A stretch of 64,000 nucleotides of DNA. It comes from a virus. Its lineage: Duplodnaviria; Caudoviricetes. The stretch spans positions 64,001 through 128,000 of IMG/VR virus record IMGVR_UViG_3300035686_000002; one strand, written 5' to 3'. The translations under genes were made by a program, and so were the position numbers. Below, piece after piece: positions 1 through 64,000 of this stretch; within the stretch, counting starts at the first letter, position 1; every line of letters begins with the position of its first letter. The notes below the pieces were generated by a model. The model had not been told where the DNA came from, did not search any database, and worked only from the letters and a program-made list of their open reading frames with translations.

Positions 1-2
1 GT

Positions 3-38
3 AAAAGATTAAGCGCTGATAAAGATACTGAAGTATAG
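3..38 (+). CDS. 3' end of upstream gene, possibly terminase small subunit (partial)
   Basis: Open frame (KRLSADKDTEV*) ends TAG at 36-38, directly abutting the terminase ATG at 39. Identity is inferred from position only. Confidence 0.3.
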   Translation, partial: KRLSADKDTEV

Positions 39-1502
39 ATGAAAAAAAATTATTTAGCAATTAAAGCCGCTAGTCGAATTCTTGATCGTACCGGATTAAA
101 TCACACTCAAACCATAAAAAAGAATTTATACAACGTCCCTGAAGATTTTAAAGAATTTGCAAAACTATGTCGCATTCGATCGGGTAAAAGAAGTATCCCT
201 TTTGAATTATACGATTATCAAATTGAGCTGGCTAAAGTCCTTGATGCTCAGAGGGGTATGATCGTTTTCAAGACTCGCCAATTAGGAGCTACAGAAACGA
301 TTGCTTGCAAATTTTTGCACAAAGCAATTTTAAATCCTGCTTATGTTGCAGGTATTCTGTCAATGGGGCAAGAAGAAAGTTCTAACGTAGCCCGACGTAT
401 TCGTAAAATGCCTGCGGCTATCAAAAATTTTCAGTTTGGAACCAACAATCTTAAGGATTTAGAACTTAAAGGAGGCGGGCGTGTTGTGTTTCGACCTTCT
501 ACTGACAACGCAATCCGATCGTTAGAATCGGTTAGCGACTTGCTGTTTGACGAAAGTGCGTTTGTTGACAATGCTGAAGAGATTTATTCGTCTGCTGTAC
601 CCGCTCAAGAAATGGTAGGATCGGACGCTCGGACAGCGATTGTTTCAACTATGTCTCAATCTGGAAAGCTTTCGTGGTTTTGGAAAATGTTTGCTAGCAA
701 CAATGGCTTGATTGATGCCGAAAGAGTATGCGCTAGAGTTCGAGAAAATTTGGATGAACCGTATCAGTTCTGGATTGATGAAACTGGCTGGGCAAAAGTT
801 ATTTTACATTGGCGATCTCACCCTATCTATTCGCAGGTTCCTGACTATTTAGAAAAAACTAAAAATGAAAAAAAACTGACAGAGGACAAGGTACAGCGAG
901 AGTATAATCTAGGAATTCCTGCGTCGGGTGCATCATTGTTTCAAGCTGATATGGTCAATTTGTTTGCGATTGGCAATTGGCTACCTCCTAAACCAAATAA
1001 AGTATATCTAGCGGGAATAGACCCTAACTTTGGCGGCACAGATTATTTTTGTATGTTGATTTGGGATGTGACAGAAGCCCCGTATCATTTAGTCTGTCAG
1101 TATCGCGACAACGGTCACAGCAACAGTTATCACCAAGAAAGAGTGCTGCAATTGCTAGACAGTTATCAGCCAGCCATTACAGCCATTGAGTCAAACTCCG
1201 GTGGCGCTGTGATTCTTGAGGATTTGATTGTTGCCCGATCGTCATTTCGTTTTGAAAAAGTCAACACTTCGGCGGTGTCTAAGCGGGTCAACACCGATCG
1301 GCTAGCGATCGCGCTTGAGGGTGGTACGGTTTGTTATCCACCGGACTGGGAAGGTATTGAAGAGATGAAAAACTTTTCTGCGAAGGAGCGAAAAGCTGTC
1401 GCTGGTCATGATGACTGCGTGATGGCTTGGGCTGCGGCTTGGGTGTGGATTGGGGAGTTGATTGCGACTGAGGAAAATCTGCTTGCAAAAGCTTTTGGTT
1501 GA
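39..1502 (+). CDS. terL: Phage terminase large subunit
   Basis: Q-motif (LYDYQ), Walker A-like KTRQLGAT, Walker B LLFDESAF, coupling motif VST, RNase H-like nuclease acidic residues (GIDPNFGGTD, IESNSGG, HDDCVMA). Confidence 0.93.
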   Translation: MKKNYLAIKAASRILDRTGLNHTQTIKKNLYNVPEDFKEFAKLCRIRSGKRSIPFELYDYQIELAKVLDAQRGMIVFKTRQLGATETIACKFLHKAILNPAYVAGILSMGQEESSNVARRIRKMPAAIKNFQFGTNNLKDLELKGGGRVVFRPSTDNAIRSLESVSDLLFDESAFVDNAEEIYSSAVPAQEMVGSDARTAIVSTMSQSGKLSWFWKMFASNNGLIDAERVCARVRENLDEPYQFWIDETGWAKVILHWRSHPIYSQVPDYLEKTKNEKKLTEDKVQREYNLGIPASGASLFQADMVNLFAIGNWLPPKPNKVYLAGIDPNFGGTDYFCMLIWDVTEAPYHLVCQYRDNGHSNSYHQERVLQLLDSYQPAITAIESNSGGAVILEDLIVARSSFRFEKVNTSAVSKRVNTDRLAIALEGGTVCYPPDWEGIEEMKNFSAKERKAVAGHDDCVMAWAAAWVWIGELIATEENLLAKAFG

Positions 1503-1504
1503 GT

Positions 1505-2557
1505 CTAATTATTTTTGTTAGCATTTTTCTGTGCTTTCATTTGTTTTGTAAAAGCTGCTTCATTCTCTTCTTCAATTACCATTGCTGGCATAGCTTCACC
1601 TCTTTTTGCATCTATTGCTTTTGCTACAATTGCCGCAGCTACTTGAAATTTGCCAGACACTATTTCATAAGTAATATTCATAGGGGTTCCAGTCCTACGC
1701 AATATAGCAGGTTCTATAAATCCTCCTAGTTCTAAAAAAGATTCAGCTGCTGCACGAAGATCGTTTGAATCAAATTCATCGTCAGGCATGGCAATAGATT
1801 TTATTAACACAGTTCGAGGAAGAAGTCTTGGACTATCGGTAAATTTTTTGCTTGCGTCTGGTTCCAGTGATTTCTCCATAGCAATCTGCTCTGCCAATTT
1901 CTGAGCAGAAATCTTGCCAGTTGTGCCAATTGTAGGTGCAGTTGTTTCTGTTACAGGTTTAGCTGTTGAACTTGTCGCAACCGTCGGTGTTTTAATTTTA
2001 GCTGCCACTTGTTTTGCTATTTCCTGTACTTCTGGTGACATTGGCTGCTTGCAAGGTTTCCCCATTGCCCGACACACCGCACCGCACGGAAATGTTTTAT
2101 CGGGAGTGCAAGTCAAAGTTTTTCCTGACTTGTTGACTTTTGTTTTGACGCCCACCTTAGCTTTTGTTGGCGCATCGGCACGCGAAAACCAACTGTCTAA
2201 TTTTTGCTCAATCACCTCTGCATCCGAAACCTCAAATGCTTCCCGCGCTGAATAAATTATTTTAAACCGATTGGCATTTTCTTGTTCTGCCAACAGCGAA
2301 TCTGCCTTATTTGCAGATTTAACGCCAACTGGCTTGTAATACACACTGTTATTGTTGACATTTAGAATATATTGAAAAGTTGTTCCGTCTGCAACGAATT
2401 CACCAACAATATTTCCGCTGGGCCTTTTTCCGTAAGTTTTAATGCGATCAATACCAGAAGTGTAATAAATATTTAATATTTTTGATAACAACTTAGACGT
2501 TTCAACGTTGTTGTCTAACCCAGATCCAGTTAAATTGCCAATTGTAGTACCTTGCAT
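1505..2557 (-). CDS. Divergent member of the shared-N-module family; Cys4 knuckle plus C-terminal ParB-like domain
   Basis: GNIVGEF...VYYKP resembles the family module. Contains CTPDKTFPCGAVCRAMGKPC. The C-terminus (GGFIEPAILRRTG...YEIVSG...RGEAMPAMVI) resembles cyanobacterial ParB/Srx-like domains. Confidence 0.7.
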   Translation of the reverse strand: MQGTTIGNLTGSGLDNNVETSKLLSKILNIYYTSGIDRIKTYGKRPSGNIVGEFVADGTTFQYILNVNNNSVYYKPVGVKSANKADSLLAEQENANRFKIIYSAREAFEVSDAEVIEQKLDSWFSRADAPTKAKVGVKTKVNKSGKTLTCTPDKTFPCGAVCRAMGKPCKQPMSPEVQEIAKQVAAKIKTPTVATSSTAKPVTETTAPTIGTTGKISAQKLAEQIAMEKSLEPDASKKFTDSPRLLPRTVLIKSIAMPDDEFDSNDLRAAAESFLELGGFIEPAILRRTGTPMNITYEIVSGKFQVAAAIVAKAIDAKRGEAMPAMVIEEENEAAFTKQMKAQKNANKNN

Positions 2558-2573
2558 TTTGTTGTTTCCTAAA

Positions 2574-2840
2574 TTAATAAATTTTATCTGGATCGTGTTT
2601 TGGTGGTGTGCCTTCGTCTGTAATTTCCCCTTCCCAAGTGTCCACAGCAGCTTGGGCTATTGTCATATCAGGCCACGGATTAGAGGAAGAATAAAGCATA
2701 AAGAATGGTTCGCCGATCGTTGCCGTTCTGATTTCGTTTTGTGTCCACTCATTTAGCATAGTCGTCAGGTCGGCATCGTCACTTGTCCATTCGCCGTTTT
2801 CAATATTGCATTTCGATCCGTGAATTTCTAAGGTAATCAT
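2574..2840 (-). CDS. Small acidic hypothetical protein, candidate immunity/partner of 2840..4753
   Basis: 88 aa, acidic. Its start overlaps the stop of the upstream peptidase-domain gene (TAATG). Confidence 0.55.
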   Translation of the reverse strand: MITLEIHGSKCNIENGEWTSDDADLTTMLNEWTQNEIRTATIGEPFFMLYSSSNPWPDMTIAQAAVDTWEGEITDEGTPPKHDPDKIY

Positions 2841-4753
2841 TATTTCCCTCTCAGCGTGTTGTAAATAAAAGCAAAATACTCTGGATCGGCTTTAGCGAAT
2901 CCAGCAGGATCTTTGTACATCATCTCCATTCCCATTGACAAAATCTCTGAATTTTCGTCACTGTTTGTTTTTTTGCCCATATAAGGTTTTAACCATTTAT
3001 CGGGCTTCGCTACTTCATTATCCCCGTAGTTTGAGTTGCCTGTCAAGTCGCTAAGTTTTTGCCATTTCTCCCCAGCAGTTCTATTCTCGAAAAACTTCTG
3101 CACTTTATTATGAATATTAGGATCTGATTCTTCTAGCCAGTGCGCTGCTTCGTGAACGACAACCTCTACAGGGGCTTTGTCCGCCATATAGATGCCACCT
3201 CTTCCGTAGAACGAGCGATCGGCTGCTTTCCCAAAGTTGGTATCAAGTGCTGCTACTTTTAAAGTTTTCCCGTCAACAGTATTAACTCCTACCATTTTCT
3301 TAAAAGCGATTATTCCTGCTACCAGTTTTGTTGATTGCTCTTGATTTAACGTTCCTGTCTTGGCTCGTGTTTTTGGATTTGTTAAGCCACCGTTGACTCC
3401 TTTCATTTTAGATGGCGGGTTTACATATAAAAATTCACGAGCAACATTTGCGGTGAAATTCTCATACTTTTTGCAAGCTTCTTCTACTTCCGTGTTCCAA
3501 TTTTCCGAATAAAATTTTCTAGCTGCTGCTTTCCCTTTTGTGGCTGTAATTTCATTAGCTTTCTTTGTCACTTCTTGCTTTTTGTCAATTGCTAATTTAT
3601 AGTCTTTCCCTATAACTTCAGATAATTTTTGCAAGTATGCAGCAACCTCCGCACCTGACTTCATTTTGCTCGCTGCTTGTCGTGCAAGTATTTTTGCTTC
3701 AGCAAAATTGTCGGAGTCAAATGCTTTTTTTAGTCCAGCGACTAGGGGGTCAATCGGTGGCTGCTTCTTAACCCCAGCCTTAAACATTCCCGCCCGTTCT
3801 TTCTCTAGCGTGTTTGCCTTGGCTTTCAAATCGTTAGCAGTGCCGTATCGCGACCACTTGTTATTGCCTTTTGAGTCTAAGTATTTGGCTAAAGCTCGGA
3901 TTTTGTCAATCCGTCCTTGGCTAACGCTCTCAATTGAGCCACCCGCTCGGTTAGTCTGTTGACCCGCACTGTTGATCCAACAGGTGTGTTGCAAGGGAAT
4001 ACAGATACTGCCGCACCCGTAGCTAATACTTGTGCAACGTGGCTTTTTCCCGCCTTTTACTGCGTCGTGCTTGACTTCTAATGAGGTATAACCCAGAGAG
4101 AACACGTCAAACAACCTTGAGTCTGCTACGCTGTCAGTGTTGTTTGTGGCGATCGCAGGCTTGTATCCAATTCGGTTGTCTTGGACAGAATAACTAAAAA
4201 TTCGACGATTCCAAGCGTCTTGGAATTTACCAGAAATATCGCCATTGTCCGCAATATCAAACGAAATTAAGTTAATGTTTGAACCGTAAGCATCGTCGCT
4301 TTTGATTAGTTCTTCCAATTGTTCGACAAAATTTGTCAACTCATCAGCGTCTTTTTTTACCTTAGAGTGCAAACCTATGTCATCTTGTAATTGGGCGATC
4401 GAATATTGACTAGCAGCCCCAAACAACTGCCGGGGAACGTGCTTAAGAAACGTCTCAACAGCCTCGTCAAAATTTTGAGCGCCCAAAACATACTTATACT
4501 CATCAATCGCCCCCGTCGGAGTAACTTGCACAACCTTAAATACTGTCGGCGCATCGCTGACTACATACACGTCTAAAGCTTTACCGTCCAAGCCAGCTCC
4601 CCACGAGCCACGAATGCAGCCGTAGTCGCAAGACATCGGTGGAGCAAATGAGAATCGAGCCTCCCCGCTTTTGGTAGTAATGTTTAGCGGGATTCCATTC
4701 CAGGATCGAACTTCCTTGGCGGGTTCGCTGTTGGCGTCTGTGCGATATCTCAT
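2840..4753 (-). CDS. Polyvalent phage protein: InPase-like domain + shared family module + Cys4 + zincin-like metallopeptidase
   Basis: N-terminal DYGCIRG...DGKALDVYV...DEYKYVLG (inorganic-pyrophosphatase-like). Internal SDDAYGS...GKFQDAWNRR...YKPA. CTSISYGCGSICIPLQHTC. C-terminal HEAAHWLE...PYMGK...EILSMGME. Confidence 0.8.
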   Translation of the reverse strand: MRYRTDANSEPAKEVRSWNGIPLNITTKSGEARFSFAPPMSCDYGCIRGSWGAGLDGKALDVYVVSDAPTVFKVVQVTPTGAIDEYKYVLGAQNFDEAVETFLKHVPRQLFGAASQYSIAQLQDDIGLHSKVKKDADELTNFVEQLEELIKSDDAYGSNINLISFDIADNGDISGKFQDAWNRRIFSYSVQDNRIGYKPAIATNNTDSVADSRLFDVFSLGYTSLEVKHDAVKGGKKPRCTSISYGCGSICIPLQHTCWINSAGQQTNRAGGSIESVSQGRIDKIRALAKYLDSKGNNKWSRYGTANDLKAKANTLEKERAGMFKAGVKKQPPIDPLVAGLKKAFDSDNFAEAKILARQAASKMKSGAEVAAYLQKLSEVIGKDYKLAIDKKQEVTKKANEITATKGKAAARKFYSENWNTEVEEACKKYENFTANVAREFLYVNPPSKMKGVNGGLTNPKTRAKTGTLNQEQSTKLVAGIIAFKKMVGVNTVDGKTLKVAALDTNFGKAADRSFYGRGGIYMADKAPVEVVVHEAAHWLEESDPNIHNKVQKFFENRTAGEKWQKLSDLTGNSNYGDNEVAKPDKWLKPYMGKKTNSDENSEILSMGMEMMYKDPAGFAKADPEYFAFIYNTLRGK

Positions 4754-6216
4754 TATTCTTCCTCCTCAAAAGCGGCTGCATCATCGCTACCCATTTCTAC
4801 TGGTGGAGCATTCTGTTCTTCTTCTAACTTTTTGCGCTTGTCAACATTTAAATTAACATTATATTGCGGAGTAGTCCCCCCAAATACTGACTTGGCAACT
4901 TCTTCTGGTAATAGCACTTGAGAGCTAATATAACCATTTAATGTTCCACCATAGATAGAAAATAACTCTGCTTTTTCTTTTTCAGTCATCGGGTGCGTGT
5001 CAACAAAATTCCACCGAAAACCGTTGGGTATATTTCCTTTTGTTGGTGAGTCTTTAGCAAGCCAGCAGAGCTTGTGAAATCGGTTTAATTGTTTTTTCAT
5101 ATGGCGGTCTTGATATTGGCGAACAGTTTTGTTCATATCTGTTTGCTCGCTGCCACCACTAACACCTAGTTTGCCTGCTGGCGACACTCCCAAAAGGTAC
5201 GTGCGCGGTAGATTGGATGCGGCTACACATTCGTCAATCGCTTTTTCTACCGCTCCAAAAATACTTTCAAAATTTAGTGAACTTTCTTGTATGTCTTCTT
5301 TGTCTTTGTCAATTACTCTGTATTTAAAGCTTGATTCCATTATTGCGCCTTCTGCAACACGCTTTCTTAAAATTTCTTCATTTCCCGCTAGAATTGTTTT
5401 CCACAAATCTGCAATCTTCCAAGTCTTTTTAATAATTTCTGGTAATAAAGAAGCAACTAAGCTAATAGCCATATCGTATCGAGCAAGTGGTTGAGCAAAT
5501 GTTTCTAATACCGAATTTCCCCAACCTTGATTGCGCTGTCTAGAACTGTCTAACAAACGGGCGGCACCGCCGAACCGTAAAATTCGCGATCGATGAATTA
5601 GTCCCGTATTACTATGCCCAATACTTTCTCCCAAGTTTAAACGATAGTGAGTTGGTCGGCTCATGTTCCATGCAATACTATCTTGCATTAAAAATTTTTT
5701 ATTTTTTTCTAACGTAGGATGGCGTTCTGGAGTTACAGCCCTACGGTTAAAAACTCGTAAAAAGTTAATAGTTTTAATATTTTTTTCATCTACTTCTTCC
5801 CAGGGTTCTCGTCCGTCGTCAATATCAATATAAATAGCTGAACCCCCTGTCAGTCGTTCTTCCCGCATAGCTTCGTTAAAAATGTCAGCCGTTGATATTT
5901 CATCGCCAACATCATCGACCAGCCTATCTTGGTATTCAATAAAATGACCAATTAAATTTGGCGCGTTGTTTTCGCCTGTAATTTGATACTCAACCCACTC
6001 ACGAGTACATTCGTCAGGTAGTATGTCAATTAAGTTTTGCACCATCCAGTGATATTCGTAAAGATGATCTATTTCTTGAGCTGTTAATTTACGACGAGAT
6101 TGAATTTGTGTAAATTGACTTCGATCTCGTGCTGTTCCTTGTCCAGTATAAACGTTGGCAAACAGTCCGGGCAAAAATGAATCCTGTCTACTAAACAAAT
6201 CATCTAAATCACTCAT
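4753..6216 (-). CDS. Phage portal protein (DUF1073 type)
   Basis: IDILPDECTREW, ERLTGGSAIYI, IHRSRILRF, GWGNSVL, AASNLPRTYLLGVSPAG, and W-F-x-x-x-P-x-TEKEKAE are typical DUF1073 portal features. Confidence 0.88.
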   Translation of the reverse strand: MSDLDDLFSRQDSFLPGLFANVYTGQGTARDRSQFTQIQSRRKLTAQEIDHLYEYHWMVQNLIDILPDECTREWVEYQITGENNAPNLIGHFIEYQDRLVDDVGDEISTADIFNEAMREERLTGGSAIYIDIDDGREPWEEVDEKNIKTINFLRVFNRRAVTPERHPTLEKNKKFLMQDSIAWNMSRPTHYRLNLGESIGHSNTGLIHRSRILRFGGAARLLDSSRQRNQGWGNSVLETFAQPLARYDMAISLVASLLPEIIKKTWKIADLWKTILAGNEEILRKRVAEGAIMESSFKYRVIDKDKEDIQESSLNFESIFGAVEKAIDECVAASNLPRTYLLGVSPAGKLGVSGGSEQTDMNKTVRQYQDRHMKKQLNRFHKLCWLAKDSPTKGNIPNGFRWNFVDTHPMTEKEKAELFSIYGGTLNGYISSQVLLPEEVAKSVFGGTTPQYNVNLNVDKRKKLEEEQNAPPVEMGSDDAAAFEEEE

Positions 6217-6932
6217 GGTTTATTTTCTAAGTTTTTAGGAATATTTGCAAACATTCTATTCAAATCAAAATCTTCTGTATCAAGTCCTAATGCTTTGTTA
6301 ATAACATCCGGGTTTTGCTCTTTATATTTCTGGTAACTTTCTGCCAGATATTGCTTACGCCTGTCTTCTGGTGACTCTTGTGAAGCATTGTAGGCTTGCA
6401 CCAATAAATTAATTGTACCAAGATCGAATCGATCAAACAAAGCTAGTGTATCTTGAACGCTTGTTGCCGCAGTCAGTTGTCCAATTGTATCAATCACAAA
6501 ATCACCACAACTCTTAATTGGCGGATTCCAGTTGTCAATCTCGTCTCCCTCTTGTGGCTCAAAAGGTACTTTTGTTGAGGTATCAAATTCTGATTGATGG
6601 AGGGCAAGCAACTCGCTGGGGAACGCTTGAGCTTGCGCTTCTTTTCCTTCAATACGGCACAAAAACATAGACTGCACTTCTTCTGGTTCCATTAGCGATA
6701 CATCCCAACCGTAAACAGTCGGCTGCGGTGGTGTATCAAGCCTAGGGAACAAATCAGCAATCTGCTGTAATAGTGTCCAGTGATTTGTAAGTAGCAAAGC
6801 AGTGTCACCACCTAAGTTTTCCCACACTTTTGTCAACTCTTCAGTTAGAAGCTGAAAAGAAGATAATCTGGAAAAAGGAACCGGGGCAATCACAATTACT
6901 TGAAGCCCCAGCCAAAAAAGTAAACTTTTCAT
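6213..6932 (-). CDS. Hypothetical protein, possible tail assembly chaperone
   Basis: Coupled downstream of the putative tail tube gene. No recognisable motif. Confidence 0.4.
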   Translation of the reverse strand: MKSLLFWLGLQVIVIAPVPFSRLSSFQLLTEELTKVWENLGGDTALLLTNHWTLLQQIADLFPRLDTPPQPTVYGWDVSLMEPEEVQSMFLCRIEGKEAQAQAFPSELLALHQSEFDTSTKVPFEPQEGDEIDNWNPPIKSCGDFVIDTIGQLTAATSVQDTLALFDRFDLGTINLLVQAYNASQESPEDRRKQYLAESYQKYKEQNPDVINKALGLDTEDFDLNRMFANIPKNLENKP

Positions 6933-6941
6933 TGCTTAGAT

Positions 6942-7763
6942 TTAACAAACTCTTTGCTGTGGCAACCATTCCCATTCATAAGGTCTGCACCGCCCAGCGG
7001 TGACGATTGTGTAAGCAATATCTACTTTTTGGTCGTCGCCTAAAGGAATATCGCCTTCAGCCGGATTTAAGAGTGCCTCAAAGATTTTTAAGTGCCACCG
7101 TTTTTGTGTTCGGGTTTGTCCGCAAATATTGATTTCGCATCGTTCCAAAGGAGCTGCTTCATTAAGGCGAACAATTCCGGCTAAATTATTCGGAATCATC
7201 ATTGATACGTGTTTGCCTACCAAATCAGCACTAAATCCCAGTCCCATGTTTGCACCGATCGCTACAGTTCGAGTTCCCGTTGGCGGTGTACTTGCTGAAT
7301 AAGTACCCGTCATTGTCAGTTCTACGGGAACACCATCTTCTGTAAGCGTTCCGCCTTTAGCACCTGTTGGAGATGCAATTACACCAAAACCTTCTTGACC
7401 TGCAATCGCTGGTGGTAAAAGTTGCTGGGTTATTAGCCGAGGGGCCCAGTGAATGAATGTAGGTGTTTGAGTCGCGATTGTCTCTGGCTCTAAACCTTCT
7501 CGCATACCTACCGTCAGTGGCGTAAACAGCGGGAAAGAAAATCGAATAGACGGTCTGTTTTCATTGGTAAACTGATCGGCAAGAACTTTTTCACCTTGAG
7601 CAGAAGAAGTCATTACTTCTGTCAAACTAACGCCTTTGTTGAGAACTGGATCGTTTGGAGTTGCTACGCAAACTGGAGAACCTAATACACCCAAATTGTT
7701 GTAAAAACGAATTGTGATGTCGGTTATTGAACCTTTGCGACCTTGAAACGGTGAATTTGACAT
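6942..7763 (-). CDS. Putative major tail (tube) protein
   Basis: 273 aa, beta-rich and G/P/T-rich, located in the virion operon after neck-like genes. Confidence 0.5.
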   Translation of the reverse strand: MSNSPFQGRKGSITDITIRFYNNLGVLGSPVCVATPNDPVLNKGVSLTEVMTSSAQGEKVLADQFTNENRPSIRFSFPLFTPLTVGMREGLEPETIATQTPTFIHWAPRLITQQLLPPAIAGQEGFGVIASPTGAKGGTLTEDGVPVELTMTGTYSASTPPTGTRTVAIGANMGLGFSADLVGKHVSMMIPNNLAGIVRLNEAAPLERCEINICGQTRTQKRWHLKIFEALLNPAEGDIPLGDDQKVDIAYTIVTAGRCRPYEWEWLPQQRVC

Positions 7764-7799
7764 AACTTTAAATTAGACAGTAAAATGAATTTGAACGAA

Positions 7800-8162
7800 T
7801 TAGCTAGTTTGACTAGCTTTTGGTTTTGGAACTGGCTTTGCTGTAACTGCCAAAACAACTTCGTTCTCGTCGGTTGGTGGAACGAACTGTTTTAGATCGA
7901 TCAAAATGTGATTTAACAAACTAGCTTCGCCTAATTCTCCGTTGACGTATTGAGCTGCTTTGACTTCAAATCGCTGTTTACCTTCTTCCACTCCGAGTCG
8001 AACACATTCAATTGTTGCAACAACAGTTTGTGTGCCGTCGAGCATTGGCATAATGAGCGGAAATATAAAACTGGTATCTGTTTCTGTTGGTTGTCCGGGG
8101 ACTATTTCGGCAGTAACGTCAACCATAGGATGTTCTTTTTCTACTTGAAGATTGATGATCAT
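7800..8162 (-). CDS. Hypothetical virion-operon protein
   Basis: Coupled ORF in the structural operon. Confidence 0.55.
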   Translation of the reverse strand: MIINLQVEKEHPMVDVTAEIVPGQPTETDTSFIFPLIMPMLDGTQTVVATIECVRLGVEEGKQRFEVKAAQYVNGELGEASLLNHILIDLKQFVPPTDENEVVLAVTAKPVPKPKASQTS

Positions 8163-8641
8163 GGGCTGAAAGCTCCTGTTACTGCGGTTAACTCTGCGAA
8201 TTCGCAGTGGAATTTGACATTAAACTGAAATACAAAAGACAGTATCCAGTCTGATTTGTTTTGGTCATTCAGTAACACGTTGCCTGTGCATTTAATTTCT
8301 TCAATATCGGATGACAGACAAGCGTAATGCGCTTGAAGATTTAACAAAATATAGGTTAATTTGTCTTCAGCTTGACTGCGAGGAACAGTTGTATAAGAAT
8401 GGGAGCTATCAAGTCGATATTCTACTTGTATAGGGATTTTTGTTTGAAGTAAATAACTACTTGTTTCTCCAGTTCCGACTATTTTCACTATTGAATACTC
8501 GGAAGCGTTTCCGTCAAGACCTGCTGAGGGTGGCGCTCGCAAGTCTTTGACTGATTCTGGCGAGTTTAGACCCCATCTATCTATTCGGAGTTGTTGACTC
8601 AACCATTCTTTTAATTTGGTTCTAAGTTCACTTGGTAGCAT
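8159..8641 (-). CDS. Putative tail terminator/completion protein
   Basis: 160 aa with N-terminal helix and C-terminal beta strands (WILSFVFQFNV), upstream of the tail tube candidate. Confidence 0.4.
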   Translation of the reverse strand: MLPSELRTKLKEWLSQQLRIDRWGLNSPESVKDLRAPPSAGLDGNASEYSIVKIVGTGETSSYLLQTKIPIQVEYRLDSSHSYTTVPRSQAEDKLTYILLNLQAHYACLSSDIEEIKCTGNVLLNDQNKSDWILSFVFQFNVKFHCEFAELTAVTGAFSP

Positions 8642-9117
8642 TAGATTAATCCTGGTAGAGTTCCAAAAATATTTGTTTTAAATAAATCGCCCTTGACAAT
8701 TAAATCTCCTTGCCAAGTTTTGTTAACGCTCAATCCTGTTAATTGAATTTCTAAAAATAGTTTTTTTGCAGGCTGAAACCAGGTCGCGTCCGATCGGGGC
8801 AAGTCCAAAAGTTGTCCAAGATTTTGGTCAAGGATTAGCGTTTCAGTATCTTGTGGGGCTAAAACTAAGGACAAATCTGCTGTCGTTAACGTCGTGTTTA
8901 GCGTGACAGCAAAGTTTTTGGAACCAATTGCTTGTACTGATTGAGCCGGATTCAACGAATCAAGCGCCAACAACCGCACAACGGGCAGAGTTTGCGCCGA
9001 GAAACTGGTTAACGGAATCCGGGCGGAAAACTTCAACGTGTCGCCCTGAATCATTACCAAGTTTCGCAGTTCGCTTGGCTTGTCGTTTACTGAGAATTTG
9101 ACTAAATCTAGACTCAT
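8641..9117 (-). CDS. Structural protein with BppU-N-like beta domain
   Basis: MIQGDTLKF...LVLAPQDT...FLEIQL...WQGDLIV pattern, similar to the C-half of 10476..11219. Confidence 0.5.
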   Translation of the reverse strand: MSLDLVKFSVNDKPSELRNLVMIQGDTLKFSARIPLTSFSAQTLPVVRLLALDSLNPAQSVQAIGSKNFAVTLNTTLTTADLSLVLAPQDTETLILDQNLGQLLDLPRSDATWFQPAKKLFLEIQLTGLSVNKTWQGDLIVKGDLFKTNIFGTLPGLI

Positions 9118-9120
9118 TAT

Positions 9121-10479
9121 CTACCTCCTTTTTTGTCTAGTTAATTCAAAATCGGCAGGAACAGTAAACAATCCTAGTGCGTTTTCTTCTAGTATCTCTA
9201 GCTCTGTCAAGCTTTCGCTTTCGATGTTTACTGATGCATCTTTCCTACCCTTTGCAGATTCCTCTTGATTTTTTATAAACTTTTTGGCATTTTCTTCGGT
9301 TAACTCCATACCTAACATATCTCCAGATGTAAAGCCAACTTTTTGATAAAACGGAATTGCATCACTTAGCGGATACAATTCAATACGCGGTTTTCTTTTC
9401 TCGGCAATTGCATTTTTAATTAAAGATTCTATTGCGCTTGCTCCCGCTCCTTTCTTCTTGTTTAGATGAGCTTCTAAACAGTTCCACGGAGCAGAAGCCA
9501 ATAAATTTACAAAGTATCCATCAGAAGTAATCTCGTAACTATATGCAGCTTGCAACTTTCCGTCTTTGTCTACAACTCCCCCAAAAATAATATCTTTTCT
9601 TTCTTTAGTCTTAAGTATAGCGCCAACAATACTTATTGTTGCATCTAACCTCTCTTCTGTTGTCCTTTGAATCAACCTACTATCCGGTATAGATTCATCG
9701 TATAGACTGAGTTGAGCTTGTTCTAATTCTTGTTGGATATCAATCCATTGTTGTAATTTTTCCCTGGTTTCTTTATCTCCTACGAATTTAAAATTCTTAT
9801 TACTTAACAAAAATTTTTCAGGTGCAAGGGTTGGTTCAGTAGATTGTTTTTCTTTGTTTGTTATTTGACGCTGAACCAGTCTGTCTCGCCCCTCTCCTTG
9901 ATATTTATTTCTTGCGCTTGTAATTCGAGCGCCTACAGCATTAACTGCTGCAAACTTCTTCTTGTCACCACTAGCCTCAAGTTTGATTGACAAATCTATC
10001 AACTTACTTAATCGTTCTTTCCCAATTGCTTTACCTTGAAACTCGCCTCGCGTCTTTTTGCCCGAACTTAAAATTCTGCAAGTTTTAGTTAAACCAATAC
10101 AACTAAACCCGCAGCTATAACCTTCAGTTCCACACTTAGGCTTTTTGACACGCTTTCCTATTTGACTTCTATCAAGTCGAATATTCGCAAATAGCGACGT
10201 ATACCCTTCACTAAAAGAATCAAGTTGTGCAGGCAATCCATTTACAGAAAAAGAATCAAGTCTTGCTGCTGGCTTGTAGCTAATCCCGTCAATGTCAATA
10301 ACAAATTCATAAACTCGATTGTTCCATGAATCCCTAAATTTACCATTGATAACCTCATCTTTAACCGAGTAAGTTAAAATTTGAATGTTGCTTCCGTAAG
10401 CCTCGTCACTCTCAAGAATTGATTCTAATTCAGCTAAAAACTCTTGTCTAACAGGTGATTCAGTAAGAGGTACACTCAT
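9121..10479 (-). CDS. Shared-N-module family protein with C-terminal GNAT acetyltransferase domain
   Basis: SDEAYGS...GKFRDSWNNR...YKPA and CGTEGYSCGFSCIGLTKTC. C-terminal LLASAPWN...KKGAGASAI...AIPFYQKVGF matches GNAT motifs A and B. Confidence 0.82.
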   Translation of the reverse strand: MSVPLTESPVRQEFLAELESILESDEAYGSNIQILTYSVKDEVINGKFRDSWNNRVYEFVIDIDGISYKPAARLDSFSVNGLPAQLDSFSEGYTSLFANIRLDRSQIGKRVKKPKCGTEGYSCGFSCIGLTKTCRILSSGKKTRGEFQGKAIGKERLSKLIDLSIKLEASGDKKKFAAVNAVGARITSARNKYQGEGRDRLVQRQITNKEKQSTEPTLAPEKFLLSNKNFKFVGDKETREKLQQWIDIQQELEQAQLSLYDESIPDSRLIQRTTEERLDATISIVGAILKTKERKDIIFGGVVDKDGKLQAAYSYEITSDGYFVNLLASAPWNCLEAHLNKKKGAGASAIESLIKNAIAEKRKPRIELYPLSDAIPFYQKVGFTSGDMLGMELTEENAKKFIKNQEESAKGRKDASVNIESESLTELEILEENALGLFTVPADFELTRQKRR

Positions 10480-11219
10480 GCCCTACCTCCTATCCCGCGA
10501 CAGATGTCATCAGACACAGAAAACCTCGACCGATTGACCGTGTAGTGTTCGCCGTTAACCGTGCCGTCGTCAAGCTGAATGTCGGCATACACGATTGCAG
10601 GTGTCATAAGGGCAGCAGTATCTTGCGGTAAAAGGCGAATTTGGTATGTGGCCGCCCGTGTTTTGCCGTTGTAGGTAACAATGTCCTCCACTCCCAAAAA
10701 CTTAACGCCACCGTTTTGCAAGGTTTTTCTAAATAGCGCTTTGCTGTCCAAGTGTGCAGGGTCAGTTTTTCCGGTAAAAGTTACATTGACCGAACCATTG
10801 GTTTCCGACGCTACCCGATCACCCACAATCCGCAAATTGAACGCATAAAAGTCTCCCCGCGTCAGTTGATTGCCGTCTAGCTGTTCCTCTTGTCCATTTT
10901 TGAGTAGGAATAATTCAGCGCTAGGGGGATAGACTATTTTGCCGAGCAACGACAGCAGCAAAAATTCATCCTGTCCAACTTTGCTCTCAACAGCGATCGC
11001 TCGACCAAATGACAGGGCTAAGTCGCAAGTGTCAGCGCTGACCTTTGCTGAGGCTGAAAGCGATCGACCAAATTGAAGATTTATTTCAACGCTGTCGTTG
11101 CTAACCCGTGACTGAGCTGCAACTGCACGTCCAAAAGTCCACTTTGGCTCGTCAGCTTCAACCGCATCATTACCAACTTTTGAGTAAGCTCCGACTGAAA
11201 TTCCCACCATTTTTATCAC
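10476..11219 (-). CDS. Structural protein: N-terminal FGR-x-x-A repeats plus BppU-N-like domain
   Basis: Three FGR(A/S)xxAxxxV repeats, then LTRGDFYAF...IRLLPQDTAAL...YADIQL. Confidence 0.5.
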   Translation of the reverse strand: MIKMVGISVGAYSKVGNDAVEADEPKWTFGRAVAAQSRVSNDSVEINLQFGRSLSASAKVSADTCDLALSFGRAIAVESKVGQDEFLLLSLLGKIVYPPSAELFLLKNGQEEQLDGNQLTRGDFYAFNLRIVGDRVASETNGSVNVTFTGKTDPAHLDSKALFRKTLQNGGVKFLGVEDIVTYNGKTRAATYQIRLLPQDTAALMTPAIVYADIQLDDGTVNGEHYTVNRSRFSVSDDICRGIGGRA

Positions 11220-12049
11220 CCCCTAATAATGATTCCGCCGGGTTCGATCGTCAGCAAGTCGCGATTCCAGCCGTATTTGCCGGGGGCTAGCGTCCCCCAA
11301 TGCCACAGTTCACCTTCTGACAAAAGTTGGAAGCCGCCGATCGGGCCAGTGTCAGCGGTAAATTGATCAAAGGCGATCGGAAGTAAGTTGTCTGTTTGTC
11401 GAGTCAGCAGCGGATCTCGCCAGCTTGTTAAGGCACAGGGATATTCTTTTTCCGCTGTGGGCGAAAGCGGTTCTGCCTCGCCCGTTAGCGGGTTCAGCCC
11501 AGGTTTGACGAGCCTGATTGTTACAGCACTTTGAGGCGTGATAGCTTGCCCTTTAAACACTGCGTTTAGTCGCTTGTTTCTCAGGGGTATGCTGGTGCAT
11601 TGAGCTAAGCCACCGCCGTTAGCTTCATCAATCGTAAAGTTTTTGGTTGGGTGGGTGTCGAAGAAAAAATAATCTGGAGGCTCGATCGTTTCGCCGTTTC
11701 TTAGATGCCCAGCGTAAAAAATCTCAGCGCCAACGGTGATTTGCCAAGAAATTGGCTTGTAACTTGCAGTTGCGTTGGGGTAGCGCAGAATACTGCTATT
11801 GCTCGTTTTACCTGCGTCTGCTGCAAACATTTTAGAGCTATCAAGGTCGAAGGGTAGGTATCCGCCACCTGTTACTTCTGTTATTACTCCGCTGGCATTG
11901 GGCAATGTTGTTCCCAGTCTCTGTCGGGGAACTTCTATTACCGAGAAGGCGATGCCTCGATAGACGTTGAGCTGGTGCTGAACTAGAATTGGCGATTTGG
12001 TTTCCATATTATCTTCTGCTGGTTTTTCGTAAATAGTGTCGCGGCCCAT
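11216..12049 (-). CDS. Tail/fibre-associated structural protein with internally duplicated domain
   Basis: Two similar halves (EVTGGGY...SNSSILRYPNATA...FYAGHL and TDNLLPIAFDQFTA...WHWGTL) in the virion operon. Confidence 0.5.
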   Translation of the reverse strand: MGRDTIYEKPAEDNMETKSPILVQHQLNVYRGIAFSVIEVPRQRLGTTLPNASGVITEVTGGGYLPFDLDSSKMFAADAGKTSNSSILRYPNATASYKPISWQITVGAEIFYAGHLRNGETIEPPDYFFFDTHPTKNFTIDEANGGGLAQCTSIPLRNKRLNAVFKGQAITPQSAVTIRLVKPGLNPLTGEAEPLSPTAEKEYPCALTSWRDPLLTRQTDNLLPIAFDQFTADTGPIGGFQLLSEGELWHWGTLAPGKYGWNRDLLTIEPGGIIIRG

Positions 12050-13418
12050 TTATCGTGCTAATAACAGCCCCTCTTTCTAATTCTTCAGGTACTTTTTCAC
12101 CTTCTCTTCCGTGTCCTATTAATTGATAGTCGTCACTATTTGCTTGAAGATCAAGCATCATTTTATTGAAGTCTTCAGAAGAAACTCTCTCTTTGAGCGT
12201 GTCTCTTATTTTTGTAATTGGCACCAAATCATCATAGTTAAATTCATCATTTAACGCTTTTCTAATTTTTTCTGTAACTTCTTCAAATTCTTTTTGAGAT
12301 TTAATTCTGGAACCTTTTACATACTGTCTTGCTGTTCCTAACGGATCCAAGTCTGGGCGATTATCTAATTGTTCGTCAATTTTAGCTTGTTTTTCTGGGC
12401 TTAAATCTTTGATTCTATTTTTAGCTTGATCTTCTAACTTAATATAAAAACGAAGTCCATTTGTGTTTGTTGTAATTGAGTTTTCAATTTGTCGAGCATA
12501 ATCAGATCCTTGAGAACCTCCAGAACCCCCGTAAAGTAAAACGTTGTCGTTAGCCTGTAAGTCTTTTACGTATTGATTAAATTTGTCTCTAGACACTAAT
12601 TCTCCAATAGCTTCCCTAACTTTATGAATAGGGACATCATCATCATCGTCTTTTCTTAATTTATCAACTACGCGCAAAAACACATCTTCAAATTCTTTCT
12701 GAGTCTTTATAGAATGAGTTTTAGAATTTGTAGTTTGATCAAAACCTAATTTTGTTTTTGATTTTTTTTGAATTTTTGATTCTTCTTCAGCAGATTGTTT
12801 TTCTTTGTTTGTTATTTGACGCTGAACTAACCTGTTTCGTCCTTCTCCTTGGTACTTGTTTTTTGCGCTTGTAATTCGAGCGCCTACAGCATTAACGGCT
12901 GCAAACTTCTTCTGATCACCAGACGCGGCAAGCTTGACTGACAAGTCTATCAATTTACTCAAACGCTCTTTTCCAATCGCCTTGCCTTGAGATTCGCCTC
13001 GTGTTTTTTTGCCTGAACTTAAAATTCTACAAGTTTTTAGCAATCCAATACAGCTAAATCCGCAGCCATAACCTTCGGCTCCGCACTTGGGTTTTTTGAC
13101 GCGTTTGCCTATCTGATTTCGATCAAGTCGGATATCCTCGAATAATGACCCATATCCTTCACTAAAAACATCAAACCTTGTAGGCAGATCGTCAACGCTA
13201 ATAGAGTCAAGTTTTGCTGCTGGTTTGTAACTAATTCCATTAACGTCAATAATAAATTCATAAACTCGGTTGTTCCAAGAATCTTTAAATTTTCCGTTAA
13301 TAGTTTCGTCTTTAAGCGAATAAGTCAGAATTTGCAGGTTGCTTCCATAAGCTTCATCACTTTCAAGGATTGACTCTAACTCAGCCAAAAACTCCTGCCT
13401 AGTTGAATCGTCGCTCAT
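12009..13418 (-). CDS. Shared-N-module family protein with two tandem winged-helix-like C-terminal repeats
   Basis: The N-terminal ~200 aa are nearly identical to 9121..10479. Repeats IKTQKEFE...VPIHKVREAI...LQAND...LRFYIK and IKSQKEFE...VPITKIRDTL...LQANS...PRHYLR. Confidence 0.78.
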   Translation of the reverse strand: MSDDSTRQEFLAELESILESDEAYGSNLQILTYSLKDETINGKFKDSWNNRVYEFIIDVNGISYKPAAKLDSISVDDLPTRFDVFSEGYGSLFEDIRLDRNQIGKRVKKPKCGAEGYGCGFSCIGLLKTCRILSSGKKTRGESQGKAIGKERLSKLIDLSVKLAASGDQKKFAAVNAVGARITSAKNKYQGEGRNRLVQRQITNKEKQSAEEESKIQKKSKTKLGFDQTTNSKTHSIKTQKEFEDVFLRVVDKLRKDDDDDVPIHKVREAIGELVSRDKFNQYVKDLQANDNVLLYGGSGGSQGSDYARQIENSITTNTNGLRFYIKLEDQAKNRIKDLSPEKQAKIDEQLDNRPDLDPLGTARQYVKGSRIKSQKEFEEVTEKIRKALNDEFNYDDLVPITKIRDTLKERVSSEDFNKMMLDLQANSDDYQLIGHGREGEKVPEELERGAVISTINGPRHYLRKTSRR

Positions 13419-13848
13419 CTGGCTTCCTCCTTACCGTAAGAATATAGACAAGGGGGTTGTTCTCGTCAATTGTCACAAACTCTACCTCAATGCCACCAAA
13501 TACTTTTCCATTGCGCATCTCTGCGTTAACCCAGTAACTTGTCCCGGTTGCCTGAAGCCAATCGTCAAGATCGAGATTGCGCGGGATGCCAGAAAGAGTA
13601 AACTCATCTTCCCGCGCCTCTGTCCCGTCGTTTGCCATTGTGGGCGAGAAAGTTGATGGCGGTGCTTTCTTCCAGATTAGATTGCTTACAGATCGCAGCT
13701 CTTGGCGAGAAACGCCGTCTGCCGTAAACCGTCGCACGAGTAAAAGACTGACAACATTGGTCAAGCCAAAACCATCGGCGGTCTTGGCAAAACTACAATC
13801 CCTAGCTTTTTGAGCAATCTTGGCAAAACTCATGCGATTATCCCGCAA
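13399..13848 (-). CDS. Putative head-closure/neck protein
   Basis: Position directly after the DUF4054 connector, 149 aa. Confidence 0.45.
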   Translation of the reverse strand: MRDNRMSFAKIAQKARDCSFAKTADGFGLTNVVSLLLVRRFTADGVSRQELRSVSNLIWKKAPPSTFSPTMANDGTEAREDEFTLSGIPRNLDLDDWLQATGTSYWVNAEMRNGKVFGGIEVEFVTIDENNPLVYILTVRRKPDERRFN

Positions 13849-14180
13849 GTAGGTAGCTGTGATTGAATTCGGATAACTTCTTGACCATAGCTGGTGCTAT
13901 TTAAGTTGTTGGCGCTGCCACCCCCAACTTTAGGGAGTGAAGGAGAACCACCCTTTGCTGCCTCTACCGCCGCTCCTGCAATTACCCCTAATTGAAAAAG
14001 GTACATTGCTATCTTGTGTGCTGCCAAATGTGCGATCGCCTCTTGATGCAAATTCCCATATTTATGAGCAGGGCATTCTTTACTCGCTTGGAGCAAAGCT
14101 CGTTCAATTTGATAGCGATCACACTCCGCAAGCTCAGGAAATAGCAAACAAAAGTTTTCAACAGAGACTTGTCCGATCAT
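13830..14180 (-). CDS. Head-tail connector (DUF4054-like)
   Basis: F-x-x-x-FPEL, AIAHLAAH, LNSTSYGQE are DUF4054 hallmarks. Confidence 0.85.
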   Translation of the reverse strand: MIGQVSVENFCLLFPELAECDRYQIERALLQASKECPAHKYGNLHQEAIAHLAAHKIAMYLFQLGVIAGAAVEAAKGGSPSLPKVGGGSANNLNSTSYGQEVIRIQSQLPTCGIIA

Positions 14181-14551
14181 TTTTTAGAAGGAGTGGGAGG
14201 GGTAGGAGTTTTTTCAACTTCTGACGGACGAGTAACGAAAGCAGAAACGTCCGCTGCTTCGGAGCTAGCTTCTTGTGCAATCAACTTGGTTTCTATCGGA
14301 GCAGATACCCGCGCAGTTTTCTTAGTATCTGGCGGCGCAATCACTGTAGGCTGCTCAAACAGAACTCGGATAATTCCTTGCTCTTGCCTGAGTTTAATTA
14401 GTGGATGATCTGCAACCTCTTTCCATTTGTCAATATCAACTTCGTTCTTCTTACCAGCCACTAGCTGTATCGAGCCAACAAACAAATCGCCGCTTTGTGG
14501 AACTGGACTTAGCTGTGGTAAATATTCAACAATTCCTATTATTCCGCTCAT
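14177..14551 (-). CDS. Hypothetical head-associated protein
   Basis: Lies between capsid and connector. IQLVAGKKNEVDIDKWKEV...HP motif with a low-complexity tail. Confidence 0.6.
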   Translation of the reverse strand: MSGIIGIVEYLPQLSPVPQSGDLFVGSIQLVAGKKNEVDIDKWKEVADHPLIKLRQEQGIIRVLFEQPTVIAPPDTKKTARVSAPIETKLIAQEASSEAADVSAFVTRPSEVEKTPTPPTPSKK

Positions 14552-15468
14552 TAACTTGCTAATACTCCTTCTACAACTACTGCTGACAAGCGACTAAAGA
14601 ATGTGCCACCGTTTCGTTCGTGAATCAGCACTTCCTTGGAAGTGTCGCTGTTGTGGTGCAACAACTGCTCAATCGGCTGCGGAATAAACCGTTTTACGTG
14701 GCTTGGATCTTTCTTGTAAAAGATAATCGCCGGGGTTCCCCCAAATCCAGCCTCGTCTGCCTCGCTTACGTCGTCAACGTAAGTAATTTGTGGGTTGGAC
14801 TTGCGCCACAAATCCATCAGCGTTACGTCTGAGTTCGCATTTCTAAACGTGGTATTTAGAACGGTTCGCACTCGCGAGGGGAACAGTACAGTATCAGCTT
14901 TGAAAGTTCGTCGAGTTATTTGGTCGTAAACCATGTTTGACCAAATATTGAGGTAACGCAGCATCAAGTTTGGATCTAATGTCGGATCGTCGAACTGGAT
15001 AGGACTGAGAACTTTTGGCAGCAAAGGAAATGTAAACAATCCATAGAGTCCGGCATCTGGATCGCCCAGATACGAAACGCGATTGCTTTCTCGCGCTACC
15101 ATTTCTTTTGCGCCCAAGGCTTTTTCTGCTGAAATATCAATTCCAGCAAATGTTGCCGTCCGCACTTCCTGAAAAGTGACGCGCCACGCTGCCTCAATCG
15201 ATTTAACGTTGCTGGCGTTCATGGCTTCACTCACCACCCCGACCAACGGCGGATCGTCACCGGGAGCGGAAGTTATTTTGGCTCGACCGCGATAGTCAAG
15301 CGTTACTTGGGTCAGCATCTGAGCGCCGGGGCCGCCCTCAAAAGAAGTTGGGATGTGTTGGGCAGCTTTCAATTCGGGATATTCAGCTCTTGCGACTTCA
15401 CCTAGAATATGCTCGACGGCACGTTGCAAAAGGTAAGGCCCATCCATTCGGACATCTGTTGGAGACAT
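14551..15468 (-). CDS. Major capsid protein (DUF2184/HK97-fold type)
   Basis: EYPELKA...IP, SYLGDPDAGLYGLFTFP, ADTVLFPS, IFYKKDP, ERNGG. Follows the protease and decoration genes. Confidence 0.88.
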   Translation of the reverse strand: MSPTDVRMDGPYLLQRAVEHILGEVARAEYPELKAAQHIPTSFEGGPGAQMLTQVTLDYRGRAKITSAPGDDPPLVGVVSEAMNASNVKSIEAAWRVTFQEVRTATFAGIDISAEKALGAKEMVARESNRVSYLGDPDAGLYGLFTFPLLPKVLSPIQFDDPTLDPNLMLRYLNIWSNMVYDQITRRTFKADTVLFPSRVRTVLNTTFRNANSDVTLMDLWRKSNPQITYVDDVSEADEAGFGGTPAIIFYKKDPSHVKRFIPQPIEQLLHHNSDTSKEVLIHERNGGTFFSRLSAVVVEGVLAS

Positions 15469-15491
15469 TTTAGTTGTTTTAAATAATGGGG

Positions 15492-16292
15492 TTAAGCTGC
15501 TGCGGGGGCAGTAATACTGGCGTATCCGAGTTTGATTTGCGCCAAATCAGTTCCTGATGTCAAAAACTGAGCGTTTGTCAACTGCAAGTCGGCACCCGCC
15601 GCAGTTGCACCACGAAATGCTCCAATTTTTCCAGCGCCAGAATAGCGGTAAAAAACAGGAGAACTAGGATTTACTGGAGGGCCTTCAACCGCGACCCACA
15701 ATGTCCCAGCCTCGCGAACGAGCATCACGTCGTTTTTTCTATACACGTGCTTGTTAGATCCGCACGGATAAGCGTTTGTCCGAAGTCCATCGTCAGCAGT
15801 TACCCCGACGAACTTGTGATTTGCATCTGGCGCACCTAACCTGACTTCTCGCTCGCTATCGGTAGCAAGGCGAACTACGGCAAGACCTAGTTCAATATCA
15901 GTGGACGCAACAACTGGTGTTGTAACGGCTTGAGTTAAGGCTGCACTACCCGGTATCACGGTCAAAGTTTGTCCCGGAAGTCCAGTAATAGTTATGGCGC
16001 TAGCGCCTCCTGTGGCAGCATCAACACCCGCAAAGGATTGATTGATGGCAGCAACTAAAGCATCCCGGAGCAAAGTGACGTTCCCTCCGGTTGCAGGCGT
16101 CGTCGTAGTGACTGTGACGCCGTTAATAGTTACTGCGTATTCCGTGCTGGGCGTAAAAGTAGCGATAGTAAGCGTTACAACTCCAGCAACGTCTAACGCT
16201 GTATTGAAGTAGCTTCGATCGTACTTAGGAGCCAAGTCTGCTGGCATACCGGGGTAGCCGATCGGAAAAGTTGAAGCAAAAGAAGTTTGCAT
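15492..16292 (-). CDS. Capsid decoration/cement protein with inserted Ig-like domain
   Basis: GYPGMPAD N-terminus, IELGLAVV, FVGV, VREAGTLWV...PVFYR...GAF. Lies between protease and capsid. Confidence 0.78.
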   Translation of the reverse strand: MQTSFASTFPIGYPGMPADLAPKYDRSYFNTALDVAGVVTLTIATFTPSTEYAVTINGVTVTTTTPATGGNVTLLRDALVAAINQSFAGVDAATGGASAITITGLPGQTLTVIPGSAALTQAVTTPVVASTDIELGLAVVRLATDSEREVRLGAPDANHKFVGVTADDGLRTNAYPCGSNKHVYRKNDVMLVREAGTLWVAVEGPPVNPSSPVFYRYSGAGKIGAFRGATAAGADLQLTNAQFLTSGTDLAQIKLGYASITAPAAA

Positions 16293-16296
16293 TAAT

Positions 16297-17745
16297 TTAA
16301 TTACTGTTTTTCCAAGCGTTTTGTACTTTAGCTTTTTGTTCTTGCTGAATTTTTTCTAGCGAGTCAACTGGGTAGTTGCTCGAATCAGCTTTTGCTTGAT
16401 CGATCCATTGACCCACAGACGCACGCTCAGGACTCGGCTTGGCGATTCCCTCGGCAACCATGACGCTAAATGCTGTCCGGATCACATCGTCTGGGTTGCT
16501 TGCCGATTGAACCAACGAATCAAGATTGAGTGCAGGGCGAGAATTTTGCAGTGCAAGCCGCATGATTCCAACACTATCAAGCGTATAGTCTGGTTCTTTT
16601 ATGGCAATGTTTGGCAAAAACGGCTCTGCCTCTTTCCAAGTTTTGATCCAAGACTCTCGCTGACTTATGATTGCTTTTTCTTGAGCTTCGCGAGTTAATT
16701 GCAGTTCAGCATCTAACCGTTGAACTTTAGCTTTGGCAGTGTCAAGTTCGCGACGGAAAGCAGCATTATCTCTCTCCGCACTGTCAAGACGACCTTCTAA
16801 TTCAGTAATCTGAATCTGTTTTTCCTTAACTCGGCGATTAGTTGCGCTGTCACTATCCGATCGGCTTAAATCGCTTTCAACAGACAAAGTATCTTCGATT
16901 GCTGTAGCTCGACCTTGCCAATAAGCAGCAGAGTCTTTAGTTTCGGTTAACTCTTCCTCTTTCTCTGTCCACATTGCTTGCATTTCAATTACAAGAGAAA
17001 TTAAATCTTCTTTGCTTTTTCCACGCAATTCTTCTTCATCGTGCATTTTCATATCAGTTTCACCTCCTACTTTTATGTGCAGATTATCAAGCCGAACCTC
17101 TGAATCGTTCCAAGCAGGTTCGGCAAGCTGCCAGCATTTTTCTAAAATTTCTGAATCTTTATGAAGTTCAGGGGTTGACAATCCGGGATAAAGACGAAGA
17201 TCTGCACCGCCCCGTGCTTTAACAGTTAGAGCTATATGATTGCCTTTGATATTCCGCTGAATCGCGTCGTATCGCTGACCCTCCCAAACTCCCGGAGTCC
17301 AGTCAAGTTTAGTCAGATAGCCGACAGACAATTCAATCCGCCCACCATCTAGCGCATTTTTAACAGCGTGTTGGTCAATTATCTTGACTTTTGTACTGAC
17401 AAACCCGCCGTCATAATTAACCGAGCCGTTCCAACCGACCGCAAAATGCCGAGCGTTGGAAGAGTCCAGCATTGCCGGGGGATGTTCGATAGAGATTGGC
17501 AAATCACATAACGTTTTTAAGGAGTCGCGGTTTGCGACTTCCTCCGGTGGACGAAACTCTCGACGAACGGTGCCGTCAGGGTTGGGGTATTCTTGAATCC
17601 CGATGCGGGCAATTTTGGCATTGGCAACCAAATACCCTTCGGGCGTCAGTTGCCATTCACCTAGCTTGCCGGAATCGGCTCGATATTCCCAATCGATTTT
17701 TTCAAGAACTTCAGGCATTTGAACTGCACAGCAAGGTGCTTGCAA
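16297..17745 (-). CDS. DUF2213 prohead protease/scaffold (likely start at 17718)
   Basis: TPEGYL...ARIGIQEY...FRPPEEV...PISIEHP...ELSVGY...YDAIQRNIKGNHIAL...ARGG, followed by a C-terminal coiled coil. Confidence 0.92.
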   Translation of the reverse strand: MQAPCCAVQMPEVLEKIDWEYRADSGKLGEWQLTPEGYLVANAKIARIGIQEYPNPDGTVRREFRPPEEVANRDSLKTLCDLPISIEHPPAMLDSSNARHFAVGWNGSVNYDGGFVSTKVKIIDQHAVKNALDGGRIELSVGYLTKLDWTPGVWEGQRYDAIQRNIKGNHIALTVKARGGADLRLYPGLSTPELHKDSEILEKCWQLAEPAWNDSEVRLDNLHIKVGGETDMKMHDEEELRGKSKEDLISLVIEMQAMWTEKEEELTETKDSAAYWQGRATAIEDTLSVESDLSRSDSDSATNRRVKEKQIQITELEGRLDSAERDNAAFRRELDTAKAKVQRLDAELQLTREAQEKAIISQRESWIKTWKEAEPFLPNIAIKEPDYTLDSVGIMRLALQNSRPALNLDSLVQSASNPDDVIRTAFSVMVAEGIAKPSPERASVGQWIDQAKADSSNYPVDSLEKIQQEQKAKVQNAWKNSN

Positions 17746-17810
17746 ACAGGAGAACTCTACAACCCATAATATCTACTCGTTTTTGGAAAAAATAAATTTA
17801 AGCGTGTTTA

Positions 17811-17869
17811 CTACACGGATTGATGCAATTTCACACAGATTGTGTAGAATGTACACAGATTGTGTAGAT
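17811..17869. promoter_or_regulatory. Operator-like array of near-palindromic ACACAGATTGTGT boxes at a 20-bp period in the divergent promoter region
   Basis: acacggattgatg (17813), acacagattgtgtaga (17833), acacagattgtgtaga (17853) between the head operon and the HTH gene. Confidence 0.65.
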
Positions 17870-17877
17870 ATCAAATT

Positions 17878-18186
17878 ATGCAAACTTTTGCAGTTTACTT
17901 AGAATTTAGCTGTAAGACTGAGGAAGAAGCGCGGAGTTTTTTGATAGAACTGTTTCGACGATCAAAAAACTTAAGCCGACCGCAGTTAGAAAAATTAGCC
18001 AATCTTCCTGACAGAAGTTTGGATAGAATTGAGCAAGGGACTAGAGGGGTTGACTCCTTGGAGTTACAACGAATCGCCTTGGCCGTCGATCGCCCGCTTG
18101 ACGATTTATTCCCTAAACAAATTAAAAAGAATGGACAAAATAACGCTGGAGACGGATTTTCTCGATCAGCTCGAAAAAGCCAGTAA
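17878..18186 (+). CDS. XRE/Cro-like HTH transcriptional regulator
   Basis: RRSKNLSRPQLEKLANLPDRSLDRIEQGTRG...LQRIALAVDRPLDDLF. ATG at 17878 preferred over TTG at 17860. Confidence 0.85.
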   Translation: MQTFAVYLEFSCKTEEEARSFLIELFRRSKNLSRPQLEKLANLPDRSLDRIEQGTRGVDSLELQRIALAVDRPLDDLFPKQIKKNGQNNAGDGFSRSARKSQ

Positions 18187-18385
18187 GTTTTTAGGCTCAC
18201 TGTCTACCAACCAACCAGTTGCCGATTTTCGGTCAAGCAAAGATATTTCCCAGTCCCGAATGGCAACGAAAGACATCAGCGCTAGACGAAAACCGACAGA
18301 CGTAACCAAAGTCAAGCCAATGCAATCTGTAACAGATAAAATAGAGCAAGATTTGATAAAGGAATTGGTGAGTAATTTTGAGTAA
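18130..18385 (+). CDS. Hypothetical protein (likely start MDKITLE)
   Basis: ORF 18029..18385 with a plausible ATG near 18130, coupled to the next gene. Confidence 0.45.
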
Positions 18386-19001
18386 TACTACGATAACCAT
18401 TGGGGACAAAAAGTATGTTTATCAAGGGGTAACTGATTTAGAGGTTATGCCTTTGGCTGAGGTGTTTGGCACAGAACGCCCAGAGGAAGGGACAAAAGAG
18501 TATAGAGATTGGGCAAAACAATTCATGCGAAGGTTTGTTGACTATTCCAGTCAGCGGGCTGTTGCTCAATTTTTGCGTTGTGCTTTTCCTGACATTCCTG
18601 AATCGATTGTCAAATATACAATTCGTCGATTACCAGACGGAACCGAAGAGTGTAGACCCGGCATTGATTTGCGGGTCAAGTTACAAGCAAAAGAGTTTGA
18701 ACAAATTGTGTTAATAATTACTTCTGAGCTAACAAAAATTGAAGAAAAATTAAAACAAGATAGAAAACCTGTCAGCAGTAAACAGCTAAAGCCTTTGCAG
18801 GGAATCTCTCTTAACCCGAGATCTGAAGATATGACTTATGACATGGCTAATAAAGAATTAGTTGTAAACACCAATTCAGACTTAACCTTCAATGATGATT
18901 TAGAATTATTAGACCCACAAAAGTCTGGACTAAATGAAGGTCAAGTAGCTTTATTAGTTGACGCAATAAGAAACGGTCAAATCGTCGCAAAGAAAGCCTA
19001 G
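18378..19001 (+). CDS. Hypothetical protein, possible tail assembly chaperone
   Basis: Immediately upstream of the tape measure gene. Confidence 0.45.
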   Translation: MSNTTITIGDKKYVYQGVTDLEVMPLAEVFGTERPEEGTKEYRDWAKQFMRRFVDYSSQRAVAQFLRCAFPDIPESIVKYTIRRLPDGTEECRPGIDLRVKLQAKEFEQIVLIITSELTKIEEKLKQDRKPVSSKQLKPLQGISLNPRSEDMTYDMANKELVVNTNSDLTFNDDLELLDPQKSGLNEGQVALLVDAIRNGQIVAKKA

Positions 19002-19058
19002 TAAAATTAAGAACTAGCGAACAGGAGGACTCAATCAGTTCGCTTATTTTTAAACTTT

Positions 19059-22000
19059 ATGGCTAACGGAATTAATGTAATTTTTTCCATTACAGACTTG
19101 GCAAGTTCTGCGCTTGCTAACGTTCGATCAGAAATGTCAAGAGTTGCTAGCGGTATTACTCAAGCGAGTACCGCTCTTTTCTTTTGGAGCGAAGGCTTCA
19201 ATCAAATTAAAGCGGCGTCTAGCCAATTTTACAATGCGTTTATCGGTCAAAACGAAAAAATGCGCCAGCAAATACTGGCAACTCAATCTAGTCTTGCCGC
19301 CGTTCAAGATGTCTATATTAATGGGGTTAAATCTGTTGATCCCACCGAAACAATTCAAGCTTTTGAAGCTCCTATTAGAAAATCGTTAAATCAGATTGCA
19401 ATTGAATCGCTTGATCTTGTAGGGGTAACGTCAGGACAATTGACTGACTTATTGCAAATTGCATTAACTAACGCCACAAAAATAACTAATCAGTCAAAAG
19501 ATTTTGCCGATCCCATTAAAGCAGCAGAAAGGTTAACGCTGTCGTTTGCAGGTGCTTTTGGTGCAATGCAGATTCCCTTATTTCAAGCTAGACAAGAAAT
19601 TAACAGTATCTTGTCAGGGACAATCGACATGAATTCTCGACTGGCAAAAGGGCTGAGCATTACCAATGAGCAAGTCAGAGCATGGGGTTCGCAAGGTGTA
19701 TTAGTTGACAAACTGGTAAGTAAACTTCAACCGTTTGTTGCAGGTAATGCGTTAGCTGCTCGGAGTGTTAGTGGTATTACTTCAAATATTCAAGAAATAT
19801 TTGAAATTACAACTAGGCTTGCTGGAGAAAGTATTACAGGCTTATTTGTGGATGGGCTGGATGTTATTTATCAATACATGAAGAACATCCAACCACAAAT
19901 TCAAGCTACTTTAAATGGAGTTACGGCGTTTATCAGTAATTCAGTAAAACAAATTGTTGAAATAATTAGTCCATTTTTACCAACACTTGCGGTGTTTCGG
20001 GATGCAATTCTCAGTATAGGCGGGTCTATCGGTGAAATTATTGGTGGTTCTGTTCAGACACTGCTCACTGTATTGGCAACCGTTGCACCAATAATAGCAC
20101 CCATTTTTGATCTGCTTGTTTCAATTATCAAAGTTGTAGCTGAATTATTAAGCGATCCAGTAATTCAGCAAATGGTGCAGATGGCGCTAATAATTACAGC
20201 AATAATAGGGCCTCTAAGTACCATTGCAACATTAGTCGCAACTATCTCCGGCTTTTTTGCCTCTGGAGGCGGTCTAGTTGGATTTTTTACGCTGCTATCT
20301 ACCGTCGCACCAGGGTTGGTTGCGTCACTTGGTGCATTAGGTTCGGCGCTTGCGTCAATTGCGGGATTTGGCGGAGCTGCCGGGGCTATTGCAACATCAG
20401 GTTCTATGATGACAGTCTTGGGTGGTGCAATAACCAGTGTTGCCGTTGCACTAGGGCCATTGGCTTTAGCTATTGCAGCGGTTGCAGCAGCAGCAAAATT
20501 GATGCAAAGTGCTAAAGTTGATGACGCTAGACAAGCAATCGAAGCAGTTGGAGAAAGAAGTGATGTTACTGCAAGCGGGGCAAACAATACAACATTACAG
20601 TTGCGTCAACTTCGCGACAGAGAAATCATTCAAGGCGAATTAACCGATAAACAGAAGGCTGATAAAGAAAAACTAACAAACCAAGCTCGTAATTATGCAA
20701 CCCAACTAGAAGCAGAGATTACTGCTGCCAAAGAAATTAATACCGCTGGTGATGAGTCACTAGAAAATGCCAAAGCTGCTTTAATAGCCAGCAACGAACA
20801 AACGTTAAAAGGACTTGGCAAATTCACTTCTGGACTGTCAACGTCTGCCAAGCCATTAACAGAACTAGGTGGAACGTTTACACAGTTGAGCGCAAAAGTT
20901 GCAGCCTTTGAAGCTCAAATAAAAGCGGCTAACTCCGATCCTGAGTTTCAAACTGCGACTAAAGGAATAACCGAATTAATAACTAAACAAGTTCAATTAG
21001 GTCAAATAAGTGCTGAACAAGGTCAAAAACGTTTGCAAACGATACTGAATGACTCTCGCGTAGAACTTGCAGGCAGAGAAGCTGCTCAAAAAGCTATTGA
21101 TCAAATACGAGAAATTGCGACAAAAAAAGAATTAGAGCGCTCTCAACAAACTCAATCTGAAATTGAAAAGATGCAGAACGAGGGGCGCGTCGGAGAGGTC
21201 AAAGCAGAGCAAATGTTAACTGAGCAAAAGCTCAAAGAAATCAGTATTCGAGCAGACTCTCAAAAAGAAGCACATTCTGAGCGAATGCGTCAAATCCAAA
21301 CAGAAATGAATACTGCACTAGGAGGTATAGACAAAGAAATTGCTGATAAACAGGCAACACTTGACAAGTTGAAAGTAGCAAAAGCACCTGAAGTTCAAAT
21401 TGTCCAAGCTCAGCGAGATTTAGATTCGAGTAAATCTCGACGTGCTGACAAACAATCAGAGTTTGTAGTCATTCAAGTTGAAGAAAACCGCAAAAATGCT
21501 ATTGAAATCGCAAAAATGGATGCCGAGCGCTCAAAACTAGAAAAGCAGCAGCGCGACATCCGCAAGCGCGAAGCCTTAAAAGACTTTGACGAACGCCAAA
21601 AAATTAACGATTCAGCTCGTGAACAAGGTTTAAAAGACAATCAACAGGCAGCGCAAGAATCTATTCAAATTGCTCAAGATAGGGCAAAACTAGAACTAGC
21701 TCAAGTCAAAAATAGTACAGCTAAGCTTGAAGCTGAAGCCAAGAAACAGGGCAAAACGGTCAAACAATACGACAAGGAAGCTTGGGAAGCTTTACAAGTA
21801 CAGCAAGCTGAGGCTCTTCAAAAGTTAGCAACAGCCAGAAAAGACGGTTTTGAAAAACGTTTGTCAGATATTAAGCAAGACGCTCAGGAAGCTACCGCGC
21901 TAGTTGATGCAGCACAAGCCAAGAACGATATTGACAACCAAGCAGCAGCGACTCAAACAGCAGCAATCGCAACAAAAAGTATCAACACCCAAATTGCACT

Positions 22001-25000
22001 AATCAATAAGGAAATTGATGCAAACCAGGGAAACAAAGAGCGACTAGAAGAGTTAAATGCAAAACGGGCAGGACTAGAGAAAGATTTAACCGAAGTGCAG
22101 AAGAAACAGCTACAACAGCGATTGTCGGACTTACAACAGGATGCTGACGAACGAGTAGCCGTAGTCAAAGCCGCAAATGCTGTAGGTGACATTAACAACC
22201 AAGAAGCTGCAAAACGAACTGCAATGATCGAGTCCAACAGTTCAAAGTCTCAACTGCAAATCATCCGAAATAGAATTGCTGAGGTGCAAGCTGCTGATAA
22301 AGCACGGGGTAAAGTTAGCATTGAATTATTGGAAGAATTACGAAAACAGGAAGCAGACACTCAGGTCAAGATAACTGAAATAGCAAAAAAGGAAATGGAA
22401 TCACGCTTAGCTGACCTGAAAGAGGATGTAGCTGAGCGCACAGCAGTTATCAAAGCATCACAGGCAACAGGCGCAATAGATAACCAGGCAGCAGCAATTC
22501 AAACGGCAGAATTTGAACGTACTGGCGCAGCCCAACGATTAGAGATTGTCCGATCGCGGATTGAGCAAGTTGCAGCCGAAGGCAAAAAGTCAGGCAAACT
22601 CAACATTGAACTGATGGAATCTCTGAGAAAACAGGAAGCAGAGATCGAGGTTGAGACGACTGAGATTGCCAAGAAAGAAATGGATGCCCGCTTATCAGAC
22701 TTGCAACAGGACGTTGAAGAAAGAGTTTCAGTAATTCAATCAACTAATGCGTTGGGAACCCAAGACAACCAAGAAACGGCAATTGCCACGTCTCAAATTC
22801 AACAAAAAAGTGCCAACGATCAATTAAAAATAGTTAGAGAAAGAATTAATGCGGTTATCACGGAGGGACAAAAATCAGGAAAACTAAACATAGAGCTTTT
22901 AGAAGAACTACGAAAAAGAGAAGCTGATATTCAGGTTAAAATTACAGAAACTCAAAAACAGGAGTTACAAAAACGGCTAGCAGATTTGCAACAAGACGCT
23001 GAAGAGCGAACGGCAGTTGTAACAGCAGAGAATGCAACAGGAATTTTAGACAATCAAAAATCTGCTATAAAAACGTCGCAAATTCAACAAAACAGTTTAA
23101 ATGCTCAACTCAGTTTAATTCGTCAGCGAATAGCAACTGTTAGTCCTGCCAATAAAGAGTTGTTGGAGGAACTACTAAAACAGGAAGCAGATATCCAAAT
23201 CAAAATTACAGAAGTTCAAAAACAAGAATTTCAGAAACGTTTAAGTGACTTGCAGCAAGACTCTCAAGAACGTATTGCTGTTGTGGAAGCAGCGACAGCG
23301 ATGGGAAGAAAAGACAATCAGGAATCAGCGATAGAAATACAAAATATTCAGCGACAGGGTGTTGTCGCTCAATTAAGGTTAGTGCGAGAACGTCTTTCTG
23401 CCACTAGCTCGCTAAACAAAGAGTTACGAGAAGAGCTAAAAGCGCAAGAAGCCAAGTTACAGACAGAACTAACAGAGATTCAAGAACAAGGCTTTCAAAA
23501 ACGTCTGTCTGATTTACAGCAGGACGGGGAAGAACGGCTGGCTATTATTACTGCTAACGGTATTAGGGGGCTAGCCGACAACCAAGAAACGGCGTTAAAG
23601 TCAGCCGCTATTCAGGAAGAATCAGCACAAAAACAGTTGGCACTAATCCAAGAACGATTGACTAGGGTTAGCGAATCATCGACTGAACTCCGAGAAAAAC
23701 TGCTAAAACAGGAAGCTGATACCCAAGCTAAAATCGCTGAAATTCGCAAACAGGCTTTTGACAAACGACTGGCGGATATTGAGCAAGACGGACAAGAACA
23801 ACAGACAATTTTAGAAGGACAGTTGGCACAGGGTCAGACAACAGAAGCCGAGTATGCCCAAAATCGTTATGACCAATCGCTTCAATCTTTAGATAATCAG
23901 TTAGTGCTTGTTCGGGAACGCCGATCGCAAATATCGGCAACCGACATTGAGGGACAAGAGGCGCTGGCAACTCAAGAAGCCTCTCTGCAAAAACGCCGAC
24001 AAGATGCGCTTTCCCAGTTTTTAGAAACTCAATTGAGTTTACTAGATCGGGAAAATAAAAAGGCAACTGAACTGTTGGAACAGTCAGAACTCGATCGCAA
24101 GTTGATTGTTAAACAGGCGGCGCTTTCGGGAAGTGCTGACAAAGATGCTGCCGCAACCGCTGAAATCAAAGCAACACAACGCCGAATCCAACAGGAAATC
24201 GCATTAGAAGAACAGAAAAATGCAACGCTGCGATCGCTCCCGGCATTTTCCGATCCAGCAAAAGAAGCCGAGCGACAATCTAGAATTCGGGCATCGGTTA
24301 AACGGACAACTGAACTCAGACTTCAATTACTAGATGAAGAAAAAAGGGCTTTTGATTTGCTGGTTGACCGCCAAATAAAAGCTATCCAGAATCAGGCTCG
24401 GGAACAAGAGCTAGCTTCTGATGTGCAAGTGCGGGCGATCGAGCAACAGAGTAAGCAGTATGATTTGCTAAGTCGATCGCTTGAAAACCAAAACAAACTC
24501 CTGCAATCCCGTGCCAGCTTAGCAAATGCTTTAAACGGGTACATTCAGGGCGAATATAAAATCTTGCAGGACAGCGCGGGTTCCGAAAGTGAACGCAAGC
24601 GACTGATCAAGGAAGCCGCAGATGCCCAACTTGTAGCAATGCAGCAGCAGCAAACCGTCGCTCAAAAAAACCTCGACATCGAAATCAAGCAAGCTGAAAT
24701 TGCTCAAAAACGTGCAGAATTTGAAGCAGAAATTGCAGAGATAAAAGCCCGAGCCGGGTCTGCCAAAGCCGATGCCGAAGTTCTTAAAGCTGAAGCAACA
24801 TTGCAAAAAGTACAGCGCGACCCCAACGCTAGCAATGCTGATGTTGAAGCCGCCCGATTGGATGTTGCTGCCGCCCGTGCTGGAGCCGAAGCTGCTGTTG
24901 CCGAAATTGCTGGGGCGATCGCGAACAAAGAAATGGTCGGGCGAAATGCAGAAGTTCTGAAGGCACAGAACGACCTGAAACGGGAAACACAATCGATTGA

Positions 25001-25592
25001 ACAAGTTACTCAAGGACGAGCAGCACAGGCTCAGGCGATCGAGGCAATCGTAGACGAAAACGAGAAAAAACTGAGGCAGCGCCAACTAGCCGGACGATTG
25101 ACACCGGAAGAATCAGAACGGCTGGCGCGGATTCAACGAGAAAACCAGCAGCGCGAAGCTACTAGGCGGCAGAATGAAATCGAACGGGACACACTGCGGG
25201 GAGTCGTTACGCCTAATGGGGTGCGACGGGGAATTCAAGCTGCTGGTGCGAGATCGAGTTCGCTGTTGCAGGCAATAGAGCAAACAGCGGCAACACCGCC
25301 GAAAGTACCGGAATTAAAAAACCTGGTGGCTCAAATGAACGCGCAGCGACAACAGATTTCAGCTATCAAGCCGGAGGTTAACCCGCTGATCCGATTACAA
25401 GAAGAAAGCACAAAATACCAGAAAGAGATACTTGGAGTTCTCAAACAACTCAACGGAAAACCGACACCCGCGCCGACAACTCCTGTAACTAATAATTTCA
25501 ACACCAACGCCCAAGTCGGTTTGTCCGAATCTCAAATGCTGGGAGTTTTTGGTCAGGTAAGCCAACAGGTGTCGCGGATGGTGGGGCGCTAG
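19059..25592 (+). CDS. Tape measure protein
   Basis: 2177 aa. N-terminus INVIFSITDLASSAL, hydrophobic A/G-rich segment, long coiled coil with at least 8 RLxDxxQD repeats. Confidence 0.9.
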   Translation: MANGINVIFSITDLASSALANVRSEMSRVASGITQASTALFFWSEGFNQIKAASSQFYNAFIGQNEKMRQQILATQSSLAAVQDVYINGVKSVDPTETIQAFEAPIRKSLNQIAIESLDLVGVTSGQLTDLLQIALTNATKITNQSKDFADPIKAAERLTLSFAGAFGAMQIPLFQARQEINSILSGTIDMNSRLAKGLSITNEQVRAWGSQGVLVDKLVSKLQPFVAGNALAARSVSGITSNIQEIFEITTRLAGESITGLFVDGLDVIYQYMKNIQPQIQATLNGVTAFISNSVKQIVEIISPFLPTLAVFRDAILSIGGSIGEIIGGSVQTLLTVLATVAPIIAPIFDLLVSIIKVVAELLSDPVIQQMVQMALIITAIIGPLSTIATLVATISGFFASGGGLVGFFTLLSTVAPGLVASLGALGSALASIAGFGGAAGAIATSGSMMTVLGGAITSVAVALGPLALAIAAVAAAAKLMQSAKVDDARQAIEAVGERSDVTASGANNTTLQLRQLRDREIIQGELTDKQKADKEKLTNQARNYATQLEAEITAAKEINTAGDESLENAKAALIASNEQTLKGLGKFTSGLSTSAKPLTELGGTFTQLSAKVAAFEAQIKAANSDPEFQTATKGITELITKQVQLGQISAEQGQKRLQTILNDSRVELAGREAAQKAIDQIREIATKKELERSQQTQSEIEKMQNEGRVGEVKAEQMLTEQKLKEISIRADSQKEAHSERMRQIQTEMNTALGGIDKEIADKQATLDKLKVAKAPEVQIVQAQRDLDSSKSRRADKQSEFVVIQVEENRKNAIEIAKMDAERSKLEKQQRDIRKREALKDFDERQKINDSAREQGLKDNQQAAQESIQIAQDRAKLELAQVKNSTAKLEAEAKKQGKTVKQYDKEAWEALQVQQAEALQKLATARKDGFEKRLSDIKQDAQEATALVDAAQAKNDIDNQAAATQTAAIATKSINTQIALINKEIDANQGNKERLEELNAKRAGLEKDLTEVQKKQLQQRLSDLQQDADERVAVVKAANAVGDINNQEAAKRTAMIESNSSKSQLQIIRNRIAEVQAADKARGKVSIELLEELRKQEADTQVKITEIAKKEMESRLADLKEDVAERTAVIKASQATGAIDNQAAAIQTAEFERTGAAQRLEIVRSRIEQVAAEGKKSGKLNIELMESLRKQEAEIEVETTEIAKKEMDARLSDLQQDVEERVSVIQSTNALGTQDNQETAIATSQIQQKSANDQLKIVRERINAVITEGQKSGKLNIELLEELRKREADIQVKITETQKQELQKRLADLQQDAEERTAVVTAENATGILDNQKSAIKTSQIQQNSLNAQLSLIRQRIATVSPANKELLEELLKQEADIQIKITEVQKQEFQKRLSDLQQDSQERIAVVEAATAMGRKDNQESAIEIQNIQRQGVVAQLRLVRERLSATSSLNKELREELKAQEAKLQTELTEIQEQGFQKRLSDLQQDGEERLAIITANGIRGLADNQETALKSAAIQEESAQKQLALIQERLTRVSESSTELREKLLKQEADTQAKIAEIRKQAFDKRLADIEQDGQEQQTILEGQLAQGQTTEAEYAQNRYDQSLQSLDNQLVLVRERRSQISATDIEGQEALATQEASLQKRRQDALSQFLETQLSLLDRENKKATELLEQSELDRKLIVKQAALSGSADKDAAATAEIKATQRRIQQEIALEEQKNATLRSLPAFSDPAKEAERQSRIRASVKRTTELRLQLLDEEKRAFDLLVDRQIKAIQNQAREQELASDVQVRAIEQQSKQYDLLSRSLENQNKLLQSRASLANALNGYIQGEYKILQDSAGSESERKRLIKEAADAQLVAMQQQQTVAQKNLDIEIKQAEIAQKRAEFEAEIAEIKARAGSAKADAEVLKAEATLQKVQRDPNASNADVEAARLDVAAARAGAEAAVAEIAGAIANKEMVGRNAEVLKAQNDLKRETQSIEQVTQGRAAQAQAIEAIVDENEKKLRQRQLAGRLTPEESERLARIQRENQQREATRRQNEIERDTLRGVVTPNGVRRGIQAAGARSSSLLQAIEQTAATPPKVPELKNLVAQMNAQRQQISAIKPEVNPLIRLQEESTKYQKEILGVLKQLNGKPTPAPTTPVTNNFNTNAQVGLSESQMLGVFGQVSQQVSRMVGR

Positions 25593-25594
25593 AA

Positions 25595-25784
25595 GCGAGA
25601 GATAATTGGCATAGACTATAGATGAGTTTGTTACTCAATTTTTTATGTTTTATAATATTCTTGCGTGACAAACTCATCTATTATATTTCTTGCTCTGCCT
25701 GTATCCTGTTTGTAGAGGTTGCTTTAGTTTTGAAAATAAGAATTAAAACAGCCTCAACAAGTGGAATAGATAAATTGCTCTCGC
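25595..25784 (+). repeat. Dispersed ~190-bp nested-palindrome element, copy 1
   Basis: GCGAGAG...ATAGATGAGTTTGTTACTCA..TGCGTGACAAACTCATCTAT...GTAGAGGTTG..CAGCCTCAAC...CTCTCGC. Confidence 0.9.
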
Positions 25785-25813
25785 ATCAAAATCGTGTCAA
25801 CACTCAGAGACAA

Positions 25814-26007
25814 GCGGGCGAATAAAAACTCTCTGGTGTCTCTATAGTTGAGTCCGTCACGCAGATAAATCTATTACTATAGATCGTTTGATTGACAAAC
25901 TCCACTATTCTAACCTCGTCTCTATAATATTTCTCACTGCTCAGGCTGTTCAAACCGATTAACGAACACAACAAGAGAAACAAGCATCCTATTTCTACTT
26001 TTGCGCC
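25814..26007 (+). repeat. Dispersed element, copy 2 (degenerate, tandem to copy 1)
   Basis: ATAGTTGAGTCCGTCACGCA..TGATTGACAAACTCCACTAT core at 25844-25908. Confidence 0.6.
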
Positions 26008-26043
26008 GATCGCACCGACGCAACAGCAGCAAAAAATAGGCTG

Positions 26044-26367
26044 TTAGTACCAGTCTCTTCCTCGGCATTCTTTTATTTTTCTTTCTGTTGGGATATAGAA
26101 ATCAGTAGATTCCAATTCTTCCGACTCTCCCGGAGTTTGAGATTCAATCGTGTTAAACGTAGGGTGAAATATTGTCAAATAGAGAAACTCTTCTTCTTCA
26201 CTTGTTATTCTGAAATTGCAACCTGCTTTAAGGTATGCCCAACAAATTCCAAGTTGCTCTTGAGCAGCAGGGGTATCTCTATCCATCCATTTGTCAACTT
26301 GAACAATCCCTTGCTCGCACAAGGCAATCAATCTTTTTCTAATATTATCCTTTTGTTGATTATCCAT
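26044..26367 (-). CDS. Hypothetical protein
   Basis: 107-aa ORF coupled to 26374..26721. Confidence 0.6.
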   Translation of the reverse strand: MDNQQKDNIRKRLIALCEQGIVQVDKWMDRDTPAAQEQLGICWAYLKAGCNFRITSEEEEFLYLTIFHPTFNTIESQTPGESEELESTDFYIPTERKIKECRGRDWY

Positions 26368-26373
26368 TCTTGC

Positions 26374-26721
26374 CTACCTTTGGTTGAAATGTACTATATC
26401 GCGCTTAAGCTGTTGCAAGCTATCTTCAAAAGTTGCCATTCTCGTTTCAAGTATGGCAACACGCTGGTCTACTTGATTATTAGTTCGATCCTTTATCAAA
26501 CTTATATCCACTAAGGCTTTGCCTTGGGTATACGAACGGGACGATATACCATCCCTAGCACATATGCCATCATTAACAGCCAACTCTTGAATAAGCCGCC
26601 GGACTACTTGATGCGGTGATTCGCCGTCTATAGCTTGTGCCTTGATCCACTCATATAACAATGGATGCACCCGAAAGCCGATTGTAGGTGAATCATTATC
26701 TATTGATTTTTTTTCACTCAT
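26374..26721 (-). CDS. Ribbon-helix-helix-like DNA-binding protein with C-terminal coiled coil
   Basis: TIGFRVHPLLYEWIKAQA...SPHQVVRRLI. Confidence 0.6.
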   Translation of the reverse strand: MSEKKSIDNDSPTIGFRVHPLLYEWIKAQAIDGESPHQVVRRLIQELAVNDGICARDGISSRSYTQGKALVDISLIKDRTNNQVDQRVAILETRMATFEDSLQQLKRDIVHFNQR

Positions 26722-26974
26722 AAGTTTTGACTGGAGCTAATAACTTTACTTATGCTAACACAAATCGCAAACATTGTTTACGTCAACTTACAATAATGTG
26801 CCAGTTTTCTTAAAGTTATACCCTGACTACGTTTCAGTTGTGTGCCAATTTATTTTAAAATTTGTTTGCAAAATGTTGACAAACTGCAAACATACTGCTA
26901 ACGTAGTAAACATAAGGCAAACGGAACCAACGCAAACCGCATTGCCCCTCACTTCACGCAAAAGTAAAAACAAA

Positions 26975-27298
26975 ATGATCGACGCAATGATGATTCAATT
27001 GGCTCTTCAAGGAATGCAAACAGCTAAGACTGCAAATTTCGACACAGCAATCGGTGAACAGCAACGGATGGGCTGGTGGTGGAAAAGCTACATTGCTAAC
27101 CGTCATTGTATGGAAGTAATGGTCTACCTCGATAAAACCTCGCCAACCGGATTCATGTTAGAGGTCGATTACATTGATGAGGACGCGGTGACAATCCTCA
27201 ATAAGCCCCTCGCTACTTTTGAGGAATTCCAAGAACTCTTTACTAATAAAAAATTCCTTGCAACCGCATTCAGAGCTTGGAAGAAAGAAAAAAAATAA
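26975..27298 (+). CDS. Hypothetical protein (likely start MIDAMM)
   Basis: ORF 26774..27298. TTGACA at 26876 and an A-rich leader point to the internal ATG. Confidence 0.55.
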   Translation: MIDAMMIQLALQGMQTAKTANFDTAIGEQQRMGWWWKSYIANRHCMEVMVYLDKTSPTGFMLEVDYIDEDAVTILNKPLATFEEFQELFTNKKFLATAFRAWKKEKK

Positions 27299-27394
27299 CC
27301 ACTCTGCCCCTCGCCTAGGGCGCACCCGCGCCCATCCATCTACTCCACTTGCCTCACTTCAAAGACTCACTTCACTACACCACAGGAAAATACC

Positions 27395-27979
27395 ATGCAA
27401 TTACTCAACACCAAATTCAACCAAATCGCTACAGCAATCGAAGCGACTAACGCCCAGATTGCAGCCTTACAAGCCAAGCTTTCGGAACTTCAAGAACATC
27501 AACAGCAACTACTCTCAGTCGAGCAAGCTTGCCAGTCCGCACTCGCCCAAGTTGGCACTGCACTTTCAATGCTCAACCACGTAGACCCCGCCGAAATCCC
27601 TACATTCAAGGCAGCGGTTGACGCACAATTTGGAACCGACGCGATTGGATTCTTGGAACCCGCCACACCTGCACCAGAGGAAACAGTCGAACCAATCGAA
27701 CCAGAACCGACACCACCGGAATCATCAACCACAGCAGAAATTAAGTCAGCGATTGAAGTAGAAGCGACTGTCACAGATACACCCACCACTGACGAGTTGA
27801 TTGAGTCAACACCCACACCATCGGCAAAAATTGAATTACTACTCGGTAAAATGTCTCTCGCCGACATCCGGAAGCTCGCCAAAAACAAAAAGGTAAACGC
27901 ACGGGGAAACCTGCTTACTATCGCAGCGAGGTTAAAAGCAATCGTCACAGAGTCCGATATCTGGGATGCTACGACATAA
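27395..27979 (+). CDS. Coiled-coil protein with C-terminal Rho_N/SAP-like helix-extension-helix
   Basis: N-terminal heptads, P/E/T-rich linker, MSLADIRKLAKNKKVNARG...IAARL. Confidence 0.65.
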   Translation: MQLLNTKFNQIATAIEATNAQIAALQAKLSELQEHQQQLLSVEQACQSALAQVGTALSMLNHVDPAEIPTFKAAVDAQFGTDAIGFLEPATPAPEETVEPIEPEPTPPESSTTAEIKSAIEVEATVTDTPTTDELIESTPTPSAKIELLLGKMSLADIRKLAKNKKVNARGNLLTIAARLKAIVTESDIWDATT

Positions 27980-28077
27980 CTTCTAATTCTATTGCTTCGC
28001 TGACTCTCTTAGGCGAGGCAATAGCAAGTGGTATATCAGTTCTTCCAAGCCTATAAACCTTTATTTAGGACAAAGCA

Positions 28078-28368
28078 ATGACAGAAATACCTAATGTTTA
28101 TTTTAGTGACAATCTATTACAAATGGTCGGCAAAAAGTTTCTTAAAGAAATAAGTACAGACGATGCCACGAGAATCTTAGAAATCTTAAAGAAACACGGA
28201 GATGAAAATTTAATCGACAAATGGGTCTCTGTCAATATAGTTGCTGGAACAGCAAGAGGACGTGCTGCAATGAATCAATTAGAAAAAGAGTATCGAGAAA
28301 AAGTTAACAGGAAGGGGAAGACGAGCGGCGATTGCCTTGAGCCTCCCGGCGATCATGACACAAACTGA
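28078..28368 (+). CDS. Hypothetical protein (inserted moron)
   Basis: AGGA RBS. Flanked by a duplicated 3' end of the upstream gene. Confidence 0.6.
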   Translation: MTEIPNVYFSDNLLQMVGKKFLKEISTDDATRILEILKKHGDENLIDKWVSVNIVAGTARGRAAMNQLEKEYREKVNRKGKTSGDCLEPPGDHDTN

Positions 28369-28530
28369 TATTTGGAAAGCTACGACATAGACTTAGTGAC
28401 TAAAATGAGAAAAATACGGTAGAAACACAGCACTTTGTTTCTACCGCATTTTTACAGCAGGTTTAGCAATATTCTCAAACTTCAACTTGCTTAGTGACAA
28501 GCCTGAGAAACTCGGATCTTCAGATTTAAA

Positions 28531-28720
28531 GCGAGAGCTGATCGATATGGGCTTATAGATGAGTCTGTCACTCAGTTTTTTATATTCTATATACTTTTTG
28601 ATTGACAGACTCATCTATTGTTTCTTCGATTATATCTACGTCTTGACTGTAGAGACTGTTTAATTTTTAAAAAAGAAATCTAACCAATCTCAACAACTGG
28701 AATGGATAAATTGCTCTCGC
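28531..28720 (+). repeat. Dispersed element, copy 3
   Basis: GCGAGAG...ATAGATGAGTCTGTCACTCA..TGATTGACAGACTCATCTAT...CTCTCGC. Confidence 0.9.
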
Positions 28721-28801
28721 ATCTAAAGCCTGCTGATTGAAAATTTGACATGAATGGTTTATATTTATTAAACTCCAAGAACTCAAAGAAAACAGAAAAA
28801 C

Positions 28802-29137
28802 ATGGCTAACATAACAACAGGGGAAACTAAATTTCAGAAAAGAACTATCGCCCTTGCCTGCGCTGAACAACGGGTGACAGTAGAATTAACAATAGAACGA
28901 AAAGCCCTCAATCATGAATATTTGGATTTTGTCGAAGCTTGCAAAGAAAAGTCAAGGGCTAAACCAGGAAAAGTAATTATAGCTGGTGACGACGGTGTTA
29001 GTGTCATTACAGTGAACGGTCAAACTTGGTATATGAGAGTTGATCGAGTTAAAAGACTTTGGTTTGCCTCTAATGGCTTAGTTGAAGCCAAACCGAAAAC
29101 CACTAGACGCGCTCTAGTTCAATCTTTACTCATTTAA
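28802..29137 (+). CDS. Hypothetical protein
   Basis: Preceded by TTGACA(28745)-18 bp-TAAACT and followed by a terminator. Confidence 0.65.
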   Translation: MANITTGETKFQKRTIALACAEQRVTVELTIERKALNHEYLDFVEACKEKSRAKPGKVIIAGDDGVSVITVNGQTWYMRVDRVKRLWFASNGLVEAKPKTTRRALVQSLLI

Positions 29138-29169
29138 TTGCTGAAAAACCAACCGATTAACCGAAACTT

Positions 29170-29192
29170 GCCCCCAAGCCGGGGGTTTTTAT
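29170..29192 (+). terminator. Rho-independent terminator
   Basis: CCCCC-aagcc-GGGGG-TTTTT. Confidence 0.65.
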
Positions 29193-29333
29193 TGCAATAC
29201 TGTTTAGTGGCTAAAGCATTAGACTGAGAACAAACAAAGCGCCAAGTTTCTGTTCAAAAAGTATTACACAATATTTCGCGATAAAATAACCCAATTGTGT
29301 TAATATGTTAGTATTGCTTTTCTGACAAAAAAC

Positions 29334-29552
29334 GTGAATTTTTTTTTAAAGCTGTTCCAGCCTAAAACATCTAATCCTGACAAATGCACAAAAGAATCAA
29401 CAGACCCAACAGAATCAAAAGAATCAGTTGAAAATAATTCGGATCTCAATGCTGATTCAACTATTTCTCACTATTCTGTCAGCCCTGGTGCAGAATCAAT
29501 TAGTCAAGTAACACTTGATTACCGAGGTCGCGCTAAATTGCACGGACAATAA
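29334..29552 (+). CDS. Small protein ending in a major-capsid-identical peptide
   Basis: PGAESISQVTLDYRGRAK versus capsid PGAQMLTQVTLDYRGRAK. Confidence 0.65.
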   Translation: MNFFLKLFQPKTSNPDKCTKESTDPTESKESVENNSDLNADSTISHYSVSPGAESISQVTLDYRGRAKLHGQ

Positions 29553-29693
29553 AAATCCGTGCCTGTACTTTTTAATGCACCCGCCTCTGGTTTGATACTG
29601 AAATCAATCGTAACCAAAGTTACGAGCGCGGGTGTATTTCGTCAAGTCAGCCAGCGGGTGACACAAACGGTTAAATACAAACCAAAGGTTATG

Positions 29694-30164
29694 CTATTTT
29701 ATTTTTCTCTGCATTCGTCCAAAAGGAAAACATGAGTCTAGGATTGCTTCTAGTGGCTCGCAATCAGAGACGGGAATATATTTTGGGAAACGACGATGTA
29801 AGATAGCTTCATTTTCACCTGTTTCATCCCAAGACCTTTGTTCTACAAAAACAATTTTGTCTAGCCGATCAGATTCTAAATTGAAAAACCTAACAGCAGC
29901 ATTGCTAGCGCAAAAACCAAGTGCGTCAATAATATCTCCGACATTATATTTTGTCCACGATAAGTCTACTGTGGGTATTTTGTCATACAAGTAAACCACA
30001 GGACTTGTATAATTCCACATCCGCTGTTCAACAAAAACAATCTTGTATGACTGTTCTATCTCGAAATCGTAAAAATTAACAATGTCAGTACGATTACATT
30101 TAATAAGTGTATTGATTAATTGTTCGACATTTAAACCTGTAGTATATTGTTTGATTACTGACAT
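29694..30164 (-). CDS. Hypothetical protein with two internal repeats; paralog of 55999..56316
   Basis: xNV(E/G)xLI(N/D)xL...V(N/R)F(Y/F)...KIVFVEQR occurs twice. Confidence 0.65.
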   Translation of the reverse strand: MSVIKQYTTGLNVEQLINTLIKCNRTDIVNFYDFEIEQSYKIVFVEQRMWNYTSPVVYLYDKIPTVDLSWTKYNVGDIIDALGFCASNAAVRFFNLESDRLDKIVFVEQRSWDETGENEAILHRRFPKYIPVSDCEPLEAILDSCFPFGRMQRKIK

Positions 30165-30177
30165 TTATTAATGACTC

Positions 30178-30531
30178 CTAAAATGAAATATGTGCCTTTT
30201 GACCTTTTTGTTGAAGTTGATTAATTTCCCCAAGTTCGATTGGTCGATCTAATACCTTCCCGTAATACCGCAAAATTATAGAAAGCGCAGTATTTGGAAC
30301 CCAAGTCAGAGAAAAGGTACTAGGCTCGAATCCCTTGTCTGAGAGCGCTTGGGATAGTCTATTGTCGCTTCTAAATACTTCCGTAAAATAAACACCTGCC
30401 AAACGTGATACCCTTTCAATTGACAAAAACACTTTTCCAGTGCTATCAACTCGAAATTCATTACAGATTTCATCTGGAATGCGTATAACTGGCATCATAG
30501 ACCTAAAAGTATATTTGTCAATCTCTAACAC
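30178..30531 (-). CDS. Putative antirepressor-like DNA-binding protein
   Basis: EFRVDSTGKVFLSIERVSRLAGV...ALSIILRYY, loosely similar to the N-part of 53343..54428. Confidence 0.45.
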   Translation of the reverse strand: MLEIDKYTFRSMMPVIRIPDEICNEFRVDSTGKVFLSIERVSRLAGVYFTEVFRSDNRLSQALSDKGFEPSTFSLTWVPNTALSIILRYYGKVLDRPIELGEINQLQQKGQKAHISF

Positions 30532-30847
30532 TCTATTGTTGTCCTAAGTTTTTATATTTTTAAGAAGAGTCAGTCAATACCTATTACATTATAACTATTT
30601 TAAATTAAAAATAATCAAAATCCACTAAATTTATAAATAATAAACCCCTACACTCCTAATTTTGGTCACTAATAGGTTTAATGTCAAGACATCTACGGGC
30701 ATCTTTAAAGCGCAAGTGTGGGCGTGCTTAATTGAGTTAGCTAACAAGTTTTGCGGATGACAGAGTGGTGAACCGAGAGTAATTATACATGAAAACTTCA
30801 GCTTGCTTGCTAACAAGTCTAGACGATTTCGGTTTTTAAATTTAAAA

Positions 30848-31038
30848 GCGAGAAGTATTTGGGCTGTTATAATAGATGAGCTTGTCACTCAGTTTTCTAT
30901 ATTCTATAATCTTTTTGCGTGACAAACTCATCTATTATACCTTCGACTATATCTACGCTTTGGTTGTAGGGTTTGCTTTAGTTTTGCACAAGAAGATCAC
31001 ACCAGTCTCAGCAAGTAGAATAACTAATTTGCTCTCGC
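30848..31038 (+). repeat. Dispersed element, copy 4
   Basis: GCGAGA...ATAGATGAGCTTGTCACTCA..TGCGTGACAAACTCATCTAT...CTCTCGC. Confidence 0.9.
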
Positions 31039-31072
31039 CTCAAAACCTGATTGTCACACAAATGTTGAAACG

Positions 31073-31480
31073 TTAAAACTGAGAGCAAGCAAATCGCCAA
31101 ATTGCTGCTGCTACTGTATCCTTTGCGGGAATAGCAGGGGTTCTGTCTGCACGACTCAAGGGAATCTGTCGAGTTGGAGAACCTTGGGCATCCACGACCT
31201 CGACTCCCTGCAATGCTAGCGTCCCTTTGAAACAGTCGGCTTGGTATCGGACGCCCCTTAGCAGTATTCCATCAGAAGAGACTGTGACAGTGCGAAAGGT
31301 GTTTTTCTTGACACCTGTATCGAACAATCGCATCTGAGACGCAAGATCCATGAAGATTTGGTCGCCAGTTTCGATAGTGGTTACTCTTACCCATTGCTGA
31401 GGTGCGCTCTGAGCTTGAATTGTTGCTGCGACAGCGAGGCTCAATACTGAGAGTGCGATTGTTTTGATTAATTTGTTCAT
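31073..31480 (-). CDS. Secreted/periplasmic protein with Sec signal peptide
   Basis: MNKLIKTIALSVLSLAVAATIQAQS signal, QWVRV, paired Cys (ADC...FAC). Confidence 0.7.
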   Translation of the reverse strand: MNKLIKTIALSVLSLAVAATIQAQSAPQQWVRVTTIETGDQIFMDLASQMRLFDTGVKKNTFRTVTVSSDGILLRGVRYQADCFKGTLALQGVEVVDAQGSPTRQIPLSRADRTPAIPAKDTVAAAIWRFACSQF

Positions 31481-31510
31481 TTTATATATTGGTTTAATAC
31501 GGGATTAATT

Positions 31511-31557
31511 GAATCTCTCAACAGTCTGAGAGGAAACTTCCAGACTGTTGAGAAATT
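31511..31557. terminator. Inverted repeat/terminator
   Basis: TCTCAACAGTCTG...CAGACTGTTGAGA. Confidence 0.6.
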
Positions 31558-31559
31558 GA

Positions 31560-32021
31560 CTACCTACTGTACAATTCGTCAATATCGTCGCGATTAAATT
31601 TTAAGCCACGCTCAATTTCGTCCTGAGTCCATTTTAAAACGTGAGGGTTGACAGTGCCGATTGTCATCAGTTCGTAAATCCAAACATTGACATCTGCCTG
31701 AAACTCAGGATTACTCATTGCATAGCTCATTGCTAGCGCTGGGTGTATCCACATTTTCTGTCCACGTCCAGGAATAAAATCGATCAAGGGCGTTTGATTT
31801 TGTGTACGGGAATCCCCGTAGTCAACTGGAAGCCTTAAGTTCTCAGCAAGCCGAGCGATGAGTCTGGTTGCAAATTTTGTCCTACGCCAATCTGAAAATG
31901 TTTGATTTAGGCAGGCTGTCATGTCTGTGGCACAAAAATATCCGTCTTTACCCCGGATTTCAATTTTTCGCCCGTTGTACTCTGGAAATTGGTCAAACCA
32001 CGATATCATTAATTTAGACAT
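31560..32021 (-). CDS. KilA-N domain DNA-binding protein
   Basis: YNGRKIEIRGKDGYFCATDM...FSDWRR...WIHPALAMSYA...PEFQADV. Confidence 0.85.
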   Translation of the reverse strand: MSKLMISWFDQFPEYNGRKIEIRGKDGYFCATDMTACLNQTFSDWRRTKFATRLIARLAENLRLPVDYGDSRTQNQTPLIDFIPGRGQKMWIHPALAMSYAMSNPEFQADVNVWIYELMTIGTVNPHVLKWTQDEIERGLKFNRDDIDELYSR

Positions 32022-32169
32022 TGGCTCTCCGTCTTAGAGTCGAGTGTTTAGTTAGGGTGATCGCGCCAAACGATCTTCCTAACGCTATTTTATCAAAACG
32101 CAAAAATATAATCTATAAGTTTTACACAAGATCATAAAACAGGGAGATAACTGGCTCAATAGTCTAAAT

Positions 32170-33366
32170 ATGAATGTTCAAACACAGCAACAATTTATCT
32201 TTCAATTAACGCAACTTATCAAAAGCGAAGAAGCCTATGGCTCTGGCGTTGAATTACTCACGTATAAAATTGAAAACAATAACGATATTGAGGGAAAGTT
32301 TAGAGATAGCTGGAATAGTCGAATATTCAGCTTCTTAATCAATCGCGATCGACTTGGCTACAAACCTGCAATCAATCTTGACAGTTCTCACGGCGCAGAT
32401 TCAGTACAGCTAGCACGACACTTTGATACATTTGTTGTGGGGTATTTGAAAGGTTTCCGAATAGACGCGAAAAAGACTGGTGCAAAACGCACAGAAAAGT
32501 CTAGATGTACTCACATTAGTTATAACTGTGGAACCGCGTGTATACCACTGTTGAATAATTGCTGGATTGATGGCACTGAGAAAAGAGTTAAGGCGGCTGG
32601 CGATCCGACAAAAAACATTATTCAAGAAAGAATCGACAAAATTAGAAAGTTAGCCGATTTATTAAAATCACAACCAGAGAATCGAGCTTGGGCAAAAAAT
32701 AGAACACCAGAAAAGTTAGAGGCAAAAGCACAGTATTTGGAAGAAGTCAACAATAAAACAGTTGTTAAATCTAACGTGGGGGTGCATGAAATTATCCCTT
32801 ATTTGGCAAAACCAGGAAGAAGTAATTATAGAATTCCTGAAACTATTGAGACTATTAGTAAATTAACGGGAATGACAAATGATGAATCAATGGAATCTGC
32901 TAAAGCTGTTTGGTCTTTCACTGAGTCTAAATACGAAGATATCAGAAAATCTGAGTACGCCGGAATTGTTACTCCTCAAATTGCGGCAATTAATCGATAT
33001 CTTGATAAAATGCCGAAATTTCCAGGTAAAATCCTCAGAGGCAAAAAATTCAAGACCCAACAACTTCTTGATGATTTTATAGAAAAAATGCAAAATGGTT
33101 ATACCTACGATCTACCAGCTATGTCAAGTTTTAGTTCGTCGGAAAAATCACCAAAGTATTTTGCCACAAACGTCTCTTTTCAACCTTCTGTTATTTTTGA
33201 AATAGCGAACAACAAGTCTGGTGTCACGGTAAAAAACATTTCAAATTCCCAACACGAAGATGAAGTCTTAGTAAAAAAGGGAACTCAGTATAAACTTGCT
33301 GGATCGATTCGATACACGGAACATGAAGGGAAGAAAATAACAGTCATTCCGTTGGAAGAATATTAG
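32170..33366 (+). CDS. Shared-N-module family protein with C-terminal ADP-ribosyltransferase (R-S-E clade)
   Basis: SEEAYGS...GKFRDSWNSR...YKPA and CTHISYNCGTACIPLLNNC. ART motifs ILRG, SSFSSS, HEDEVL. Confidence 0.85.
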   Translation: MNVQTQQQFIFQLTQLIKSEEAYGSGVELLTYKIENNNDIEGKFRDSWNSRIFSFLINRDRLGYKPAINLDSSHGADSVQLARHFDTFVVGYLKGFRIDAKKTGAKRTEKSRCTHISYNCGTACIPLLNNCWIDGTEKRVKAAGDPTKNIIQERIDKIRKLADLLKSQPENRAWAKNRTPEKLEAKAQYLEEVNNKTVVKSNVGVHEIIPYLAKPGRSNYRIPETIETISKLTGMTNDESMESAKAVWSFTESKYEDIRKSEYAGIVTPQIAAINRYLDKMPKFPGKILRGKKFKTQQLLDDFIEKMQNGYTYDLPAMSSFSSSEKSPKYFATNVSFQPSVIFEIANNKSGVTVKNISNSQHEDEVLVKKGTQYKLAGSIRYTEHEGKKITVIPLEEY

Positions 33367-33505
33367 GTACTGATATTCTTTTGTTTAAAACTATTTCTTT
33401 TTGCTTTTTAGGTGGCGTTAAGTTGTCTGGTTCTTCCGCTGAATCCATAAAACGCTCTATCCGAAAACGTTTTAATTGTTCTTTTGGGACTGTTTTGTCC
33501 GTCAT
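33344..33505 (-). CDS. 53-aa ORF convergent with and overlapping the ART gene, below the ORF-track cutoff
   Basis: AGGAG RBS. MTDKTVPKEQLKRFRIERFMDSAEEPDNLTPP... Confidence 0.5.
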   Translation of the reverse strand: MTDKTVPKEQLKRFRIERFMDSAEEPDNLTPPKKQKEIVLNKRISVPNILPTE

Positions 33506-33784
33506 AAAGCTCCTATTGGACAATTCGCATATTTATAAAACTTATTATAACATTTACTAATTTTACTTTTGTATCTTATGTGTAATTCACGCAGATATTC
33601 TTATTGGTCAGGCAGCCAATTAGGAGTCTTACTCAATTTCCAAAAGCCTATTTCGGTAGCAAGACCCGATGAAGCGTCAAAAATCATCGGGGCTAAAGCC
33701 GCAGTGAGTATGTCAGAGCGGTGTTTTTATGTCTTAGAAGACTATTATTGATGGGTCTGGTAATCTCGATATTCAGATCGAGAA

Positions 33785-33975
33785 GCGAGACAACACTCAG
33801 ATATTTTTATTGTTGAGCTTGTTACTCAGTTTTTTATAATTTATAATCTTTCTGATTGACGAACTCATCTATTGCATTCTCGATTCTATATATCTTGTGA
33901 CTGTAGAGGTTGTTTAAATTTTGAAATCAGAAATCAAACCAGTCTCAACAAGTGGAACAGATAAATTACTTTCGA
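33785..33975 (+). repeat. Dispersed element, copy 5
   Basis: GCGAGAC...ATTGTTGAGCTTGTTACTCA..TGATTGACGAACTCATCTAT...GTAGAGGTTG..CAGTCTCAAC...CTTTCGA. Confidence 0.85.
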
Positions 33976-34012
33976 TTCAAAAGCCGATAACCAGCGACGA
34001 TCGTTGAGTGGT

Positions 34013-34588
34013 TCACACAATTGTATCCAAATCCTTAGTGACGAACCGAACCGAATAAGGCTGCGTGTAGTAGCGGACGATTGGCGCTGGTGCTTCTACG
34101 GGTTGTCCCGTACCGCCGACAACCGGGCAAAGTAGCTGACCGTTAGACATCATGCCCGACATTGGCTGCAAATAAAGAACGCCGCGCTTGCGAGTAACGC
34201 CCCCTGTGGTATAGTCCTTTATTGGGTCAAATCCTACGGCATCATCAACCCAAATTGTTTGCACTTGTCCAACGATCGCCCGCTGACGTAGCGCAATCTC
34301 CCACAGGATAAATCGAATTTCTGCTCGCTGGTCTTGAATTTCTAAATCAAACCCTTGAGTGCGAACCACAGATGTTTCATACCACACCGAGCTAAAAGCA
34401 TCTGTGATTTTTCCCCATTCCTCGTTGATTGGTTTATATTGTTGCGACTGCACTCGTAGACTGAGATTGCCCGTAGAGTCAAACATTGAAGACAAAAGCT
34501 GACCTTGTGGGTTTCGTTCTTCAAGTTGCTGTAGGTATTTGAGCCGAAGATCGGCAGGTGTTTCAAAAGTTATTGCTCGTAAGTACAT
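34013..34588 (-). CDS. Putative minor tail (distal-tail-like) protein
   Basis: 191 aa, beta-rich, at the end of the tail-tip operon. Confidence 0.45.
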   Translation of the reverse strand: MYLRAITFETPADLRLKYLQQLEERNPQGQLLSSMFDSTGNLSLRVQSQQYKPINEEWGKITDAFSSVWYETSVVRTQGFDLEIQDQRAEIRFILWEIALRQRAIVGQVQTIWVDDAVGFDPIKDYTTGGVTRKRGVLYLQPMSGMMSNGQLLCPVVGGTGQPVEAPAPIVRYYTQPYSVRFVTKDLDTIV

Positions 34589-34666
34589 TTAACGTAAGCA
34601 AATGACAACTATTTTTTAAGAGATATCTTTGGGATTTTCTGTTGACAATCTCAGTTTTAAGTTCTA

Positions 34667-35059
34667 TCAATTAGGTCTGTTTGGAGGGGTTGGAGTAGGA
34701 ACCGGAGCGGGGCTAGTAGGAGTAGGAGTAGGAGTAGGAGTAGGAGTAGGAGTAGGAGTAGGAGTAAATGCCATATTAGGGTGATGGCTGCGAATTCTTT
34801 GTGTTTCTAACGCCTCAACTTCTTCTTTGAGCAAACGCATAAATTCTGCAACTCTAGGGGTAGGATTTGCTAAACTGATTATCAATGGTTCGTCAAGCCA
34901 CTTCCAGTCAGAAATTACTTTATTGTCAACGAGCATACGTCTGTTAAAATAGACTTCTATCTGCCTTTGGAAAGCTTCTTTTGGTAATCTAATCTCAACT
35001 CTTTCTGCATCGCTAACAACTGTAAACTTTGTTGTTGTATCTATCAATGATGTTTGCAT
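34667..35059 (-). CDS. Fibre-associated small protein with (PT)n tail
   Basis: Directly downstream of the tail fibre. Contains a GGAGTA hexamer run. Confidence 0.6.
   Translation of the reverse strand: MQTSLIDTTTKFTVVSDAERVEIRLPKEAFQRQIEVYFNRRMLVDNKVISDWKWLDEPLIISLANPTPRVAEFMRLLKEEVEALETQRIRSHHPNMAFTPTPTPTPTPTPTPTPTSPAPVPTPTPPNRPN
34716..34767. repeat. Hexanucleotide tandem repeat (GGAGTA)n encoding (Thr-Pro)n
   Basis: About 8 perfect units visible. Confidence 0.9.
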
Positions 35060-35101
35060 TTTAGTAATAATTCTTTGAACTACAAAATATTTAATTGTAT
35101 T

Positions 35102-38100
35102 TTAACTTATATAATCAATAACTGCGTAAAAACTTTTTGACAATATTGCACTAGAGTTGCCCGTCTCATTAGTCAAGCTAAAGTTTGTTGCGTCAGTAGC
35201 CCAATAGCTACCACATCCGGGTTGTCTAGATCCAAAAGGTAGATTTCCAGTAGCACTATAATAAATGACTCCAACAACGCTTATTATTTTGGCAACGTTT
35301 ATACCATGTGCAACGTTTACAGCTCCCCCTTGAGCTGCACTTGTCGTTCCGCTAATTAATTTCTTTTTAATGGCTACATTATCGCCTAAGAGAGTAAAAC
35401 CTCCAGTATATTGATTTCCTTGAACAGCTTGTCCTCCACTAACTATATGCGCGCCAGTCGTAGTTGAAGTTGATTGAGTTCCATTTGTAATCCGGGTAAC
35501 ACCTGTAAAAGTTTTTTCGCCTCCAACCGTCTGATTCTCTGTTGTATTTACTTGCAAATGGTTTGTAAGATTTGGTAATCCAATCTGTGCTGCTGTTGTT
35601 CCGTGAGGGTTTCCTGTCTCTTGAGAATGTAAATAAGCTATATTTCCAAAGTCACCGCGATAGGCACTGGCAGAGGTTGTTCCTAAGGCTAAAGATGCTG
35701 ATATTTCAACATACGCACTTCCTGACCATCGGTAAGTTATATTAGTAGTAGTTGCTACATAAATTTTTCCTGTTTCTCCTGTAGTAGGAAAATTCACAAG
35801 TGCCGCAAATTCAAGAACATCATCAACAAAACCAGGTAATTGCACTGCCGGGACAACGCCATTTACCAATGATGCAAAATTGCTGCTAGCAATTGCTTCT
35901 GGCGGCCCTGCTGTTGCACCTCTTCCCCACAAGGTATTTGCTGGCAACGTACCGGGAAACCCAGCCATAACCCCCCAACTCGTACCGCCTAGCGAAGATA
36001 AAATAAAGCTTTGATGTTGCACCGCCAAAGGTAAAGTTAATGCACCGTTGATAGTGTCACTACCAGACCTGGAAATAGTAACCAAATTTGCCGACGCATC
36101 AGACTTGCGAATCTCTACCACCCAACCACTGCCAACAGTCGCAGCAGCAGGCAAGGTTATTGTGATTGTCGCCGATGTAGCATTGACATCAATTAATTGG
36201 CGTTGATTAGCAGTCGTGAGCGTTGTGTTCGTCGAAACCCCTAAATACCCAAAAACGGTAATTGGGTCTGTGCCGCCAACGTTGTGAGTGCTAGCGTGAG
36301 CGGTGGGAGTTCGTGCGTTGGAGTAAGCTGAATCTGCTGCGTCTCGAATTTGTCCTGCACTATTCCCTATTGCCCGTAACGCTGCCGCACCTAACCCGAG
36401 TGTAGTTCGAGCTTCAGTTTGAGTCGTATCGTCAAGAAGTGTCCGAATAAAAGCACCTAATTGAACAATGGCAGCGCTGCCACCAGCAGTTCTTTCAATT
36501 AATCCAGCCGTTGACAAAAGTTCGATTGCTTGAATAACAGGTGAAGCATTTGATTCAAATAAAGATTTACGGTAAGCGGGTATGCAGCCATCAGCGGTAG
36601 TTTGCCTGATTCGGGTGCATTGTGTTCCCGACAAAAACGAGTAAGCGATCGCAACTTGATAAGTTCCAATTGGCAAACTCCCACCAATAGCAGATCCCGA
36701 AACCGTAGGCGGATCGAACAAACAAAAATCAGTAAACGGTGGCGCGGTAGTAGCTGCAACTACGGTAGTATTTGTCAAATCTACAACATTAAATATTTGC
36801 GTAGTGTCAATTACTACTGGTTGAGGTGAATTAAGCCTGTAAATTGTAGATCCTTGCTTGATATAGATCCGAACTTGCGGAGGATTAAAATGGGCTTTGG
36901 TGTTTCCAGCAATTTCAGGAATCCCCGATCTTACCATTCCAAAAGCGCCGCTTACCGGATAGGTTGCGGTGATAGAAATTCCACCAACGGAACTCAATAC
37001 AATATTGTTGCTCCAACCCGATGCTACCGATTCGCCAGTACCAAAATCAAACAAAGCAAGTAAAGCTTCACCTCCTGAAAGCGCCGTTACCCCGGCAACG
37101 CCGCGAACCACAGCGCGACCGTCTTGAGTGATCGCTAGCTGCTGATTTAAGGTATTTGGGGCGATCTGGGCGATCGTTTGTTTGGGCTGTAATGCCGACT
37201 CATGACCCCTAACTACAAACAATCCCGGTAGTACATTCAAAGTTCCATCGCCGGGAACCACGCGACCAAAATCAGCAATCGGTGCAACAAAACCTCCCAC
37301 GCTTGTCTCAAAAATCGAAGCTAGAGGAACCCGAACGCCACCTTGGGGTAACAAGATTGGAACAATCGAGATGACACTACCTTGCACTAGCGGCGGGTAT
37401 ATCTCGGACGCACGGAACCGAGGGAAGATTTTAAAAACCGCTTTCTGATTTCCTGGTAAGGTTTTAGATATTGCCAAAAATCCCGTTTCAGCATTGGTTT
37501 GCGTTAAATCAACGCCGATTCCTGCCATGTCTGCGCCGTCGTTCAACCCCGAGTCATTGTCAAGAATTCCGGTTGCCGAATTGTAGAAGCCCAAAAATCT
37601 AACAACAATTCGTCGATCAAACAACGTAGTCGCAGGGAACCCGTCAACCTGCACGTTCAAACCAAATCGAGAACCAACGGCGATATCATCCCCGGTGTCC
37701 GATCCGAAAAATACGGTTAATCCTTTGGCATTAGTTGCTATTAAATCTGTGTTGTCGGCTGCGTCATAGTTTACGTCGCCAAACAATAGATTTTGTGCGA
37801 GAAATTCTTCATCAACGGCGACAAGCGGACGGCAAGCGCCTGTGTCTCCAAAAATGTCGCCGCCGATAGGAAACAGCCCAAAATTGGGATTACCAAACCG
37901 CACCCAATATTCACCGGGCGATCGTTCAATTACTTTGTCGCCGTCAACCGCATGGCGAAAATAGGGAGAATTCGGATCGGTAATCAGCCACGGGTAGTAT
38001 ATATAGTAAGATGCACCGCTGGCAACTCCCCCACTAACTAGCCGCACCATGCCGGGAACCAAGCTAACCCCCGTAGGTAATCCGGCAGGCAAACTGACGG

Positions 38101-38488
38101 CGGCGGACGGAACGACTAATTGCTCATCTCGGCTAAAGACAATTGGCGCCGCTGTAGCGAAAGCATCTGAGTCAGTCTGAAAGATCCGCCAAAAACCCAC
38201 AACCCAAGCATCATCTAGTGTTGTAGTAAGGGATGCGACAATAAAGCAATATTTATACCCCGTAGCAGCATCTCGATTGGCTTCAGGAAAACTGACAGAA
38301 ATACGTCCTCCGGCGGGAGCGGTAACAGTTACGGCGGGCGACGGTAGCGACACGCCTGCTTCGTTCAGTAGATAGAGCCAAAAAGTCCGCGTTTGTGGAA
38401 CCGAGAAAGCCCCGCCAGTTGTCGCTGTCGTTACGTTGCCACTTGTAAAAACTGGAGCAAATCGCCCGCTGCCGTATTCTGCGGTCAT
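35102..38488 (-). CDS. Tail fibre protein
   Basis: Fibre motifs: RTLLDDTTQTEARTTLGLG, SNARTPTAHASTH, ITLPAAA, QLPGFVDDVLEF...TGETGKIYV, NPHGTTAAQIGL, STSTTTGA. Confidence 0.85.
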   Translation of the reverse strand: MTAEYGSGRFAPVFTSGNVTTATTGGAFSVPQTRTFWLYLLNEAGVSLPSPAVTVTAPAGGRISVSFPEANRDAATGYKYCFIVASLTTTLDDAWVVGFWRIFQTDSDAFATAAPIVFSRDEQLVVPSAAVSLPAGLPTGVSLVPGMVRLVSGGVASGASYYIYYPWLITDPNSPYFRHAVDGDKVIERSPGEYWVRFGNPNFGLFPIGGDIFGDTGACRPLVAVDEEFLAQNLLFGDVNYDAADNTDLIATNAKGLTVFFGSDTGDDIAVGSRFGLNVQVDGFPATTLFDRRIVVRFLGFYNSATGILDNDSGLNDGADMAGIGVDLTQTNAETGFLAISKTLPGNQKAVFKIFPRFRASEIYPPLVQGSVISIVPILLPQGGVRVPLASIFETSVGGFVAPIADFGRVVPGDGTLNVLPGLFVVRGHESALQPKQTIAQIAPNTLNQQLAITQDGRAVVRGVAGVTALSGGEALLALFDFGTGESVASGWSNNIVLSSVGGISITATYPVSGAFGMVRSGIPEIAGNTKAHFNPPQVRIYIKQGSTIYRLNSPQPVVIDTTQIFNVVDLTNTTVVAATTAPPFTDFCLFDPPTVSGSAIGGSLPIGTYQVAIAYSFLSGTQCTRIRQTTADGCIPAYRKSLFESNASPVIQAIELLSTAGLIERTAGGSAAIVQLGAFIRTLLDDTTQTEARTTLGLGAAALRAIGNSAGQIRDAADSAYSNARTPTAHASTHNVGGTDPITVFGYLGVSTNTTLTTANQRQLIDVNATSATITITLPAAATVGSGWVVEIRKSDASANLVTISRSGSDTINGALTLPLAVQHQSFILSSLGGTSWGVMAGFPGTLPANTLWGRGATAGPPEAIASSNFASLVNGVVPAVQLPGFVDDVLEFAALVNFPTTGETGKIYVATTTNITYRWSGSAYVEISASLALGTTSASAYRGDFGNIAYLHSQETGNPHGTTAAQIGLPNLTNHLQVNTTENQTVGGEKTFTGVTRITNGTQSTSTTTGAHIVSGGQAVQGNQYTGGFTLLGDNVAIKKKLISGTTSAAQGGAVNVAHGINVAKIISVVGVIYYSATGNLPFGSRQPGCGSYWATDATNFSLTNETGNSSAILSKSFYAVIDYIS

Positions 38489-38512
38489 AAAAATTTAGAA
38501 TAATTTTAAAAT

Positions 38513-38682
38513 TAAAGACCGCGCCCCGTGCTGGAATCGGTAGAAGATGATGAAAGTCGGATAAAAAACTTGTCTCCGTTTCTCGATCTCACTGTAACCC
38601 CTTCTTGATTTTTAGTAATTGTTTTGAGCGAAGCAGTAAGAGCTTCCGCCAAATCTTTGGCTACTCGACTTGTATTTTGCAT
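38513..38682 (-). CDS. Small hypothetical protein (~56 aa)
   Basis: MQNTSRVAKDLAEALTASLK... fills the gap between two tail genes. End coordinates approximate. Confidence 0.4.
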
Positions 38683-38722
38683 TTATTTTTTGATTTTCAA
38701 TCAAGTATAACCGTTAATATGA

Positions 38723-41479
38723 TTATTTTGAGTTAACACGGGATTGTTGGCTGCTTTGAGTAATTGTCCCAATATCATTTAAATTTCGCAATTGGAGACG
38801 ACCAAAATCTTGTTTAGAATCTGGCTTGTTACTTTCCCTTGGGGGTTCACGTCGAGAAGATCTAATAAAATCTACTGGCAACTCAGCGCCCACTTGCAAA
38901 GAAGTGCCAGGGGTTCGCAAATAAGGTTTCCCATTAACAGAACCCATAATTCCTACAGAATTATTTACTCCAAAAATTCTTCGCTGACGAACTTCACCAT
39001 TGCAAACATAAGTTATCCGATCGCCTGACCTCATTTGTGGATTATACCAAACTAACAGCTCTTCCCGCACAGAATTTTGTGCATCTCGAATTCTAAAGTC
39101 AGTCTCTGCGGCTAAATATGCTTCTGTTAATGTTTTTGCGTAAGGATATGATAGTCCGCCACCCACTAACTGCTGCTGAAATTGCTTGTTTCCTTTTGGT
39201 GGCAAGTGTGCAGTTTCAATAAAGTATTGTCTCTTTCCGCGTTCTGGATTCTGCTCTTCCGGATCGACAGAATTGCTGCGCGGTTCAATTCTTTCCCACA
39301 CCGACGGCAATTGTGTTGCAGCACCGGGGCGTCCGGTATTGGTTGAGCTTGTTTGCTCCGAAAGTTGACTGTTAAAATTAATGCCACCCGCAACAGCTTT
39401 TTTCCCGATTGACAAAAACCGATCCTCTTCTCGCGTTGCGCGCGATCGATTAAAATCTGCCATTGTTTCGCCCGGTGGTAGGTTTACAGACCCTAGCCAC
39501 TTAGGAGTTTTAACAGAGGTAATCTTGACTTCTGAAAAATTCAACTCTTCAGAACCCGCAAACAGTGGAGGGTATTCCGGTTTGATGTCGGCTGGGGCGG
39601 CTGTTAAATTGTCGTTTCTGATTTTGATGTTTCGAGGATCTTCGGTTTCGGCAAATGCTGCCGAATATCGCTGCTGCTTACGAACAAAGCGAGGGTCAAT
39701 CCATTTGCCGTCCCCAATATTGTCAATTCGCCTATACGTCAATTGTCCAGTTGGCGAGCATATTTCTTCTAACTCAAAATCTGGCAGTTCAACATCGCCG
39801 TAGTGAGCGTTATAAGGAGAAAGGATATTCTCTTCAATTTCGTAGACCTGAATTTGTTTAGGCAGATAACAAACAAGTGAAGCTTGTTTGAAAGCAATGT
39901 CTGTCGGATCGTCCCCTGTTTCTGGTTGAAACTTGATGGTAGCAAAATCTTCACTCGGATCGGAGTCTTCGTTGGAAACGTCGCTAATACTTTCGGTTTG
40001 ATGCACTGCTGTTCGCCAGCCAGTCGTCACCGACCGCAACCGCCAACCTTCTCTGTCGTACTCTACTACCTCAGTCGTGTCCTCAATAATTCCCCAAAAT
40101 CCTAAAGGGTTAACGCCGCTAATTTTTTTTGTAGTTGGATTGTAAAGGTCAATTCCACGGATGCCAGAAAACCCGTATTTTAGCGTCTGTTTTTTAAACG
40201 GCATCCCGTCGATAGTAGTAATTTTTTCGTTTGTCTTTACATAATTTGACCCGCTTTCGTAAAAATTGATCGATGTGGTTTTGACTACGCCTAACCCAGA
40301 AGGAGGGGAAGAAGCGTTGGGATCTGATTCGGTTTTTTCCTCTTTTCGTGCGCGCCGCCGCCATTGCGCTTGGTTGGAGTTGTTGTTTTGCAGTTGTGTT
40401 TGCTCGTCAGGGTTCACGTAAAATCGGCTAATCTTTGTGGTTTCCGCGATCCGTTTTTTTTCTAATTTATTGTCATCCAAAAATAAACCCGTTATTTCTG
40501 CTTTTGGAAAGTAATGCTCTGAATGTAGGTATTTACTCAAATCTTCTTGCACCAGTGGCATTGTGCCGAATGCCGGGATAAAATCAGGAACTTGTTCGCC
40601 CAGTGGCAAGAAGTGGAAAGGGCGGGACGATAAACTTGTTGATCGGCGCAATTCTCCAGAAAAAGTGCGCGTAACTTCTTTGAGCAAGTCGGTCTCTGGT
40701 ATGTTCCAATTTGGTGTTTTGTCCCAGCGTTTAACTGTGATTCGACTTGGTTCTGATAGCACTTTAAAGCAGCCATTTTGCCGCAATAGCGCATCTAGCT
40801 CAGACATAAAATTGGTGCTAGTGTCGGGCCCCGCATCATTTGGGACGGTAATTTTACCCGCGAACCCTGAGTAACTGCCTCCTGCTCGACTGGCAATTTG
40901 CGCCAAGCTTAGATATTGCGATCGCATCCGCACGTCTTTAGACCTGCTCGCTGTCGGATCGCAACGCTCGCCCGTTTCTGTATTGTCAAAATTCTTGAGA
41001 ACCAGCGGCACGTCATCTGATGCCCAACCATGAGCGCCAGACAGGGACACAGACACAAGGATAATCGGCCCTAACGAGTTGCTCCGAGGGACTTCAATCA
41101 TCCGCAGGTCACTCACTCGAAATCCGATTCCAAACAGTTCAATCGGAACGCCGACGTGCAGTAGTTGACAAACCAAATATCGGTTTTCCCAGCCAGTCTT
41201 GAATTCAATTGCCCCGCTAGGTTCTGATTCAAAAGTTTCTGACCAGGAAATATTACCCGCCAAAATTGGGACTAAGTTGAGAAATTCTGGATAGGGTTCT
41301 GGGACGTAGTTCGTTCGCAAAATCTTTTTGGAACCCAAAACTCTGATACTTGAACCGATCGGCGGCGGTGGGGCGGTAAGGAGATTTCCCGGTGCTGCTA
41401 TTGGCAAGCCGCCGGGTGTAGTGGGAGAATATGTATAGTTTTTGCGAACGGCTGAAACCATATTGTTTAAAATACACAA
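38723..41479 (-). CDS. Large tail-tip/baseplate-hub-like protein (likely start near 41461)
   Basis: 918 aa upstream of the fibre. Hub-like N-terminus and C-terminus (LLVWYNPQMRSGDRITY). Confidence 0.6.
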   Translation of the reverse strand: MCILNNMVSAVRKNYTYSPTTPGGLPIAAPGNLLTAPPPPIGSSIRVLGSKKILRTNYVPEPYPEFLNLVPILAGNISWSETFESEPSGAIEFKTGWENRYLVCQLLHVGVPIELFGIGFRVSDLRMIEVPRSNSLGPIILVSVSLSGAHGWASDDVPLVLKNFDNTETGERCDPTASRSKDVRMRSQYLSLAQIASRAGGSYSGFAGKITVPNDAGPDTSTNFMSELDALLRQNGCFKVLSEPSRITVKRWDKTPNWNIPETDLLKEVTRTFSGELRRSTSLSSRPFHFLPLGEQVPDFIPAFGTMPLVQEDLSKYLHSEHYFPKAEITGLFLDDNKLEKKRIAETTKISRFYVNPDEQTQLQNNNSNQAQWRRRARKEEKTESDPNASSPPSGLGVVKTTSINFYESGSNYVKTNEKITTIDGMPFKKQTLKYGFSGIRGIDLYNPTTKKISGVNPLGFWGIIEDTTEVVEYDREGWRLRSVTTGWRTAVHQTESISDVSNEDSDPSEDFATIKFQPETGDDPTDIAFKQASLVCYLPKQIQVYEIEENILSPYNAHYGDVELPDFELEEICSPTGQLTYRRIDNIGDGKWIDPRFVRKQQRYSAAFAETEDPRNIKIRNDNLTAAPADIKPEYPPLFAGSEELNFSEVKITSVKTPKWLGSVNLPPGETMADFNRSRATREEDRFLSIGKKAVAGGINFNSQLSEQTSSTNTGRPGAATQLPSVWERIEPRSNSVDPEEQNPERGKRQYFIETAHLPPKGNKQFQQQLVGGGLSYPYAKTLTEAYLAAETDFRIRDAQNSVREELLVWYNPQMRSGDRITYVCNGEVRQRRIFGVNNSVGIMGSVNGKPYLRTPGTSLQVGAELPVDFIRSSRREPPRESNKPDSKQDFGRLQLRNLNDIGTITQSSQQSRVNSK

Positions 41480-41795
41480 TCCAAATTTAAGAACAGAGCC
41501 GACGCCGTTTCAATCTTTGGGGGCGATCGTTTGTCGGGTGTTCAATCCAATTCTGCCACAACACCGAGCGCGGTTGTGTGTTTTAGGTTATGGAGTTGGG
41601 CGGGCAATTGAATTAAACGCACCGCTGGTTGTTGATAATGGTTTTGCAACAATACCTGTGTCGGAGTTTGCGCGGGTAGATTATGTGGAAATTGGCGGGG
41701 ATATTTACGCGGAGGCAGAGGATTATACCGAATTGCTACCGGGTGAGTACGTTTATAATGCTCAGACTGAGATGTTGACAATTAGAATTTACTAA
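41442..41795 (+). CDS. Hypothetical protein
   Basis: ORF with LLPGEYVYNAQTEMLTI-type C-terminus, divergent from the hub gene. Start uncertain. Confidence 0.5.
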   Translation: MRTAETILFKIHNPNLRTEPTPFQSLGAIVCRVFNPILPQHRARLCVLGYGVGRAIELNAPLVVDNGFATIPVSEFARVDYVEIGGDIYAEAEDYTELLPGEYVYNAQTEMLTIRIY

Positions 41796-41861
41796 ACAAA
41801 AAATAGCTAAAGTTCAGTCTACTCCAATTATCAATGCTTCTAAGTTGAACAGTTAACAAAG

Positions 41862-42461
41862 TCAATACTCTTCAAATGAAACACGCTCAATAGTTACATT
41901 CTTAACAGGATGTAAAGGAATGACCTGTGGCGGCTGACTGTCACAAGAAATGGCCAAAAAATGTTGAACGTTTTTTGTGAGAAGATTTTTTGCTACAAAT
42001 ACAATTCTGTCTATTTTACCTGATAACGTCACAGAAATATCATCTGATACCTGTGTTAATAATATCCTCAGAAATTCAGAAAGTTCTTCGTTTATCACAA
42101 TGTCAACAAATAATTCTTCAGGCTTATTAAAGTTTCCTAACCAGAGAGTACGATTTGCTGATAAAGCGAAACAAGGCACAGACTCCAAAAGTTTTATCTT
42201 GACTACATATTTAGGAGGCTCATAGAACCGAGCAGGGTGTTGAACTACTGCTCCATACTCGCTAAGAGTCCGAACAGTTTGAAAGGTTTGTACGATTTCA
42301 TAAGCAGATTCGTCTAAGCTTTCTAGTGCAACCGCCAATTCAAAAGCTTCTTCATCAAATTCTGAAAAAACAAGACAATTGCCTTCTAGCTGCACATTGT
42401 ACAAATGCTTGCAAACATTTTTAGCATTATCTGGTAGTTTAAATTCTATTCTTTGTGCCAC
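41862..42461 (-). CDS. Hypothetical protein
   Basis: 199-aa ORF with an AGG RBS. Confidence 0.6.
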   Translation of the reverse strand: MAQRIEFKLPDNAKNVCKHLYNVQLEGNCLVFSEFDEEAFELAVALESLDESAYEIVQTFQTVRTLSEYGAVVQHPARFYEPPKYVVKIKLLESVPCFALSANRTLWLGNFNKPEELFVDIVINEELSEFLRILLTQVSDDISVTLSGKIDRIVFVAKNLLTKNVQHFLAISCDSQPPQVIPLHPVKNVTIERVSFEEY

Positions 42462-42580
42462 GACGTAATACCTAATTGAGGGGATAATCCAATAAAATAA
42501 AATATTTACTTAACTCGAATAGTTCCAAGCTAAGTAGCTTTTACGCAAGAGTTAGAGTTAGCGCAAAAGCTAAAACTAAA

Positions 42581-43381
42581 TTACATCAAACCCCGCAGGA
42601 CTTTCACAATCGATTCCTGCCACTTTGTGTGCTGGTAGCTGGTATTGTCTCGCCCTTTCCCCGTCGCCAGTGTGTTACTAGAGTACCGCTCACCTAGCTC
42701 TGTAGGCAGATAAGCGGGTTCTGTCTTACTTTTGTTGTGATTCTTCACTTGATACCCGTTCTCGGTCAGCAGTGCATTTACAACACGGGCTGACACTCCG
42801 AGTCGTTGGCCGATTGCGGTCGGAGTGAGTAATACTTCGGGAATGGAGTTGGTAGCAGCTAGTAAGCTGTGTGCCGCCTCAATATCAGCTTTAAGTTCGG
42901 GATAATGGTATTGAATGCGGTTAAGAATAAAGCCATTAACCAACGGCGTGGGGACGGATGACATTGCTGATCAAATCAAGTCAAGTTTAGCTGGGGTTAT
43001 TTCAGCACTTGGTGGTCGCGGGGCGGGTGCAGAAGCAGCGACAATCGAAACAGCTCCTTCTGTCATCAATGTCCGAATCTGTTGAGAAACCCAAATCCGA
43101 AAGCCAACATTACACCACGCAGCAAAGTCAATTGCCACCTCCTCAATTGCCCAAGTCCCTTGATTTTCTGGCGTTCCACCTTACACCGTTTCCGTTACGG
43201 GAATTCCCGTAACGGACTCAAACTCTGCCAGAAACTCGGTTGCAGACTTTGACCGGGTGTAATCGTTAACCTGCTTACCTGCCGCCTTTGCCATATCGGT
43301 CAAGCTTACCCAAACACGATCACTCCGACGCTCAAACCGAATATTCTTGCCAGCAAAATCTAAAACTGTTAAACTTTTCAT
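42581..43381 (-). pseudogene. KilA-N/antirepressor gene interrupted by two in-frame stops
   Basis: A single frame of 267 codons with TAA at 43181-43183 and TGA at 42971-42973. The KilA-N sequence continues across the first stop (ETV*GGTPENQGTWAIEEVAIDFAAWC). C-terminal HTH LTPTAIGQRLGVSARVVNALL. Confidence 0.85.
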
Positions 43382-43412
43382 TGTTCGCCTAATCTAGGTA
43401 GGTGGACGGCCG

Positions 43413-46172
43413 ATGTTAAGCGGGATACTAGCAATATCTCGATCGGCTCAATTAATTATATCACGATCGCCCCTCCAACTAAACATGACTAACCAGAAGG
43501 ATATCGCCAAAAAACAAGCGGAAATTGTGGGTCAGTTGCAACAATTCCCGGTCGGGCGTACTAATTCGGGCGGCAGGGCGGGAGGGATGGTTGAGGTAGT
43601 TGTAACTAACCCGTTACCAGGGCAACCCAGTGTTGTACAAGCAAAGTGTGCCAACGATTGTCCGCCGGGTGAGGTGCAGTTGTTAAAAGCCGATGATGGA
43701 AGCTATATTGCGCTTTCTCCGAATGCGGGAAAAGAGACTTCAACAGCAACAACACGACAAATAACTAAAAAAGATCCAATTGTGCCTAAAAAAGATAAGG
43801 AAGTGTGGCCCGGTACAGTTGTGTTTTTGTATTCACGCATTCAACCAAACACTGTAAATCTTTCAAATACAGGTGCAGCTAAAGACGACGAGACAAGCTA
43901 CGACTTAGTTAGAAATGTTTTTTCAAATCCAGGTTTTAACAATAGTAATATTTCTAGTAATAATGCTTATGGAATCAGAAGAAGACTTGACAAATTAGGA
44001 GATTATACTACATTGGAAAACGCCTTAAATAATATACTAAAAGCTGATAGGTTGGAAACACCTGGTGGTGGCGGTAGTGGCGGCGGTGGTGGTCGTGGTA
44101 GAGATGACTCTGTAATAGGAAGCGGATCGGAAGACGACGTTACTATTTGGTATTATATTGGCGACCCTACCGATGCTCTACCAGATGGAAGAATATTTTC
44201 TGTTACTGGTTTTTCTTTGCATCCTGCTAATGGCAATGTGGTAGGATCTGGGCCTGGCTTTTGCATGGAAGTTGCTAGAGGAAGTTACGCTGTATCTTGT
44301 ATTTTTCCGCATGAGATAATAGGTTCAGGCCCATTGACCTTTGAACTAAGTAAAATGAATCCTGGGTTAGGTGGAAAAATAGGTTATGCAGGAACAATTA
44401 ACAAGTGGCGCGCAAAAGATTATTTAGTCAAGACTCCTATTAGTTATTTTAGGAGTATTCCACCCGCTACAGAGCCATATCAAACTCCTGTAAATTTTCC
44501 TTCTGGTGAAACGCTAAACCCTAATATAGATTATTGGTTTTTTACCAATAATAATTGGTTTCGTTATGGATGGCCAGACCCACAATATATAGGGTGTGCT
44601 TCTACATCATGGATAAATATTGTAGCCGAAGATTTAAATGCTAGTTATATTTGTGGTGGTTCTATTGATAATGATAAATGGTATTGGGGAGGAGATGCCG
44701 ATCCAAATCAAGCGGTACTAAATAAAGATAATCCAAGTGGGTTTATTGGATCGGAAGGAATGTTTCTCTGTTGGCGCGGACACGTAGAACACGCTGGGGG
44801 TGCCTTTGCGTTTATGAACGATTTTAAGACTTATTGGGGTCTTACCGGAAGTGTGACAAGGCTTGGTTCCGTTAATCCTTATGGTTGTGAACTGCCGCCT
44901 GAGGATGGAGGAAGTGGATATCCAGTCGCACCTCCTGGTGACGCTTCTAGATATCCTATTGAAGCTTCTGGAAGGATAGGTGAAATTTGGCTAAAAATTT
45001 GCAAAGAAGATATGGAGCCAATTGATTTTAAATTACCCTTTGAATTTAATGCAATAGTAGAACGATTAAAAGTAATAGGAGGTGGAAGTCTTCAAAATGG
45101 TTCTAACTTTGAAAATGGCAAAGATATGCTCAAATTTGAAACTTTTGGAATGGCTGGTGGAAGCAATCTTACAGCAGAAGCTTTTGACCTTGAAAATCCG
45201 CATGGAACGTTAGCAATTGACAGTGAATATGCTTATGTTAATATTTCTTACGGAGCCGAAAGAGATTTTGAAGAACCTTTGGCTTTACCCATAAAACCAA
45301 GAGTAGCTAATCTTGGTTTTGGCACTCCTAAAACTGGTAACTATGGTTCAGATAATTTTTATTTACGTATACCAAGCTTAAATCCTACGTTTTCTTCAGG
45401 TATAAAAGTATCAGGCGATCCCCGTGACCCAGTATTGGACACTGACCCTCGGGTAGTCAAAGATTGCTTCAGTTGTTGCCAATCTTATGTAATACTTTTG
45501 CCGACAAAAGAAAATCCAATACCTACAATAGTTGCATCACAAAAATATAAAAGAGGTGAAACTATTGCAATTACCGCTGCCAGCCCAGACACTCAATTTG
45601 ACAACAAATTTCTAATTGCAGATTTTAGAACAGAAGTTTACAAAACTGGTACAGCAGAACCTGGATTAAAAACTGAACCAAAACCATATTATGCAACTTT
45701 TGGCGGACTACCCGCTCTAATACAAATCGTTGATTACACACCTATTAATATTAATAGTTTAGCACCATTATACTATAAAAACAAAGATGTCTGGACTTTT
45801 ATGGATTGGGTACATTGGCAATTTCAAGAAGCTCCAAGAGCATATAATCCATTGACAACGATTTTACCTCCGGGTGTAAGGACTAGATCGAATGAAGTTT
45901 ATGGAATAATTTTTGATTTAGACAACAAATTTGGCAGACATGGTAGAGCTGAATCTATTATGCCATCAAGTGTATTTAGTTATAGTGGAAGTTTTGCTAA
46001 CATTAATTCTCCTACTTATGGTAATTATAGAGGAACAGCACATTATCCATTAGCTATTTCATTTAAAGAGCAACTAATAGGAAATGGATTATTTGAGAAT
46101 AATCAATTGGTTAAATGGTTCAGGCTTACTCCTGCCAGTTTTCCTATTTTTGGTCAGTTAAAACGAAATTAA
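43413..46172 (+). CDS. Large G/N/W-rich virion protein, candidate receptor-binding/tail-tip (likely start 43485)
   Basis: 919 aa, beta-rich, with poly-Gly linker. The N-terminus resembles a baseplate-attachment domain. Confidence 0.5.
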   Translation: MLSGILAISRSAQLIISRSPLQLNMTNQKDIAKKQAEIVGQLQQFPVGRTNSGGRAGGMVEVVVTNPLPGQPSVVQAKCANDCPPGEVQLLKADDGSYIALSPNAGKETSTATTRQITKKDPIVPKKDKEVWPGTVVFLYSRIQPNTVNLSNTGAAKDDETSYDLVRNVFSNPGFNNSNISSNNAYGIRRRLDKLGDYTTLENALNNILKADRLETPGGGGSGGGGGRGRDDSVIGSGSEDDVTIWYYIGDPTDALPDGRIFSVTGFSLHPANGNVVGSGPGFCMEVARGSYAVSCIFPHEIIGSGPLTFELSKMNPGLGGKIGYAGTINKWRAKDYLVKTPISYFRSIPPATEPYQTPVNFPSGETLNPNIDYWFFTNNNWFRYGWPDPQYIGCASTSWINIVAEDLNASYICGGSIDNDKWYWGGDADPNQAVLNKDNPSGFIGSEGMFLCWRGHVEHAGGAFAFMNDFKTYWGLTGSVTRLGSVNPYGCELPPEDGGSGYPVAPPGDASRYPIEASGRIGEIWLKICKEDMEPIDFKLPFEFNAIVERLKVIGGGSLQNGSNFENGKDMLKFETFGMAGGSNLTAEAFDLENPHGTLAIDSEYAYVNISYGAERDFEEPLALPIKPRVANLGFGTPKTGNYGSDNFYLRIPSLNPTFSSGIKVSGDPRDPVLDTDPRVVKDCFSCCQSYVILLPTKENPIPTIVASQKYKRGETIAITAASPDTQFDNKFLIADFRTEVYKTGTAEPGLKTEPKPYYATFGGLPALIQIVDYTPININSLAPLYYKNKDVWTFMDWVHWQFQEAPRAYNPLTTILPPGVRTRSNEVYGIIFDLDNKFGRHGRAESIMPSSVFSYSGSFANINSPTYGNYRGTAHYPLAISFKEQLIGNGLFENNQLVKWFRLTPASFPIFGQLKRN

Positions 46173-46176
46173 TTTT

Positions 46177-46893
46177 ATGGCTTATTATTCAGGTGAACAT
46201 AAAGTATACAGTTCGATGGGATGTTTTTCTACAGTTCCTCAAGTGATTGGAAACCCTTTTGACTTAGTAGATTACAACAATTCATCTGGAACTGGTTTTT
46301 TACCAGGTCAATGTCAGGCGTTCTTAACGACAAATAAGGAATTTATATTGTTTGTTGAACAATATAACCTTAGTCCAGCACCACCTGATAGTCCTGTTGG
46401 AACTGCACCATTAACTTTTAGTAATAAAAAAGTATATCCAGTAAAAGTGACTGGATTAAACCTACCTCTTGTTAAAAATTCTACAAATAATATATCTTCG
46501 GTGACTGTTTTTTGGAGAGATGAGTTAGTGCGTCATGGAAGTGTTAGTCCTAGTATTGATAAAGCAAATAGTTTCCCAGCAGGAGCATATAGACCAGGTT
46601 TCGGTGAAACAATTGTGAAAGATTTAGATAGACCGTTAGAATCAGCAACTGTACAAACAAATAATCTAGGACTACCAAATGTCCCAAGTCTGCCAAATTT
46701 TCAACAACAAAACGGTTATTGCGGAATTTTGGGTAGATTAATGTCGGTTGCCAGCTATATCGATCCAGAGCTTGCCAAAAAATACGACGCTAGCAAAGGA
46801 AAGAAAAAGAAAAAATCACTTAACTCACAAACCTATCAAGAGTCTCCGCAATACCCAGCTTATACACCATATCAAAACAATAGTGGTTATTAG
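46177..46893 (+). CDS. Hypothetical protein coupled to 43413..46172
   Basis: 4-bp gap and similar composition. Confidence 0.6.
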   Translation: MAYYSGEHKVYSSMGCFSTVPQVIGNPFDLVDYNNSSGTGFLPGQCQAFLTTNKEFILFVEQYNLSPAPPDSPVGTAPLTFSNKKVYPVKVTGLNLPLVKNSTNNISSVTVFWRDELVRHGSVSPSIDKANSFPAGAYRPGFGETIVKDLDRPLESATVQTNNLGLPNVPSLPNFQQQNGYCGILGRLMSVASYIDPELAKKYDASKGKKKKKSLNSQTYQESPQYPAYTPYQNNSGY

Positions 46894-47699
46894 GCTTGAG
46901 CTGGCGCAATAGAGTTAATTTGTTCAATTGAGCGCTCAGGATTAAATTTAACTTTAAGCCTGTGAGTTTTGTCCATACCTCGCCGTTTTAACGCTGCTTC
47001 AATAGCAGCATTAGCTAACAACACGATTTGCAACGGATTTTTTTGATGTGTCATATCAGGGTGATTTCTGTAAAAATACAGAAATTCATGGATATGGCTA
47101 ATGCGAGTAATTTCAGATATACGAAGGCACAAATCGTAATCCTCCATCCGATCAAACTTCAAGTCAATTCCGCCAACCTGCTCGTAAACTGATCGACGCA
47201 TCAGCCTAAAGTGAAATGTCATAAAGACACAGAGCAGTTTTTCTGCTGAGTAGTCATAACTACAGCGCCAGCCCGGTCTTAACTGCGTTCCGTCTTCATC
47301 TACTTCGATGTAATTGCTGTAGACCATTCCGCAGCCAGCGTCATCATCTAATACTGCTACCATGCGCTCGATCGCCTGCATATCAAGCCAGTCGTCGGAA
47401 TCAACCTGCCCAATGTATTCACCCCGCGCTAATCCATATCCCGCCTTGAGCGCTTGGGCTGCACCTCTTTCGGTTTCTTGGGTTCTATCCACCTTCAAAG
47501 CAAGCAGTCGCACCCGATCGTCCTCCATCGCAAACTGCTCGGCGATTGCCAGTGTTCCGTCAGTCGAACCATCGTCTACAATAATCAGTTCAAGATTGCG
47601 GTAAGTTTGGTCAAGAACCGATTTGACAGCGATGCCGACGTATTGTTCTCGGTTGTAGACTGGAATAATAATAGAAACCCTAGGCGCATTTTCTTTCAT
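46890..47699 (-). CDS. Glycosyltransferase family 2
   Basis: VSIIIPVYN, IIVDDGSTDGT, QVDSDD (DxD), EDYDLCLR. Confidence 0.93.
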   Translation of the reverse strand: MKENAPRVSIIIPVYNREQYVGIAVKSVLDQTYRNLELIIVDDGSTDGTLAIAEQFAMEDDRVRLLALKVDRTQETERGAAQALKAGYGLARGEYIGQVDSDDWLDMQAIERMVAVLDDDAGCGMVYSNYIEVDEDGTQLRPGWRCSYDYSAEKLLCVFMTFHFRLMRRSVYEQVGGIDLKFDRMEDYDLCLRISEITRISHIHEFLYFYRNHPDMTHQKNPLQIVLLANAAIEAALKRRGMDKTHRLKVKFNPERSIEQINSIAPAQA

Positions 47700-47703
47700 A
47701 TTG

Positions 47704-47925
47704 TCAACAATCTTGTAAAATATCCATTAATTTTTCTGCAAGCTCGTAAATTAAGTTCTCAATTTCATCTAAAGCTTCTTTGCCAGCAAAGTCTGAACGA
47801 TGATTAATTTTCGTTGCGTATCTAACATAACGAGCTTCACGTCGCAATTCGTTTATACAACATTGTATAATGTTTGCGTCTGCACTTCCATCTAATAAAA
47901 GTTTCCGAGCCACATCTATAGTCAT
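47704..47925 (-). CDS. Hypothetical protein
   Basis: 73-aa ORF coupled upstream of the GT2 gene. Confidence 0.5.
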   Translation of the reverse strand: MTIDVARKLLLDGSADANIIQCCINELRREARYVRYATKINHRSDFAGKEALDEIENLIYELAEKLMDILQDC

Positions 47926-48265
47926 TTAATTGGATTGATTTATTGGCGTCGTTTTTTACGTCAACAGGTTAACGTCTCGCTGTTGTAGCAAAAAACGACG
48001 CCATTGATTATTACATTTTGCTCCTACTGTTTACAAAGTGTTATCGTTTTGTTCTAGGAATTTTATTCGGATCTACAACGATTTCATCTTCCTCTGTTGG
48101 AAAATCTTTTCGATTAGGTTTTTCCTTGGGAGTTTCTTCAGGTTTTTTCTCTGTCATGATATTTGCACCCTAATTTCCTGTAAAGTTAAGACCTGCTTGT
48201 GCTTGCATTTTTGCATTACACAGCAGATCAAATAAGCTTACTATATAATTTTAAGCGCAAATCAC

Positions 48266-49108
48266 ATGAAACGCATATTTTTAGTCGGCGCGCCCCGCAG
48301 TGGGACTACAATTTTGCAAAGTCTGCTTGCGGCACACCCGCTAATCACCAGTTTCCCGGAAACTAAGTTTTTTCACTACTTGCTCACGGATGGGCTTTCC
48401 CAGAAACTACCCGATCGTCTCTACAAATTCTTTCACAAAGAAATTAACCGCCCCGATTTTTTAGAAAACGCCCCAGACCTACACCCTCCGTTAATGAGCA
48501 ACAGGGTCAGGTGGTTCGTTGAAGTGCTTGATAAGCTGGCGATCGAACAGAAAAATGACATTTGGCTAGAAAAAACCCCAGAACACGTCGGTTTTATTCC
48601 AGACATTCTTCAATACCTGCCAGAAGCAAAATTTATCCATATCGTGCGACACCCGCTGGACGTTGTAGCTTCCATGCGAGCGGCAACTAAAAACCCACTG
48701 TCAAACATTCTGTGGGGCGGAGAATGGACGCTGGAGTTCTGTGTCCAACGTTGGAACGACGCAGCACTCATCAATCATGCGTACTCGCACCAGCCAGAGC
48801 AGCACTTAGTTGTCCGATATGAAGGTTTGTTGCGGGACAAAACTGTGTTTCTGTCAAAATGCTGCCATTTTATTGGCGTCGAGTTCGATCACGAAATGTT
48901 GTCGAACTATAAAGCAGAGGGGCTGCGGTTGGGGTTGCGGTTGCCGTGGCACGAAGGGATTGATCGGGCGATCCAACCTCCAGCGGTTGCGAAATGGAGG
49001 CAAAGTCTCAGCAAGCAGGAAATCAAGTATATCCTCAGAGCAACAGAAGATTTGCGATCGCGCTTTGGCTATATGTATCCAAGCCCAGAAAATCCTGAGC
49101 TAGAGTAA
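48266..49108 (+). CDS. PAPS-dependent sulfotransferase (Sulfotransfer_3 type)
   Basis: 5'-PSB loop FLVGAPRSGTT, LEKTP, 3'-PB motif IVRHPLDVVAS, VRYE. Confidence 0.92.
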   Translation: MKRIFLVGAPRSGTTILQSLLAAHPLITSFPETKFFHYLLTDGLSQKLPDRLYKFFHKEINRPDFLENAPDLHPPLMSNRVRWFVEVLDKLAIEQKNDIWLEKTPEHVGFIPDILQYLPEAKFIHIVRHPLDVVASMRAATKNPLSNILWGGEWTLEFCVQRWNDAALINHAYSHQPEQHLVVRYEGLLRDKTVFLSKCCHFIGVEFDHEMLSNYKAEGLRLGLRLPWHEGIDRAIQPPAVAKWRQSLSKQEIKYILRATEDLRSRFGYMYPSPENPELE

Positions 49109-49109
49109 C

Positions 49110-49352
49110 TTAGTTCTTCCAAAACAACCAAGCAGAGCAAATATGGGCAATACTCATCCCTATAGCTGCCCCAGGAATCATAGCTAATACTGTTCCTAAC
49201 ATAATTTCATCTTCGCTAAGAAACCGTGCCTGAGAAGCCATGAAATAAATAATCGCACACTGAAATGCAATAAATATCAGGTTAACAATCGTTGTCTTGA
49301 CTTGGAGTTTATGGATATTGTGATCAATTTCTTATAGTCTTTTGTTAGTCAT
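49110..49352 (-). pseudogene. Two-TM membrane protein gene with a nonsense codon at position 7
   Basis: MTNKRL*EIDHNIHKLQVKTTIVNLIFIAFQCAIIYFMA...IMLGTVLAMIPGAAIGMSIAHICSAWLFWKN*. Confidence 0.55.
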
Positions 49353-49499
49353 TAAGATTTTCCTATTTTATTTTAATTTCAATTTACATATTTATTGTAA
49401 GTGTTTATCATATAAGTGTCAACACTTGTTGGAATAGGTTTTGTTTAATTTTTTAGTAGAATAGTAGATACACCAAACTGTTAAACAAAAATTTAAATA

Positions 49500-49997
49500 A
49501 TGAAAAACACTATTGTAGCCTACGAATATTGGGACGCAGAATTAAAGAACCAATCTAAGAAACGGCTAGCAGGATTAGAAAAAGCGATAACTGCAACAGG
49601 GGCTATTGTCACAGATAGGCACGAAGAGAAATATTTTGAAGGCAAACTGCAATGGCGAAACCCATTACTGTTGAAAGTTCGATTACCCAAAGGAAAACGC
49701 TGGGAATTCATTCTCGTCTCTGGATGTACGGTATGGCTAGCTCAACCGCCACGGGTTCAGATAGGGTTGCGAGATACGGCGGGCAGATTTAACGGCACAA
49801 GATACTGGGATTCTCCAGCTATTCCGCTACGAGGAAACCACGACGACGCAAAGATTCGGCGGCGGTATCGGTTACACCCAGAACACGCGGCGTATATTGC
49901 CGATTATAAACCTGAATTAAACGGAGGATATGAGGTGATCAAAGGTGCTGATATTGTATCGACGGTGCTGGGAGGAGATTTAGGCTTGTTGCTCTAA
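49500..49997 (+). CDS. Hypothetical protein
   Basis: 165-aa ORF. Confidence 0.6.
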   Translation: MKNTIVAYEYWDAELKNQSKKRLAGLEKAITATGAIVTDRHEEKYFEGKLQWRNPLLLKVRLPKGKRWEFILVSGCTVWLAQPPRVQIGLRDTAGRFNGTRYWDSPAIPLRGNHDDAKIRRRYRLHPEHAAYIADYKPELNGGYEVIKGADIVSTVLGGDLGLLL

Positions 49998-50065
49998 TTT
50001 GCCGATTGCACAAACGAAATCTGTGATTGTGATACTATTGCCCTAAAGTTCTCACAGAAAAGACT

Positions 50066-50533
50066 ATGAGTAATATTAAGGAACGACGCCAAATTAACCA
50101 GAGAGGGCTGGCACTCATCAAAGAATTTGAAGGTTGCCAACTAGAAGCTTACCTGTGTCCCGCCGGAGTCTGGACGATTGGGTACGGACACACTCTATCG
50201 GCGGCTCACGGGATGTCGATTGACGAGACTAAAGCAGAAGCGCTGCTGCGGGAAGATTTGCAGGAGGCGGAAGAAGCGGTAGATCGGTTGGTCACAGTCC
50301 CGATCAATGAGAATCAGTTCTCGGCGTTGGTATCGTTTGCCTTCAATGTTGGCGCGGGCGCGTTGCAAGAATCAACTCTGCTGTCTTTGCTCAACGCTGG
50401 TGCAGAAGTTGAGACGATCGCCGCTCAATTTTTGCGATGGAATAAAGCAGGTGACGAGGAATTAGCCGGATTAACCCGTCGCCGTCATGCCGAGCGAGCA
50501 TTGTTTTTAGAACCTGTAGATCCAATTCTATAA
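50066..50533 (+). CDS. Phage lysozyme/endolysin (GH24)
   Basis: EGCQLEAYLCPAGVWTIGYGHT, ALVSFAFNVG, LAGLTRRRHAERALF. Confidence 0.95.
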   Translation: MSNIKERRQINQRGLALIKEFEGCQLEAYLCPAGVWTIGYGHTLSAAHGMSIDETKAEALLREDLQEAEEAVDRLVTVPINENQFSALVSFAFNVGAGALQESTLLSLLNAGAEVETIAAQFLRWNKAGDEELAGLTRRRHAERALFLEPVDPIL

Positions 50534-50551
50534 AACTTACCTAAAACTACT

Positions 50552-50602
50552 TTACAGTTTGAAGCGTCGTTAACTTAAAGTTAGCGGCGCTTCAAACTGT
50601 AA
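50552..50602. terminator. Long hairpin, likely bidirectional terminator
   Basis: TTACAGTTTGAAGCGTCGTTAAC...GTTAGCGGCGCTTCAAACTGTAA between convergent genes. Confidence 0.7.
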
Positions 50603-50623
50603 TATTAATTAATATTACGATAC

Positions 50624-51142
50624 TTAAACGCGATTAAACCACTCTGGATTTTCTGCCATACGTTTTTCCGTATCTTTCCGACAGAATTCTTCAACACGAT
50701 CGGCTGAAACTCCACTTAAGTGCCACCCCTTTAAACCTTCTTCGCTAAGCAAATATGTTTCATTCTGCGCGATATCCAAAAAAGAGTCACTTTTTAAGAC
50801 AAGATACTCAATCTTTCCACCAGAAAAAGCTCGCACTTTGTTTTGTAGCTCAGTTGCCGATAATTCTTCATTTGTCATTTGAACACTCCTTGATTTATTC
50901 GTCTCTTCTACTCTTTCAGTATGTATCATACAACATACTCTGTCAAGATGTTTCTGAAAGATTTTTCTAACGTACTCTGATCGGCTTACCCCGTCCGGGA
51001 TTGAAGCTTCCAACGCGTCTGACATTTCTGCGTCCAACCAAACTTCCCACTTAACCCGCTTATTTCTGTATGTTGCGATCGCCTGCTGCCGCGCTTGTCT
51101 GCCTTTCGAAGTTAGTTCGTATCGCTTTTGTTTTGTCGTCAC
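50624..51142 (-). CDS. Small RHH-like DNA-binding protein running through a promoter into a second ORF (MTNEEL..., start 50878)
   Basis: KRYELTSKGRQA...SRSEYVRKIF. Internal minus-strand TTGACA at 50946-50941 and AGGAG RBS before the internal ATG. Confidence 0.5.
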   Translation of the reverse strand: MTTKQKRYELTSKGRQARQQAIATYRNKRVKWEVWLDAEMSDALEASIPDGVSRSEYVRKIFQKHLDRVCCMIHTERVEETNKSRSVQMTNEELSATELQNKVRAFSGGKIEYLVLKSDSFLDIAQNETYLLSEEGLKGWHLSGVSADRVEEFCRKDTEKRMAENPEWFNRV

Positions 51143-51233
51143 AATGTCACCTTAATCCAAATCTTGATACATACTAGACGAAATCCGAGTTGTTTTCGGA
51201 CAGACAGGGTAGTCTCGCTCATCCAATTAAGGA

Positions 51234-51385
51234 GCGAGGGTTATTTTGTTTTTTCTTATAGATGAGTCTGTCAATCAGTTTTTTATATTGTATAATCTTT
51301 TTGATTGGCAGACTCATCTATTGTATTTTCTATTCTGTAAAGCTCTTGACTGTTTAGACTGGTTAGATTTTCTGTTTAAGAAGTT
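51234..51385 (+). repeat. Dispersed element, copy 6 (3'-truncated)
   Basis: GCGAGGG...ATAGATGAGTCTGTCAATCA..TGATTGGCAGACTCATCTAT. Confidence 0.85.
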
Positions 51386-51466
51386 CAGCTAAATTTTTAG
51401 TAATCCTGTCTTGACGACATAAACACTTTATGTTAAACTGCTATCAAAGTTTAAAAAAGTAAAAAC

Positions 51467-52489
51467 ATGACTTGGAACAATGAGACAGCTATCAACGACT
51501 TACTAGCGCTACCTTCTGACACTGTAAAGGTTGTTGCCTTTAGTGGAGGGAAAGACTCTACAGCGTTGCTCGGTTTAATGCTTGCTGCTGATCGCCAAGG
51601 CTTGAAAAACTGGAGAGTGATCAACTCAGATACTTTAATGGAAATCCCTTTTTTGGAGGAACACGTTAAAGCTTGTGGTTCTATCCTTGAAGAAAAAGGT
51701 ATTCAATTTGAGAGAGTAACAGCACCGATGCAAAGACGGTTTTTTTACAGTTTGATAGGCAAAGGGATACCCTCTCCCAGTCGTAATTTTCGATGGTGTA
51801 CGCAAGCTCTAAAGATAGACCCATTAGAAAAAGCACTAAAAAATATTCCATCCTATTTATTATTGAACGGAGAAAGGTTGGGAGAATCAATCAAGAGGGA
51901 CACAAAGCTTGCCAGTAAAACTTGCGATGGCACAAATGAATGTGGCACGGTAGAGATTAAAAAAAAGATGAAAAATACTGAAATAGTCCGACCTCTATTA
52001 AACGCAACAGCTTGCAATATCTGGGATACCATTGCAGAGAACGATATAGAGAAAGAACTGCTACCGGGAAGCTTCAACAGATTAAACAACGTTTATTCTA
52101 TCAATGATGATGATAACTCTAAAAGTTTGAGGACGGGCTGCATAGGTTGCCCGCTGATAAGCAAAGATAAAAGTTTAGAAAAGTTAATATCAGTGTATGA
52201 AGACTATTCGCCACTGGGTCAGTTAAGAGCGTTGTATGACTCGACTAGAAGCGAGAGCAACCGGATCATGCGTCCTGACATGAAAAGCAAAGGAGCAGTG
52301 AAACTTGAAGTTAGGAAAAAAATTTGGGCTGAAATTCTAGAGATCGAGTCTAAAGTCTGTACCGCCTTCCCAGGGTTCATCCTTGTCCAGCAGGACGAGA
52401 AAGACGCGATAGAGAAAGCTCTCTCAGAAGGGCAATACCCTAAAGGCTACACCCGACAGCACATCCAAGAGCAAGAATCACTCATTTAA
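51467..52489 (+). CDS. PAPS reductase family / DndC-like protein
   Basis: PP-loop AFSGGKDS, SDTLME, RWCTQALKIDP, GERLGES, RTGCIGCP. Confidence 0.88.
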   Translation: MTWNNETAINDLLALPSDTVKVVAFSGGKDSTALLGLMLAADRQGLKNWRVINSDTLMEIPFLEEHVKACGSILEEKGIQFERVTAPMQRRFFYSLIGKGIPSPSRNFRWCTQALKIDPLEKALKNIPSYLLLNGERLGESIKRDTKLASKTCDGTNECGTVEIKKKMKNTEIVRPLLNATACNIWDTIAENDIEKELLPGSFNRLNNVYSINDDDNSKSLRTGCIGCPLISKDKSLEKLISVYEDYSPLGQLRALYDSTRSESNRIMRPDMKSKGAVKLEVRKKIWAEILEIESKVCTAFPGFILVQQDEKDAIEKALSEGQYPKGYTRQHIQEQESLI

Positions 52490-52507
52490 CCCACAACACC
52501 TCCTGTC

Positions 52508-52529
52508 GCCCCTTTTAACGGGGCTTTTT
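52508..52529 (+). terminator. Rho-independent terminator
   Basis: GCCCC-ttttaac-GGGGC-TTTTT. Confidence 0.7.
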
Positions 52530-52543
52530 GTTGAATATCTGAG

Positions 52544-52735
52544 GCGAGAGATAATTTAATCCTTGTAATAGATGAGTTTGTCACTCAGTTTTTTATATTC
52601 TATAATCTTTTTGTGTGACAAACTCATCTATTATAACCTCGACTCTAACTATACTTTACCTGTAGAGGTTGCTTTGATTTTGAAAGCAGGAATTTAAGCA
52701 GTCTTAACAAGTAGAAGTGGCAAATATTTCTTATT
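52544..52735 (+). repeat. Dispersed element, copy 7
   Basis: GCGAGAG...ATAGATGAGTTTGTCACTCA..TGTGTGACAAACTCATCTAT...GTAGAGGTTG..CAGTCTTAAC. The 3' end is eroded. Confidence 0.88.
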
Positions 52736-52746
52736 TTTTGAAAAAT

Positions 52747-52959
52747 TTAATTACTTAGCCTCAAGCAGTGTCCTGTTCTCATAGCACATTCAAACGTGTA
52801 TTTATGTTCAACTGCGTACAGGCTAGCATGGGGGCTTGCAGCTTTCAGTGTTTTGATAGCAACACGATCGTCAAACAAAGCTTTTATTTCAACAGTCCTG
52901 TTGTTGATGTTGCCATCACCATAATTGAATTCAAAAACATCGCCAATATTTAATTTCAT
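52747..52959 (-). CDS. Small hypothetical protein (MKLNIGDVFEF...)
   Basis: The longer ORF call (to 53115) starts inside repeat copy 8, so the internal ATG is more plausible. Confidence 0.5.
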   Translation of the reverse strand: MKLNIGDVFEFNYGDGNINNRTVEIKALFDDRVAIKTLKAASPHASLYAVEHKYTFECAMRTGHCLRLSN

Positions 52960-53030
52960 TAGATTTAATCTTGATAATTTATTTGACACAATACTAACAA
53001 ACAAGGCGGTTCCAGTCTTCGGAGTAAAAA

Positions 53031-53222
53031 GCGAGAGATCGATCAGCGTTTCGTTATGGATGAGTCTGTCACTCAGTTTTTTATATTCTATAATCTTTCT
53101 AATTGACAAACTCATCTATTCTGTTCTCGATTGTATATACCGTCTACCTGTAGAGCTTGATCGATTTTTGAAAACACGAATTAAAGCAATCTCAACAACT
53201 GGAATGAACAAATGACTCTCGC
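53031..53222 (+). repeat. Dispersed element, copy 8
   Basis: GCGAGAG...GATGAGTCTGTCACTCA..TAATTGACAAACTCATCTAT...CTCTCGC. Confidence 0.9.
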
Positions 53223-53342
53223 ATCAAAACCTGATCGCCGCCGCTAATTTGCCAGAGACTCGTTAAGTCCTGACAAAAACCTTTGATATTGTGTTATGAT
53301 GGGAAAATTAAGCCACAAGGACGCTAGCACGTCCTTTTATCA

Positions 53343-54428
53343 GTGGCAGTCCACCTACACAACAGGCGAACAATGAGTAGTATAGCAGTTTTGCGCACAG
53401 AACGCGACGGCGTTGAGTTTTTCACCGTTGTAGCCACGGGGGAGTCGGGAATGAGTCAAAGTGGTCTAGCTCGCGCCTGTGGTATCAGCAAACAATCTAT
53501 GTCAGAGTTTGTGACAAAGCTTAATCCGTCAGGCAGATCGTTTCAAAAAGCGCTAAAACCTTCTACTAGCAAAGATTTAGCACCGTCAGGCAAGTCGTCT
53601 CAAAAAACGCTGAAACCTTCTACTGGTAAAGGCTTTACACCGTCAGGCAAAGCACCCTCAAAATGGTTAGAACCTTTTAGAGGGAAGGACTTGACACTCA
53701 TAACTAACTACTCCAGCCCCGATGCTAATACTCGCAATGTCACGATCTACACGGCTGAGTTCTGTGGTGCAGTAATCAAGCATTATGCTTACAGCGGTTC
53801 TGAGACGGCTCAAGACTTTGATTTTTCACTTGGTGTCATCGGCTTGACTTCCTACATTCAGAGTCAAACAGGATGGTTGCCGGAACAGTTCAAGGCAGCG
53901 CCAGAAGAACACGACAAGCTGGATCAATTTCTCGGTTTAGCGATGGAATGGGATCGAGGGCCAATGATGGTAGTTGATTGGGAAGGTGAAGTCGATATGT
54001 CCGATAGTTGGACATTTTTTGACGCTGTTGTTTTCTCTGGTTTTACCCCTGAAGAATTCATCGTATTTGAAGATGAGACAAGAGAACTAGGACTGCAAAA
54101 ACTCAGTAAAAGCGAACAAGTCAAGTTATTCTTTAAGCGAAACCCTGAGATTCAAGAAAGGCAAAAACCTTACACAGAACGCATTGAAAGAATTTTGAGA
54201 CTGCCAAAAAACTCGCAATTGTTTCAGATGACTTTTTTTGAGGAGTATGGATGTAATTTGGACAGTCTTTATCTTAAGGTAGAAACTTCTGCTAGTGCTT
54301 TACGATTGTACAGACTAGGATACGCAGATCGAACACAGTACGCCGACCCCCGATATCCATACTCCCGTGACCCTGATTGTATGGAAGGGTGGAACGCTAA
54401 CACCAGCGCAAACCTTATTAATCAATAA
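53343..54428 (+). CDS. Antirepressor-like DNA-binding protein with three 19-aa tandem repeats (likely start 53373)
   Basis: TGESGMSQSGLARACGISKQS HTH. 57-bp repeats start at 53526, 53583 and 53640. Confidence 0.65.
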   Translation: MAVHLHNRRTMSSIAVLRTERDGVEFFTVVATGESGMSQSGLARACGISKQSMSEFVTKLNPSGRSFQKALKPSTSKDLAPSGKSSQKTLKPSTGKGFTPSGKAPSKWLEPFRGKDLTLITNYSSPDANTRNVTIYTAEFCGAVIKHYAYSGSETAQDFDFSLGVIGLTSYIQSQTGWLPEQFKAAPEEHDKLDQFLGLAMEWDRGPMMVVDWEGEVDMSDSWTFFDAVVFSGFTPEEFIVFEDETRELGLQKLSKSEQVKLFFKRNPEIQERQKPYTERIERILRLPKNSQLFQMTFFEEYGCNLDSLYLKVETSASALRLYRLGYADRTQYADPRYPYSRDPDCMEGWNANTSANLINQ

Positions 54429-54626
54429 AGCCTAAGATCGAATGTGATTTTGCTGCCCCGTTACAATATATGCCGGGGCAGTGTTTTCACCAAAAGCAAC
54501 AGTTTAGCATTTTGTTTCTATGCTTTTATATTTTCAAGCATTAGCCCACTCTAGTCCAAAATCCTAATTTTTGCAAATCGTTGACATAAAAGGTTTATTT
54601 ATGTTAGTTTTAAGTGAGTAAAGAAA

Positions 54627-55130
54627 GTGAGAAGATTAGTGAATATTTACAGCGATTGCAATTATAAGGGATTTGTATTATCGATCAGAGATAATGAAGG
54701 CAAATTGCTACCATTGAAAGAAACAGAGTTAAATACTCAAGGAGCTTTTAATAACTATTATTCTGATTATAAGGAAATGTTAGATAAGTTTAAGCAGATT
54801 GTTGATACTTACCTATTGCAAAAAGAAACAAAAAAGAAACAAATTCTTTCGTTAACTTTTGAAGAAGAGACTTTTGATCTAGAAGTATATAGCCGTAAAG
54901 TAACTTGGGTGGAAACAATATATAATATTGTCTATACCTCTGAAACAGTAAGACTTCAAAATTATTTAAGCTCTAAATCTAATGATTGGTTAGGATTGCG
55001 TTGGTCTACAAATCCAATAATCTGGTCTACTTTGGACGATAGATGGTTTGTAACTCTTTCTTCTAGCGTTCATTTTCAATTATGTCCTACTAAGACTGAA
55101 TTTAAAGAAATAGTAGATGAAGATGAATAG
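54627..55130 (+). CDS. Hypothetical AT-rich moron protein
   Basis: Own promoter (TTGACA 54581). Flanked by a duplicated 3' end of the upstream gene. Confidence 0.6.
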   Translation: MRRLVNIYSDCNYKGFVLSIRDNEGKLLPLKETELNTQGAFNNYYSDYKEMLDKFKQIVDTYLLQKETKKKQILSLTFEEETFDLEVYSRKVTWVETIYNIVYTSETVRLQNYLSSKSNDWLGLRWSTNPIIWSTLDDRWFVTLSSSVHFQLCPTKTEFKEIVDEDE

Positions 55131-55285
55131 ATAAGCTATAACACCAGCGCCAGCCTAGTCAACCAATAAACCTGACGCGCTGATCGCTCTCACTTCAAAA
55201 AAATAACGATTTTGGCACATTTTTGTAAGAGTGCGGGCGATTGGTTTAATTTAGTCACGAGGTAACAAAAAGCCAAGGAGAGCAA

Positions 55286-55921
55286 ATGGAAATTCTAATA
55301 CGGACAGATATGCTGGAATTTCTTACTAACGATAAAGGATTTAGCAGCCAATGTGCTAGCTACTTTTACGGCAAGCAGATTGACGGCCTAGGTTCATTTA
55401 GCGACCAATTTAGGGGTGAAGATGGTAAGGTTGATTTTCACAATTATTGGGGTTTCAAGGATAAGGCAAAGGCTGCTGTAGGGCAATTAGATTTGCAGTA
55501 TCTGTACAACTCACGCATTCTGTCTTCATGGATAGGCGGGCCACATGGATGGTGTGATTGGAACGGCTATATACGTTGCAGCAACTACAACATAGAAAAA
55601 CATCCTAGCGTAGAAGAAATATGCAAAGAATGGCAGGTTATAGCGACAGCCTTTCCATATCTAAATCTCAAATCTCAGCTCATAACAGAGGAGGGTGAGG
55701 GGAATATAGCTGTAGAGTTTGAGGTGAAGGATGGCACAGCCATTATGAAGACACCCGGCGCTTTACTAGAGGCTGTAAAGGATTTAGACATAGATGAGAT
55801 AGTAATAAGCTTCCACAATCACGAAAGAGGACGAGGTTGTACTTATGAAAAATTTGTAGAAGCCGTAGACTATACCCGAAAACAGATACAACAAAGGGTC
55901 ACAGCCGAAGTAACAGACTAG
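55286..55921 (+). CDS. Conserved-looking phage hypothetical protein
   Basis: AGGAG RBS. SSWIGGPHGWCDWNG...EWQVIATAFPYL. Confidence 0.65.
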   Translation: MEILIRTDMLEFLTNDKGFSSQCASYFYGKQIDGLGSFSDQFRGEDGKVDFHNYWGFKDKAKAAVGQLDLQYLYNSRILSSWIGGPHGWCDWNGYIRCSNYNIEKHPSVEEICKEWQVIATAFPYLNLKSQLITEEGEGNIAVEFEVKDGTAIMKTPGALLEAVKDLDIDEIVISFHNHERGRGCTYEKFVEAVDYTRKQIQQRVTAEVTD

Positions 55922-55998
55922 AATAGAACTATCCTTTTTGTCCCACAAGGGGCTTTTATTTCAAAATTACCTATCATTGAAAAACAACCAACTTAACA

Positions 55999-56316
55999 AT
56001 GATTAACAGCGACAACCCCAAGCAATTAACAGTCGGTCAACTAATGGATGCACTCGGTTATTATGATCGGGCTGACTTGGTTAAATTTTATGATTGTAAT
56101 CACTCCAAAGAGTTTGATATTGTTTACGTTGAGAAATCATCTACTGATAAAGTAGCGTATTTGCGTAACATACCATTTGATCCTAAAGGCAACGAGCTAC
56201 CGAATGAAATACTGGAAGAAATTGGTATTTCTGTCAAAGTAGTTAGAGAGGGTGTAAATTTTGCCGAAACAATAACAATATACGAAGAAATATCTGAGAA
56301 AACTAACGCAAAGTGA
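55999..56316 (+). CDS. Hypothetical protein, paralog of the 29694..30164 repeat unit
   Basis: LTVGQLMDALG...LVKFYD...DIVYVEK. Confidence 0.65.
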   Translation: MINSDNPKQLTVGQLMDALGYYDRADLVKFYDCNHSKEFDIVYVEKSSTDKVAYLRNIPFDPKGNELPNEILEEIGISVKVVREGVNFAETITIYEEISEKTNAK

Positions 56317-56325
56317 GACTTAACA

Positions 56326-56724
56326 ATGACTGAAAATCTATTTCGACGAATCAACGACGAAAGTGCAATCCAAATCGTACCGTCAGAGGACTCCTGCCAA
56401 CCCGGATATTGTTGGAAGTGGGAAGACGCAACGTCTGGTGTGTTTGAATCTCAAGAAGCAGCATTAATAAGTGCCATTAACTGCTTGAATGATAGCTACA
56501 AAACAGTAGTAACGATGAACGATGAAGCAACGATCTCTAATCGAAAACTTCGTTTAGAGGTAACAAACCGAAAAATCCGTTCTTCTTTATGTTTGTGGTT
56601 AGAAGAGTTGGACAAAGAATTTGTTGTTATGATGTTTCTTGCGGCAGTAACACTTGTTGGGCTATTTGGCTTGGCTTTTTTAGAATTGTTTTTGGCTAGC
56701 CGAGGTATCTCCATAAAAAGATGA
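56326..56724 (+). CDS. Hypothetical protein with C-terminal TM helix
   Basis: FVVMMFLAAVTLVGLFGLAFLELFLA. Confidence 0.6.
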   Translation: MTENLFRRINDESAIQIVPSEDSCQPGYCWKWEDATSGVFESQEAALISAINCLNDSYKTVVTMNDEATISNRKLRLEVTNRKIRSSLCLWLEELDKEFVVMMFLAAVTLVGLFGLAFLELFLASRGISIKR

Positions 56725-56816
56725 ACATGATATGAGGGCTTACTTACGGGCGCACGAACACACAGCTTGGGTAGAAGCAGCAATCAACGGAGACGCAGTA
56801 GATAAGGACTAACACT

Positions 56817-56884
56817 GTCGTCAGTCCGAAATTCTTAAAACCTCTCTTGCAACTCTTGACATAAAGGGTTTTTATTGTTAGACT
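56817..56884 (+). promoter_or_regulatory. Family-B sigma70-type promoter (paralogous to those at 54553, 57473 and 51411)
   Basis: TTGACA(56856)-17 bp-TAGACT with TG extension. Upstream TGTCGTCAGTCC(G/A)AAATTCTT is shared with 57473. Confidence 0.7.
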
Positions 56885-56912
56885 TAGACAGTCAACAAAA
56901 AGAGATTGTCAA

Positions 56913-57155
56913 ATGCCTAGTATTGTGACTCAAGAGTTTCTAGCTAAACATCCTACGTGGGCTGAACTTCGCACTCAAGTCGAGCCTTCTTTACTAGAGG
57001 AATGGGAAAATGATTTTTCTCACATAACTGTTTTTTCGATAGAAATCACAGATTCCAAAATAATTGTCAATAACTCACTATACATTGATTGCTTGGGCGA
57101 TCGCGAAGAAGCTGAAAAATTTGTTTTGTATCTAATTACAAAGCCAAAGGAGTAA
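56913..57155 (+). CDS. Hypothetical protein
   Basis: Directly downstream of the promoter. Confidence 0.6.
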   Translation: MPSIVTQEFLAKHPTWAELRTQVEPSLLEEWENDFSHITVFSIEITDSKIIVNNSLYIDCLGDREEAEKFVLYLITKPKE

Positions 57156-57158
57156 TTA

Positions 57159-57464
57159 ATGATTATGCAAACTGAATACAGTGCATTAATAGAAGTTGTC
57201 AAAGGAGCAAGAAGTGTAGATGTAACTTTTTCTCAACCTTTAAGCCCAGAGACAGCAACAAAGATTAAAAATCTTTCAGAGCGATATGTAGACGTGCAAG
57301 TCTATGACATCCCGCCAGCGTTAGGTAAATCAGGTTTTTGGGTAATGTATTCTCCTGATCTGCGAAGTGGCGAATCGATTGCACGAGAATGCTTAAAGAT
57401 TTTGAAAGCCGAAAGCTTTATCGAAAGTAGAATTCGGCTAGTTAATTTCACGGCAAATGAATAG
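57159..57464 (+). CDS. Hypothetical protein
   Basis: AGGAG RBS, coupled to the upstream gene. Confidence 0.6.
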   Translation: MIMQTEYSALIEVVKGARSVDVTFSQPLSPETATKIKNLSERYVDVQVYDIPPALGKSGFWVMYSPDLRSGESIARECLKILKAESFIESRIRLVNFTANE

Positions 57465-57578
57465 ACAATCAATGTCGTCAGTCCAAAATTCTTGAAACTT
57501 TACCTTACAGTTTCTTTACATAAAGTATTGATGTGTGTTAACCTTAAAATACAAATAGAGACAAAGGAAAGATTAACC

Positions 57579-58106
57579 GTGTTACAAAATAACGATTGTC
57601 AAGAAGTAAAGCGCCGAATTGCGCTAGCGCTGGAACAGAAAGGTGAAAGACTTAACCTTAGCGGGATGAGTTTAACTAATTTGCCAGAAACGATAGGTAA
57701 TCTAACTTGGCTAAAACACTTAAACCTTAGTGATAATCAATTTGCAAAGTTGCCTAAAGCAATAGGTTGTCTTACTAGCTTAGAAACTCTCGATCTTTAC
57801 AATAATCGATTAACTGAAACAGCAGAGTCACTGGCAGCTCTTGCGTTTCTCGGAAATTTAAAAACGCTTGACCTTAACTACAATCGATTAAAAGCACTAC
57901 CAGAGGTAATTCTGTCTCTTAGTGAGTTACAAATGCTTGACCTTAAGAACAATCAACTCAAAGAGTTACCACAATCACTTGCATCCCTTGTTAAGTTGAA
58001 CCAGATTTACTTAGACTTCAACCCTTTAAATCCAGATATTGCTGCTGCTTATAAGGGTTCTGCTTGTCAGCACGATACAAAAATACATATCTCAGTTCCC
58101 GACTGA
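57579..58106 (+). CDS. Leucine-rich repeat protein (likely GTG start at 57579)
   Basis: Six LxxLxLxxNxLxxLP repeats with N-cap EVKRRIALA and C-cap NPLNPDIAAAY. Confidence 0.9.
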   Translation: MLQNNDCQEVKRRIALALEQKGERLNLSGMSLTNLPETIGNLTWLKHLNLSDNQFAKLPKAIGCLTSLETLDLYNNRLTETAESLAALAFLGNLKTLDLNYNRLKALPEVILSLSELQMLDLKNNQLKELPQSLASLVKLNQIYLDFNPLNPDIAAAYKGSACQHDTKIHISVPD

Positions 58107-58278
58107 TGATTCTATCTGGGAGCCAGCTTTTGATTTTTCTGAAGTGGCATAGATAGCTGACAGAATCCATAAAATCGACTTGCCGTTGTTACCGCGAGTC
58201 GATTTTTGTTTTCTGCCTAGATCTTGAACAATAGCTATAACTGACATTAGAGTTACTTAATTGTACTGATTGAGAACT

Positions 58279-58794
58279 TTATTTTAACAGGTTGAAGTAT
58301 TTAGAAGTCACCATAATTGCCACTTTGCATCCCAAATATACACGATTACCTTCGGTATAATGTTCAAACATTCCTTCTGAGGGAAACAAGACTTTAATAA
58401 AGCTTTGAAATGGGCTTGCTTTCTCAATCTCGTCTAAAATACTTTGTGCTAATTCAGATAACATAGTGTCTGAATCTTGATCTACCCAGTTAATAAAACC
58501 TAACCAATGTATATGGTTTATCTCTGTCAAAGAACGGACTTTCTGGTTTTGAAATTTAGTCCACCAAAATACTAGGTCAGGAAGCAAAGGTTTTGGCTGG
58601 CTTATTATCTCCAAACATTGCTGTTTTGGTAAAGCTATGATTTCAACGTGATACTGAGGGTATAGTAATTCTTTCCCCGTGTCTCTTGACCGTGTTTCGC
58701 ACTCTCTTGATAGATTCAGCATACTCACTAAAAATTGTTTATAAAGCAAATTAGACTGAACGACACTAGAATTATAAATTTTGCTATTATTCAT
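58279..58794 (-). CDS. Hypothetical protein
   Basis: 171-aa ORF with an AAGG RBS. Confidence 0.6.
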   Translation of the reverse strand: MNNSKIYNSSVVQSNLLYKQFLVSMLNLSRECETRSRDTGKELLYPQYHVEIIALPKQQCLEIISQPKPLLPDLVFWWTKFQNQKVRSLTEINHIHWLGFINWVDQDSDTMLSELAQSILDEIEKASPFQSFIKVLFPSEGMFEHYTEGNRVYLGCKVAIMVTSKYFNLLK

Positions 58795-59106
58795 TTGCCT
58801 TTTTAAATTTTTAACTATCGATATTTTACCACAAATCGAATCTTCACTTGAGATTTGGCGTTCTCACTGTCGCTCCGCTTTATATGGTTGAACTGGTGGG
58901 TTAGAGCGGTCAAGTATTCGCAGCCAACAAAAGATGATTTAGAAGTCGCCACCAACTACCCCGCTTATGCGCTGCACAACTGCCCAGATTTTAAGCAGAA
59001 GCCACAACCAGAATCCCGGACGATACAGTTGCACTGATTGCGGCTGCGGTTTTCTGTTGCGAGGTATGGGTTTGAGAGATTGAGAAAAAGAATTTTGGTT
59101 TAGGGG

Positions 59107-59140
59107 TTGACATATCAGTGTAGATATACGATGATAAATA
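59107..59140 (+). promoter_or_regulatory. Family-A promoter TTGACA-N17-(G/T)ATGAT with conserved AGATAxAC spacer; also at 60541, 60848 and 62408
   Basis: Four near-identical copies with exact 17-bp spacing, each followed by an A/C-rich leader and ATG. Confidence 0.8.
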
Positions 59141-59170
59141 TAAGAGCAACAAACACAAAGACTAAATCAA

Positions 59171-59458
59171 ATGCAAAGATTAGCAGCAGCAGTAAGCGAT
59201 AAAGTTGAGCAAATGAAAGAAGGAAAAAGACAGCTAGTAAAAAAAGCTCTTAAAGAGGGCGCGCAGGTTATTGTACTTGGACATCATGACGCTAATCTAC
59301 CCGTTTTAATGCGAGTAACAGTCCCTACCCACTGGCACAGTAACAACAACGAGCAATATCTGGAATGTTCTTTGCCAGAAGGGACGCTATGGAAAACTTT
59401 TCTTTGGGTTAAGCGCAACCATCCCGAGGCTGCAATCGAGATAAAAAGTAACAACTAA
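59171..59458 (+). CDS. Hypothetical protein
   Basis: Downstream of a family-A promoter. Confidence 0.65.
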   Translation: MQRLAAAVSDKVEQMKEGKRQLVKKALKEGAQVIVLGHHDANLPVLMRVTVPTHWHSNNNEQYLECSLPEGTLWKTFLWVKRNHPEAAIEIKSNN

Positions 59459-59631
59459 ATACCTAGCTAACACAACCGGGGTGTTATTCACCCCACCTCC
59501 CCAGCTCAGTCAAATAAAACTATTTTTGAATAGACGGTGTAAAAACCGCCTTAATTTTTGTATTTACCCGTTAATAGTCTATAATAGGTATATGATGACA
59601 AATACAAATCTAAAACACAAAAACAAGTCAA

Positions 59632-59877
59632 ATGCAAGAATTAGTAACGACAGCAAACTACAATATCGACATGAAAGGATTTCGTATTGGTGATTTAGTA
59701 GTCCATCGAAATAATTTGAATCAGTTACTAGGTTCAATTTCCAAAATTGATAATAGTGTCGGTCTTATAACTGTCGGCGAAGGTTGTTTTTGCGGACAGT
59801 TTTCACCTGACGATTTATTTCCAGTAGTAAAGAAAACTTCACTAGAGCAATTCTGCTATTTTTCTTACTATTTTTAG
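59632..59877 (+). CDS. Small SH3-like hypothetical protein
   Basis: FRIGDLVVH...GSISKI...FSPDDL. Confidence 0.55.
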   Translation: MQELVTTANYNIDMKGFRIGDLVVHRNNLNQLLGSISKIDNSVGLITVGEGCFCGQFSPDDLFPVVKKTSLEQFCYFSYYF

Positions 59878-59951
59878 GAAAAAGGATAACTCGGAACAAT
59901 CGGTAAGACATTAGAGAAAGTTCAGTCAAGAAAACTAAAGGAAAAAATCAA

Positions 59952-60461
59952 ATGCAAAAACCAATTTCGTATTTATACAGAGAAATAATCTTGGCTGTCG
60001 TTCAAGCAATTTCTGAAGAAGATTTTGACACAATGGCAGAACAAGATTGCGCCACTGAACTAACAACTTGGTCAAAACAATTAGAAGATCCGTTAAATTT
60101 TGATGAAGTTGAGTGCAAACGCATTTATGATTATCTCAAGGAATCTCCGTTAGAAGAGTGGTATTACGACATCAAAGAAGAGATAAGAAGCGGTAAAGTA
60201 CGAACTGGATTGCCTAGTAATGGTGGCGGGATGTATAGCGCTGAGGCGGTAGCTATCCCTACAGGGATTCCCAGTTTGTATATTGGCTGGGACTATTATT
60301 TTGGAGGATCCGATCAGTTAGAGCCAGAAAAAGCTGAATGGATGGAATATTGCTATCTTTTGCAAGCCAAAGACCGAGTGCAAACTGTAAGGTTCTACGA
60401 CAAGTTAGTCAGTGCCGTTGATATAAAGTTTGCCATTGACTATAGAGGGTGCAACCTGTAA
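59952..60461 (+). CDS. Hypothetical protein
   Basis: AGGA RBS. GWDYYFGG...EPE...WM motif. Confidence 0.65.
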   Translation: MQKPISYLYREIILAVVQAISEEDFDTMAEQDCATELTTWSKQLEDPLNFDEVECKRIYDYLKESPLEEWYYDIKEEIRSGKVRTGLPSNGGGMYSAEAVAIPTGIPSLYIGWDYYFGGSDQLEPEKAEWMEYCYLLQAKDRVQTVRFYDKLVSAVDIKFAIDYRGCNL

Positions 60462-60603
60462 ATTTTACAACAAGCTAATTACCTGAGAACGAAAAACGAG
60501 GCGGCGTTTATGTCGCCTTAAAAAATTTTTCTCTTACCCCTTGACAATCTAAGATAGATATACGATGATGATATCTATTCACAAAAACAAAGGGCAGAAT
60601 CAA

Positions 60604-60864
60604 ATGAAAGCAATCCAGTCACGCGCAACCTTTATCGATTTACCTGAAGCCAAATCTCATTTTGACGTTATGGCATCACAAGATGGATTTTTAGGCGGAA
60701 GAGTCGTAATATACCACAAGCTTATATTTGTTCAAACTTTTTTTGAGTGCAACCGGGCTATGGTGTGCAGAGGAAATTATAAAAGTCCTAGCGAGATCGT
60801 TACCTTGATTCCAGCAGATAAAATTTCAAAAAGTTTTACTTTGCCCCTTGACATATCAAAGTAG
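60604..60864 (+). CDS. Hypothetical protein (likely start MKAIQS)
   Basis: Downstream of the family-A promoter at 60541. Confidence 0.55.
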   Translation: MKAIQSRATFIDLPEAKSHFDVMASQDGFLGGRVVIYHKLIFVQTFFECNRAMVCRGNYKSPSEIVTLIPADKISKSFTLPLDISK

Positions 60865-60911
60865 ATATACTATGATAAATACATACCAAGAAAAACACAG
60901 GAGATAAGCCA

Positions 60912-62054
60912 ATGACCGTATCACCTTTATATAAAGCGAAAGAAAGAATGATGACCCCTGTAAGTATTCACACAGTCCAAAATGTTGTTTACATTGAGTG
61001 TCGAGAGCTTGGGTTTCAAAAAGAAGACTCACTTGAACACTATTTAGACAAGAAAACAAGTAAGAAGATAAAATCTCAAGTCAGAGAGATAGTTCAATTG
61101 ACGAACGAAGACTATCAGTTATTTACGATCAATCTTCTTGATTATTATGAATGGCTAAGCGACAGAGGTGGCAGAGACTGCCACTACAAGACTAAAGATG
61201 GGGAAGACTGGACTGCGACTCTAGATAACAAGCAAGAGATGGCGCAATGGGCGAAAGAAAGCTACACAAAATGTATCTTAGTTACGAACGGTAGCGATTA
61301 CATCTTGGTTGATCCACAGGGACAAAGATACGCCCTATATGTTGGGTTCAGTAAAACAAGTTTAAGAGACATTTTAGAACTTGTACAACTTCAACCATTA
61401 AACCTTCCTGTTATTGAACCTACAGCCAAAACTCAACCGACAATCTGGCAAAATGCCACCCCAGCAGCCGAAGTCAACGACATCATCCGCAAGCCGTTTT
61501 GCCCGATCGCTCGTGTTATCAGCAAAGAATTCTTGGCAAACGGTCGTATCTGCTTGATCGTTGATTTCCCCGGCTGTCTTGATCTTGAAAAAGAAGAATG
61601 GGTACTGCCAGCAACCGAAGTCATCGCACCCGCTACACCACCTGTACCAGCAGTCACTCGCGCACTTTCAACCTTCGCAACAGCAAACTACCCAGCCACA
61701 GCAGTCGAAATTATCCCCGCACCTGCTGTGATCAAGAAAACGACCAACCCCCAAACCAACAGCACAGGAAGAACCATGCAAGCTATATCACAAAAGGGCT
61801 GGGATAAGTATCTCGATCGCAAAGCAGCCGAGTTTCTCGCAACTAAGCAAATCATCAAGTCGCACCTCGTCCCCGGCGACGGCGCTCAAGCTCCCGGTTT
61901 CGTGACCCTCCGACAATGGGGCGAACAGTACGCAACACACTTCTATAACTCACAAGACGGTGGCTTTCACTACGGGCGTTATTTCTCAAAGTTTAATGAT
62001 GCTGAAACTGACTTTAGTCGCCGAGTAGCTGACTACGCACCCGCCACCAACTAG
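60912..62054 (+). CDS. Multidomain hypothetical protein
   Basis: 380 aa with AGGAG RBS, promoter at 60848 and terminator at ~62077-62100. Confidence 0.7.
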   Translation: MTVSPLYKAKERMMTPVSIHTVQNVVYIECRELGFQKEDSLEHYLDKKTSKKIKSQVREIVQLTNEDYQLFTINLLDYYEWLSDRGGRDCHYKTKDGEDWTATLDNKQEMAQWAKESYTKCILVTNGSDYILVDPQGQRYALYVGFSKTSLRDILELVQLQPLNLPVIEPTAKTQPTIWQNATPAAEVNDIIRKPFCPIARVISKEFLANGRICLIVDFPGCLDLEKEEWVLPATEVIAPATPPVPAVTRALSTFATANYPATAVEIIPAPAVIKKTTNPQTNSTGRTMQAISQKGWDKYLDRKAAEFLATKQIIKSHLVPGDGAQAPGFVTLRQWGEQYATHFYNSQDGGFHYGRYFSKFNDAETDFSRRVADYAPATN

Positions 62055-62124
62055 CACCCTACACCCTGCACCCTTACCCCAGTTATTTTAAGACTGGGGT
62101 CTATTTATTTCAAGAAATAAACTA

Positions 62125-62424
62125 ATGGAAGAAACACGAAGACAAGCACAGCGCAAATACTCAGCAACAGAGAAGGGGCGGTCGAGCCGTAACAAAGCGC
62201 AGCGCAAATACTCAACAACAGAAAAAGGGAAAGAGGTTCAGCGAAAGTATGAAAAATCGGAGAAAGCACGGGAGCGCAAGCGGCGATATCTCGAAAGCTT
62301 GACGCCAGAACAGCGGGAAAGGTTGCAGGAGAGACAGCGCGAGTCTAAACGAGTGAGCGCTCAGCGGCGACGGGAGAAAGAAAAGCAAAAGAATTTGGCG
62401 TCAGGGGTTGACAGATTAGAATAG
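62125..62424 (+). CDS. Highly basic protein with KYxxTEKG repeats, putative nucleic-acid binding
   Basis: QRKYSATEKG / QRKYSTTEKG / QRKYEKSEKA. Confidence 0.65.
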   Translation: MEETRRQAQRKYSATEKGRSSRNKAQRKYSTTEKGKEVQRKYEKSEKARERKRRYLESLTPEQRERLQERQRESKRVSAQRRREKEKQKNLASGVDRLE

Positions 62425-62471
62425 ATAGACGATGATAAATAGAAAGACAACAACACACAGAAAACAAATCA

Positions 62472-62918
62472 ATGACTACCTCACAAAAAGAATTTGAGCC
62501 AAAAATTGAAGCTTTATCTCTCAATTCAATCGTGACGACTGACAGGTGTTGCATAAGAGTGACTGATATTCGCCCTGAAACCGTCACAGGTCAACTGCTA
62601 GACGATCAAAGTAACTTGGTTATTAAATACGGACACCCCGTTTATGTTGGCGTCCGCAAATCAGAAATTCTCTCTTTATCAGAACCCAAACCAGAACCAG
62701 AAAGTACAACACTCTCCACAGTCGAAACCAATCTAATCCCCTTTCCCTCGCCCAAAAACTCCGAACCCCAGCCCGCAACACTACCACAGAGCAACAACGG
62801 CGACAGCTTCTACTTGCAAAGTTACCGGGCATGGGTTAACAAGCTCGTGGCGCGGGGCGAGTACGGAAAGATTAAGAGCTATGAGGAATGGTATGCGATC
62901 GCCGTTGAGGTAATGTAG
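62472..62918 (+). CDS. Hypothetical protein
   Basis: Downstream of the family-A promoter at 62408. Confidence 0.65.
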   Translation: MTTSQKEFEPKIEALSLNSIVTTDRCCIRVTDIRPETVTGQLLDDQSNLVIKYGHPVYVGVRKSEILSLSEPKPEPESTTLSTVETNLIPFPSPKNSEPQPATLPQSNNGDSFYLQSYRAWVNKLVARGEYGKIKSYEEWYAIAVEVM

Positions 62919-63020
62919 CTAGAACTGCGGATCGCCTGCTAAAAGTCTAGTAAAATTAAGTCAGAATCCGATATCAATACCGGGGTTGTCGCTGAACCCC
63001 GGTTTTTCTGTTTTTTAAAA

Positions 63021-63515
63021 AGTTTAAAGCAGATACAGACGAGCATACTCGCACAGTTAGCCCCGGTCAAAAATTTGTTGCATTTTGATGCGGTATTGGT
63101 ACCGGAATTGCTAGATGAAGCCTCTCGAATGCTGCCACCCTTGATGTACACTGAGACATCTCCTGCGTCTTTCTGAGCCATTCGAGAGGTGGAGATTGAG
63201 GTTGACGTGCTACTACCTACCTGCATTAAATCGTCTACAGAGTGCTATCCAGTAGTCGAGCAAGTATGGGGACTGCTACATACTTTTTTACCTGATAGCG
63301 CCACCGGAGTGCTAGCAAACATGAGTTGGGAGTTGATGAATCAGGACACCCGATGGCTGGCAAAGTCTAACTATACGGTGGCGATATCTCCCTATGTGTT
63401 TGAGTTTCCCGATCCGGATGACAAACTGGGTATTGAAGAGATTGTTATAACGCCGATCGCTTCCTCATTCTCAGTTTCAGATTCAAGTATTTCTCTCTCT
63501 TGTGATAAACTTTGA
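63021..63515 (+). pseudogene. Possible disrupted gene (in-frame TGA at 63174-63176, no clear start)
   Basis: The frame of ORF 63189..63515 stays open for more than 50 codons upstream of a single TGA. Confidence 0.35.
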
Positions 63516-63616
63516 AAAGAAATAGTCAGGACGGTAAAAACGTCAGAACAAAACCCCTGACCGCGATATCAGGGGTTATTTTTTTATTTTCACAGTCAAA
63601 TCTAGTATATCTTAAA

Positions 63617-64000
63617 ATGTTCTCAGCACAAACAAAACAGATTGTAGAAGCCTTTCAACTGCTGGAAGAAACAGATCCAAAATGGTTGCAGGCGATCGTA
63701 AACCGACCAACTGGTAGCCAGTGGGGACAAACGTTGAAAGACTGGACAGATATCGCTAATTTGCCGTGGCAACCTTTGCTGATTACTGATCGGATAAACG
63801 GATTGCATCTCCCGCAATGCGTCTACTATCACTATTTGAAGAATCATGATATTGAGCAACAACAGGGATTGACAGGGCTGCACCCCGACGCAACTGAAAA
63901 TATTAAGCTTTTGTCAGAATTTGATGACTTTAGCTCAATCAGGATTGAGGAAGGGGCGCACGGATTAGAATTAGTGTCAGAAGAAGTGCAGTCGCACAAG
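63617..64000 (+). pseudogene. Possibly frameshifted gene running off the window end
   Basis: The ATG 63617 frame stops near 63781. An overlapping frame is open from ~63718 to the window end. Confidence 0.3.

Follow-up and report, generated by a model that had tools for sequence, protein, structure and literature searches.

A two-part module shared by five proteins of a PaV-LD-like cyanophage most likely marks proteins packed inside the capsid

The 151.7-kb IMG/VR phage record IMGVR_UViG_3300035686_000002 encodes five proteins (P0001 to P0005) that have in common a module of about 170 aa, located at the N-terminus or internally. Our analysis of the window, i.e., the 64,000-nucleotide stretch covering positions 64,001 to 128,000 of this record, indicates that the module most likely marks its proteins as packed inside the capsid. 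The interpretation we favour, with a probability of roughly 0.55, is that one cassette underlies the products of all five genes, which would be internal head "cargo" proteins that are loaded, cut, bound to DNA or to the exit channel and delivered together with the genome. The acidic α/β pro-domain of about 95 aa would bring the precursor into the assembling procapsid, where the DUF2213 prohead protease would cut after the Asp of a linker motif R-x-D. The mature protein would then start with a Lys-rich stretch, a four-Cys knuckle and basic helices, an end suited to binding the packaged DNA or the exit channel, and the variable C-terminal enzyme would enter the cyanobacterial cell with the genome and act early in infection. 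We infer packaging, cleavage and ejection in this phage, as well as a host-takeover or anti-defence role of the C-terminal enzymes, from the evidence presented below.

Table 1. Positions in the window of the module proteins, their parts and the neighbouring head genes.
Protein or gene	Feature	Residues (aa)	Positions	Strand	Remark
TerL	Large terminase subunit		39..1502	+	Convergent with the head operon, marks its end
P0001	Whole protein, 350 aa		1505..2557	-	Weakly ParB-like C-terminus
P0001	Diverged N-domain	about 20-100	2258-2500	-
P0001	R-A-D-A site	126-129	2171-2182	-
P0001	Cys4 knuckle	150-169	2051-2110	-	First spacing C-x7
P0002	Whole protein, 637 aa		2840..4753	-	Directly downstream of the portal gene
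P0002	InPase	13-123	4385-4717	-	PF18823
P0002	K-K-D-A junction	133-136		-
P0002	N-domain	137-228	4070-4345	-
P0002	K-H-D linker site	228-230	4064-4072	-
P0002	Cys4 knuckle, then basic helices	240-258	3980-4036	-
P0002	HExxH domain	about 475-637	2843-3331	-
Portal	Gene		4753..6216	-
Portal	N-terminal S-R-Q-D-S	9-13	6178-6192	-
P0003	Whole protein, 452 aa		9121..10479	-
P0003	N-domain	9-97	10189-10455	-
P0003	R-L-D linker site	101-103	10171-10179	-
P0003	Cys4 knuckle, then basic helices	116-134	10078-10134	-
P0003	GNAT-like C-terminus	about 281-411	9247-9639	-
P0003	Invariant R-K-D	412-414		-	Past the GNAT-like part
P0004	Whole protein, 469 aa		12009..13418	-
P0004	N-domain	5-93	13140-13406	-
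P0004	R-L-D site	97-99	13122-13130	-
P0004	Cys4 knuckle	112-130	13029-13085	-
P0004	Two tandem repeats of about 110 aa			-	C-terminal to the knuckle
Major capsid protein	Gene		14551..15468	-	PF09950
Major capsid protein	N-terminal V-R-M-D-G	6-10	15439-15453	-
Cement protein	Gene		15492..16292	-	PF22758; no R-x-D motif; in the head gene set accompanying the module in relatives
Head maturation protease	Gene		16297..17745	-	DUF2213 N-terminal half, coiled-coil C-terminal half
P0005	Whole protein, 398 aa		32170..33366	+	Accessory block, outside the head operon
P0005	N-domain	5-95	32182-32454	+
P0005	R-I-D-A site	97-100	32458-32469	+
P0005	Cys4 knuckle	113-131	32506-32562	+
P0005	R-S-ExE ADP-ribosyltransferase	287-383	33028-33318	+	PF03496

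The five ORFs listed by an earlier note on this DNA are all present (Table 1), and the motifs that it quoted for four of them were all seen in our alignment: P0002, P0003, P0004 and P0005 share AYGS, GKF-D-WN-R, YKPA and FD-F-GY, followed by a Lys-rich stretch and C-x6-CG-x2-C-x6-C. Relative to P0003, the first sequence, the module is 81% identical in P0004, 39% in P0005 and 36% in P0002; at the DNA level, positions 12786-13401 (P0004) and 9835-10450 (P0003) are 81% identical without gaps. P0001 had been regarded as a diverged copy, and profiles built without it and its close relatives indeed recovered it (E = 4.7e-4 for the four-sequence and 1.7e-5 for the 85-sequence profile, both computed for a search space of 180 proteins). 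It retains YKP, R-A-D-A and the knuckle. When the record was scanned in six frames with the module profile, exactly these five copies were found, with no other below E = 0.1.

The module begins with the acidic α/β N-domain, which is followed by a disordered linker, in which R-x-D is nearly invariant, the Lys-rich C-x6-CG-x2-C-x6-C knuckle and basic helices. In the AlphaFold model of the P0003 module (91 sequences, mean pLDDT 79), the N-domain, aa 9-97, is composed of a helix, four strands and a helix. The pLDDT falls below 50 exactly at linker residues 103-107, overlapping the R-L-D-R site at aa 101-104, and after the linker three short strands at the four Cys precede two long helices. The four-Cys knuckle is probably metal-binding. 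Across the five proteins the pI of the N-domain is 4.2-6.1, and the 100 aa past R-x-D have a pI of 9.6-10.4 and a net charge of +9 to +17. Both parts also occur alone, the knuckle without the N-domain in PaV-LD ORF080R, 081R and 085R and in CL131 ORF_044, and the N-domain without the knuckle in PaV-LD ORF083R. The capsid-loading or ejection tag previously proposed is therefore a shared module but not a single tag: it consists of two separable parts split by the conserved R-x-D site. Because some relatives have the knuckle without the N-domain, the N-domain cannot be the sole loading signal.

According to protein searches, the family is small, accounting for just 201 of 1.84 billion cluster representatives, and is found only in PaV-LD-like phages of filamentous cyanobacteria. 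Its members are labelled hypothetical in every source; the PaV-LD record bears the labels "virion structural" and "minor head", which we set aside as evidence. The module remained as uncharacterised as it had been described, since it matched no known non-virion domain: there was no match in Pfam, only matches with E of at least 1 in the PDB sequence profile search, no convincing match among known folds and no usable match in the ESM Atlas. Relatives are up to 2122 aa long, with as many as five knuckle units, and LPD1 is present in one of them. In the giant proteins N-domain-plus-knuckle units also occur mid-protein, an observation that counts against the cargo interpretation.

Four of the five genes were confirmed to lie in the head operon, together with those for the portal, the capsid protein, the cement protein and the DUF2213 protease. 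The location of the P0005 gene outside this operon is a point against the cargo interpretation. The homologues accompany the same head gene set (DUF2213, cement, PF09950 and DUF4054) in PaV-LD, CL131, a sister IMG/VR phage and a distant metagenomic contig, and wherever the locus context suffices, the family adjoins head genes and occurs only there. In relatives, the module genes are situated directly upstream of a giant tape-measure-like gene.

The C-termini are unrelated to each other, as had been claimed, and they are very diverse among the homologues. Four proteins contain one recognisable C-terminal domain each, and P0002 combines an InPase with an HExxH domain. The InPase and ADP-ribosyltransferase (ART) assignments pass the Pfam gathering cut-offs (56.1 bits vs 26.8 for P0002; 26.1 vs 23.4 for P0005, the translation of which shows the R, S-x-S and E-x-E triad motifs). 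The InPase is of the type described in virion-associated polyvalent proteins (PMC5512222), and a further match was with the C-terminal part of the solved portal 9b41_L. The GNAT assignment of P0003 is tentative, with support from its homologues: alone it reaches only E = 0.21 against Pfam GNAT, PF13673 is present in five relatives (best 4.1e-11), and the family profile matches a solved GNAT in the PDB profile search with E = 0.0012. The remaining assignments of the earlier note stood in part. The ParB-like character of the P0001 C-terminus is weakly supported; P0001 has no PF02195 match in Pfam, its orthologue in the sister phage G001 (67% identical) scores 24.8 bits, under the cut-off of 26.3, and the family profile matches several ParB structures at E = 0.015-0.05. 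In P0002 the HExxH motif of the supposed zincin-like peptidase is present, with a weak M90 match (E = 0.039). In P0004 the tandem repeat is evident, but its winged-helix nature is tentative, the matches being only at E = 0.03-0.2. The C-termini of relatives include InPase, GNAT, ParB_N, ART, PARP, esterases/lipases, DnaJ, kinases, pentapeptide repeats and LPD1. Moreover, the module re-assorts with different enzymes between near-identical phages. The core proteins of G001 are 83-88% identical to those of this phage; there, InPase+module+other and module+HExxH are two genes vs the one gene (P0002) here, the ART gene is placed after the portal, and the GNAT copy is absent.

Presence in virions is documented in vB_AphaS-CL131, the one relative with virion proteomics, in which ORF_044, ORF_045 and ORF_048 were detected in CsCl-purified virions by LC-MS/MS with 9, 123 and 175 PSMs, respectively (PMC6293099 Table S5). 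All three carry the R-x-D-plus-knuckle unit, in ORF_048 repeatedly, and ORF_045 has an N-domain-like start followed by a long Ala/Lys-rich basic repeat. None of the three outcomes that would have spoken against the earlier note (a module matching a non-virion domain, homologues lacking head linkage or C-terminal diversity, absence from virions, here those of CL131) was observed, and its interpretation is supported in part. Judged by abundance, ORF_045 might be the major tail protein, but this is unlikely because in its sequence the module is followed by a basic helical repeat of low complexity. The same protein bears on the possibility that the module proteins stay with the particle as inner-capsid lining, DNA-condensing or neck/tail-channel components, the knuckle and basic helices organising the DNA and the attached domains being structural or needed for assembly only, with no delivery to the host. 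Its PSM count per length is near that of the capsid protein (123 PSMs/453 aa vs 86/310 aa; PMC6293099), and this abundance together with the basic repeat resembles a bulk structural or DNA-binding protein more than an enzyme; the strongly basic segment past R-x-D in all five proteins and the position of the relatives' genes next to the tape-measure-like gene would fit as well. However, ART, GNAT, InPase, kinase, lipase and DnaJ need cytoplasmic substrates (NAD, acetyl-CoA, nucleotides, chaperone clients) and have no obvious role in a sealed capsid, and the fast re-assortment of enzymes among near-identical phages is typical of conflict effectors, unlike structural parts. We therefore consider permanent residence in the particle unlikely.

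The R-x-D motif connects the module proteins with the head. A [RKN]-x-D lies at most 35 aa upstream of the knuckle in 157 of 163 knuckles (155 proteins); of 156 such sites tabulated, 140 have Arg at P3 and 82 have Ala at P1', and in the 91-sequence alignment the Asp is at least 90% conserved. Genome-wide, strict R-x-D-[ASG] occurs 2.59 times per 1000 aa in the head cluster vs 0.60 elsewhere, and only seven of 180 ORFs have it within their first 30 aa, four of them being the portal, the capsid protein, the protease and P0002. The first 25 residues of both the capsid protein and the protease contain R-x-D in this phage, PaV-LD, CL131 and contig L009, and those of the portal in the first three. 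These N-terminal motifs of the capsid protein and protease are invariant in alignments of 24-26% overall identity; in the capsid protein, R7 and D9 are conserved in relatives only 24% identical overall. The protease has ten [RKN]-x-D-[ASG] matches (five strict), with many R-x-D copies in its C-terminal half. Its true start is probably Met10 (17718), which would bring Y-R-A-D-S to within 13-15 residues of the N-terminus, in agreement with relatives. R-x-D is thus a probable prohead-protease cleavage site, presumably cut by the DUF2213 protease, and its being common to the module proteins, capsid protein, portal and protease would place the module proteins inside the procapsid.

R-x-D could instead stay uncut, as part of a metal-binding or disulfide mini-domain (the knuckle fold) or as a docking motif, in which case the N-domain and knuckle would jointly anchor the uncut protein to the portal, scaffold or capsid. 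Such a single structural unit would fit the occurrence of R-x-D 3-30 aa before nearly every knuckle, including the repeated knuckles of the giant proteins; for cutting, the evidence is the position of the motif. The uncut reading is at odds with the R-x-D present at the very N-terminus of the capsid protein and protease (four phages) and of the portal (three), all lacking a knuckle, with the repeated copies along the C-terminal half of the protease and with the location of the motif in the least ordered stretch of the model, and we find it less probable still. Least of all do we expect the proteins to be unpackaged late cytoplasmic enzymes with a regulatory, oligomerisation or DNA-binding module, located in the head operon through recombination and operon timing: the proteomics come from another phage, the relative CL131, the P0005 gene lies apart from those of the head and the module fold has no informative match, but three knuckle-bearing CL131 proteins are in purified virions (PMC6293099), the family adjoins head genes only, and the common protease-type motif speaks for procapsid residence.

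As the earlier note had stated, a MuF domain is absent: PF04233 was not found at E ≤ 0.1 in the five proteins or in the whole 151.7-kb record, whereas control genomes do match, and it is also absent from G001 and PaV-LD. Independence of MuF thus holds for this genome but is not a rule, since the genomes of two relatives encode MuF as well as knuckle proteins. A hidden MuF in the HExxH domain of P0002 was considered and rejected, BLASTP of the C-terminal part of P0002 against a MuF protein of L009 giving no meaningful alignment and PF04233 being absent. The design is nevertheless similar, as MuF polymorphic toxins combine a constant N-terminal head-associated domain with a variable C-terminal toxin or enzyme, from a repertoire overlapping that found here (ART and others), and are encoded beside the portal (PMC5576092, PMC5512222). 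Unlike them, this phage lacks PF04233 and has several tagged genes per genome vs one, and no linked immunity genes were noticed here.

The prohead protease site of phage T4 ends in Glu, unlike the candidate motif R-x-D, and the DUF2213 protease belongs to a family other than that of T4. In T4, IPI-III and Alt, which include an ADP-ribosyltransferase, are targeted to the prohead by an N-terminal pro-piece (the capsid targeting sequence), which the prohead protease removes at a short consensus; the resulting proteins, which are often basic, are injected along with the DNA (PMC9026906). The module proteins would be T4-like in this respect, as judged from their motifs. However, the T4 pro-pieces are peptides of 10-19 residues vs the folded acidic domain of about 95 aa here, the T4 internal proteins lack the Cys4 knuckle on the mature end, and there is no sequence similarity between the two sets. 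The paralogous ejection (E) proteins of the SPN3US/phiKZ head have N-terminal propeptides of 111-254 residues cut by the prohead protease at A-X-E, as are the portal, capsid protein and protease, and many of the products are thought to enter the host (PMC10052503). These jumbo myophages infect proteobacteria, their protease, motif and sequences differ from those here, and neither a Cys4 knuckle nor a constant leader with exchangeable enzymes has been described for them.

Polyvalent proteins share the effectors (polyvalent-type InPase, ART, ParB-like, metallopeptidase-like and, in one relative, LPD1) and the same inferred logic of being packaged with the DNA and delivered upon invasion (Iyer et al. 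2017, PMC5512222); the giant multi-unit proteins of relatives are a further likeness. They carry two to fifteen effector-type domains per polypeptide and are encoded with virion or late genes, whereas this phage divides its effectors among five genes, most of which encode a single effector and all of which have a leader of their own. The leader module is absent from PMC5512222, with 0 occurrences of "knuckle", "PaV-LD" and "Planktothrix". The crAss-like cargo and podophage ejection proteins are capsid-stored and released through the tail at infection (PMC10172136, PMC8954989); they are not known to be related to the module in sequence or fold, or to have a common modular leader with swappable enzymes.

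A bolder version of the cargo interpretation, which we put forward only tentatively, is that the cassette may be a hitherto unknown self-contained delivery leader. The pro-domain would load any attached protein into the procapsid and mask its basic end, the R-x-D cut would expose the metal knuckle as a "DNA hitch" at the new N-terminus of every mature fragment, including those of the giant proteins, and the cargo would exit on the genome. If true, this would amount to a general and portable principle by which arbitrary proteins are packaged and injected, and it would also define what the DUF2213 protease family cuts.

The module would be a second, sequence-unrelated route to the MuF-type design of a constant head tag with a swappable effector, which suggests that this design arises repeatedly. 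With a defined leader and cut site, the DUF2213 proteases, a family common in E217-/Pam3-type heads, would have a rule open to testing, and the leader could serve to bring foreign proteins into the capsids of cyanophages. Annotation is poor for phages of bloom-forming filamentous cyanobacteria (Planktothrix, Microcoleus, Nodularia, Aphanizomenon). In these phages the module would account for a block of "hypothetical" virion genes and would mark as probably injected a set of enzymes (ADP-ribosyltransferase, acetyltransferase, pyrophosphatase, lipases, kinases and DnaJ) on which early host takeover or the evasion of defences may depend.

The translations of the five open reading frames singled out by the earlier note (P0001 to P0005, the five module proteins) matched their description. 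P0002 to P0005 aligned over about 170 residues with 36-81% identity to P0003, and all the motifs quoted for the shared module were present. P0001, described as a diverged copy, showed 23% identity in the module alignment and was still recovered by profiles that excluded it and its close kin (E = 4.7e-4 and 1.7e-5 in a 180-protein search space). When the whole record (an IMG/VR virus; 151,712 bp, linear, completeness estimated at 93%; the window covers bases 64,001-128,000) was searched in six frames with a profile, these five copies and no sixth were returned. Beyond the module the five proteins were unrelated, as claimed for their C-termini, except for the P0003/P0004 pair, whose DNA was 81% identical over 616 gap-free bases (9835-10450 versus 12786-13401) and then diverged abruptly.

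The InPase domain proposed for P0002 and the ART domain proposed for P0005 (PF03496) both scored above the Pfam cut-off, and the GNAT domain of P0003 was backed through relatives (PF13673 in five of them; PDB profile E = 0.0012). The other three assignments were less firm. The tandem repeat of P0004 is real, but its proposed wHTH-like fold was matched just at E = 0.03-0.2; P0002 contains the HExxH motif of the suggested zincin-like peptidase, but the family match was weak (M90, E = 0.039). The ParB-like call on P0001 was likewise weak (ParB structures at E = 0.015-0.05; an orthologue at 24.8 bits, under the cut-off). The top PDB profile match of the P0001 family, ahead of the ParB structures, was aa 1337-1401 of 9k3a chain B, a 1717-aa phage 'Tail protein' (E = 0.0027), and a ParB-like piece may lie inside this solved giant virion protein. 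The InPase segment of P0002 matched phrog_4660 and also the C-terminus (aa 661-728 of 765) of a portal of known structure (PDB 9b41 chain L, 'gp19 Portal'; E = 3.7e-4). Judging by this match, portals of another phage group carry the same small domain as a fusion, which is consistent with an intracapsid location.

A long head operon on the minus strand and a convergent large terminase gene occupy bases 1-17,745. The Gp80 fibre-like gene lies in the middle of this operon with a module gene on either side. The head protease probably does not begin at its annotated TTG; Met10 (17718) gives an N-terminus comparable to that of its relatives. We regard the phage as PaV-LD-like and infecting filamentous cyanobacteria, because the named relatives of the studied proteins came from Microcoleus and Kamptonema assemblies, Planktothrix phage PaV-LD, Nodularia phages and Aphanizomenon phage CL131. 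The 2177-aa giant protein was 33% identical over 471 aa to ORF088R of PaV-LD (E = 7e-61) and has a long hydrophobic Gly/Ala/Ile-rich stretch at about aa 370-480. As PaV-LD is reportedly tail-less, the giant could be either a tape measure or an ejection protein.

Features of the window and of related loci (L014, sister phage G001; L007, CL131)
Feature	Position	Strand	Evidence or remark
Large terminase	39-1502	+	
P0001	1505-2557	-	module protein
P0001 C-terminus	1508-1990	-	ParB-like, weak
P0002	2840-4753	-	module protein
P0002 N-terminal InPase	4385-4717	-	PF18823
Portal	4753-6216	-	phrog_146 2e-66
P0003	9121-10479	-	module protein
Gp80 fibre-like protein, 277 aa	11216-12049	-	PF23140 (podophage GP4 fibre I protein gp80), E = 1.4e-11
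P0004	12009-13418	-	module protein
DUF4054 connector	13830-14180	-	
Major capsid protein	14551-15468	-	PF09950
Cement protein	15492-16292	-	PF22758
DUF2213-type head maturation protease	16297-17745	-	phrog_530 5e-64; PF09979 4e-32
2177-aa giant protein	19059-25592	+	PaV-LD homologue annotated 'tape measure'
P0005	32170-33366	+	module protein
G001 InPase + module + other C-terminus, one gene	L014:11930-13498 or L014:13645-15153		70% identical to P0002 aa 1-332
G001 module + HExxH domain, separate gene	the other of these two		84% identical to P0002 aa 138-637
CL131 ORF_012, 1393-aa 'portal'	L007:8800-12981		MuF at about aa 990-1100 (PF04233, 52.7 bits)

A HMMER search of 1.84 billion cluster representatives found 201 proteins at E ≤ 0.001, all named 'hypothetical protein' in their sources except for one JGI label, 'predicted metal-dependent hydrolase'. 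The linkage to head genes extended to relatives: the module adjoins the same head genes wherever flanking DNA suffices (PaV-LD, CL131, G001 and the distant metagenomic contig L009). The diversity of C-termini extended to them as well, since a Pfam tally over 150 relatives gave InPase (10), GNAT (5), ParB_N (5), ART (5-6), DnaJ (3), several serine esterases and lipases and, once or twice each, protein and PI3/PI4-type kinases, PARP, pentapeptide repeats and LPD1. On more distant contigs, giant knuckle proteins with DnaJ or lipase domains were encoded just upstream of a tape-measure-like gene of about 2300 aa, the arrangement also found in CL131 and PaV-LD. Two such metagenomic contigs (L012 and L013) carry a conserved trio of knuckle+DnaJ (about 1640-1850 aa), knuckle+lipase/esterase (about 1790 aa) and giant (about 2300 aa) genes, followed in L012 by a Peptidase_M23 gene.

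The sister phage G001 matches this phage at 83-88% identity in its protease, cement, capsid and portal proteins and likewise carries five module genes, but in a different layout: a gene 51% identical to P0004 lies between those for the capsid protein and the portal, and the other four lie past the portal. P0002 resembles a recombinant in which two G001-type genes were joined inside the shared module, because its parts match two separate G001 genes. G001 also has the ART gene, located past the portal, and a ParB_N-like counterpart of P0001 (67% identity); a GNAT gene is absent. The G001 arrangement is direct evidence that the module stays constant as a leader while the enzymes behind it get exchanged.

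The AlphaFold model of the P0003 module, built on 91 family members (mean pLDDT 79), contained a compact N-domain (aa 9-97; a helix, four strands and a helix; pLDDT 85-93 over aa 11-90), three short strands that carry the four Cys (aa 120-137), and two long helices (aa 154-199). The Cys4 knuckle would bind metal. In the linker, confidence fell below 50 exactly at aa 103-107, a dip matching the position of R-L-D-R (aa 101-104). At least 90% of the 91 aligned sequences share the Asp of this R-x-D, and the consensus runs R-x-D-A, K/R-rich residues, first Cys. The two halves are opposite in charge: the N-domains have a pI of 4.2-6.1, and the 100 residues past the Asp a pI of 9.6-10.4 and a net charge of +9 to +17. 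Among 150 cluster representatives, 121 combined one N-domain with one knuckle, and giant proteins with as many as five knuckle units made up a minority. Where an N-domain was present (138 representatives), it began within 40 residues of the N-terminus in 116 and behind an InPase-sized segment (start residue 100-200), as in P0002, in 12. The two halves are separable in nature; the PaV-LD head cluster encodes four full modules, one 104-aa N-domain-only protein and three proteins starting with the knuckle alone.

We observed [RKN]-x-D within 35 residues upstream of 157 of the 163 knuckles (155 proteins). At the 156 tabulated sites P3 was Arg in 140 and P1' was Ala in 82, P2 and P4 were mostly hydrophobic or aromatic, and P2'-P4' mostly basic. 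The motif also occurs at the extreme N-terminus of knuckle-less proteins: the capsid protein (V-R-M-D-G in this phage, T-R-L-D-A in PaV-LD, I-R-M-D-A in CL131, V-R-L-D-D in L009), the protease (Y-R-A-D-S, I-R-L-D-A, I-R-F-D-S and L-R-F-D-T, respectively) and the portal (this phage, PaV-LD and CL131). In the capsid protein and protease alignments the Arg and Asp were invariant at an overall identity of just 24-26%, and the protease relatives have a start codon 3-5 residues ahead of their own motif. The coiled-coil C-terminal half of the protease has 7-13 motif matches in this phage, PaV-LD and CL131, as would be expected of a scaffold-like part chopped up during maturation. The head cluster averaged 2.59 strict R-x-D-[ASG] matches per 1000 residues, against 0.60 in the rest of this phage's 180 ORFs; just seven ORFs had the motif in their first 30 residues, and four of these encode P0002, the portal, the capsid protein and the protease. 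P0002 bears the motif where its InPase meets the N-domain (K-K-D-A, aa 133-136) and also at its extreme N-terminus (R-T-D-A, aa 4-7). The P0003 family has an invariant R-K-D past its GNAT domain. R-x-D is probably the head protease cleavage site, at which the module proteins would be cut. Prohead proteases work inside the procapsid; if this assignment is right, the module proteins would be present there at maturation.

The sole experimental datum bearing on virion presence is the proteome of CL131, a distant relative with the same head gene set and weak module matches (E = 1e-5 to 2e-3, first profile), whose proteins were also among the BFVD fold hits. Three CL131 proteins bear the R-x-D-plus-knuckle unit: ORF_044 (aa 13-52), ORF_045 (an N-domain-like start, then R-Q-D-A and C-x6-CG-x2-C-x6-C) and ORF_048 (repeated R-x-D-A-plus-knuckle units, three of which score well against the profile). 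All three were among the 23 virion proteins detected by LC-MS/MS in CsCl-purified particles, with 9, 123 and 175 PSMs, respectively (PMC6293099, SI Table 5). The portal-like ORF_012 of CL131 carries nine [RKN]-x-D-[ASG] motifs and may be a processed portal-MuF-effector polyprotein.

MuF (PF04233), which the earlier note had not recognised in the window, is absent from this genome; it was found in neither G001 nor PaV-LD. Other relatives do have the domain (CL131, inside the portal; L009, as a separate gene). The module system therefore lies outside the MuF family, although MuF toxins share its design. It draws its effectors from the vocabulary of polyvalent proteins (PMC5512222), in whose description neither this leader nor these phages are mentioned. 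In mechanism the closest likeness is to the T4 internal proteins and Alt, whose capsid targeting sequences of 10-19 residues are removed by the prohead protease (PMC9026906), and to the SPN3US/phiKZ ejection proteins, whose propeptides of 111-254 residues are cut at A-X-E, as are the portal, capsid protein and protease of those phages (PMC10052503). The original observation was confirmed, and the reading of the module as a capsid-loading or ejection tag survived, in refined form, all three findings named against it (a known non-virion domain, missing head-gene linkage or C-terminal diversity, absence from virions). In this refined reading of the module, an acidic pro-domain is followed by a probable R-x-D protease site and then by a basic Cys4 knuckle, and the knuckle rather than the whole module would remain on the mature protein. 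We infer that the module proteins of this phage are packaged and ejected into the host, where they would have host-directed activity.

Follow-up and report, generated by a model that had tools for sequence, protein, structure and literature searches.

Head genes and the protease-scaffold protein

The stretch of cyanophage DNA analyzed here (the window; 64,000 nucleotides, positions 64,001 to 128,000 of IMG/VR record IMGVR_UViG_3300035686_000002) encodes, in the gene order protease-scaffold, cement, capsid, a DUF2213 head-maturation protease with a scaffold-like C-terminal half (16297..17745, minus strand; PF09979, phrog_530) and a major capsid protein (14551..15468, minus strand), as well as a portal protein (4753..6216, minus strand) and a family of putative cargo proteins. 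The protease matches PF09979 (DUF2213 / Pa193_gp24) with 111.9 bits against a curated cut-off of 22 (E = 4e-32), and phrog_530 with E = 5e-64. The genome has no second DUF2213 gene, and no match was found in it to the other prohead-protease families S78, ClpP and S77. Translation probably begins at the ATG of Met10 within the listed ORF, as databases contain a 473-aa form.

The protein consists of a protease domain formed by the N-terminal ~165 residues, a disordered linker and a helical C-terminal half, these parts appearing in the AlphaFold model as a beta-rich region (10-165, pLDDT 70-86), a disordered one (170-225, pLDDT < 50) and helices (228-472). A Foldseek search with the protease domain returned chains of T4 gp21 (5jbl) as the top three matches (E = 2e-5 to 8e-5, probability 1.00, TM 0.56-0.61 by target), with the HCMV protease ranked lower. 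H79, S131 and H161 are invariant in an alignment of 24 protease homologs, and S131 aligns with S121 of T1, which is the catalytic residue according to a preprint.

The motif under study was counted as Arg, Lys or Asn at position -2, Asp, and Ala, Ser or Gly at +1. The first-pass annotation had listed instances in head and cargo proteins as a candidate cleavage code; all were located where it had placed them, although HKDS and RLDR fall outside the pattern that it gave. Within the protease, RADS, RSDS, RLDS, RLDA, NLDS and KADS were confirmed as matches, and unlisted ones were found in the same protein (NPDG, NRDS, NYDG and RYDA) and in the GNAT protein described below (RLDA, aa 277); NADS is carried by a small ORF at 29334-29552.

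In the model, most of the scaffold sites are located in loops or linkers of low confidence (all site coordinates in this protein refer to the minus strand). HKDS (17152..17163) lies in the linker directly after the protease domain, and its Asp (D188 of the 473-aa form) hardly varies amid otherwise variable residues; from alignment and model it is a candidate self-cleavage site that would split the protease from the scaffold. The second conserved R-x-D of this linker, RLDN (17083..17094), is disordered in the model, and its R209 and D211 hardly change across the 24 homologs. Further along are TKDS (16930..16941), at a break between two scaffold helices (pLDDT < 50 at 260-263; D262 and S263 nearly invariant); RSDS (16852..16863), in a disordered loop between scaffold helices (275-289 of low confidence; kept as [RK]-[ST]-D-[SN] in most homologs); TLDS (16573..16584), in the loop between helices 370-374 and 382-393 (D377 nearly invariant); NLDS (16516..16527), at a helix junction (N398 and L399 nearly invariant); and KADS (16381..16392), near the C-terminus and adjoining a disordered stretch (445-452 of low confidence; kept as [KR]-x-D-S in most homologs). 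RLDS (16780..16791; D312 nearly invariant) and RLDA (16708..16719; mostly kept as [RKH]-L-D-[ASTG]) lie inside the long scaffold helix.

The folded protease domain of the model contains five matches, which occupy strands (RADS and RYDA), hairpin turns (NPDG and NYDG) and one helix start (NRDS being the fifth match). On this basis NPDG, NRDS, NYDG and RYDA are probably structural rather than cut sites. RADS (17671..17682), at the N-terminus and modelled in strand 10-17, has R13 and D15 invariant down to 33% identity, with RFDS at its place in the T1 and TLS proteases, and may be structural, as part of this strand, or else serve for self-processing at the N-terminus.

Occurrence of the motif in this genome and in other phages

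The DUF2213 protease contains 10 matches against 1.32 expected (shuffle p <= 5e-5), and DS is the most over-represented of all 400 dipeptides in this protein (13 vs 2.6 expected, p = 3.5e-6). The genome minus the protease yielded 80 matches against 72.5 expected, and thus exhibits no general enrichment of the motif. Head and cargo proteins minus the protease contain 15 against 8.1 expected (Poisson p = 0.019), or 11 vs 8.1 (p = 0.19) when paralogous positions are collapsed to one, and their comparison with tail and other structural proteins (14 vs 12.0 expected) gave a conditional p of 0.14. By count, the enrichment over tail proteins expected from the first-pass annotation holds for the protease and fails for all other proteins. 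As regards position, the motif starts at most 25 residues from the N-terminus in 4/6 head-assembly proteins and in 7/202 other ORFs (Fisher p = 6e-5, the head-assembly set having been chosen post hoc).

That the motif is a product of chance, being a loose four-residue pattern chosen post hoc, could be argued from its expected frequency of ~1 per 500 residues and from the near-background count outside the protease; yet DS ranks first in the protease, the sites are almost totally conserved, and the enrichment is replicated in independent proteins that played no part in defining the motif, which together leave this explanation hardly credible. As regards protease, capsid site and cargo cassette, chance is already refuted.

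These independent proteins are the DUF2213 proteins of T1, TLS, KpV522, Sanco, RobRod40, phiEt88, phiKP26 and PaV-LD, which contain 9-13 sites against 1.3-1.9 expected; taking T1, TLS, Webervirus, phiEt88 and PaV-LD, the 9-13 sites compare with about 1.5 expected. The enrichment in the protease-scaffold proteins of these unrelated phages is 5- to 9-fold, and the set includes C-terminal halves which resist alignment with that of the protein studied here. Across 120 DUF2213 homologs, a mean of 8.2 sites was found against 1.5 expected. An unbiased tally centered on Asp returned Arg at 2.8x and Lys at 2.2x at -2, and Cys, Ser, Gly and Ala at 1.7-3.5x at +1, while the same tally centered on Glu gave no such pattern. 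Several conserved sites have His, Thr or Gln at -2, i.e., P3 is not fixed, and the protease of PB1 (Pbunavirus) has zero [RKNH]-x-D-[ASG]; given this variable P3 and the A-M-D/S sites of Pbunavirus phages, the pattern as written is a clade-level approximation only.

These distributions also bear on the identity of the protease. Cuts at the motif might be real and yet be made by another enzyme, such as the HExxH domain of the 2840-4753 protein, in which an HExxH motif is indeed present, or a host protease, as used by staphylococcal phage 80alpha; the authors of the XM1 study likewise proposed a metalloprotease-like protein as prohead protease. Against such an enzyme, the motif goes with DUF2213 proteins in phages that differ greatly, these proteins being themselves the most site-rich, DUF2213 has a prohead-protease fold with conserved His/Ser/His, and the Asp cut is seen in T1-like phages, whose DUF2213 gene is annotated as a head maturation protease. 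We consider it very improbable that a different enzyme is responsible.

Capsid and portal N-termini

The major capsid protein belongs to the PF09950 family, as does T1 gp47 (PF09950, E = 9e-24; phrog_264, E = 4e-40), and its profile matches the solved capsid chains of T1, Pam3 and XM1 with E values from 1e-38 to 9e-11. RMDG (aa 7-10; 15439..15450, minus strand) would be cut between D9 and G10 during maturation. All 16 homologs compared, the most distant at 32% identity, retain D9, whereas the leader ahead of it differs in length and sequence between them. HMMER aligns D9 with D25 of a T1-like capsid protein (9n01); placing D9 on the cut-site Asp of the T1-like proteins requires a one-residue gap.

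Experimental data bear on the start of the mature chain in several related capsids, and the RMDG site aligns with this start in TLS, T1 and XM1. Edman sequencing of the mature TLS capsid protein gave the N-terminus ASDMGIW (PMC11447400), which directly follows K-N-D27 in the deposited sequence. The cryo-EM model of the T1 capsid begins at residue 27 (PMC11945409), A27 directly following K-Q-D26; the segment missing from the XM1 capsid protein comprises the 30 N-terminal residues and ends in F-K-D30; and the PB1/E217 capsid, with A-M-D64/S65, is visible in the model from residue 66, bearing in mind that a start residue in cryo-EM may reflect disorder instead of cleavage. The motif is not avoided in mature capsid sequences (10 vs 7.9 expected, 22 sequences).

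The portal protein (PF06381, E = 9e-46; phrog_146, E = 2e-66) has a candidate N-terminal cut site, RQDS, at aa 10-13 (6178..6189, minus strand). It is kept as R-x-D-S in three relatives. At the corresponding N-terminal position, the portals of T1-like phages and phiEt88 exhibit [K/N]-x-D-[G/D/S] and then Tyr, where the present portal has Phe.

The motif could also be read as purely structural, forming helix caps, beta-turns or i/i+2 salt bridges of a coiled-coil scaffold, with no processing at these sites or at all. Helices often start with Asp or Ser, so that Asp-Ser could mark such starts, and the hairpin turns NPDG and NYDG, the strand-borne RADS and RYDA, and RLDS and RLDA inside a long helix are in keeping with such a role. 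It leaves unexplained, however, the TLS Edman result, the T1 and XM1 starts exactly after the aligned Asp, and the invariant Asp behind variable capsid and portal leaders, as it does the recurrence of Arg or Lys at -2 in mutually unalignable scaffold halves, and we regard it as improbable.

Putative cargo proteins with leader, Asp-site linker and Cys4 segment

The GNAT cargo paralog (9121..10479, minus strand), for which an AlphaFold model, BFVD and a 74-member family were consulted, comprises a leader (aa 9-70), an Asp-site linker (73-110) and a Lys/Cys4 knuckle (109-134), followed by helices, a GNAT domain (231-410) and a C-terminal tail; its fold matches in BFVD are acetyltransferases and a 'minor capsid protein'. 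Between the 70-residue leader and the Lys/Cys4 segment, a cassette of three Asp sites (10168..10263, minus strand) occupies a linker predicted to be disordered (pLDDT < 50 over 73-110): RLDS (aa 73), QLDS (aa 85; R-F-D-[A/S] in most family members) and RLDR (aa 101). D75 is kept in 73/74 cargo members, with Lys, Asn or Arg at -2 in 74/74 and Ser at +1 in 71/74; D87 is kept in 74/74, with Arg at -2 in 68/74; and R101 and D103 are kept in all 74/74. D75, D87 and R101-x-D103 are also retained in PaV-LD, which itself carries a DUF2213 gene. Just past the GNAT domain, RKDA (aa 412-415; 9235..9246, minus strand) falls in a low-confidence segment (412-419) that precedes the terminal helices and is, on the model, a candidate site for release of the C-terminal tail, while RLDA (aa 277), modelled within a helix of the GNAT domain, is probably structural and not a cut site.

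Cargo paralog B (12009..13418, minus strand; KLDS aa 69, RFDV aa 81, RLDR aa 97) shares 74% identity with the GNAT paralog across aa 6-262. The portal-adjacent InPase/HExxH gene (2840..4753, minus strand; PF18823, E = 5e-15; phrog_33618, E = 3e-48) encodes, in order, an InPase domain, the shared leader module, the Cys4 segment and an HExxH domain, with RTDA at aa 4, KKDA at aa 133 (the InPase/leader junction), NTDS at aa 205 and KHDA at aa 228. An ADP-ribosyltransferase paralog (32170..33366, plus strand; PF03496, E = 6e-6; NLDS aa 69, RIDA aa 97) matches phrog_16619 'minor head protein' with E = 5e-25 and aligns with the shared module. A divergent probable member with a YKP motif and Cys4 (1505..2557, minus strand; KADS, KLDS, RADA) is weakly placed because it was aligned by MAFFT only and was missed in the protein search of the genome. 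The variable C-terminal domains of the family are GNAT, ADP-ribosyltransferase, pentapeptide repeats and InPase. Relatives by profile (PHROG) or fold (BFVD) bear the names minor head or capsid protein, which, like the location of the genes in the head module, is an annotation-level hint of packaging; no cargo protein has a MuF domain (PF04233) at E <= 0.01. Outside this phage, a phage-database search found the leader family in PaV-LD only, and the cargo module and the DUF2213 protease occur together in 5/5 phage records (this genome, L013, L015, L019 and PaV-LD).

Release of the cargo by cleavage is plausible. The conserved cargo sites in predicted disordered linkers fit the idea of cutting without demonstrating it. 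Conversely, the Asp rule may apply to capsid and scaffold, and perhaps the portal, with the cargo left uncut and its sites serving as docking signals or as a structural, metal- or DNA-binding element. As docking signals, the sites would be pseudo-substrates that bind protease or scaffold for packaging; as a structural element, they would act together with the Lys/Cys4 segment. In agreement with uncut cargo, motif counts in cargo proteins are not above chance, P1' of the third site is often Arg (40/74), unlike the small residues at verified capsid sites, the inter-site F-D-x-[Y/F]-S-x-G-Y is highly conserved, suggestive of an element that folds or binds, and the presence of cargo in virions is itself a prediction. 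Countering this are the predicted disorder of the segment bearing the three sites, the [K/R]-x-D grammar common to cargo and scaffold sites, the co-occurrence of module and protease in all five records and the minor head or capsid labels of the relatives, and we deem an uncut cargo unlikely, if far from negligible.

Proposed processing scheme

The motif is real and most likely marks where the head-maturation protease cuts. Cutting after Asp by the DUF2213 protease, as the first-pass annotation had suggested, is well supported by the mature N-termini of related capsids, the 5- to 9-fold enrichment and the gp21 fold. We assign a probability of about 0.6 to the reading that the scaffold-fused DUF2213 serine protease cuts [R/K]-x-D/[S/A/G] in capsid, portal, scaffold and cargo. 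The motif with its enrichment and conservation, the protease fold and, in relatives, the place of the mature capsid N-terminus are established; for this phage, we infer cleavage itself, portal trimming, packaging of the cargo and a targeting role of the leader. DUF2213 would accordingly represent a serine prohead protease of gp21/assemblin fold, with a His-Ser-His arrangement and fused to its scaffold, which inside the procapsid would remove the 9-residue capsid leader at R-M-D9/G, trim the portal N-terminus at R-Q-D12/S, separate from its own scaffold half and fragment the latter at ~8 conserved Asp-Ser sites in loops and helix breaks. Cargo paralogs would be cut in the disordered linker bearing three conserved [K/R]-x-D sites, detaching the 70-residue leader from the Lys-rich Cys4 knuckle and a swappable enzyme domain (GNAT, ADP-ribosyltransferase or InPase/HExxH).

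A broader proposition, to which we would give slightly less than even odds, is that the DUF2213 enzymes, a very large family, are prohead serine proteases specific for Asp and, in this cyanophage lineage, drive a modular load-and-release system. The leader would carry GNAT, ADP-ribosyltransferase, pentapeptide-repeat and pyrophosphatase/HExxH enzymes into the procapsid, and after the linker is cut the enzyme, with its Lys-rich Cys4 knuckle, would ride on the DNA into the host. In the literature, no paper was found that states an Asp cleavage rule, and Asp specificity at P1 was found described for no phage maturation protease. The rule is a testable one for a large, little-studied protease family, and would also apply to enzymes that the phage probably packs into its capsid.

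Comparison with known systems

The T1-like coliphages share the capsid family (PF09950) and, in T1 gp50 and TLS gp33, the architecture of an N-terminal PF09979 protease with a C-terminal helical scaffold; the motif is enriched in them (12-13 sites) and the TLS capsid is cut after Asp (K-N-D/A, Edman sequencing). Identity to the protease studied here is ~35-45% and limited to the protease domain, the capsid leader is 9 residues long here versus 26-27 in these phages, and the cargo leader family, present in this phage, was not found in T1-like phages in the phage-database search.

T4 gp21 is the best structural match of the protease. T4 follows the logic proposed here: a single protease acts on the capsid protein, which is trimmed, on the scaffold, which is destroyed, and on packaged, injected proteins, which lose N-terminal targeting peptides. 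Capsid-targeting sequences are carried by IPI-III and Alt, and one packaged protein is an ADP-ribosyltransferase. Cleavage in T4 follows the Glu of [L/I]-x-E, and the targeting sequences span 10-19 residues. The phage studied here differs in having Asp at P1, Arg or Lys at P3 and a protease fused to the scaffold, and its putative leader is a folded ~70-residue module with a three-site linker. In phiKZ-like phages (gp175 of phiKZ; SPN3US), many head and ejection proteins lose propeptides at one short consensus, [S/A/G]-x-E, yet their protease is of a different Pfam family than DUF2213 and has no fused scaffold. The herpesvirus assemblin (HCMV protease) is similar in its His-Ser-His order, in weaker fold matches and in scaffold fusion, but has no detectable sequence relationship to the protease of this phage; assemblin cuts after Ala in [V/L]-x-A/S, with Ser at P1'.

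The Pbunavirus scaffold (Pa193 gp24, PB1 gp22) belongs to the same Pfam family as the protease described here. Pbunavirus structures are devoid of the first 65 capsid and first 93 portal residues, and Asp-Ser is found at or upstream of these boundaries (A-M-D64/S in the capsid protein, A-M-D76/S in the portal), although P3 is Ala rather than Arg or Lys and the capsid protein is of a different family. Finally, the cargo proteins resemble MuF-type toxins and polyvalent proteins in including a portal-adjacent gene and in combining a constant N-terminus with a variable enzyme or toxin C-terminus, while their constant part is another module than MuF, one that combines an Asp-site linker with a Cys4 knuckle.

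Genomic setting of the head module

The window covers bases 64001-128000 of a 151.7-kb IMG/VR virus record whose relatives are uncultured phages, part of them from filamentous cyanobacteria including Microcoleus and Kamptonema, with the cyanophages S-CBS4, CL131 and PaV-LD as remoter relatives. Relatives with genomic context comprised one contig in IMG/VR and four in a metagenome scan, and a genome scan returned none. The head module lies on the minus strand and includes the DUF2213 protease-scaffold (16297-17745), a cement protein (15492-16292), the major capsid protein (PF09950; 14551-15468), connector and tail-like genes interspersed with two paralogs of a putative cargo family (12009-13418 and, with a GNAT domain, 9121-10479), the portal (4753-6216) and a portal-adjacent protein composed of InPase, leader, Cys4 and HExxH parts (2840-4753). 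A further cargo paralog, which carries an ADP-ribosyltransferase domain, is encoded on the plus strand (32170-33366). The HExxH motif of the portal-adjacent protein, HEAAH, is located in its C-terminal part, in a region with matches to phrog_33618 and to phrog_19443 ('minor head protein'); by sequence this region may represent a zincin-like domain.

Distribution of the Asp motif

The first-pass annotation had proposed that the motif [R/K/N]-x-D-[A/S/G] represents the cleavage code of the prohead protease, the cut falling after Asp (P1), and that cleavage releases packaged cargo proteins. All motif instances which it listed were found in place, although two of the listed forms (HKDS and RLDR) fall outside the pattern as written and five further matches had not been listed; the motif itself is thus a confirmed observation. 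The protease-scaffold contains ten copies where 1.3 are expected (20,000 shuffles, p <= 5e-5), and none of the other 400 dipeptides comes close to the over-representation of Asp-Ser in this protein (13 versus 2.6, p = 3.5e-6). The rest of the genome holds 80 copies versus 72.5 expected. The proposal that head and cargo proteins would be enriched over tail proteins did not hold for the cargo, since head and cargo proteins, with the protease set aside, contain 15 copies versus 8.1 expected (11 versus 8.1 if paralogous positions count as one), which is not significantly different from the level in tail and other structural proteins (14 versus 12.0; p = 0.14). This comparison of head and cargo with tail proteins does not carry the finding. 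Nor is the motif avoided in the mature capsid protein (10 seen versus 7.9). What is non-random here is the position of the motif, not its count: it starts within the first 25 residues in four of six head-assembly proteins (portal, capsid, protease and portal-adjacent protein) versus 7 of 202 other ORFs, in a comparison whose head-assembly set was defined after the data were seen.

DUF2213 proteins of unrelated phages, i.e., sequences not used in defining the motif, exhibit the same excess. The motif was seen 12 times in the protein of T1 (1.4 expected), 13 times in TLS (1.3), 11 in KpV522 (1.7), 10 in Sanco (1.6), 9 in RobRod40 (1.4), 10 in phiEt88 (1.6), 13 in phiKP26 (1.5) and 13 in PaV-LD (1.9), and the excess extends to the C-terminal scaffold halves of these proteins, which cannot be aligned to that of the present phage. 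The mean count across 120 database homologs is 8.2 versus 1.5. When the residues around every Asp were tallied in 85 distant homologs, Arg (2.8x) and Lys (2.2x) were over-represented at -2, and Cys, Ser, Gly and Ala (1.7-3.5x) at +1; a Glu-centred tally of the same homologs revealed nothing comparable. Replication in independent proteins, together with the Asp-centred tally, shows that the motif is a property of the DUF2213 family and no artefact of post hoc choice. This family is among the commonest of phage head proteases, with 1,709 matching records in the phage collection alone and carriers that include T1-like coliphages, Klebsiella Webervirus, Pseudomonas Pbunavirus and many cyanophages. 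Self-cleavage of the ICP1 scaffold was dropped as support, as no listed match tied that scaffold to DUF2213; the Vibrio phages listed in the DUF2213 spread sample are about 49 kb in size and do not include ICP1.

The DUF2213 protease

The listed protease ORF (482 aa) begins at a TTG, its 5' end covering 17719-17745. Database forms of 473 aa start at Met10 of this ORF (ATG at 17716-17718), and alignment residue numbers are consequently 9 below those of the listed ORF. An AlphaFold model built from a 24-sequence alignment (mean pLDDT 69) comprises a beta-rich domain (residues 10-165, pLDDT 70-86), a disordered linker (170-225) and a helical C-terminal half. Its top matches among solved structures are three chains of T4 gp21 (E = 2e-5, probability 1.00); HCMV assemblin ranks further down the list. 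Residues H79, S131 and H161 are invariant in 24 homologs, and S131 aligns with S121 of T1 gp50, which is named as catalytic in a preprint on T1-like phages. R38, R52, R56, K112 and R169 are likewise invariant and are candidate residues for lining a predicted basic S1 pocket. The protease belongs to PF09979 and to the gp21/assemblin fold class. It is the only DUF2213 gene in the genome, in which searches for the S78 and ClpP families found no match; a search for S77 was likewise empty, as was its control search in every genome.

Across the 24 homologs (100-33% identity) the Asp residues of HKDS, RLDN, TKDS, RLDS and TLDS are nearly invariant and the sites RSDS, RLDA, NLDS and KADS mostly kept, although the C-terminal half varies elsewhere. 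In the AlphaFold model most of the conserved Asp-Ser sites in the scaffold half map to the linker, helix breaks or loops, with RLDS and RLDA inside a long scaffold helix. Five motif matches within the protease domain fall in strands, hairpin turns and one helix start, and judging from the model they probably have a structural role. At the N-terminus, R13-x-D15, which is invariant and has RFDS as its T1 counterpart, may be either a structural strand or an N-terminal self-processing site.

Proposed processing sites in capsid and portal proteins

A profile of the capsid protein matches the capsid structures solved for T1, Pam3 and XM1, and in the HMMER alignment D9 of the present protein pairs with D25 of a capsid chain from a T1-like phage (9n01). 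Among 16 capsid homologs D9 is invariant, even at 32% identity, and R7 is retained in most, while the 4-16 residues ahead of R7 vary in both length and sequence. Gene callers also give a 298-aa capsid form that starts at Met8, inside RMDG (window 15427-15468); this start was rejected as homologs carry Leu at that position and retain the upstream leader, so that translation starts at Met1. A small ORF (29334-29552, plus strand), described in the first-pass annotation as a capsid mimic, contains NADS and ends in a peptide almost identical to the capsid segment QVTLDYRGRAK. The portal R-x-D-S is retained in three relatives. In the portals of T1-like phages and phiEt88, variable leaders give way at the equivalent N-terminal position to [K/N]-x-D-[G/D/S] and then Tyr, which is Phe in this phage.

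Edman degradation of the virion capsid protein of phage TLS returned ASDMGIW (PMC11447400), which in the deposited 324-aa sequence directly follows K-N-D27. Because the Edman sequence begins at residue 28, the deposited sequence implies the removal of 27 residues, not the 45 inferred by the authors, who did not remark on the preceding Asp (PMC11447400). For T1, modelling of the capsid protein from cryo-EM data starts at residue 27 (PMC11945409), where the sequence reads K-Q-D26/A27; other T1-like phages carry K-L-D/A or K-A-D/A at the equivalent place, and the mature Rogue1 capsid protein begins with Ala according to the TLS paper (PMC11447400). The XM1 capsid protein lacks its first 30 residues, which end in F-K-D30.

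In Pbunavirus, the E217 structure shows a capsid protein without its first 65 residues, visible from residue 66, and the Pa193 structure a portal without its first 93. The orthologs of Pseudomonas phage PB1 possess A-M-D64/S65 in the capsid protein (aa 62-65), at the point where the E217 structure becomes visible, and A-M-D76/S77 in the portal (aa 74-77), 17 residues ahead of where the Pa193 portal model starts. The PB1 DUF2213 protein likewise contains A-M-D/S (aa 398-401) and not a single [RKNH]-x-D-[ASG]. Given the Asp sites of T1-like phages and XM1 together with the Pbunavirus A-M-D-S, Asp at P1 appears to be general across clades and the P3 preference to differ between them. Two further boundary tests were dropped: the density ends of the Pa193 gp24 fragment 286-326 are uninformative, and the T1 portal model, considered for a cut at residue 7, begins at residue 32. 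On these data from relatives, the reading of a cut after Asp is well supported.

The putative cargo family

Four paralogs in the genome (9121-10479, 12009-13418, 32170-33366 and 2840-4753) share their N-terminal part. The product of 1505-2557 (minus strand) resembles the family in its Y-K-P, its three sites of the form [K/R]-x-D-[S/A] and its segment with four Cys; a protein search of the genome did not pick it up, and it is a doubtful fifth paralog, at best a very divergent member. The protein database holds 74 relatives (P0143-P0216), whose C-terminal domains are GNAT (PF13673), ADP-ribosyltransferase (PF03496), pentapeptide repeats or none recognisable. Since the leader and Cys4 segment stay constant while the domain joined to them may be GNAT, ADP-ribosyltransferase, pentapeptide-repeat, InPase/HExxH or unrecognised, these proteins form a family with swappable effectors, present here in four to five copies.

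Three Asp sites lie downstream of an invariant Y-K-P-A: [K/N/R]-L-D75-S, with Asp in 73 of the 74 members; R-F-D87-[A/S/T], with Asp in all 74; and R101-x-D103-[R/G/A], where both R101 and D103 are present throughout (74/74). Downstream of these sites lie G-K-R-x-K-K-P-K and four Cys residues that are invariant. A model of the GNAT paralog consists of a helix and four-stranded sheet (residues 9-70), a low-confidence segment with all three Asp sites (73-110), a small hairpin bearing the four Cys (116-134) and then helices, a confident GNAT domain (231-410) and a second low-confidence segment that contains RKDA (412-419). KKDA of the InPase protein is situated at the InPase/leader junction, and ORF078 of PaV-LD (27% identical) carries G-K-M-D/S and F-R-V-D/A ahead of its Lys/Cys4 segment. 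These three observations establish the placement of the sites at domain borders, as the first-pass annotation had described. The leader was rejected as a scaffold mimic (hhalign probability against the scaffold 3%). A structure search with the leader module yielded no recognisable fold relative (TM by query < 0.5), the ESM Atlas no usable feature match, Pfam no match and PHROG none that was informative. We infer that the cargo proteins are packaged, targeted and cleaved; their release inside the head is a good hypothesis. PaV-LD is a cultured cyanophage in which the cargo leader has matches at four places; it also encodes a DUF2213 protein and would offer a practical experimental system.

Comparison with known prohead proteases

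Prohead proteases are known to cleave after Glu in T4 and in phiKZ-like phages, and after Ala in herpesviruses. Such rules have made sequence-based prediction possible for mature virion proteins, propeptides and packaged proteins. A literature search on DUF2213, T1 processing and Asp-specific prohead proteases found no paper stating a cleavage consensus or an Asp rule. A rule of cleavage after Asp, with Arg or Lys at P3 in most clades, would correct mature ends in cryo-EM models and proteomics of therapeutic phages, would flag capsid-delivered anti-host enzymes by sequence alone, and would hint at ways to load foreign proteins into such capsids. In its workings the system described here resembles T4 gp21 and the associated capsid-targeting sequences, as well as the propeptide system of the phiKZ type. 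It differs in that P1 is Asp instead of Glu, the protease is fused to its own scaffold, and a multi-site linker comes after the putative leader, which is a folded module.

Follow-up and report, generated by a model that had tools for sequence, protein, structure and literature searches.

Copies of the element in the window and in two phage genomes

What kind of element recurs, as a nested palindrome, between the accessory genes of this phage, and what might it do? The window analysed here, a stretch of 64,000 nucleotides, belongs to the 151.7-kb genome of an uncultured, siphovirus-like (cyanosiphovirus-like) phage of biocrust metagenome origin, unrelated to T4, whose hosts are probably cyanobacteria. 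A first-pass annotation had described eight co-oriented copies of ~190 bp. All eight were found again, on the + strand, by a repeat search with MAFFT alignment and by nhmmer with a profile built from seven window copies. The window copies score at E-values of 1e-47 to 1e-65, the degenerate copy (39 bits) excepted. The reported length of 190-192 bp needs a slight extension: complete copies measure 190-198 bp, and a few reach 209 bp. The copies and their immediate surroundings, in window coordinates, are as follows.

25581..25809, +: copy 1, long form (nhmmer, 200.9 bits), beginning directly 3' of the stop codon of a 2177-aa ORF
25628-25656, +: promoter-like TTGTTA-17-TATAAT of copy 1 (promoter scan)
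25835..25953, +: copy 2, decayed (nhmmer, 39.1 bits); arms and loop only, lacking the 5' box and the 3' half (alignment)
28417-28446: bidirectional terminator ahead of copy 3
28512..28743, +: copy 3, long form (nhmmer)
28745-28774: separate TTGACA-18-TAAACT promoter after copy 3, followed by a + gene
30829..31064, +: copy 4, long form (nhmmer), adjoining the 3' end of the convergent gene 31073-31480(-)
30882-30910, +: promoter-like TTGTCA-17-TATAAT of copy 4 (promoter scan)
33765..34001, +: copy 5, long form (nhmmer), the reference for the anatomy
51214..51451, +: copy 6 (nhmmer), core and divergent 3' part, lacking the inverse box
51411-51439: TTGACG-17-TAAACT after copy 6, followed by the PAPS-reductase-like gene
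52529..52758, +: copy 7, long form with decayed inverse box (nhmmer); terminator 52508-52524 ahead
53013..53248, +: copy 8, long form (nhmmer, 215 bits); + gene 53373-54428 downstream

At the position matching the decayed copy 2, the second copy is intact in a related genome. The KilA-N, ADP-ribosyltransferase and PAPS-reductase genes previously assigned to the intervals between copies are borne out by Pfam.

Genome-wide placement with the same profile gave 24 copies, 18 on the + strand and 6 on the − strand. Co-orientation is thus a property of the window that does not extend to the genome, and the argument against random MITE insertion that had been drawn from it fails outside the window. 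At least 20 further copies are present in the 109.8-kb genome of the sole relative found. Family statistics below refer to 44 copies, and all comparisons rest on the two genomes, both of them metagenome assemblies and both 92-93% complete. All copies in both genomes are intergenic. They cluster in accessory regions, and the structural block at 59-89.5 kb is devoid of them. Searches of 185,579 prokaryote species genomes, of JGI metagenome contigs, of cultured phages and of plasmids found no copy, although the true host genome may lie outside this collection; pattern matches in species genomes and metagenomes fail the element profile. With no true copy in the species-genome, metagenome and plasmid searches, the earlier view that this is not a host MITE is upheld.

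Anatomy and spacing of the module

The module is a conserved non-coding sequence of 140-195 bases. In every copy the 5' box GAAGCGAGAG is followed by a T-rich loop, holding (C/T)TGTCA-17-TATAAT, between inverted arms of 20 bp, and then by a CTGTAGAGnTTG box; a second hairpin and an inverse box follow in about half of the copies (inverse box in 21 of 44). In copy 5 these parts lie as follows.

33782..33791, +: 5' box (GAAGCGAGAG in the family consensus; conservation of 80-99% over profile columns 18-27 in 44 copies)
33809..33829, +: left arm, holding the −35-like hexamer at 33819-33824
33842..33847, +: TATAAT, −10-like, in the T-rich loop
33852..33872, +: right arm, with the core GACAAACTCATCTATT
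33901..33912, +: CTGTAGAGnTTG box, the left arm of hairpin 2
33940..33951, +: hairpin 2, right arm (restricted to the long form)
33969..33978, +: inverse of the 5' box (CTCTCGCTTC as consensus), confined to the long form

Put differently, the box GAAGCGAGAG is followed by a 10-bp motif, G-W-W-G-A-G-K-Y-T-G, repeated three or four times in alternating orientation. Every feature listed in the first-pass annotation (outer GCGAGAG/CTCTCGC ends, 20-bp arms, a loop with TATAAT and a weaker second pair) was recovered. The right-hand half is missing from copy 6, and in copy 7 the right box has decayed.

The spacing of these parts is nearly fixed. Measured start-to-start from GAG to CTC, the first pair spans 49 bp in 36 of 43 copies and the second 38 bp in 12 of 14, in agreement with the 11-bp difference and the conserved spacing claimed before. 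Between the right arm and the CTGTAGAGnTTG box the distance is 42 bp in 32 of 36 copies, and the box is kept even where its partner in hairpin 2 is missing. The most conserved stretch of the family is the right-arm core GACAAACTCATCTATT, a motif found nowhere outside the copies in either genome.

The promoter-like centre and its gene context

In a promoter scan, the internal sites of the window copies were among the best matches, at 10-11 of 12 positions. Across the family the score is 9/12 or better in 34 of 44 copies and only 8/12 in the other 10. An unaltered TATAAT is present in 27 copies and a spacer of 17 in 35; the −35 hexamer is weak, reading CTGTCA in 18 of the 44. On the − strand, the mirror-image site has no T at −7. 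Conservation covers the entire loop, beyond the hexamers, and TATAAT could instead be part of a bending or unwinding site. The first-pass annotation had mentioned TATAAT, though not as the centre of a sigma-70-type promoter. Promoters of the host polymerase are to be expected, since no Sigma70_r2 or RNA_pol domain was found in either phage genome, a weak result in that the RNA_pol positive control was itself unmatched.

Many copies start right behind the terminator of the upstream gene. According to our gene calls, 16 of the 24 copies face a co-oriented downstream gene at a distance of 16-590 bp; of the remaining eight, five or six lie in convergent gaps and two are antisense within operons, so that these, if active, would yield short or antisense transcripts. 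In many long-form copies a second promoter with a better −35 follows within 5-20 nt, which makes the internal promoter appear redundant. After the copies come terminators, second promoters or convergent genes. Two candidate regulators, both weak matches, are encoded just downstream of a copy: an Ant-like protein (G000 14077-15018) and a weak CI-type HTH protein (137119-137634).

A probable DNA-level module rather than a structured RNA

Single-copy folding of the palindrome gives a mean of −19 kcal/mol (range −4 to −39; z about −5, with z < −2 in 39 of 44 copies). In none of three helices does pairing across the family exceed that of column-shuffled controls, the paired fractions being 0.828 versus 0.826, 0.726 versus 0.719 and 0.833 versus 0.831. 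The arm position earlier taken to covary is C-A in 20 copies, T-A in 15, C-G in 7 and T-G in 1 (Fisher p = 0.22, 44 copies), and the claim is not sustained. Mismatches favour neither strand, as had been noted: G-U and C-A count 52 versus 76, 46 versus 32 and 17 versus 14. RNAalifold returns no consensus fold, at zero energy, in the transcribed core, and Rfam yields nothing at the gathering score, with chance-level matches only at E up to 1. A structured non-coding RNA family is therefore not supported. Inverted pairs that do not covary yet keep near-fixed spacings lead us to agree with the earlier preference for a multi-site DNA element: the sequence reads as a DNA-level protein-binding module enclosing a sigma-70-type promoter.

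An unstructured RNA may nevertheless be considered. Were the element a multi-copy small-RNA or leader gene, the RNA from each short unit would be the active product, with its conserved 5' end GACAAACUCAUCUAUU either pairing, as a linear seed, with a target in the host or a rival phage, or acting in cis on RNA polymerase in the manner of put and 6S-type leaders. About one third of the short-form copies carry a GC-rich, often bidirectional terminator 13-20 nt past the core, which would delimit a unit of ~120-130 nt with terminators on both sides; within the predicted RNA, the most conserved stretch occupies about +4 to +19; and RNA genes standing on their own would account for the copies in convergent gaps. 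We nevertheless regard this as unlikely, if worth keeping in mind. Most copies lack a terminator of their own, and neither strand shows conserved structure. The part upstream of the predicted start (box, left arm and T-run), which would not be transcribed, is as strongly conserved as the part downstream, and within the two phage genomes the complement of the seed occurs only at the element's own left arm.

Selection on every copy

The copies are 70-82% alike, with star-like relationships and no pair above 82%. Of the 142 core columns, 69 are ~90% identical, to the same extent in orthologous and non-orthologous pairs, whereas the variable columns are near saturation (44% identity in orthologous versus 36% in non-orthologous pairs). 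That these 69 columns hold even across non-orthologous copies implies that every copy is under selection and that none has transposed recently; the pattern points to purifying selection on each copy.

These data bear on the idea that the element is a MITE-like relic, its long form having once transposed by means of 10-nt terminal inverted repeats and its promoter being incidental. REP/BIME sequences and MITEs are dispersed, intergenic, imperfect palindromes, often beside the 3' ends of genes. The present element shares their dispersed, intergenic, imperfectly palindromic character and, in many cases, the position beside a gene's 3' end. Its long form carries short terminal inverted repeats: the ends GAAGCGAGAG and CTCTCGCTTC, each with a similar GWTGAG motif inward of it, resemble paired transposase-binding ends, and each genome carries a TnpB-type insertion sequence. 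The two TnpB genes, however, are 32% identical, lie in different places and have no sequence link to the element. Target-site duplications are lacking beside the copies, no orthologous site differs by the element alone (missing copies always fall within larger block differences), and young, near-identical copies are not seen. The right end is present in fewer than half of the copies, as given above, and, unlike REP/BIME and MITE families, the element has an internal promoter and no representatives in the prokaryote genomes searched. Together with the selection on the 69 columns, this renders a transposon relic quite improbable.

Rearrangements with endpoints inside copies

Comparison of the two genomes reveals a 32-kb inversion, two blocks deleted or inserted and two exchanges of cassettes, all with endpoints that lie in copies. 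The flanks of copies A19715m and A52211p are swapped relative to those of the relative's B98402p and B79016m, matching the 32-kb inverted segment, with the left arm and the GTAGAG box bounding the interval in which the flanks switch. Copy B37179m combines the upstream flank of copy 3 with the downstream flank of copy 5; likewise, B21459m joins flanks of copies 6 and 8, and B91323p those of A36317p and A7310m. The unit of copy 4 plus its gene is found elsewhere in the relative. The endpoint copies today share 11-19 identical bases, so that assembly chimeras are unlikely, and each assembly shows one arrangement at uniform depth. Simple gain or loss junctions are not enriched at copies relative to other intergenic gaps (12/16 versus 72/115, p = 0.41).

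Sites dedicated to site-specific recombination (res-, attC- or invertase-type), serving programmed cassette shuffling or inversion, would also place endpoints inside copies, would suit a palindrome with fixed spacing, and would accommodate 11-19 shared bases, which is short for RecA-type exchange. Set against this are the absence from both genomes (92-93% complete) of Resolvase (PF00239) and Phage_integrase (PF00589) domains, for which the positive controls were matched, and the single arrangement in each assembly; the earlier res-like proposal is accordingly not supported. Moreover, the crossover interval coincides with the longest conserved stretch, as expected of homology-driven exchange, phage annealing proteins tolerate divergence (PMC2327257), and the copies have diverged since the events, so that present identity understates past identity. 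We consider such dedicated sites very improbable. No better prospects attach to architectural, replication, packaging or partition sites (protein-coated bends, multiple origins, centromere-like arrays), for which the AT-rich centre between motifs repeated at helical-repeat-like spacings and the shared strand of all 11 copies in the genome's right half may be cited, but the left half is mixed (7 + / 6 −), a quarter of all copies being reversed, the conserved core of the genome is avoided in favour of accessory regions, composition skews track gene strand and give no replication signal, nothing was found in favour of the packaging or partition role once suggested, and we know of no described system with 20 or more such sites of 140 bp.

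A proposed dispersed regulatory cassette and its relation to known systems

Overall, we consider it somewhat better than an even chance, judging from sequence comparison, that the element is a dispersed PeSL-like regulatory cassette of a cyanosiphovirus-like phage, with a promoter core set in a motif array and with copies that double as crossover points. Host RNA polymerase would read the sigma-70-type (C/T)TGTCA-17-TATAAT promoter as the primary function of the cassette, and the motifs would be occupied by one phage or host DNA-binding protein. Since the arms would cover the −35 region and +4 to +19, which are classic operator positions, about 24 promoters may be switched together. In transcripts reading through from upstream, the arms may fold, on the + strand only, into a stable hairpin with a U-rich tract; the module could then halt incoming transcription and act as a composite terminator-promoter. 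Because the same 60-140 bp recur across the accessory regions, the copies have served as crossover points: exchange at them turned round a 32-kb segment and relocated, removed or added blocks of genes. Such exchange is best pictured as short-homology recombination between repeats, a by-product that would make the accessory genome modular and not a dedicated site-specific system.

PeSL (promoter-early stem-loop) cassettes have been described in the T4-type myoviruses RB49/phi1, T4/PST and KVP40/nt-1 (PMC2839356, PMC4122927). They too are repeated, composite, intergenic motifs in which a sigma-70-type promoter overlaps a stem-loop, present in tens of copies, mostly in accessory regions; related phages differ by blocks ending in the motif, and the exchanges look homology-driven. 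The first-pass comparison with PeSLs fits in this respect, the inversion and four flank exchanges ending inside copies. The present element differs in being longer (140-195 bp, against about 100 bp), in having 69 near-invariant positions and fixed spacings, in the extra conserved boxes at about −70 and +48, and in an AT-rich stem with a 25-nt loop that holds the promoter, where the PeSL stem is GC-rich. A PeSL directly precedes an ORF and closes with the Shine-Dalgarno sequence and start codon of that ORF; no copy here ends in this way, and a third face no gene. Finally, the host phage is siphovirus-like and not a T4-type myovirus, and the promoter and terminator of the element are predicted ones.

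Dispersed C1 operators occur in phage P1. Stoperators of cluster A mycobacteriophages, 24 in L5 and 34 in Bxb1, are asymmetric sites of 13 bp, occurring singly and bound by a known repressor (PMC3029335). As in these systems, a few dozen copies of a conserved protein-binding sequence are scattered phage-wide between genes, a number and distribution that would fit one regulator acting over many transcription units. Stoperators, however, are uniformly oriented to transcription, whereas the orientation of the present copies is mixed (16/24), and each copy combines several motifs and a promoter of its own in a 140-bp array, the candidate regulators being weak matches only. A bolder and rather doubtful extension is that the fixed-geometry 140-bp array is the docking site of a single phage protein that both switches the ~24 promoters and promotes exchange between copies; if true, this would be a self-encoded cassette-regulation-and-shuffling system that dispenses with a serine or tyrosine recombinase.

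As a PeSL-like regulatory cassette, the element would carry the idea of repeated promoter modules doubling as points where accessory genes are swapped from T4-type myoviruses to an unrelated, siphovirus-like phage. Its 69 near-invariant positions and fixed spacings over 44 copies hold more information than a promoter needs, an excess that implies a protein dedicated to binding them and a switch operating genome-wide. The conserved core may be a handy marker of accessory cassettes in this phage group, among them the blocks with KilA-N plus ADP-ribosyltransferase and with the PAPS-reductase-like gene, and the 32-kb inversion, between repeats that now share fewer than 20 identical bases, provides a concrete case bearing on the origins of phage mosaicism.

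Distribution of the element

The eight-copy repeat described in the first-pass annotation is real. A repeat search of the window returned six to seven copies of 117–182 nt, the eight reported copies could be aligned with MAFFT, and an nhmmer profile built from seven of them matches all eight positions: the decayed copy 2 scores 39 bits, and the E-values of the other seven run from 1e-47 to 1e-65. These intergenic elements of 140–195 bp, copies 1–8, start at 25581, 25835, 28512, 30829, 33765, 51214, 52529 and 53013. The parent genome, G000 (151,712 bp, 93% complete, 41.6% G+C, with the window as bases 64001–128000), has 24 copies according to nhmmer, 18 on the + strand and 6 on the − strand. 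The common orientation reported earlier thus stands for the window and the right half of G000 and does not extend genome-wide. The GC and AT skews track gene strand only and are uninformative on a replication-linked orientation.

For the portal protein of G000, the best matches are the portals of Synechococcus phage S-CBS4 (32% identity) and Aphanizomenon phage CL131 (27%). No RNA run is listed for this phage, and the single run in which its sequence occurs is a biocrust DNA metagenome, possibly the source of the contig; the predicted host is likely to be a cyanobacterium. A pattern describing the two arms of the element identified one further viral contig, IMGVR_UViG_3300018984_000003 (G001; 109,786 bp, 92% complete), which carries at least 20 copies and aligns with G000 in blocks of 65–85% identity, mostly 70–80%. 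Searches of IMG/VR with two DNA patterns, two individual proteins and a portal alignment revealed no relative besides G001. In 185,579 species genomes and the JGI metagenome contigs, the two-arm pattern matched 12 stretches, all of them chance palindromes that fail the profile, and the cultured-phage and plasmid collections contain no element, merely one chance match of 43 bp. The abundant host MITE put forward as an alternative is rejected, as no profile-passing match was found in these collections, which may not include the true host genome. The target-site duplications expected of it are likewise missing from the flanks of the copies, and no site differs between G000 and G001 by the presence or absence of the element alone.

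Copy-to-copy identity is 70–82% in a star-like pattern without young pairs, and orthologues by position are no more similar than paralogues. Every copy is old and under its own constraint, because the 69 conserved columns are 90% identical in orthologous and non-orthologous pairs alike, whereas identity in the 35 variable columns is 44% and 36%, respectively. This age and constraint argue against recent transposition and against decaying selfish DNA.

Anatomy of the element

Conserved blocks of the element in the alignment of 44 copies pooled from both genomes
5′ box: GAAGCGAGAG; first shared block, followed by about 17 variable nt
Left arm: (TA)TAGATGAGTCTGTCACTCAG; after the variable nt
T-rich loop: TTTTTTATATTCTATAATCTTTCT; between the arms
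Right arm: core GACAAACTCATCTATT, the most conserved stretch of the family; followed by about 25 weakly conserved nt
GTAGAG box: CTGTAGAGnTTG, then TTnAnTTTTG; after the weakly conserved nt
Long-form extension: partner of the GTAGAG box and inverse box CTCTCGCTTC; 21 copies

The sequences of the remaining, short-form copies diverge past TTTTG, and about one-third of them have a GC-rich terminator, often bidirectional, 13–20 nt downstream of this point. Spacings within the element are near-invariant: the halves of the first pair start 49 bp apart in 36 of 43 copies, the GTAGAG box lies 42 bp from the right arm in 32 of 36, and the halves of the second pair start 38 bp apart in 12 of 14. These distances are kept even where the intervening sequence varies freely. 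In our reading of the alignment, one 10-bp motif, GWWGAGKYTG, recurs in four versions of alternating orientation, as the two arms and as the GTAGAG box with its partner.

The three inverted pairs do not covary: their pairable fractions are 0.828, 0.726 and 0.833, compared with 0.826, 0.719 and 0.831 in column-shuffled controls. Substitutions fall mostly in the left arm, without compensating changes in the right, and the one arm position previously described as covarying is not significant (Fisher p = 0.22). RNAalifold assigned zero energy to the transcribed core on both strands, and an Rfam search with the element gave no match. A protein-coding role was rejected: the frame from the left-arm ATG stays open for just 6–66 codons, its start varies among ATG, TTG and CTG, and codon periodicity is absent. 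Because covariation, an RNA fold, an Rfam match and coding potential are lacking, while spacing is near-invariant and the GWWGAGKYTG motif recurs, the element fits a DNA-level array of predicted protein-binding sites, consistent with the preference for a DNA-level multi-site element over an RNA in the first-pass annotation.

Rearrangements with endpoints in the element

Whole-genome comparison with G001 revealed that 19.8–52.3 kb of G000 is inverted relative to the remaining genome. The endpoints in G000 are the oppositely oriented copies 19,715(−) and 52,211(+), the flanks of which are swapped with respect to G001 copies 98,402(+) and 79,016(−); the switch point falls after the left arm and before the GTAGAG box. 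Flank comparison identified four further exchanges.

Exchanges between copies of the element
Exchange 1: G001 copy 37,179; upstream flank of window copy 3 joined to downstream flank of copy 5
Exchange 2: G001 copy 21,459; flanks of copies 6 and 8 joined likewise (PAPS-reductase block)
Exchange 3: copy 4 and its abutting gene; moved elsewhere in the relative
Exchange 4: G001 copy 91,323; flanks from two G000 copies united

The 5 kb between copies 3 and 5, which contains copy 4 and the KilA-N and ADP-ribosyltransferase genes, differs in G001. Assembly chimeras are an unlikely source of these rearrangements because the endpoint copies have at most 19 identical bases in common. Homologues in G001 were found for 99 of the 188 G000 ORFs, and gain/loss junctions are common throughout, with no enrichment at copies (12/16 versus 72/115, p = 0.41). 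Resolvase and Phage_integrase domains are absent from both genomes, which tells against the res-like sites proposed at first, and neither RecA nor YqaJ was found in either genome. We therefore favour short-homology recombination among the scattered copies rather than a dedicated site-specific mechanism.

In a public biocrust run, k-mer contigs stop within element cores (window 28578–28582, 30908–30934 and 33831–33849), and the element thus fragments short-k assemblies of this phage. Apparent joints between such contigs are partial matches between paralogous copies and do not bear on circles or isomers; depth in the run is uniform, about 34–37, across 11.5 kb.

TnpB-type genes (OrfB_IS605 and Cas12f1-like TNB) are present at G000 149875–151089 (−), outside the window, and at about 10.9–11.9 kb in G001. 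They are only 32% identical and occupy different genome places, the G001 position corresponding to a bare intergenic gap in G000, and the G000 gene scores low by a crude codon-usage measure. The two look like independent IS insertions. A guide-RNA link was discarded, since neither TnpB shows similarity to the element.

Predicted promoter and transcription context

The left arm and loop form a promoter-like (C/T)TGTCA-17-TATAAT, and element-internal sites were among the top-ranked matches of a promoter scan in both window segments. Of the 44 copies, 27 have an exact TATAAT, 35 a spacer of 17 and 34 a score of at least 9/12; on the − strand, the T at −7 is missing from the mirror site. Several long copies have a further promoter, distinct from the internal one and with a perfect TTGACA, 5–17 nt downstream. 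Host-type promoters are expected, since no phage sigma factor (Sigma70_r2) was found in the two genomes. T7-type RNA polymerase was not detected in them either, a weak result in that the control also matched nowhere. The arms would occupy −35 and approximately +4 to +19 of the predicted promoter, typical operator positions.

By crude gene calls in G000, 16 of the 24 copies point towards a gene in their own orientation, 5 or 6 lie in convergent gaps and 2 are antisense within operons. Many begin immediately past the terminator of the upstream gene. If transcribed from upstream, the arms have a predicted fold of −19 kcal/mol on average (z about −5), and a U-rich tract follows them on the + strand only. 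This hairpin and tract allow a terminator-promoter role, and we infer that the element may combine the two functions where transcription enters from upstream.

Two genes, each the first 3′ of an element copy and each conserved in G001, encode possible readers of the element.

Candidate regulators in G000
14077–15018 (+): Ant-like anti-repressor/transcription-regulator protein (PHROG, E about 1e-8)
137119–137634 (+): protein with a weak CI-type HTH match (E 0.002)

Other repeats

The crude ORF-based calls span only about 78% of G000, which is low for a phage; the uncalled remainder consists partly of repeats, terminators and promoter modules.

Additional repeats in G000 and G001
Window 59083–59152, 60824–60893 and 62384–62453: second family, about 70 bp, upstream of + genes; perfect TTGACA, then TGATAAAT about 20 nt later
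Window about 53290–53340, G000 about 14.0 and 147.9 kb, G001 about 1.1 and 21.3 kb: repeated leader; extended −10 promoter (TGnTATAAT-like), then TTAAGCCAC-AGGACG..CGTCC short hairpin
G000 2000–2630, 6900–7300 and 36470–36900, G001 91480–91720: non-coding module of about 200–300 bp (GGTGTTTGAAGGGG..GATCGGGTTTGATATTTTC .. GCGCCGATCGCCTGCGCTTCAAG)
Window 22336–23799: six tandem units of 264–285 bp, 62–75% alike, inside the 2177-aa ORF 19059–25592
Window 53526–53696: a 57-bp unit of 19 codons, present three times in tandem inside ORF 53343–54428, directly 3′ of copy 8

The 70-bp family looks like a promoter class distinct from the element-internal one. The leader precedes several genes 3′ of element copies. 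The non-coding module lies 3′ of some short-form copies and ends in a TTGACA-type promoter; no reading frame conserved across its copies was found. The tandem units in the 2177-aa ORF imply a repeated domain array in its protein.

Comparison with known systems

Among described systems, the element most resembles the PeSL, the promoter-early stem-loop cassette of T4-type phages, a repeated motif of about 100 bp that combines a sigma-70 promoter with a stem-loop whose position varies and may fall between −35 and −10. About 50 occur per genome, upstream of ORFans, and their recombination yields indels, replacements and mini-circles (PMC2839356, PMC4122927). The promoter-plus-stem-loop design, the distribution and the role as crossover point are common to both. 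However, the element lacks one defining feature of PeSLs, the attachment to the start of the downstream gene; it is also larger and far more constrained, has an AT-rich stem and belongs to an unrelated phage lineage. We conclude that it is an analogue of the PeSL rather than a homologue. Overall, the original observation is confirmed, and its interpretation survives in part, as a PeSL-like, DNA-level array and not as a site-specific recombination system. For a single regulator acting at many dispersed operators, the nearest model is provided by the stoperators of L5 and Bxb1 (PMC3029335).

Follow-up and report, generated by a model that had tools for sequence, protein, structure and literature searches.

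In HK97-fold shells, the strands of the E-loop are classic sites of strand addition by other chains. Phage T4 illustrates how capsid protein sequence can be put to further use: the vertex protein gp24 is the product of a capsid-derived extra gene that has kept the whole HK97 fold and co-assembles into shells, and in the major capsid protein gp23 the Gol peptide, a short capsid stretch, is sufficient to engage the host protease Lit. Capsid protein is a well-documented trigger of bacterial defences, of which at least one relies on the E-loop. In the staphylococcal Thoeris system, ThsB1 binds capsid monomers and needs an intact E-loop for this binding, and activation needs the distant P-loop (PMC12578639). 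On the phage side, DSAD1 from SPbeta-like phages is reported to mimic the tail-tube trigger and to occupy the trigger pocket of DSR2 without activating it (PMC10973363), and Ccm of SaPIbov5 is described as a capsid homologue that redirects assembly (PMC8569155). Searches of the literature, which included truncated capsid paralogues and decoys, revealed neither a direct precedent nor a published factor, whether for anti-defence or for assembly, that consists of a copied capsid strand.

We describe here a phage mini-protein with a C-terminal peptide that is homologous to a single strand of the major capsid protein. Because its design recurs in a second phage that has diverged from the first, the mini-protein looks, from its sequence, like a capsid mimic of putative function rather than gene debris. 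It would be comparable with DSAD1 in being a phage accessory protein that imitates, as proposed here, a virion protein sensed by host immunity. Unlike DSAD1, which is reported as a structural mimic and not described as a copied piece, it carries a homologous copy of 18–19 capsid residues; moreover, the target of DSAD1 is DSR2, whereas the mini-protein is foldless and its target is only proposed. With the Thoeris proteins ThsB1/ThsB2 the locus would share the use of the E-loop of an HK97-fold capsid monomer as an immune docking site, but the host, the phage and the capsid family are different, the cited study describes no E-loop mimic encoded by a phage, and the sensor assumed here is putative. 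Like Ccm, the mini-gene is an additional gene of major-capsid origin that is employed outside the standard role of the parent protein, although Ccm keeps the complete HK97 fold and co-assembles, whereas the mini-protein keeps one strand only. The Gol peptide lies within the capsid gene itself and activates a defence, in contrast to the separate gene and the proposed inhibition in the present case. Finally, the locus resembles the mosaic scars of large phage genomes in its repeat-bounded accessory block, its absence from the nearest relative and the presence of other partial paralogies, but differs from them in having an intact open reading frame (ORF) with modular conservation across about 50% divergence.

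The stretch of DNA analysed (hereafter designated the window; 64,000 nucleotides) comprises bases 64,001–128,000 of a 151,712-bp IMG/VR record, 93% complete, of a cyanophage-like virus; the positions of the features discussed are collected in Table 1. The major capsid protein encoded in its head module gave matches to PF09950 (E 8.9e-24; 84.6 bits versus a cut-off of 26.8) and phrog_264 (E 3.6e-40), and matches to the PDB profiles of the T1, FCWL1 and Pam3 capsids at E values of 1e-34 to 1e-39. Profile and structural similarity together place it in the HK97-fold PF09950 class, and its solved relatives include XM1 besides T1, FCWL1 and cyanophage Pam3. The nearest characterised capsids, such as those of Synechococcus phage S-CBS4 and Aphanizomenon phage CL131, are 24–28% identical to it. 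The mini-gene belongs to a 2.1-kb block that is made up of four ORFan genes and is flanked on either side by a copy of a dispersed palindromic element. Its neighbours in the block gave no informative family matches, and no PADLOC-type or other annotated defence partner was found in the block.

Table 1 Features of the mini-gene locus and of the capsid-related genes (positions are those of the window unless marked as genome positions).
Feature	Position	Strand	Basis and remarks
DUF2213 protease-scaffold	16297..17745	-	head module
PF22758 cement protein	15492..16292	-	head module
Major capsid protein gene, 305 aa, PF09950/DUF2184 class	14551..15468	-	profiles, fold
Major capsid gene segment matching the mini-protein, residues 47-64	15277..15330	-	ungapped alignment
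Left copy of dispersed palindromic element (~190-215 bp)	28512..28727	+	direct repeats D1, D2
Intrinsic terminator of upstream gene 28802..29137	29170..29195	+	terminator scan
Mini-protein gene	29334..29552	+	GTG start, 72 aa plus stop; ORF list, codon usage, homologue P0029
Conserved N-terminal module, residues 1-26 (FFxxLFQxKTSxP...TKEST)	29334..29411	+	16/26 identical to P0029
Polar/acidic disordered linker	29412..29483	+	2/17 aligned residues common to P0029, in-frame indels
Capsid-derived peptide PGAESISQVTLDYRGRAKL, putative copy of ascending E-loop strand	29484..29540	+	profile score
Terminator-like hairpin (7-bp stem, 9-nt loop, then T-run), overlapping the stop codon	29540..29575	+	sequence, RNA fold z = -2.0
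Right copy of dispersed palindromic element	30829..31045	+	direct repeats D1, D2; 72-74% identical to left copy
Half-capsid gene P0003, 151 aa (~150)	genome 47319..47774	+	outside the window, 16.2 kb before its start

Residues 51–68 of the mini-protein (PGAESISQVTLDYRGRAK), which are followed by LHGQ at the C-terminus, align without gaps to residues 47–64 of the resident capsid protein (PGAQMLTQVTLDYRGRAK). A preliminary description of this DNA had counted 14 identical residues in this match, nine of them with synonymous codons, and codon-by-codon comparison reproduced both counts: 14 of the 18 residues are identical, and the same 18 codons contain 9 synonymous differences and 4 non-synonymous codons, with nucleotide differences at 18 of 54 positions. 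Estimates by the Nei-Gojobori method were 0.86 (pS) and 0.15 (pN) across the 18 codons, and 0.69 and 0, respectively, for the 11-codon exact core, QVTLDYRGRAK, in which mini-protein and resident capsid are identical. The match is far above chance, because a capsid-family HMM detects the mini-ORF peptide at E 3.6e-8 among the three local frames, and a six-frame search of the whole genome finds it at E 3.3e-5. The mini-protein is, however, not itself a capsid of the PF09950 class: its homology is limited to profile positions 34–71, and its AlphaFold model (pTM 0.13) is foldless apart from a short helix at residues 3–7, the pLDDT being below 50 for residues 26–37. It had no match in Pfam, PHROG, NCBIfam or PADLOC. 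Thus, it is a derivative of one capsid strand, not a member of the HK97-fold family.

The AlphaFold model of the resident capsid protein (mean pLDDT, 78.8) consists, in its N-terminal half, of an N-arm helix (residues 9–29), a low-confidence hairpin (about 40–88), a strand (89–98) and the spine helix (99–134), and a Foldseek search with it retrieved the T1, FCWL1, Pam3 and E217 capsids and encapsulins; the TM scores to solved capsids were 0.69–0.71. Since the elements of the model follow the HK97 order of N-arm, E-loop and P-domain, residues 47–64 are consistent with the ascending E-loop strand up to its tip. The preliminary description had assigned the peptide to the E-loop region from its position, and the predicted structure and the HK97-fold matches agree with this assignment, the hairpin itself being modelled at low confidence. 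Residues 58–63 are invariant among the eight closest capsids. As a separate observation on the capsid protein, the feet of the E-loop (residues 50–57 and 80–87) are among the four most variable 8-residue windows in eight capsids that are at least 77% identical, with mean entropies of 0.78 and 1.09, respectively, versus 0.35 overall, and they adjoin the invariant DYRGRA; variability of this kind would fit an exposed surface under diversifying pressure.

The origin and the edges of the capsid-derived piece were analyzed with a capsid-family profile made from 17 capsids that are 23–93% identical to the resident one. Over 18 residues the mini-protein scored 65.1, as compared with 63.3 for the resident capsid segment and 39–71 for the family members, whereas the 15 residues upstream of the peptide scored −15.8 versus 34–57 in capsids. 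Capsid homology showed no extension upstream of the island, the anchored downstream extension was nil, and a frameshift-tolerant local alignment downstream was not significant, 12–21 of 100 shuffles reaching the observed score. Because the upstream score is negative and the downstream extensions are non-significant, the piece is an intact island of 18–19 codons with sharp edges and not the tip of a decayed gene. The residues E, S, I and S that distinguish the mini-protein from the resident capsid fit the family consensus better than the resident QMLT, similar variants (AETIT, ADSIT and AETIS) occurring elsewhere in the capsid family, and the peptide is identical at 15 of 18 residues to the capsids of P0010, P0012 and G001, versus 14 of 18 for its own capsid. 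The closest capsid genes reached have 16–19 nucleotide differences in 54–57 bases from the mini-ORF segment. Degenerate-codon pattern scans for the core peptide in viral, metagenome and genome collections gave full-length capsids or chance matches only, and no donor capsid gene closer than 17 nucleotide differences in 57 was present in these collections. As the variant residues are typical of the family and no capsid gene is close in DNA, the piece evidently came long ago from a related or ancestral capsid gene and not from a recent duplication of the resident gene. The claim of the preliminary description that this is not a recent DNA duplication is thereby borne out, since the synonymous sites are saturated and the E, S, I and S residues are nearer to the consensus. 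It had further considered a case in which the DNA is nearly identical to the capsid gene of another phage and the ORF is not conserved; comparison with other capsid genes revealed none that is close (17–19 differences in 57), and one other phage was found to have kept the ORF.

That other phage is represented by P0029, a full-length homologue of 65 aa located on a 1,012-bp Logan contig, which was compared at the protein level only. A search for intact homologues had been envisaged in the preliminary description, and a HMMER scan of 1.84 billion representative proteins found this one alone, at E 1.7e-6; pairwise BLASTP gave 49% identity with E 8e-17. The two proteins start at the same place, and both end in PGAESISQ[V/I]TL[D/E]Y..RAKL, followed by 2–3 residues and the stop (15 of 21 residues identical). 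The end modules are identical at 31 of 47 positions, whereas the linker is identical at 2 of 17 (Fisher p 1.5e-4), and all indels in the alignment are of whole residues, the reading frame being kept. In the C-terminal peptide, 15 of 19 residues are kept; P0029 has Ser at the capsid-invariant Gly61, so that its peptide is an imperfect capsid copy. In a simulation of neutral drift to 60% identity, 17% of the copies remained open, a figure in which indels are not yet counted. The mini-ORF thus behaves as a conserved gene, with an intact diverged homologue, in-frame indels and uneven conservation, as seen in a single homologue at the protein level.

The preliminary description had concluded from the synonymous codons that the peptide is under selection. 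The synonymous pattern alone is insufficient for this conclusion, because the same pattern is expected of a fragment from any other functional capsid gene. The conclusion gains its footing from P0029, which keeps the peptide while the linker has diverged, and from this one homologue, at the protein level, we infer selection on the peptide. Attention had also been drawn to NADS in the linker, a motif of the prohead-protease type ([R/K/N]-x-D-[A/S/G]); it is indeed present in the mini-protein but is not kept in P0029, where it has no counterpart. AESIS and RAKL are common to the two mini-proteins and occur in none of the 17 capsids, which indicates, at the level of sequence, one capture before the lineages split and then retention of the peptide. 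The known distribution is narrow. A word-based protein search with the mini-protein found only itself; searches of viral contigs with the mini-protein (P0001), with P0029, with the alignment of the pair and with P0003 gave no match, nor did a distant blastn search of 50,697 phage records with the accessory block. In G001, the nearest relative available, whose capsid is 88% identical and whose record is 92% complete, the mini-gene and the whole block are missing, and there is no homologue at the DNA or profile level. A KFFQPKT look-alike at genome position 141,646, located in the leader of another gene and in a different frame from that gene, was judged to be due to chance.

With respect to its coding character, the mini-ORF is probably a real gene. 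Its codon-usage score (0.245 per codon, versus 0.254 ± 0.110 for the long genes of the phage) was reached by none of 191 out-of-frame or antisense ORFs, and the score of the part not derived from the capsid was reached by 0.7% of composition-matched open shuffles, evidence that is inflated by a 9-nt tandem repeat within the mini-ORF, which renders some of the codons non-independent. The hairpin at the stop codon is unique in the window and, together with the strong terminator of the upstream gene, makes the mini-gene unit look self-contained, as judged from these signals. The strong upstream terminator also implies that transcription of the mini-gene requires a separate promoter; a scan of positions 29190–29333 revealed no consensus sigma-70-type promoter. 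No Shine-Dalgarno sequence was found before the GTG start, and only about 31% of the long ORFs of the phage have one. The locus occurs in one DNA run, from a biocrust metagenome that may be its source, and no RNA run is listed with it. The 9-nt repeat just mentioned (positions 29389–29431; four units of CAA[A/C]AGA[A/C][T/C]C, spanning the module/linker boundary) encodes KES/TDP/TES/KES, and AGAATCA recurs a fourth time within the codons of the capsid-like peptide; the repeat is a likely source of the length variation of the linker.

The phage has two separate capsid-derived accessory genes, the mini-gene and the half-capsid gene P0003, and G001 has neither. The P0003 product shows 59% identity to residues 152–304 of the capsid protein, with family-specific deletions, and lacks the N-arm, E-loop and spine helix. 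It is conserved in at least six variants from NCBI, JGI, ENA and Logan sources, which are 77–100% identical and have the same start, length and internal deletions. To judge from these sequences, P0003 is a real family of truncated capsid paralogues.

Our overall reading, held tentatively and somewhat short of even confidence, is that the mini-gene is a real small accessory gene of a narrow phage lineage and that its product is an E-loop strand mimic competing for a partner. About 20 capsid codons, encoding the ascending strand of the HK97-fold E-loop and ending at the hairpin tip, would have been acquired in a single capture, before at least two phages diverged from their ancestor, and placed after an N-terminal amphipathic helix of unrelated origin and an acidic, disordered linker. 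The resulting foldless linear-motif protein would present the E-loop strand in free form at the C-terminus, and it would compete with the capsid protein for the binding partner of this strand. That the peptide has been kept for mimicry is, in our estimate, an evenly balanced proposition. The most likely partner would be a host immune sensor of unassembled capsid, in which case the mini-protein would be a decoy or competitive inhibitor, and the next most likely a capsid assembly component; both the partner and the direction of the effect are speculative. In ThsB1, docking (on the E-loop) is separable from activation (on the P-loop), so that a ligand consisting of an E-loop only could bind without activating. 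A peptide that binds the sensor might, on the other hand, activate it instead of blocking it. By analogy with ThsB1 and DSAD1, an immune decoy is conceivable, if on the unlikely side. A fuller version, in which the foldless decoy soaks up or blocks a sensor of capsid monomers before capsid accumulates and forms with P0003 a two-part capsid decoy kit, is a rather doubtful one.

Two other accounts of the mini-protein were weighed against this E-loop mimicry, of which the less eventful is a recombination scar: a fragment of a related phage's capsid gene would have entered a hyperplastic region by illegitimate recombination, leaving a frame that is open by chance and a functionless peptide. The genome is indeed rich in partial internal paralogies and fragments, and the block lies between dispersed-repeat copies and is absent from G001; however, P0029 keeps the entire ORF, with its start, its end and both modules, at about 50% identity and with in-frame indels. 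The synonymous-only pattern is what any piece of a functional capsid gene is expected to show, but the codon usage is gene-like outside the capsid piece as well, and a dedicated terminator stands at the stop of the mini-ORF. A weak collinear match of positions 29731–29781 to capsid residues of about 124–142 could hint at a longer, decayed copy, whereas the non-significance of the upstream and downstream extensions of homology leaves no decayed gene around the island. The main reason for keeping a scar under consideration is that a single homologue is known, no near-length homologue having been found by word-based search or by pattern scans of viral, metagenome and genome collections. On balance, we regard a scar as unlikely.

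A role in assembly or in the virion, which we also consider improbable, would have the C-terminal strand dock by beta-strand addition on the lattice, the cement protein, the N-arm of a neighbour or the scaffold-protease; the mini-protein would then time or modulate the phage's own head assembly, be a minor head component, or poison the assembly of co-infecting relatives. The identity of the 11-residue core to the resident capsid is in keeping with such docking, although a peptide identical to its own capsid would poison the phage's own assembly too. Genes for a PF22758 cement protein and a DUF2213 protease-scaffold adjoin the capsid gene, but the mini-gene is in an accessory block on the strand opposite to the head module, the end of which (17745) is more than 11 kb distant, and P0029 does not keep the NADS protease site. 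Redirection of assembly by a capsid homologue is known, SaPIbov5 Ccm being an example (PMC8569155); nevertheless, the absence of the mini-gene from G001, with its 88%-identical capsid, argues against its being needed for assembling this capsid type. Far less credible still is an element acting as nucleic acid, that is, a mini-CRISPR spacer against a rival's capsid gene, an antisense regulator of the capsid mRNA or a retroelement repeat pair. A related capsid piece of about 55 nt does resemble a competitor-directed spacer, and the mini-ORF lies on the genome strand opposite to that of the capsid gene, but the homologue conserves protein, including the parts not derived from the capsid. Taken singly, a mini-CRISPR array was rejected because no direct repeats flank the segment and the hairpin downstream of it has no second copy in the window; an antisense RNA, because a mismatch at every third base leaves no perfect stretch longer than 8 nt, which is of no use for pairing; and a diversity-generating retroelement, because the differences (including T/C, C/T, A/G, A/C and C/A at third codon positions) are not adenine-specific. 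No Rfam match was obtained.

Were the decoy reading true, the mini-protein would be the first anti-defence protein made by copying a part of the sensed virion protein itself, and with a role in assembly it would be a trans-acting regulator of E-loop contacts. On a minimal reading, new phage genes can arise by the capture of about 20 codons of a structural gene. The mini-protein is a small, easily synthesised candidate for capsid mimicry and a possible bait for a filamentous-cyanobacterial sensor.

Partial internal paralogies and short fragments are numerous genome-wide. Part of a 288-aa ORF (genome 40134–40997) shows 60% identity to residues 1316–1421 of the 2177-aa protein encoded at window positions 19059..25592, and the C-terminus of the ORF that ends at 27979 has a look-alike in a 31-residue fragment at window positions 28283–28387. 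A relative with 35% identity to the 111-aa product of the neighbour gene 28802..29137 is located at genome positions 16825–17340, and the two contig ends (genome 2–649 and 149878–151146) encode 91%-identical 211-aa stretches. Downstream of the mini-gene, the minus-strand ORF 29694–30164 encodes a 156-aa ORFan with an internal duplication (KIVFVEQR[M/S]W twice) and a faint PADLOC match to Csx19 (E 0.0056). Its 3' end is overlapped by the plus-strand sequence ESRIASSGSQSETGIY (29731–29781; frame +1 relative to the mini-ORF), which weakly resembles the capsid stretch ESNRIAYLGDP.AGLY and sits near the collinear distance from the island, with an offset of about 10 nt; the resemblance is suggestive only, as 12–21 of 100 shuffles reach its score. 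Upstream of the mini-gene, a 27-nt inverted repeat with 78% complementarity (28793–28819 and 29298–29324), which may be due to chance, brackets the gene 28802..29137 together with its terminator; one arm lies over the start codon of that gene and the other just before the start of the mini-ORF.
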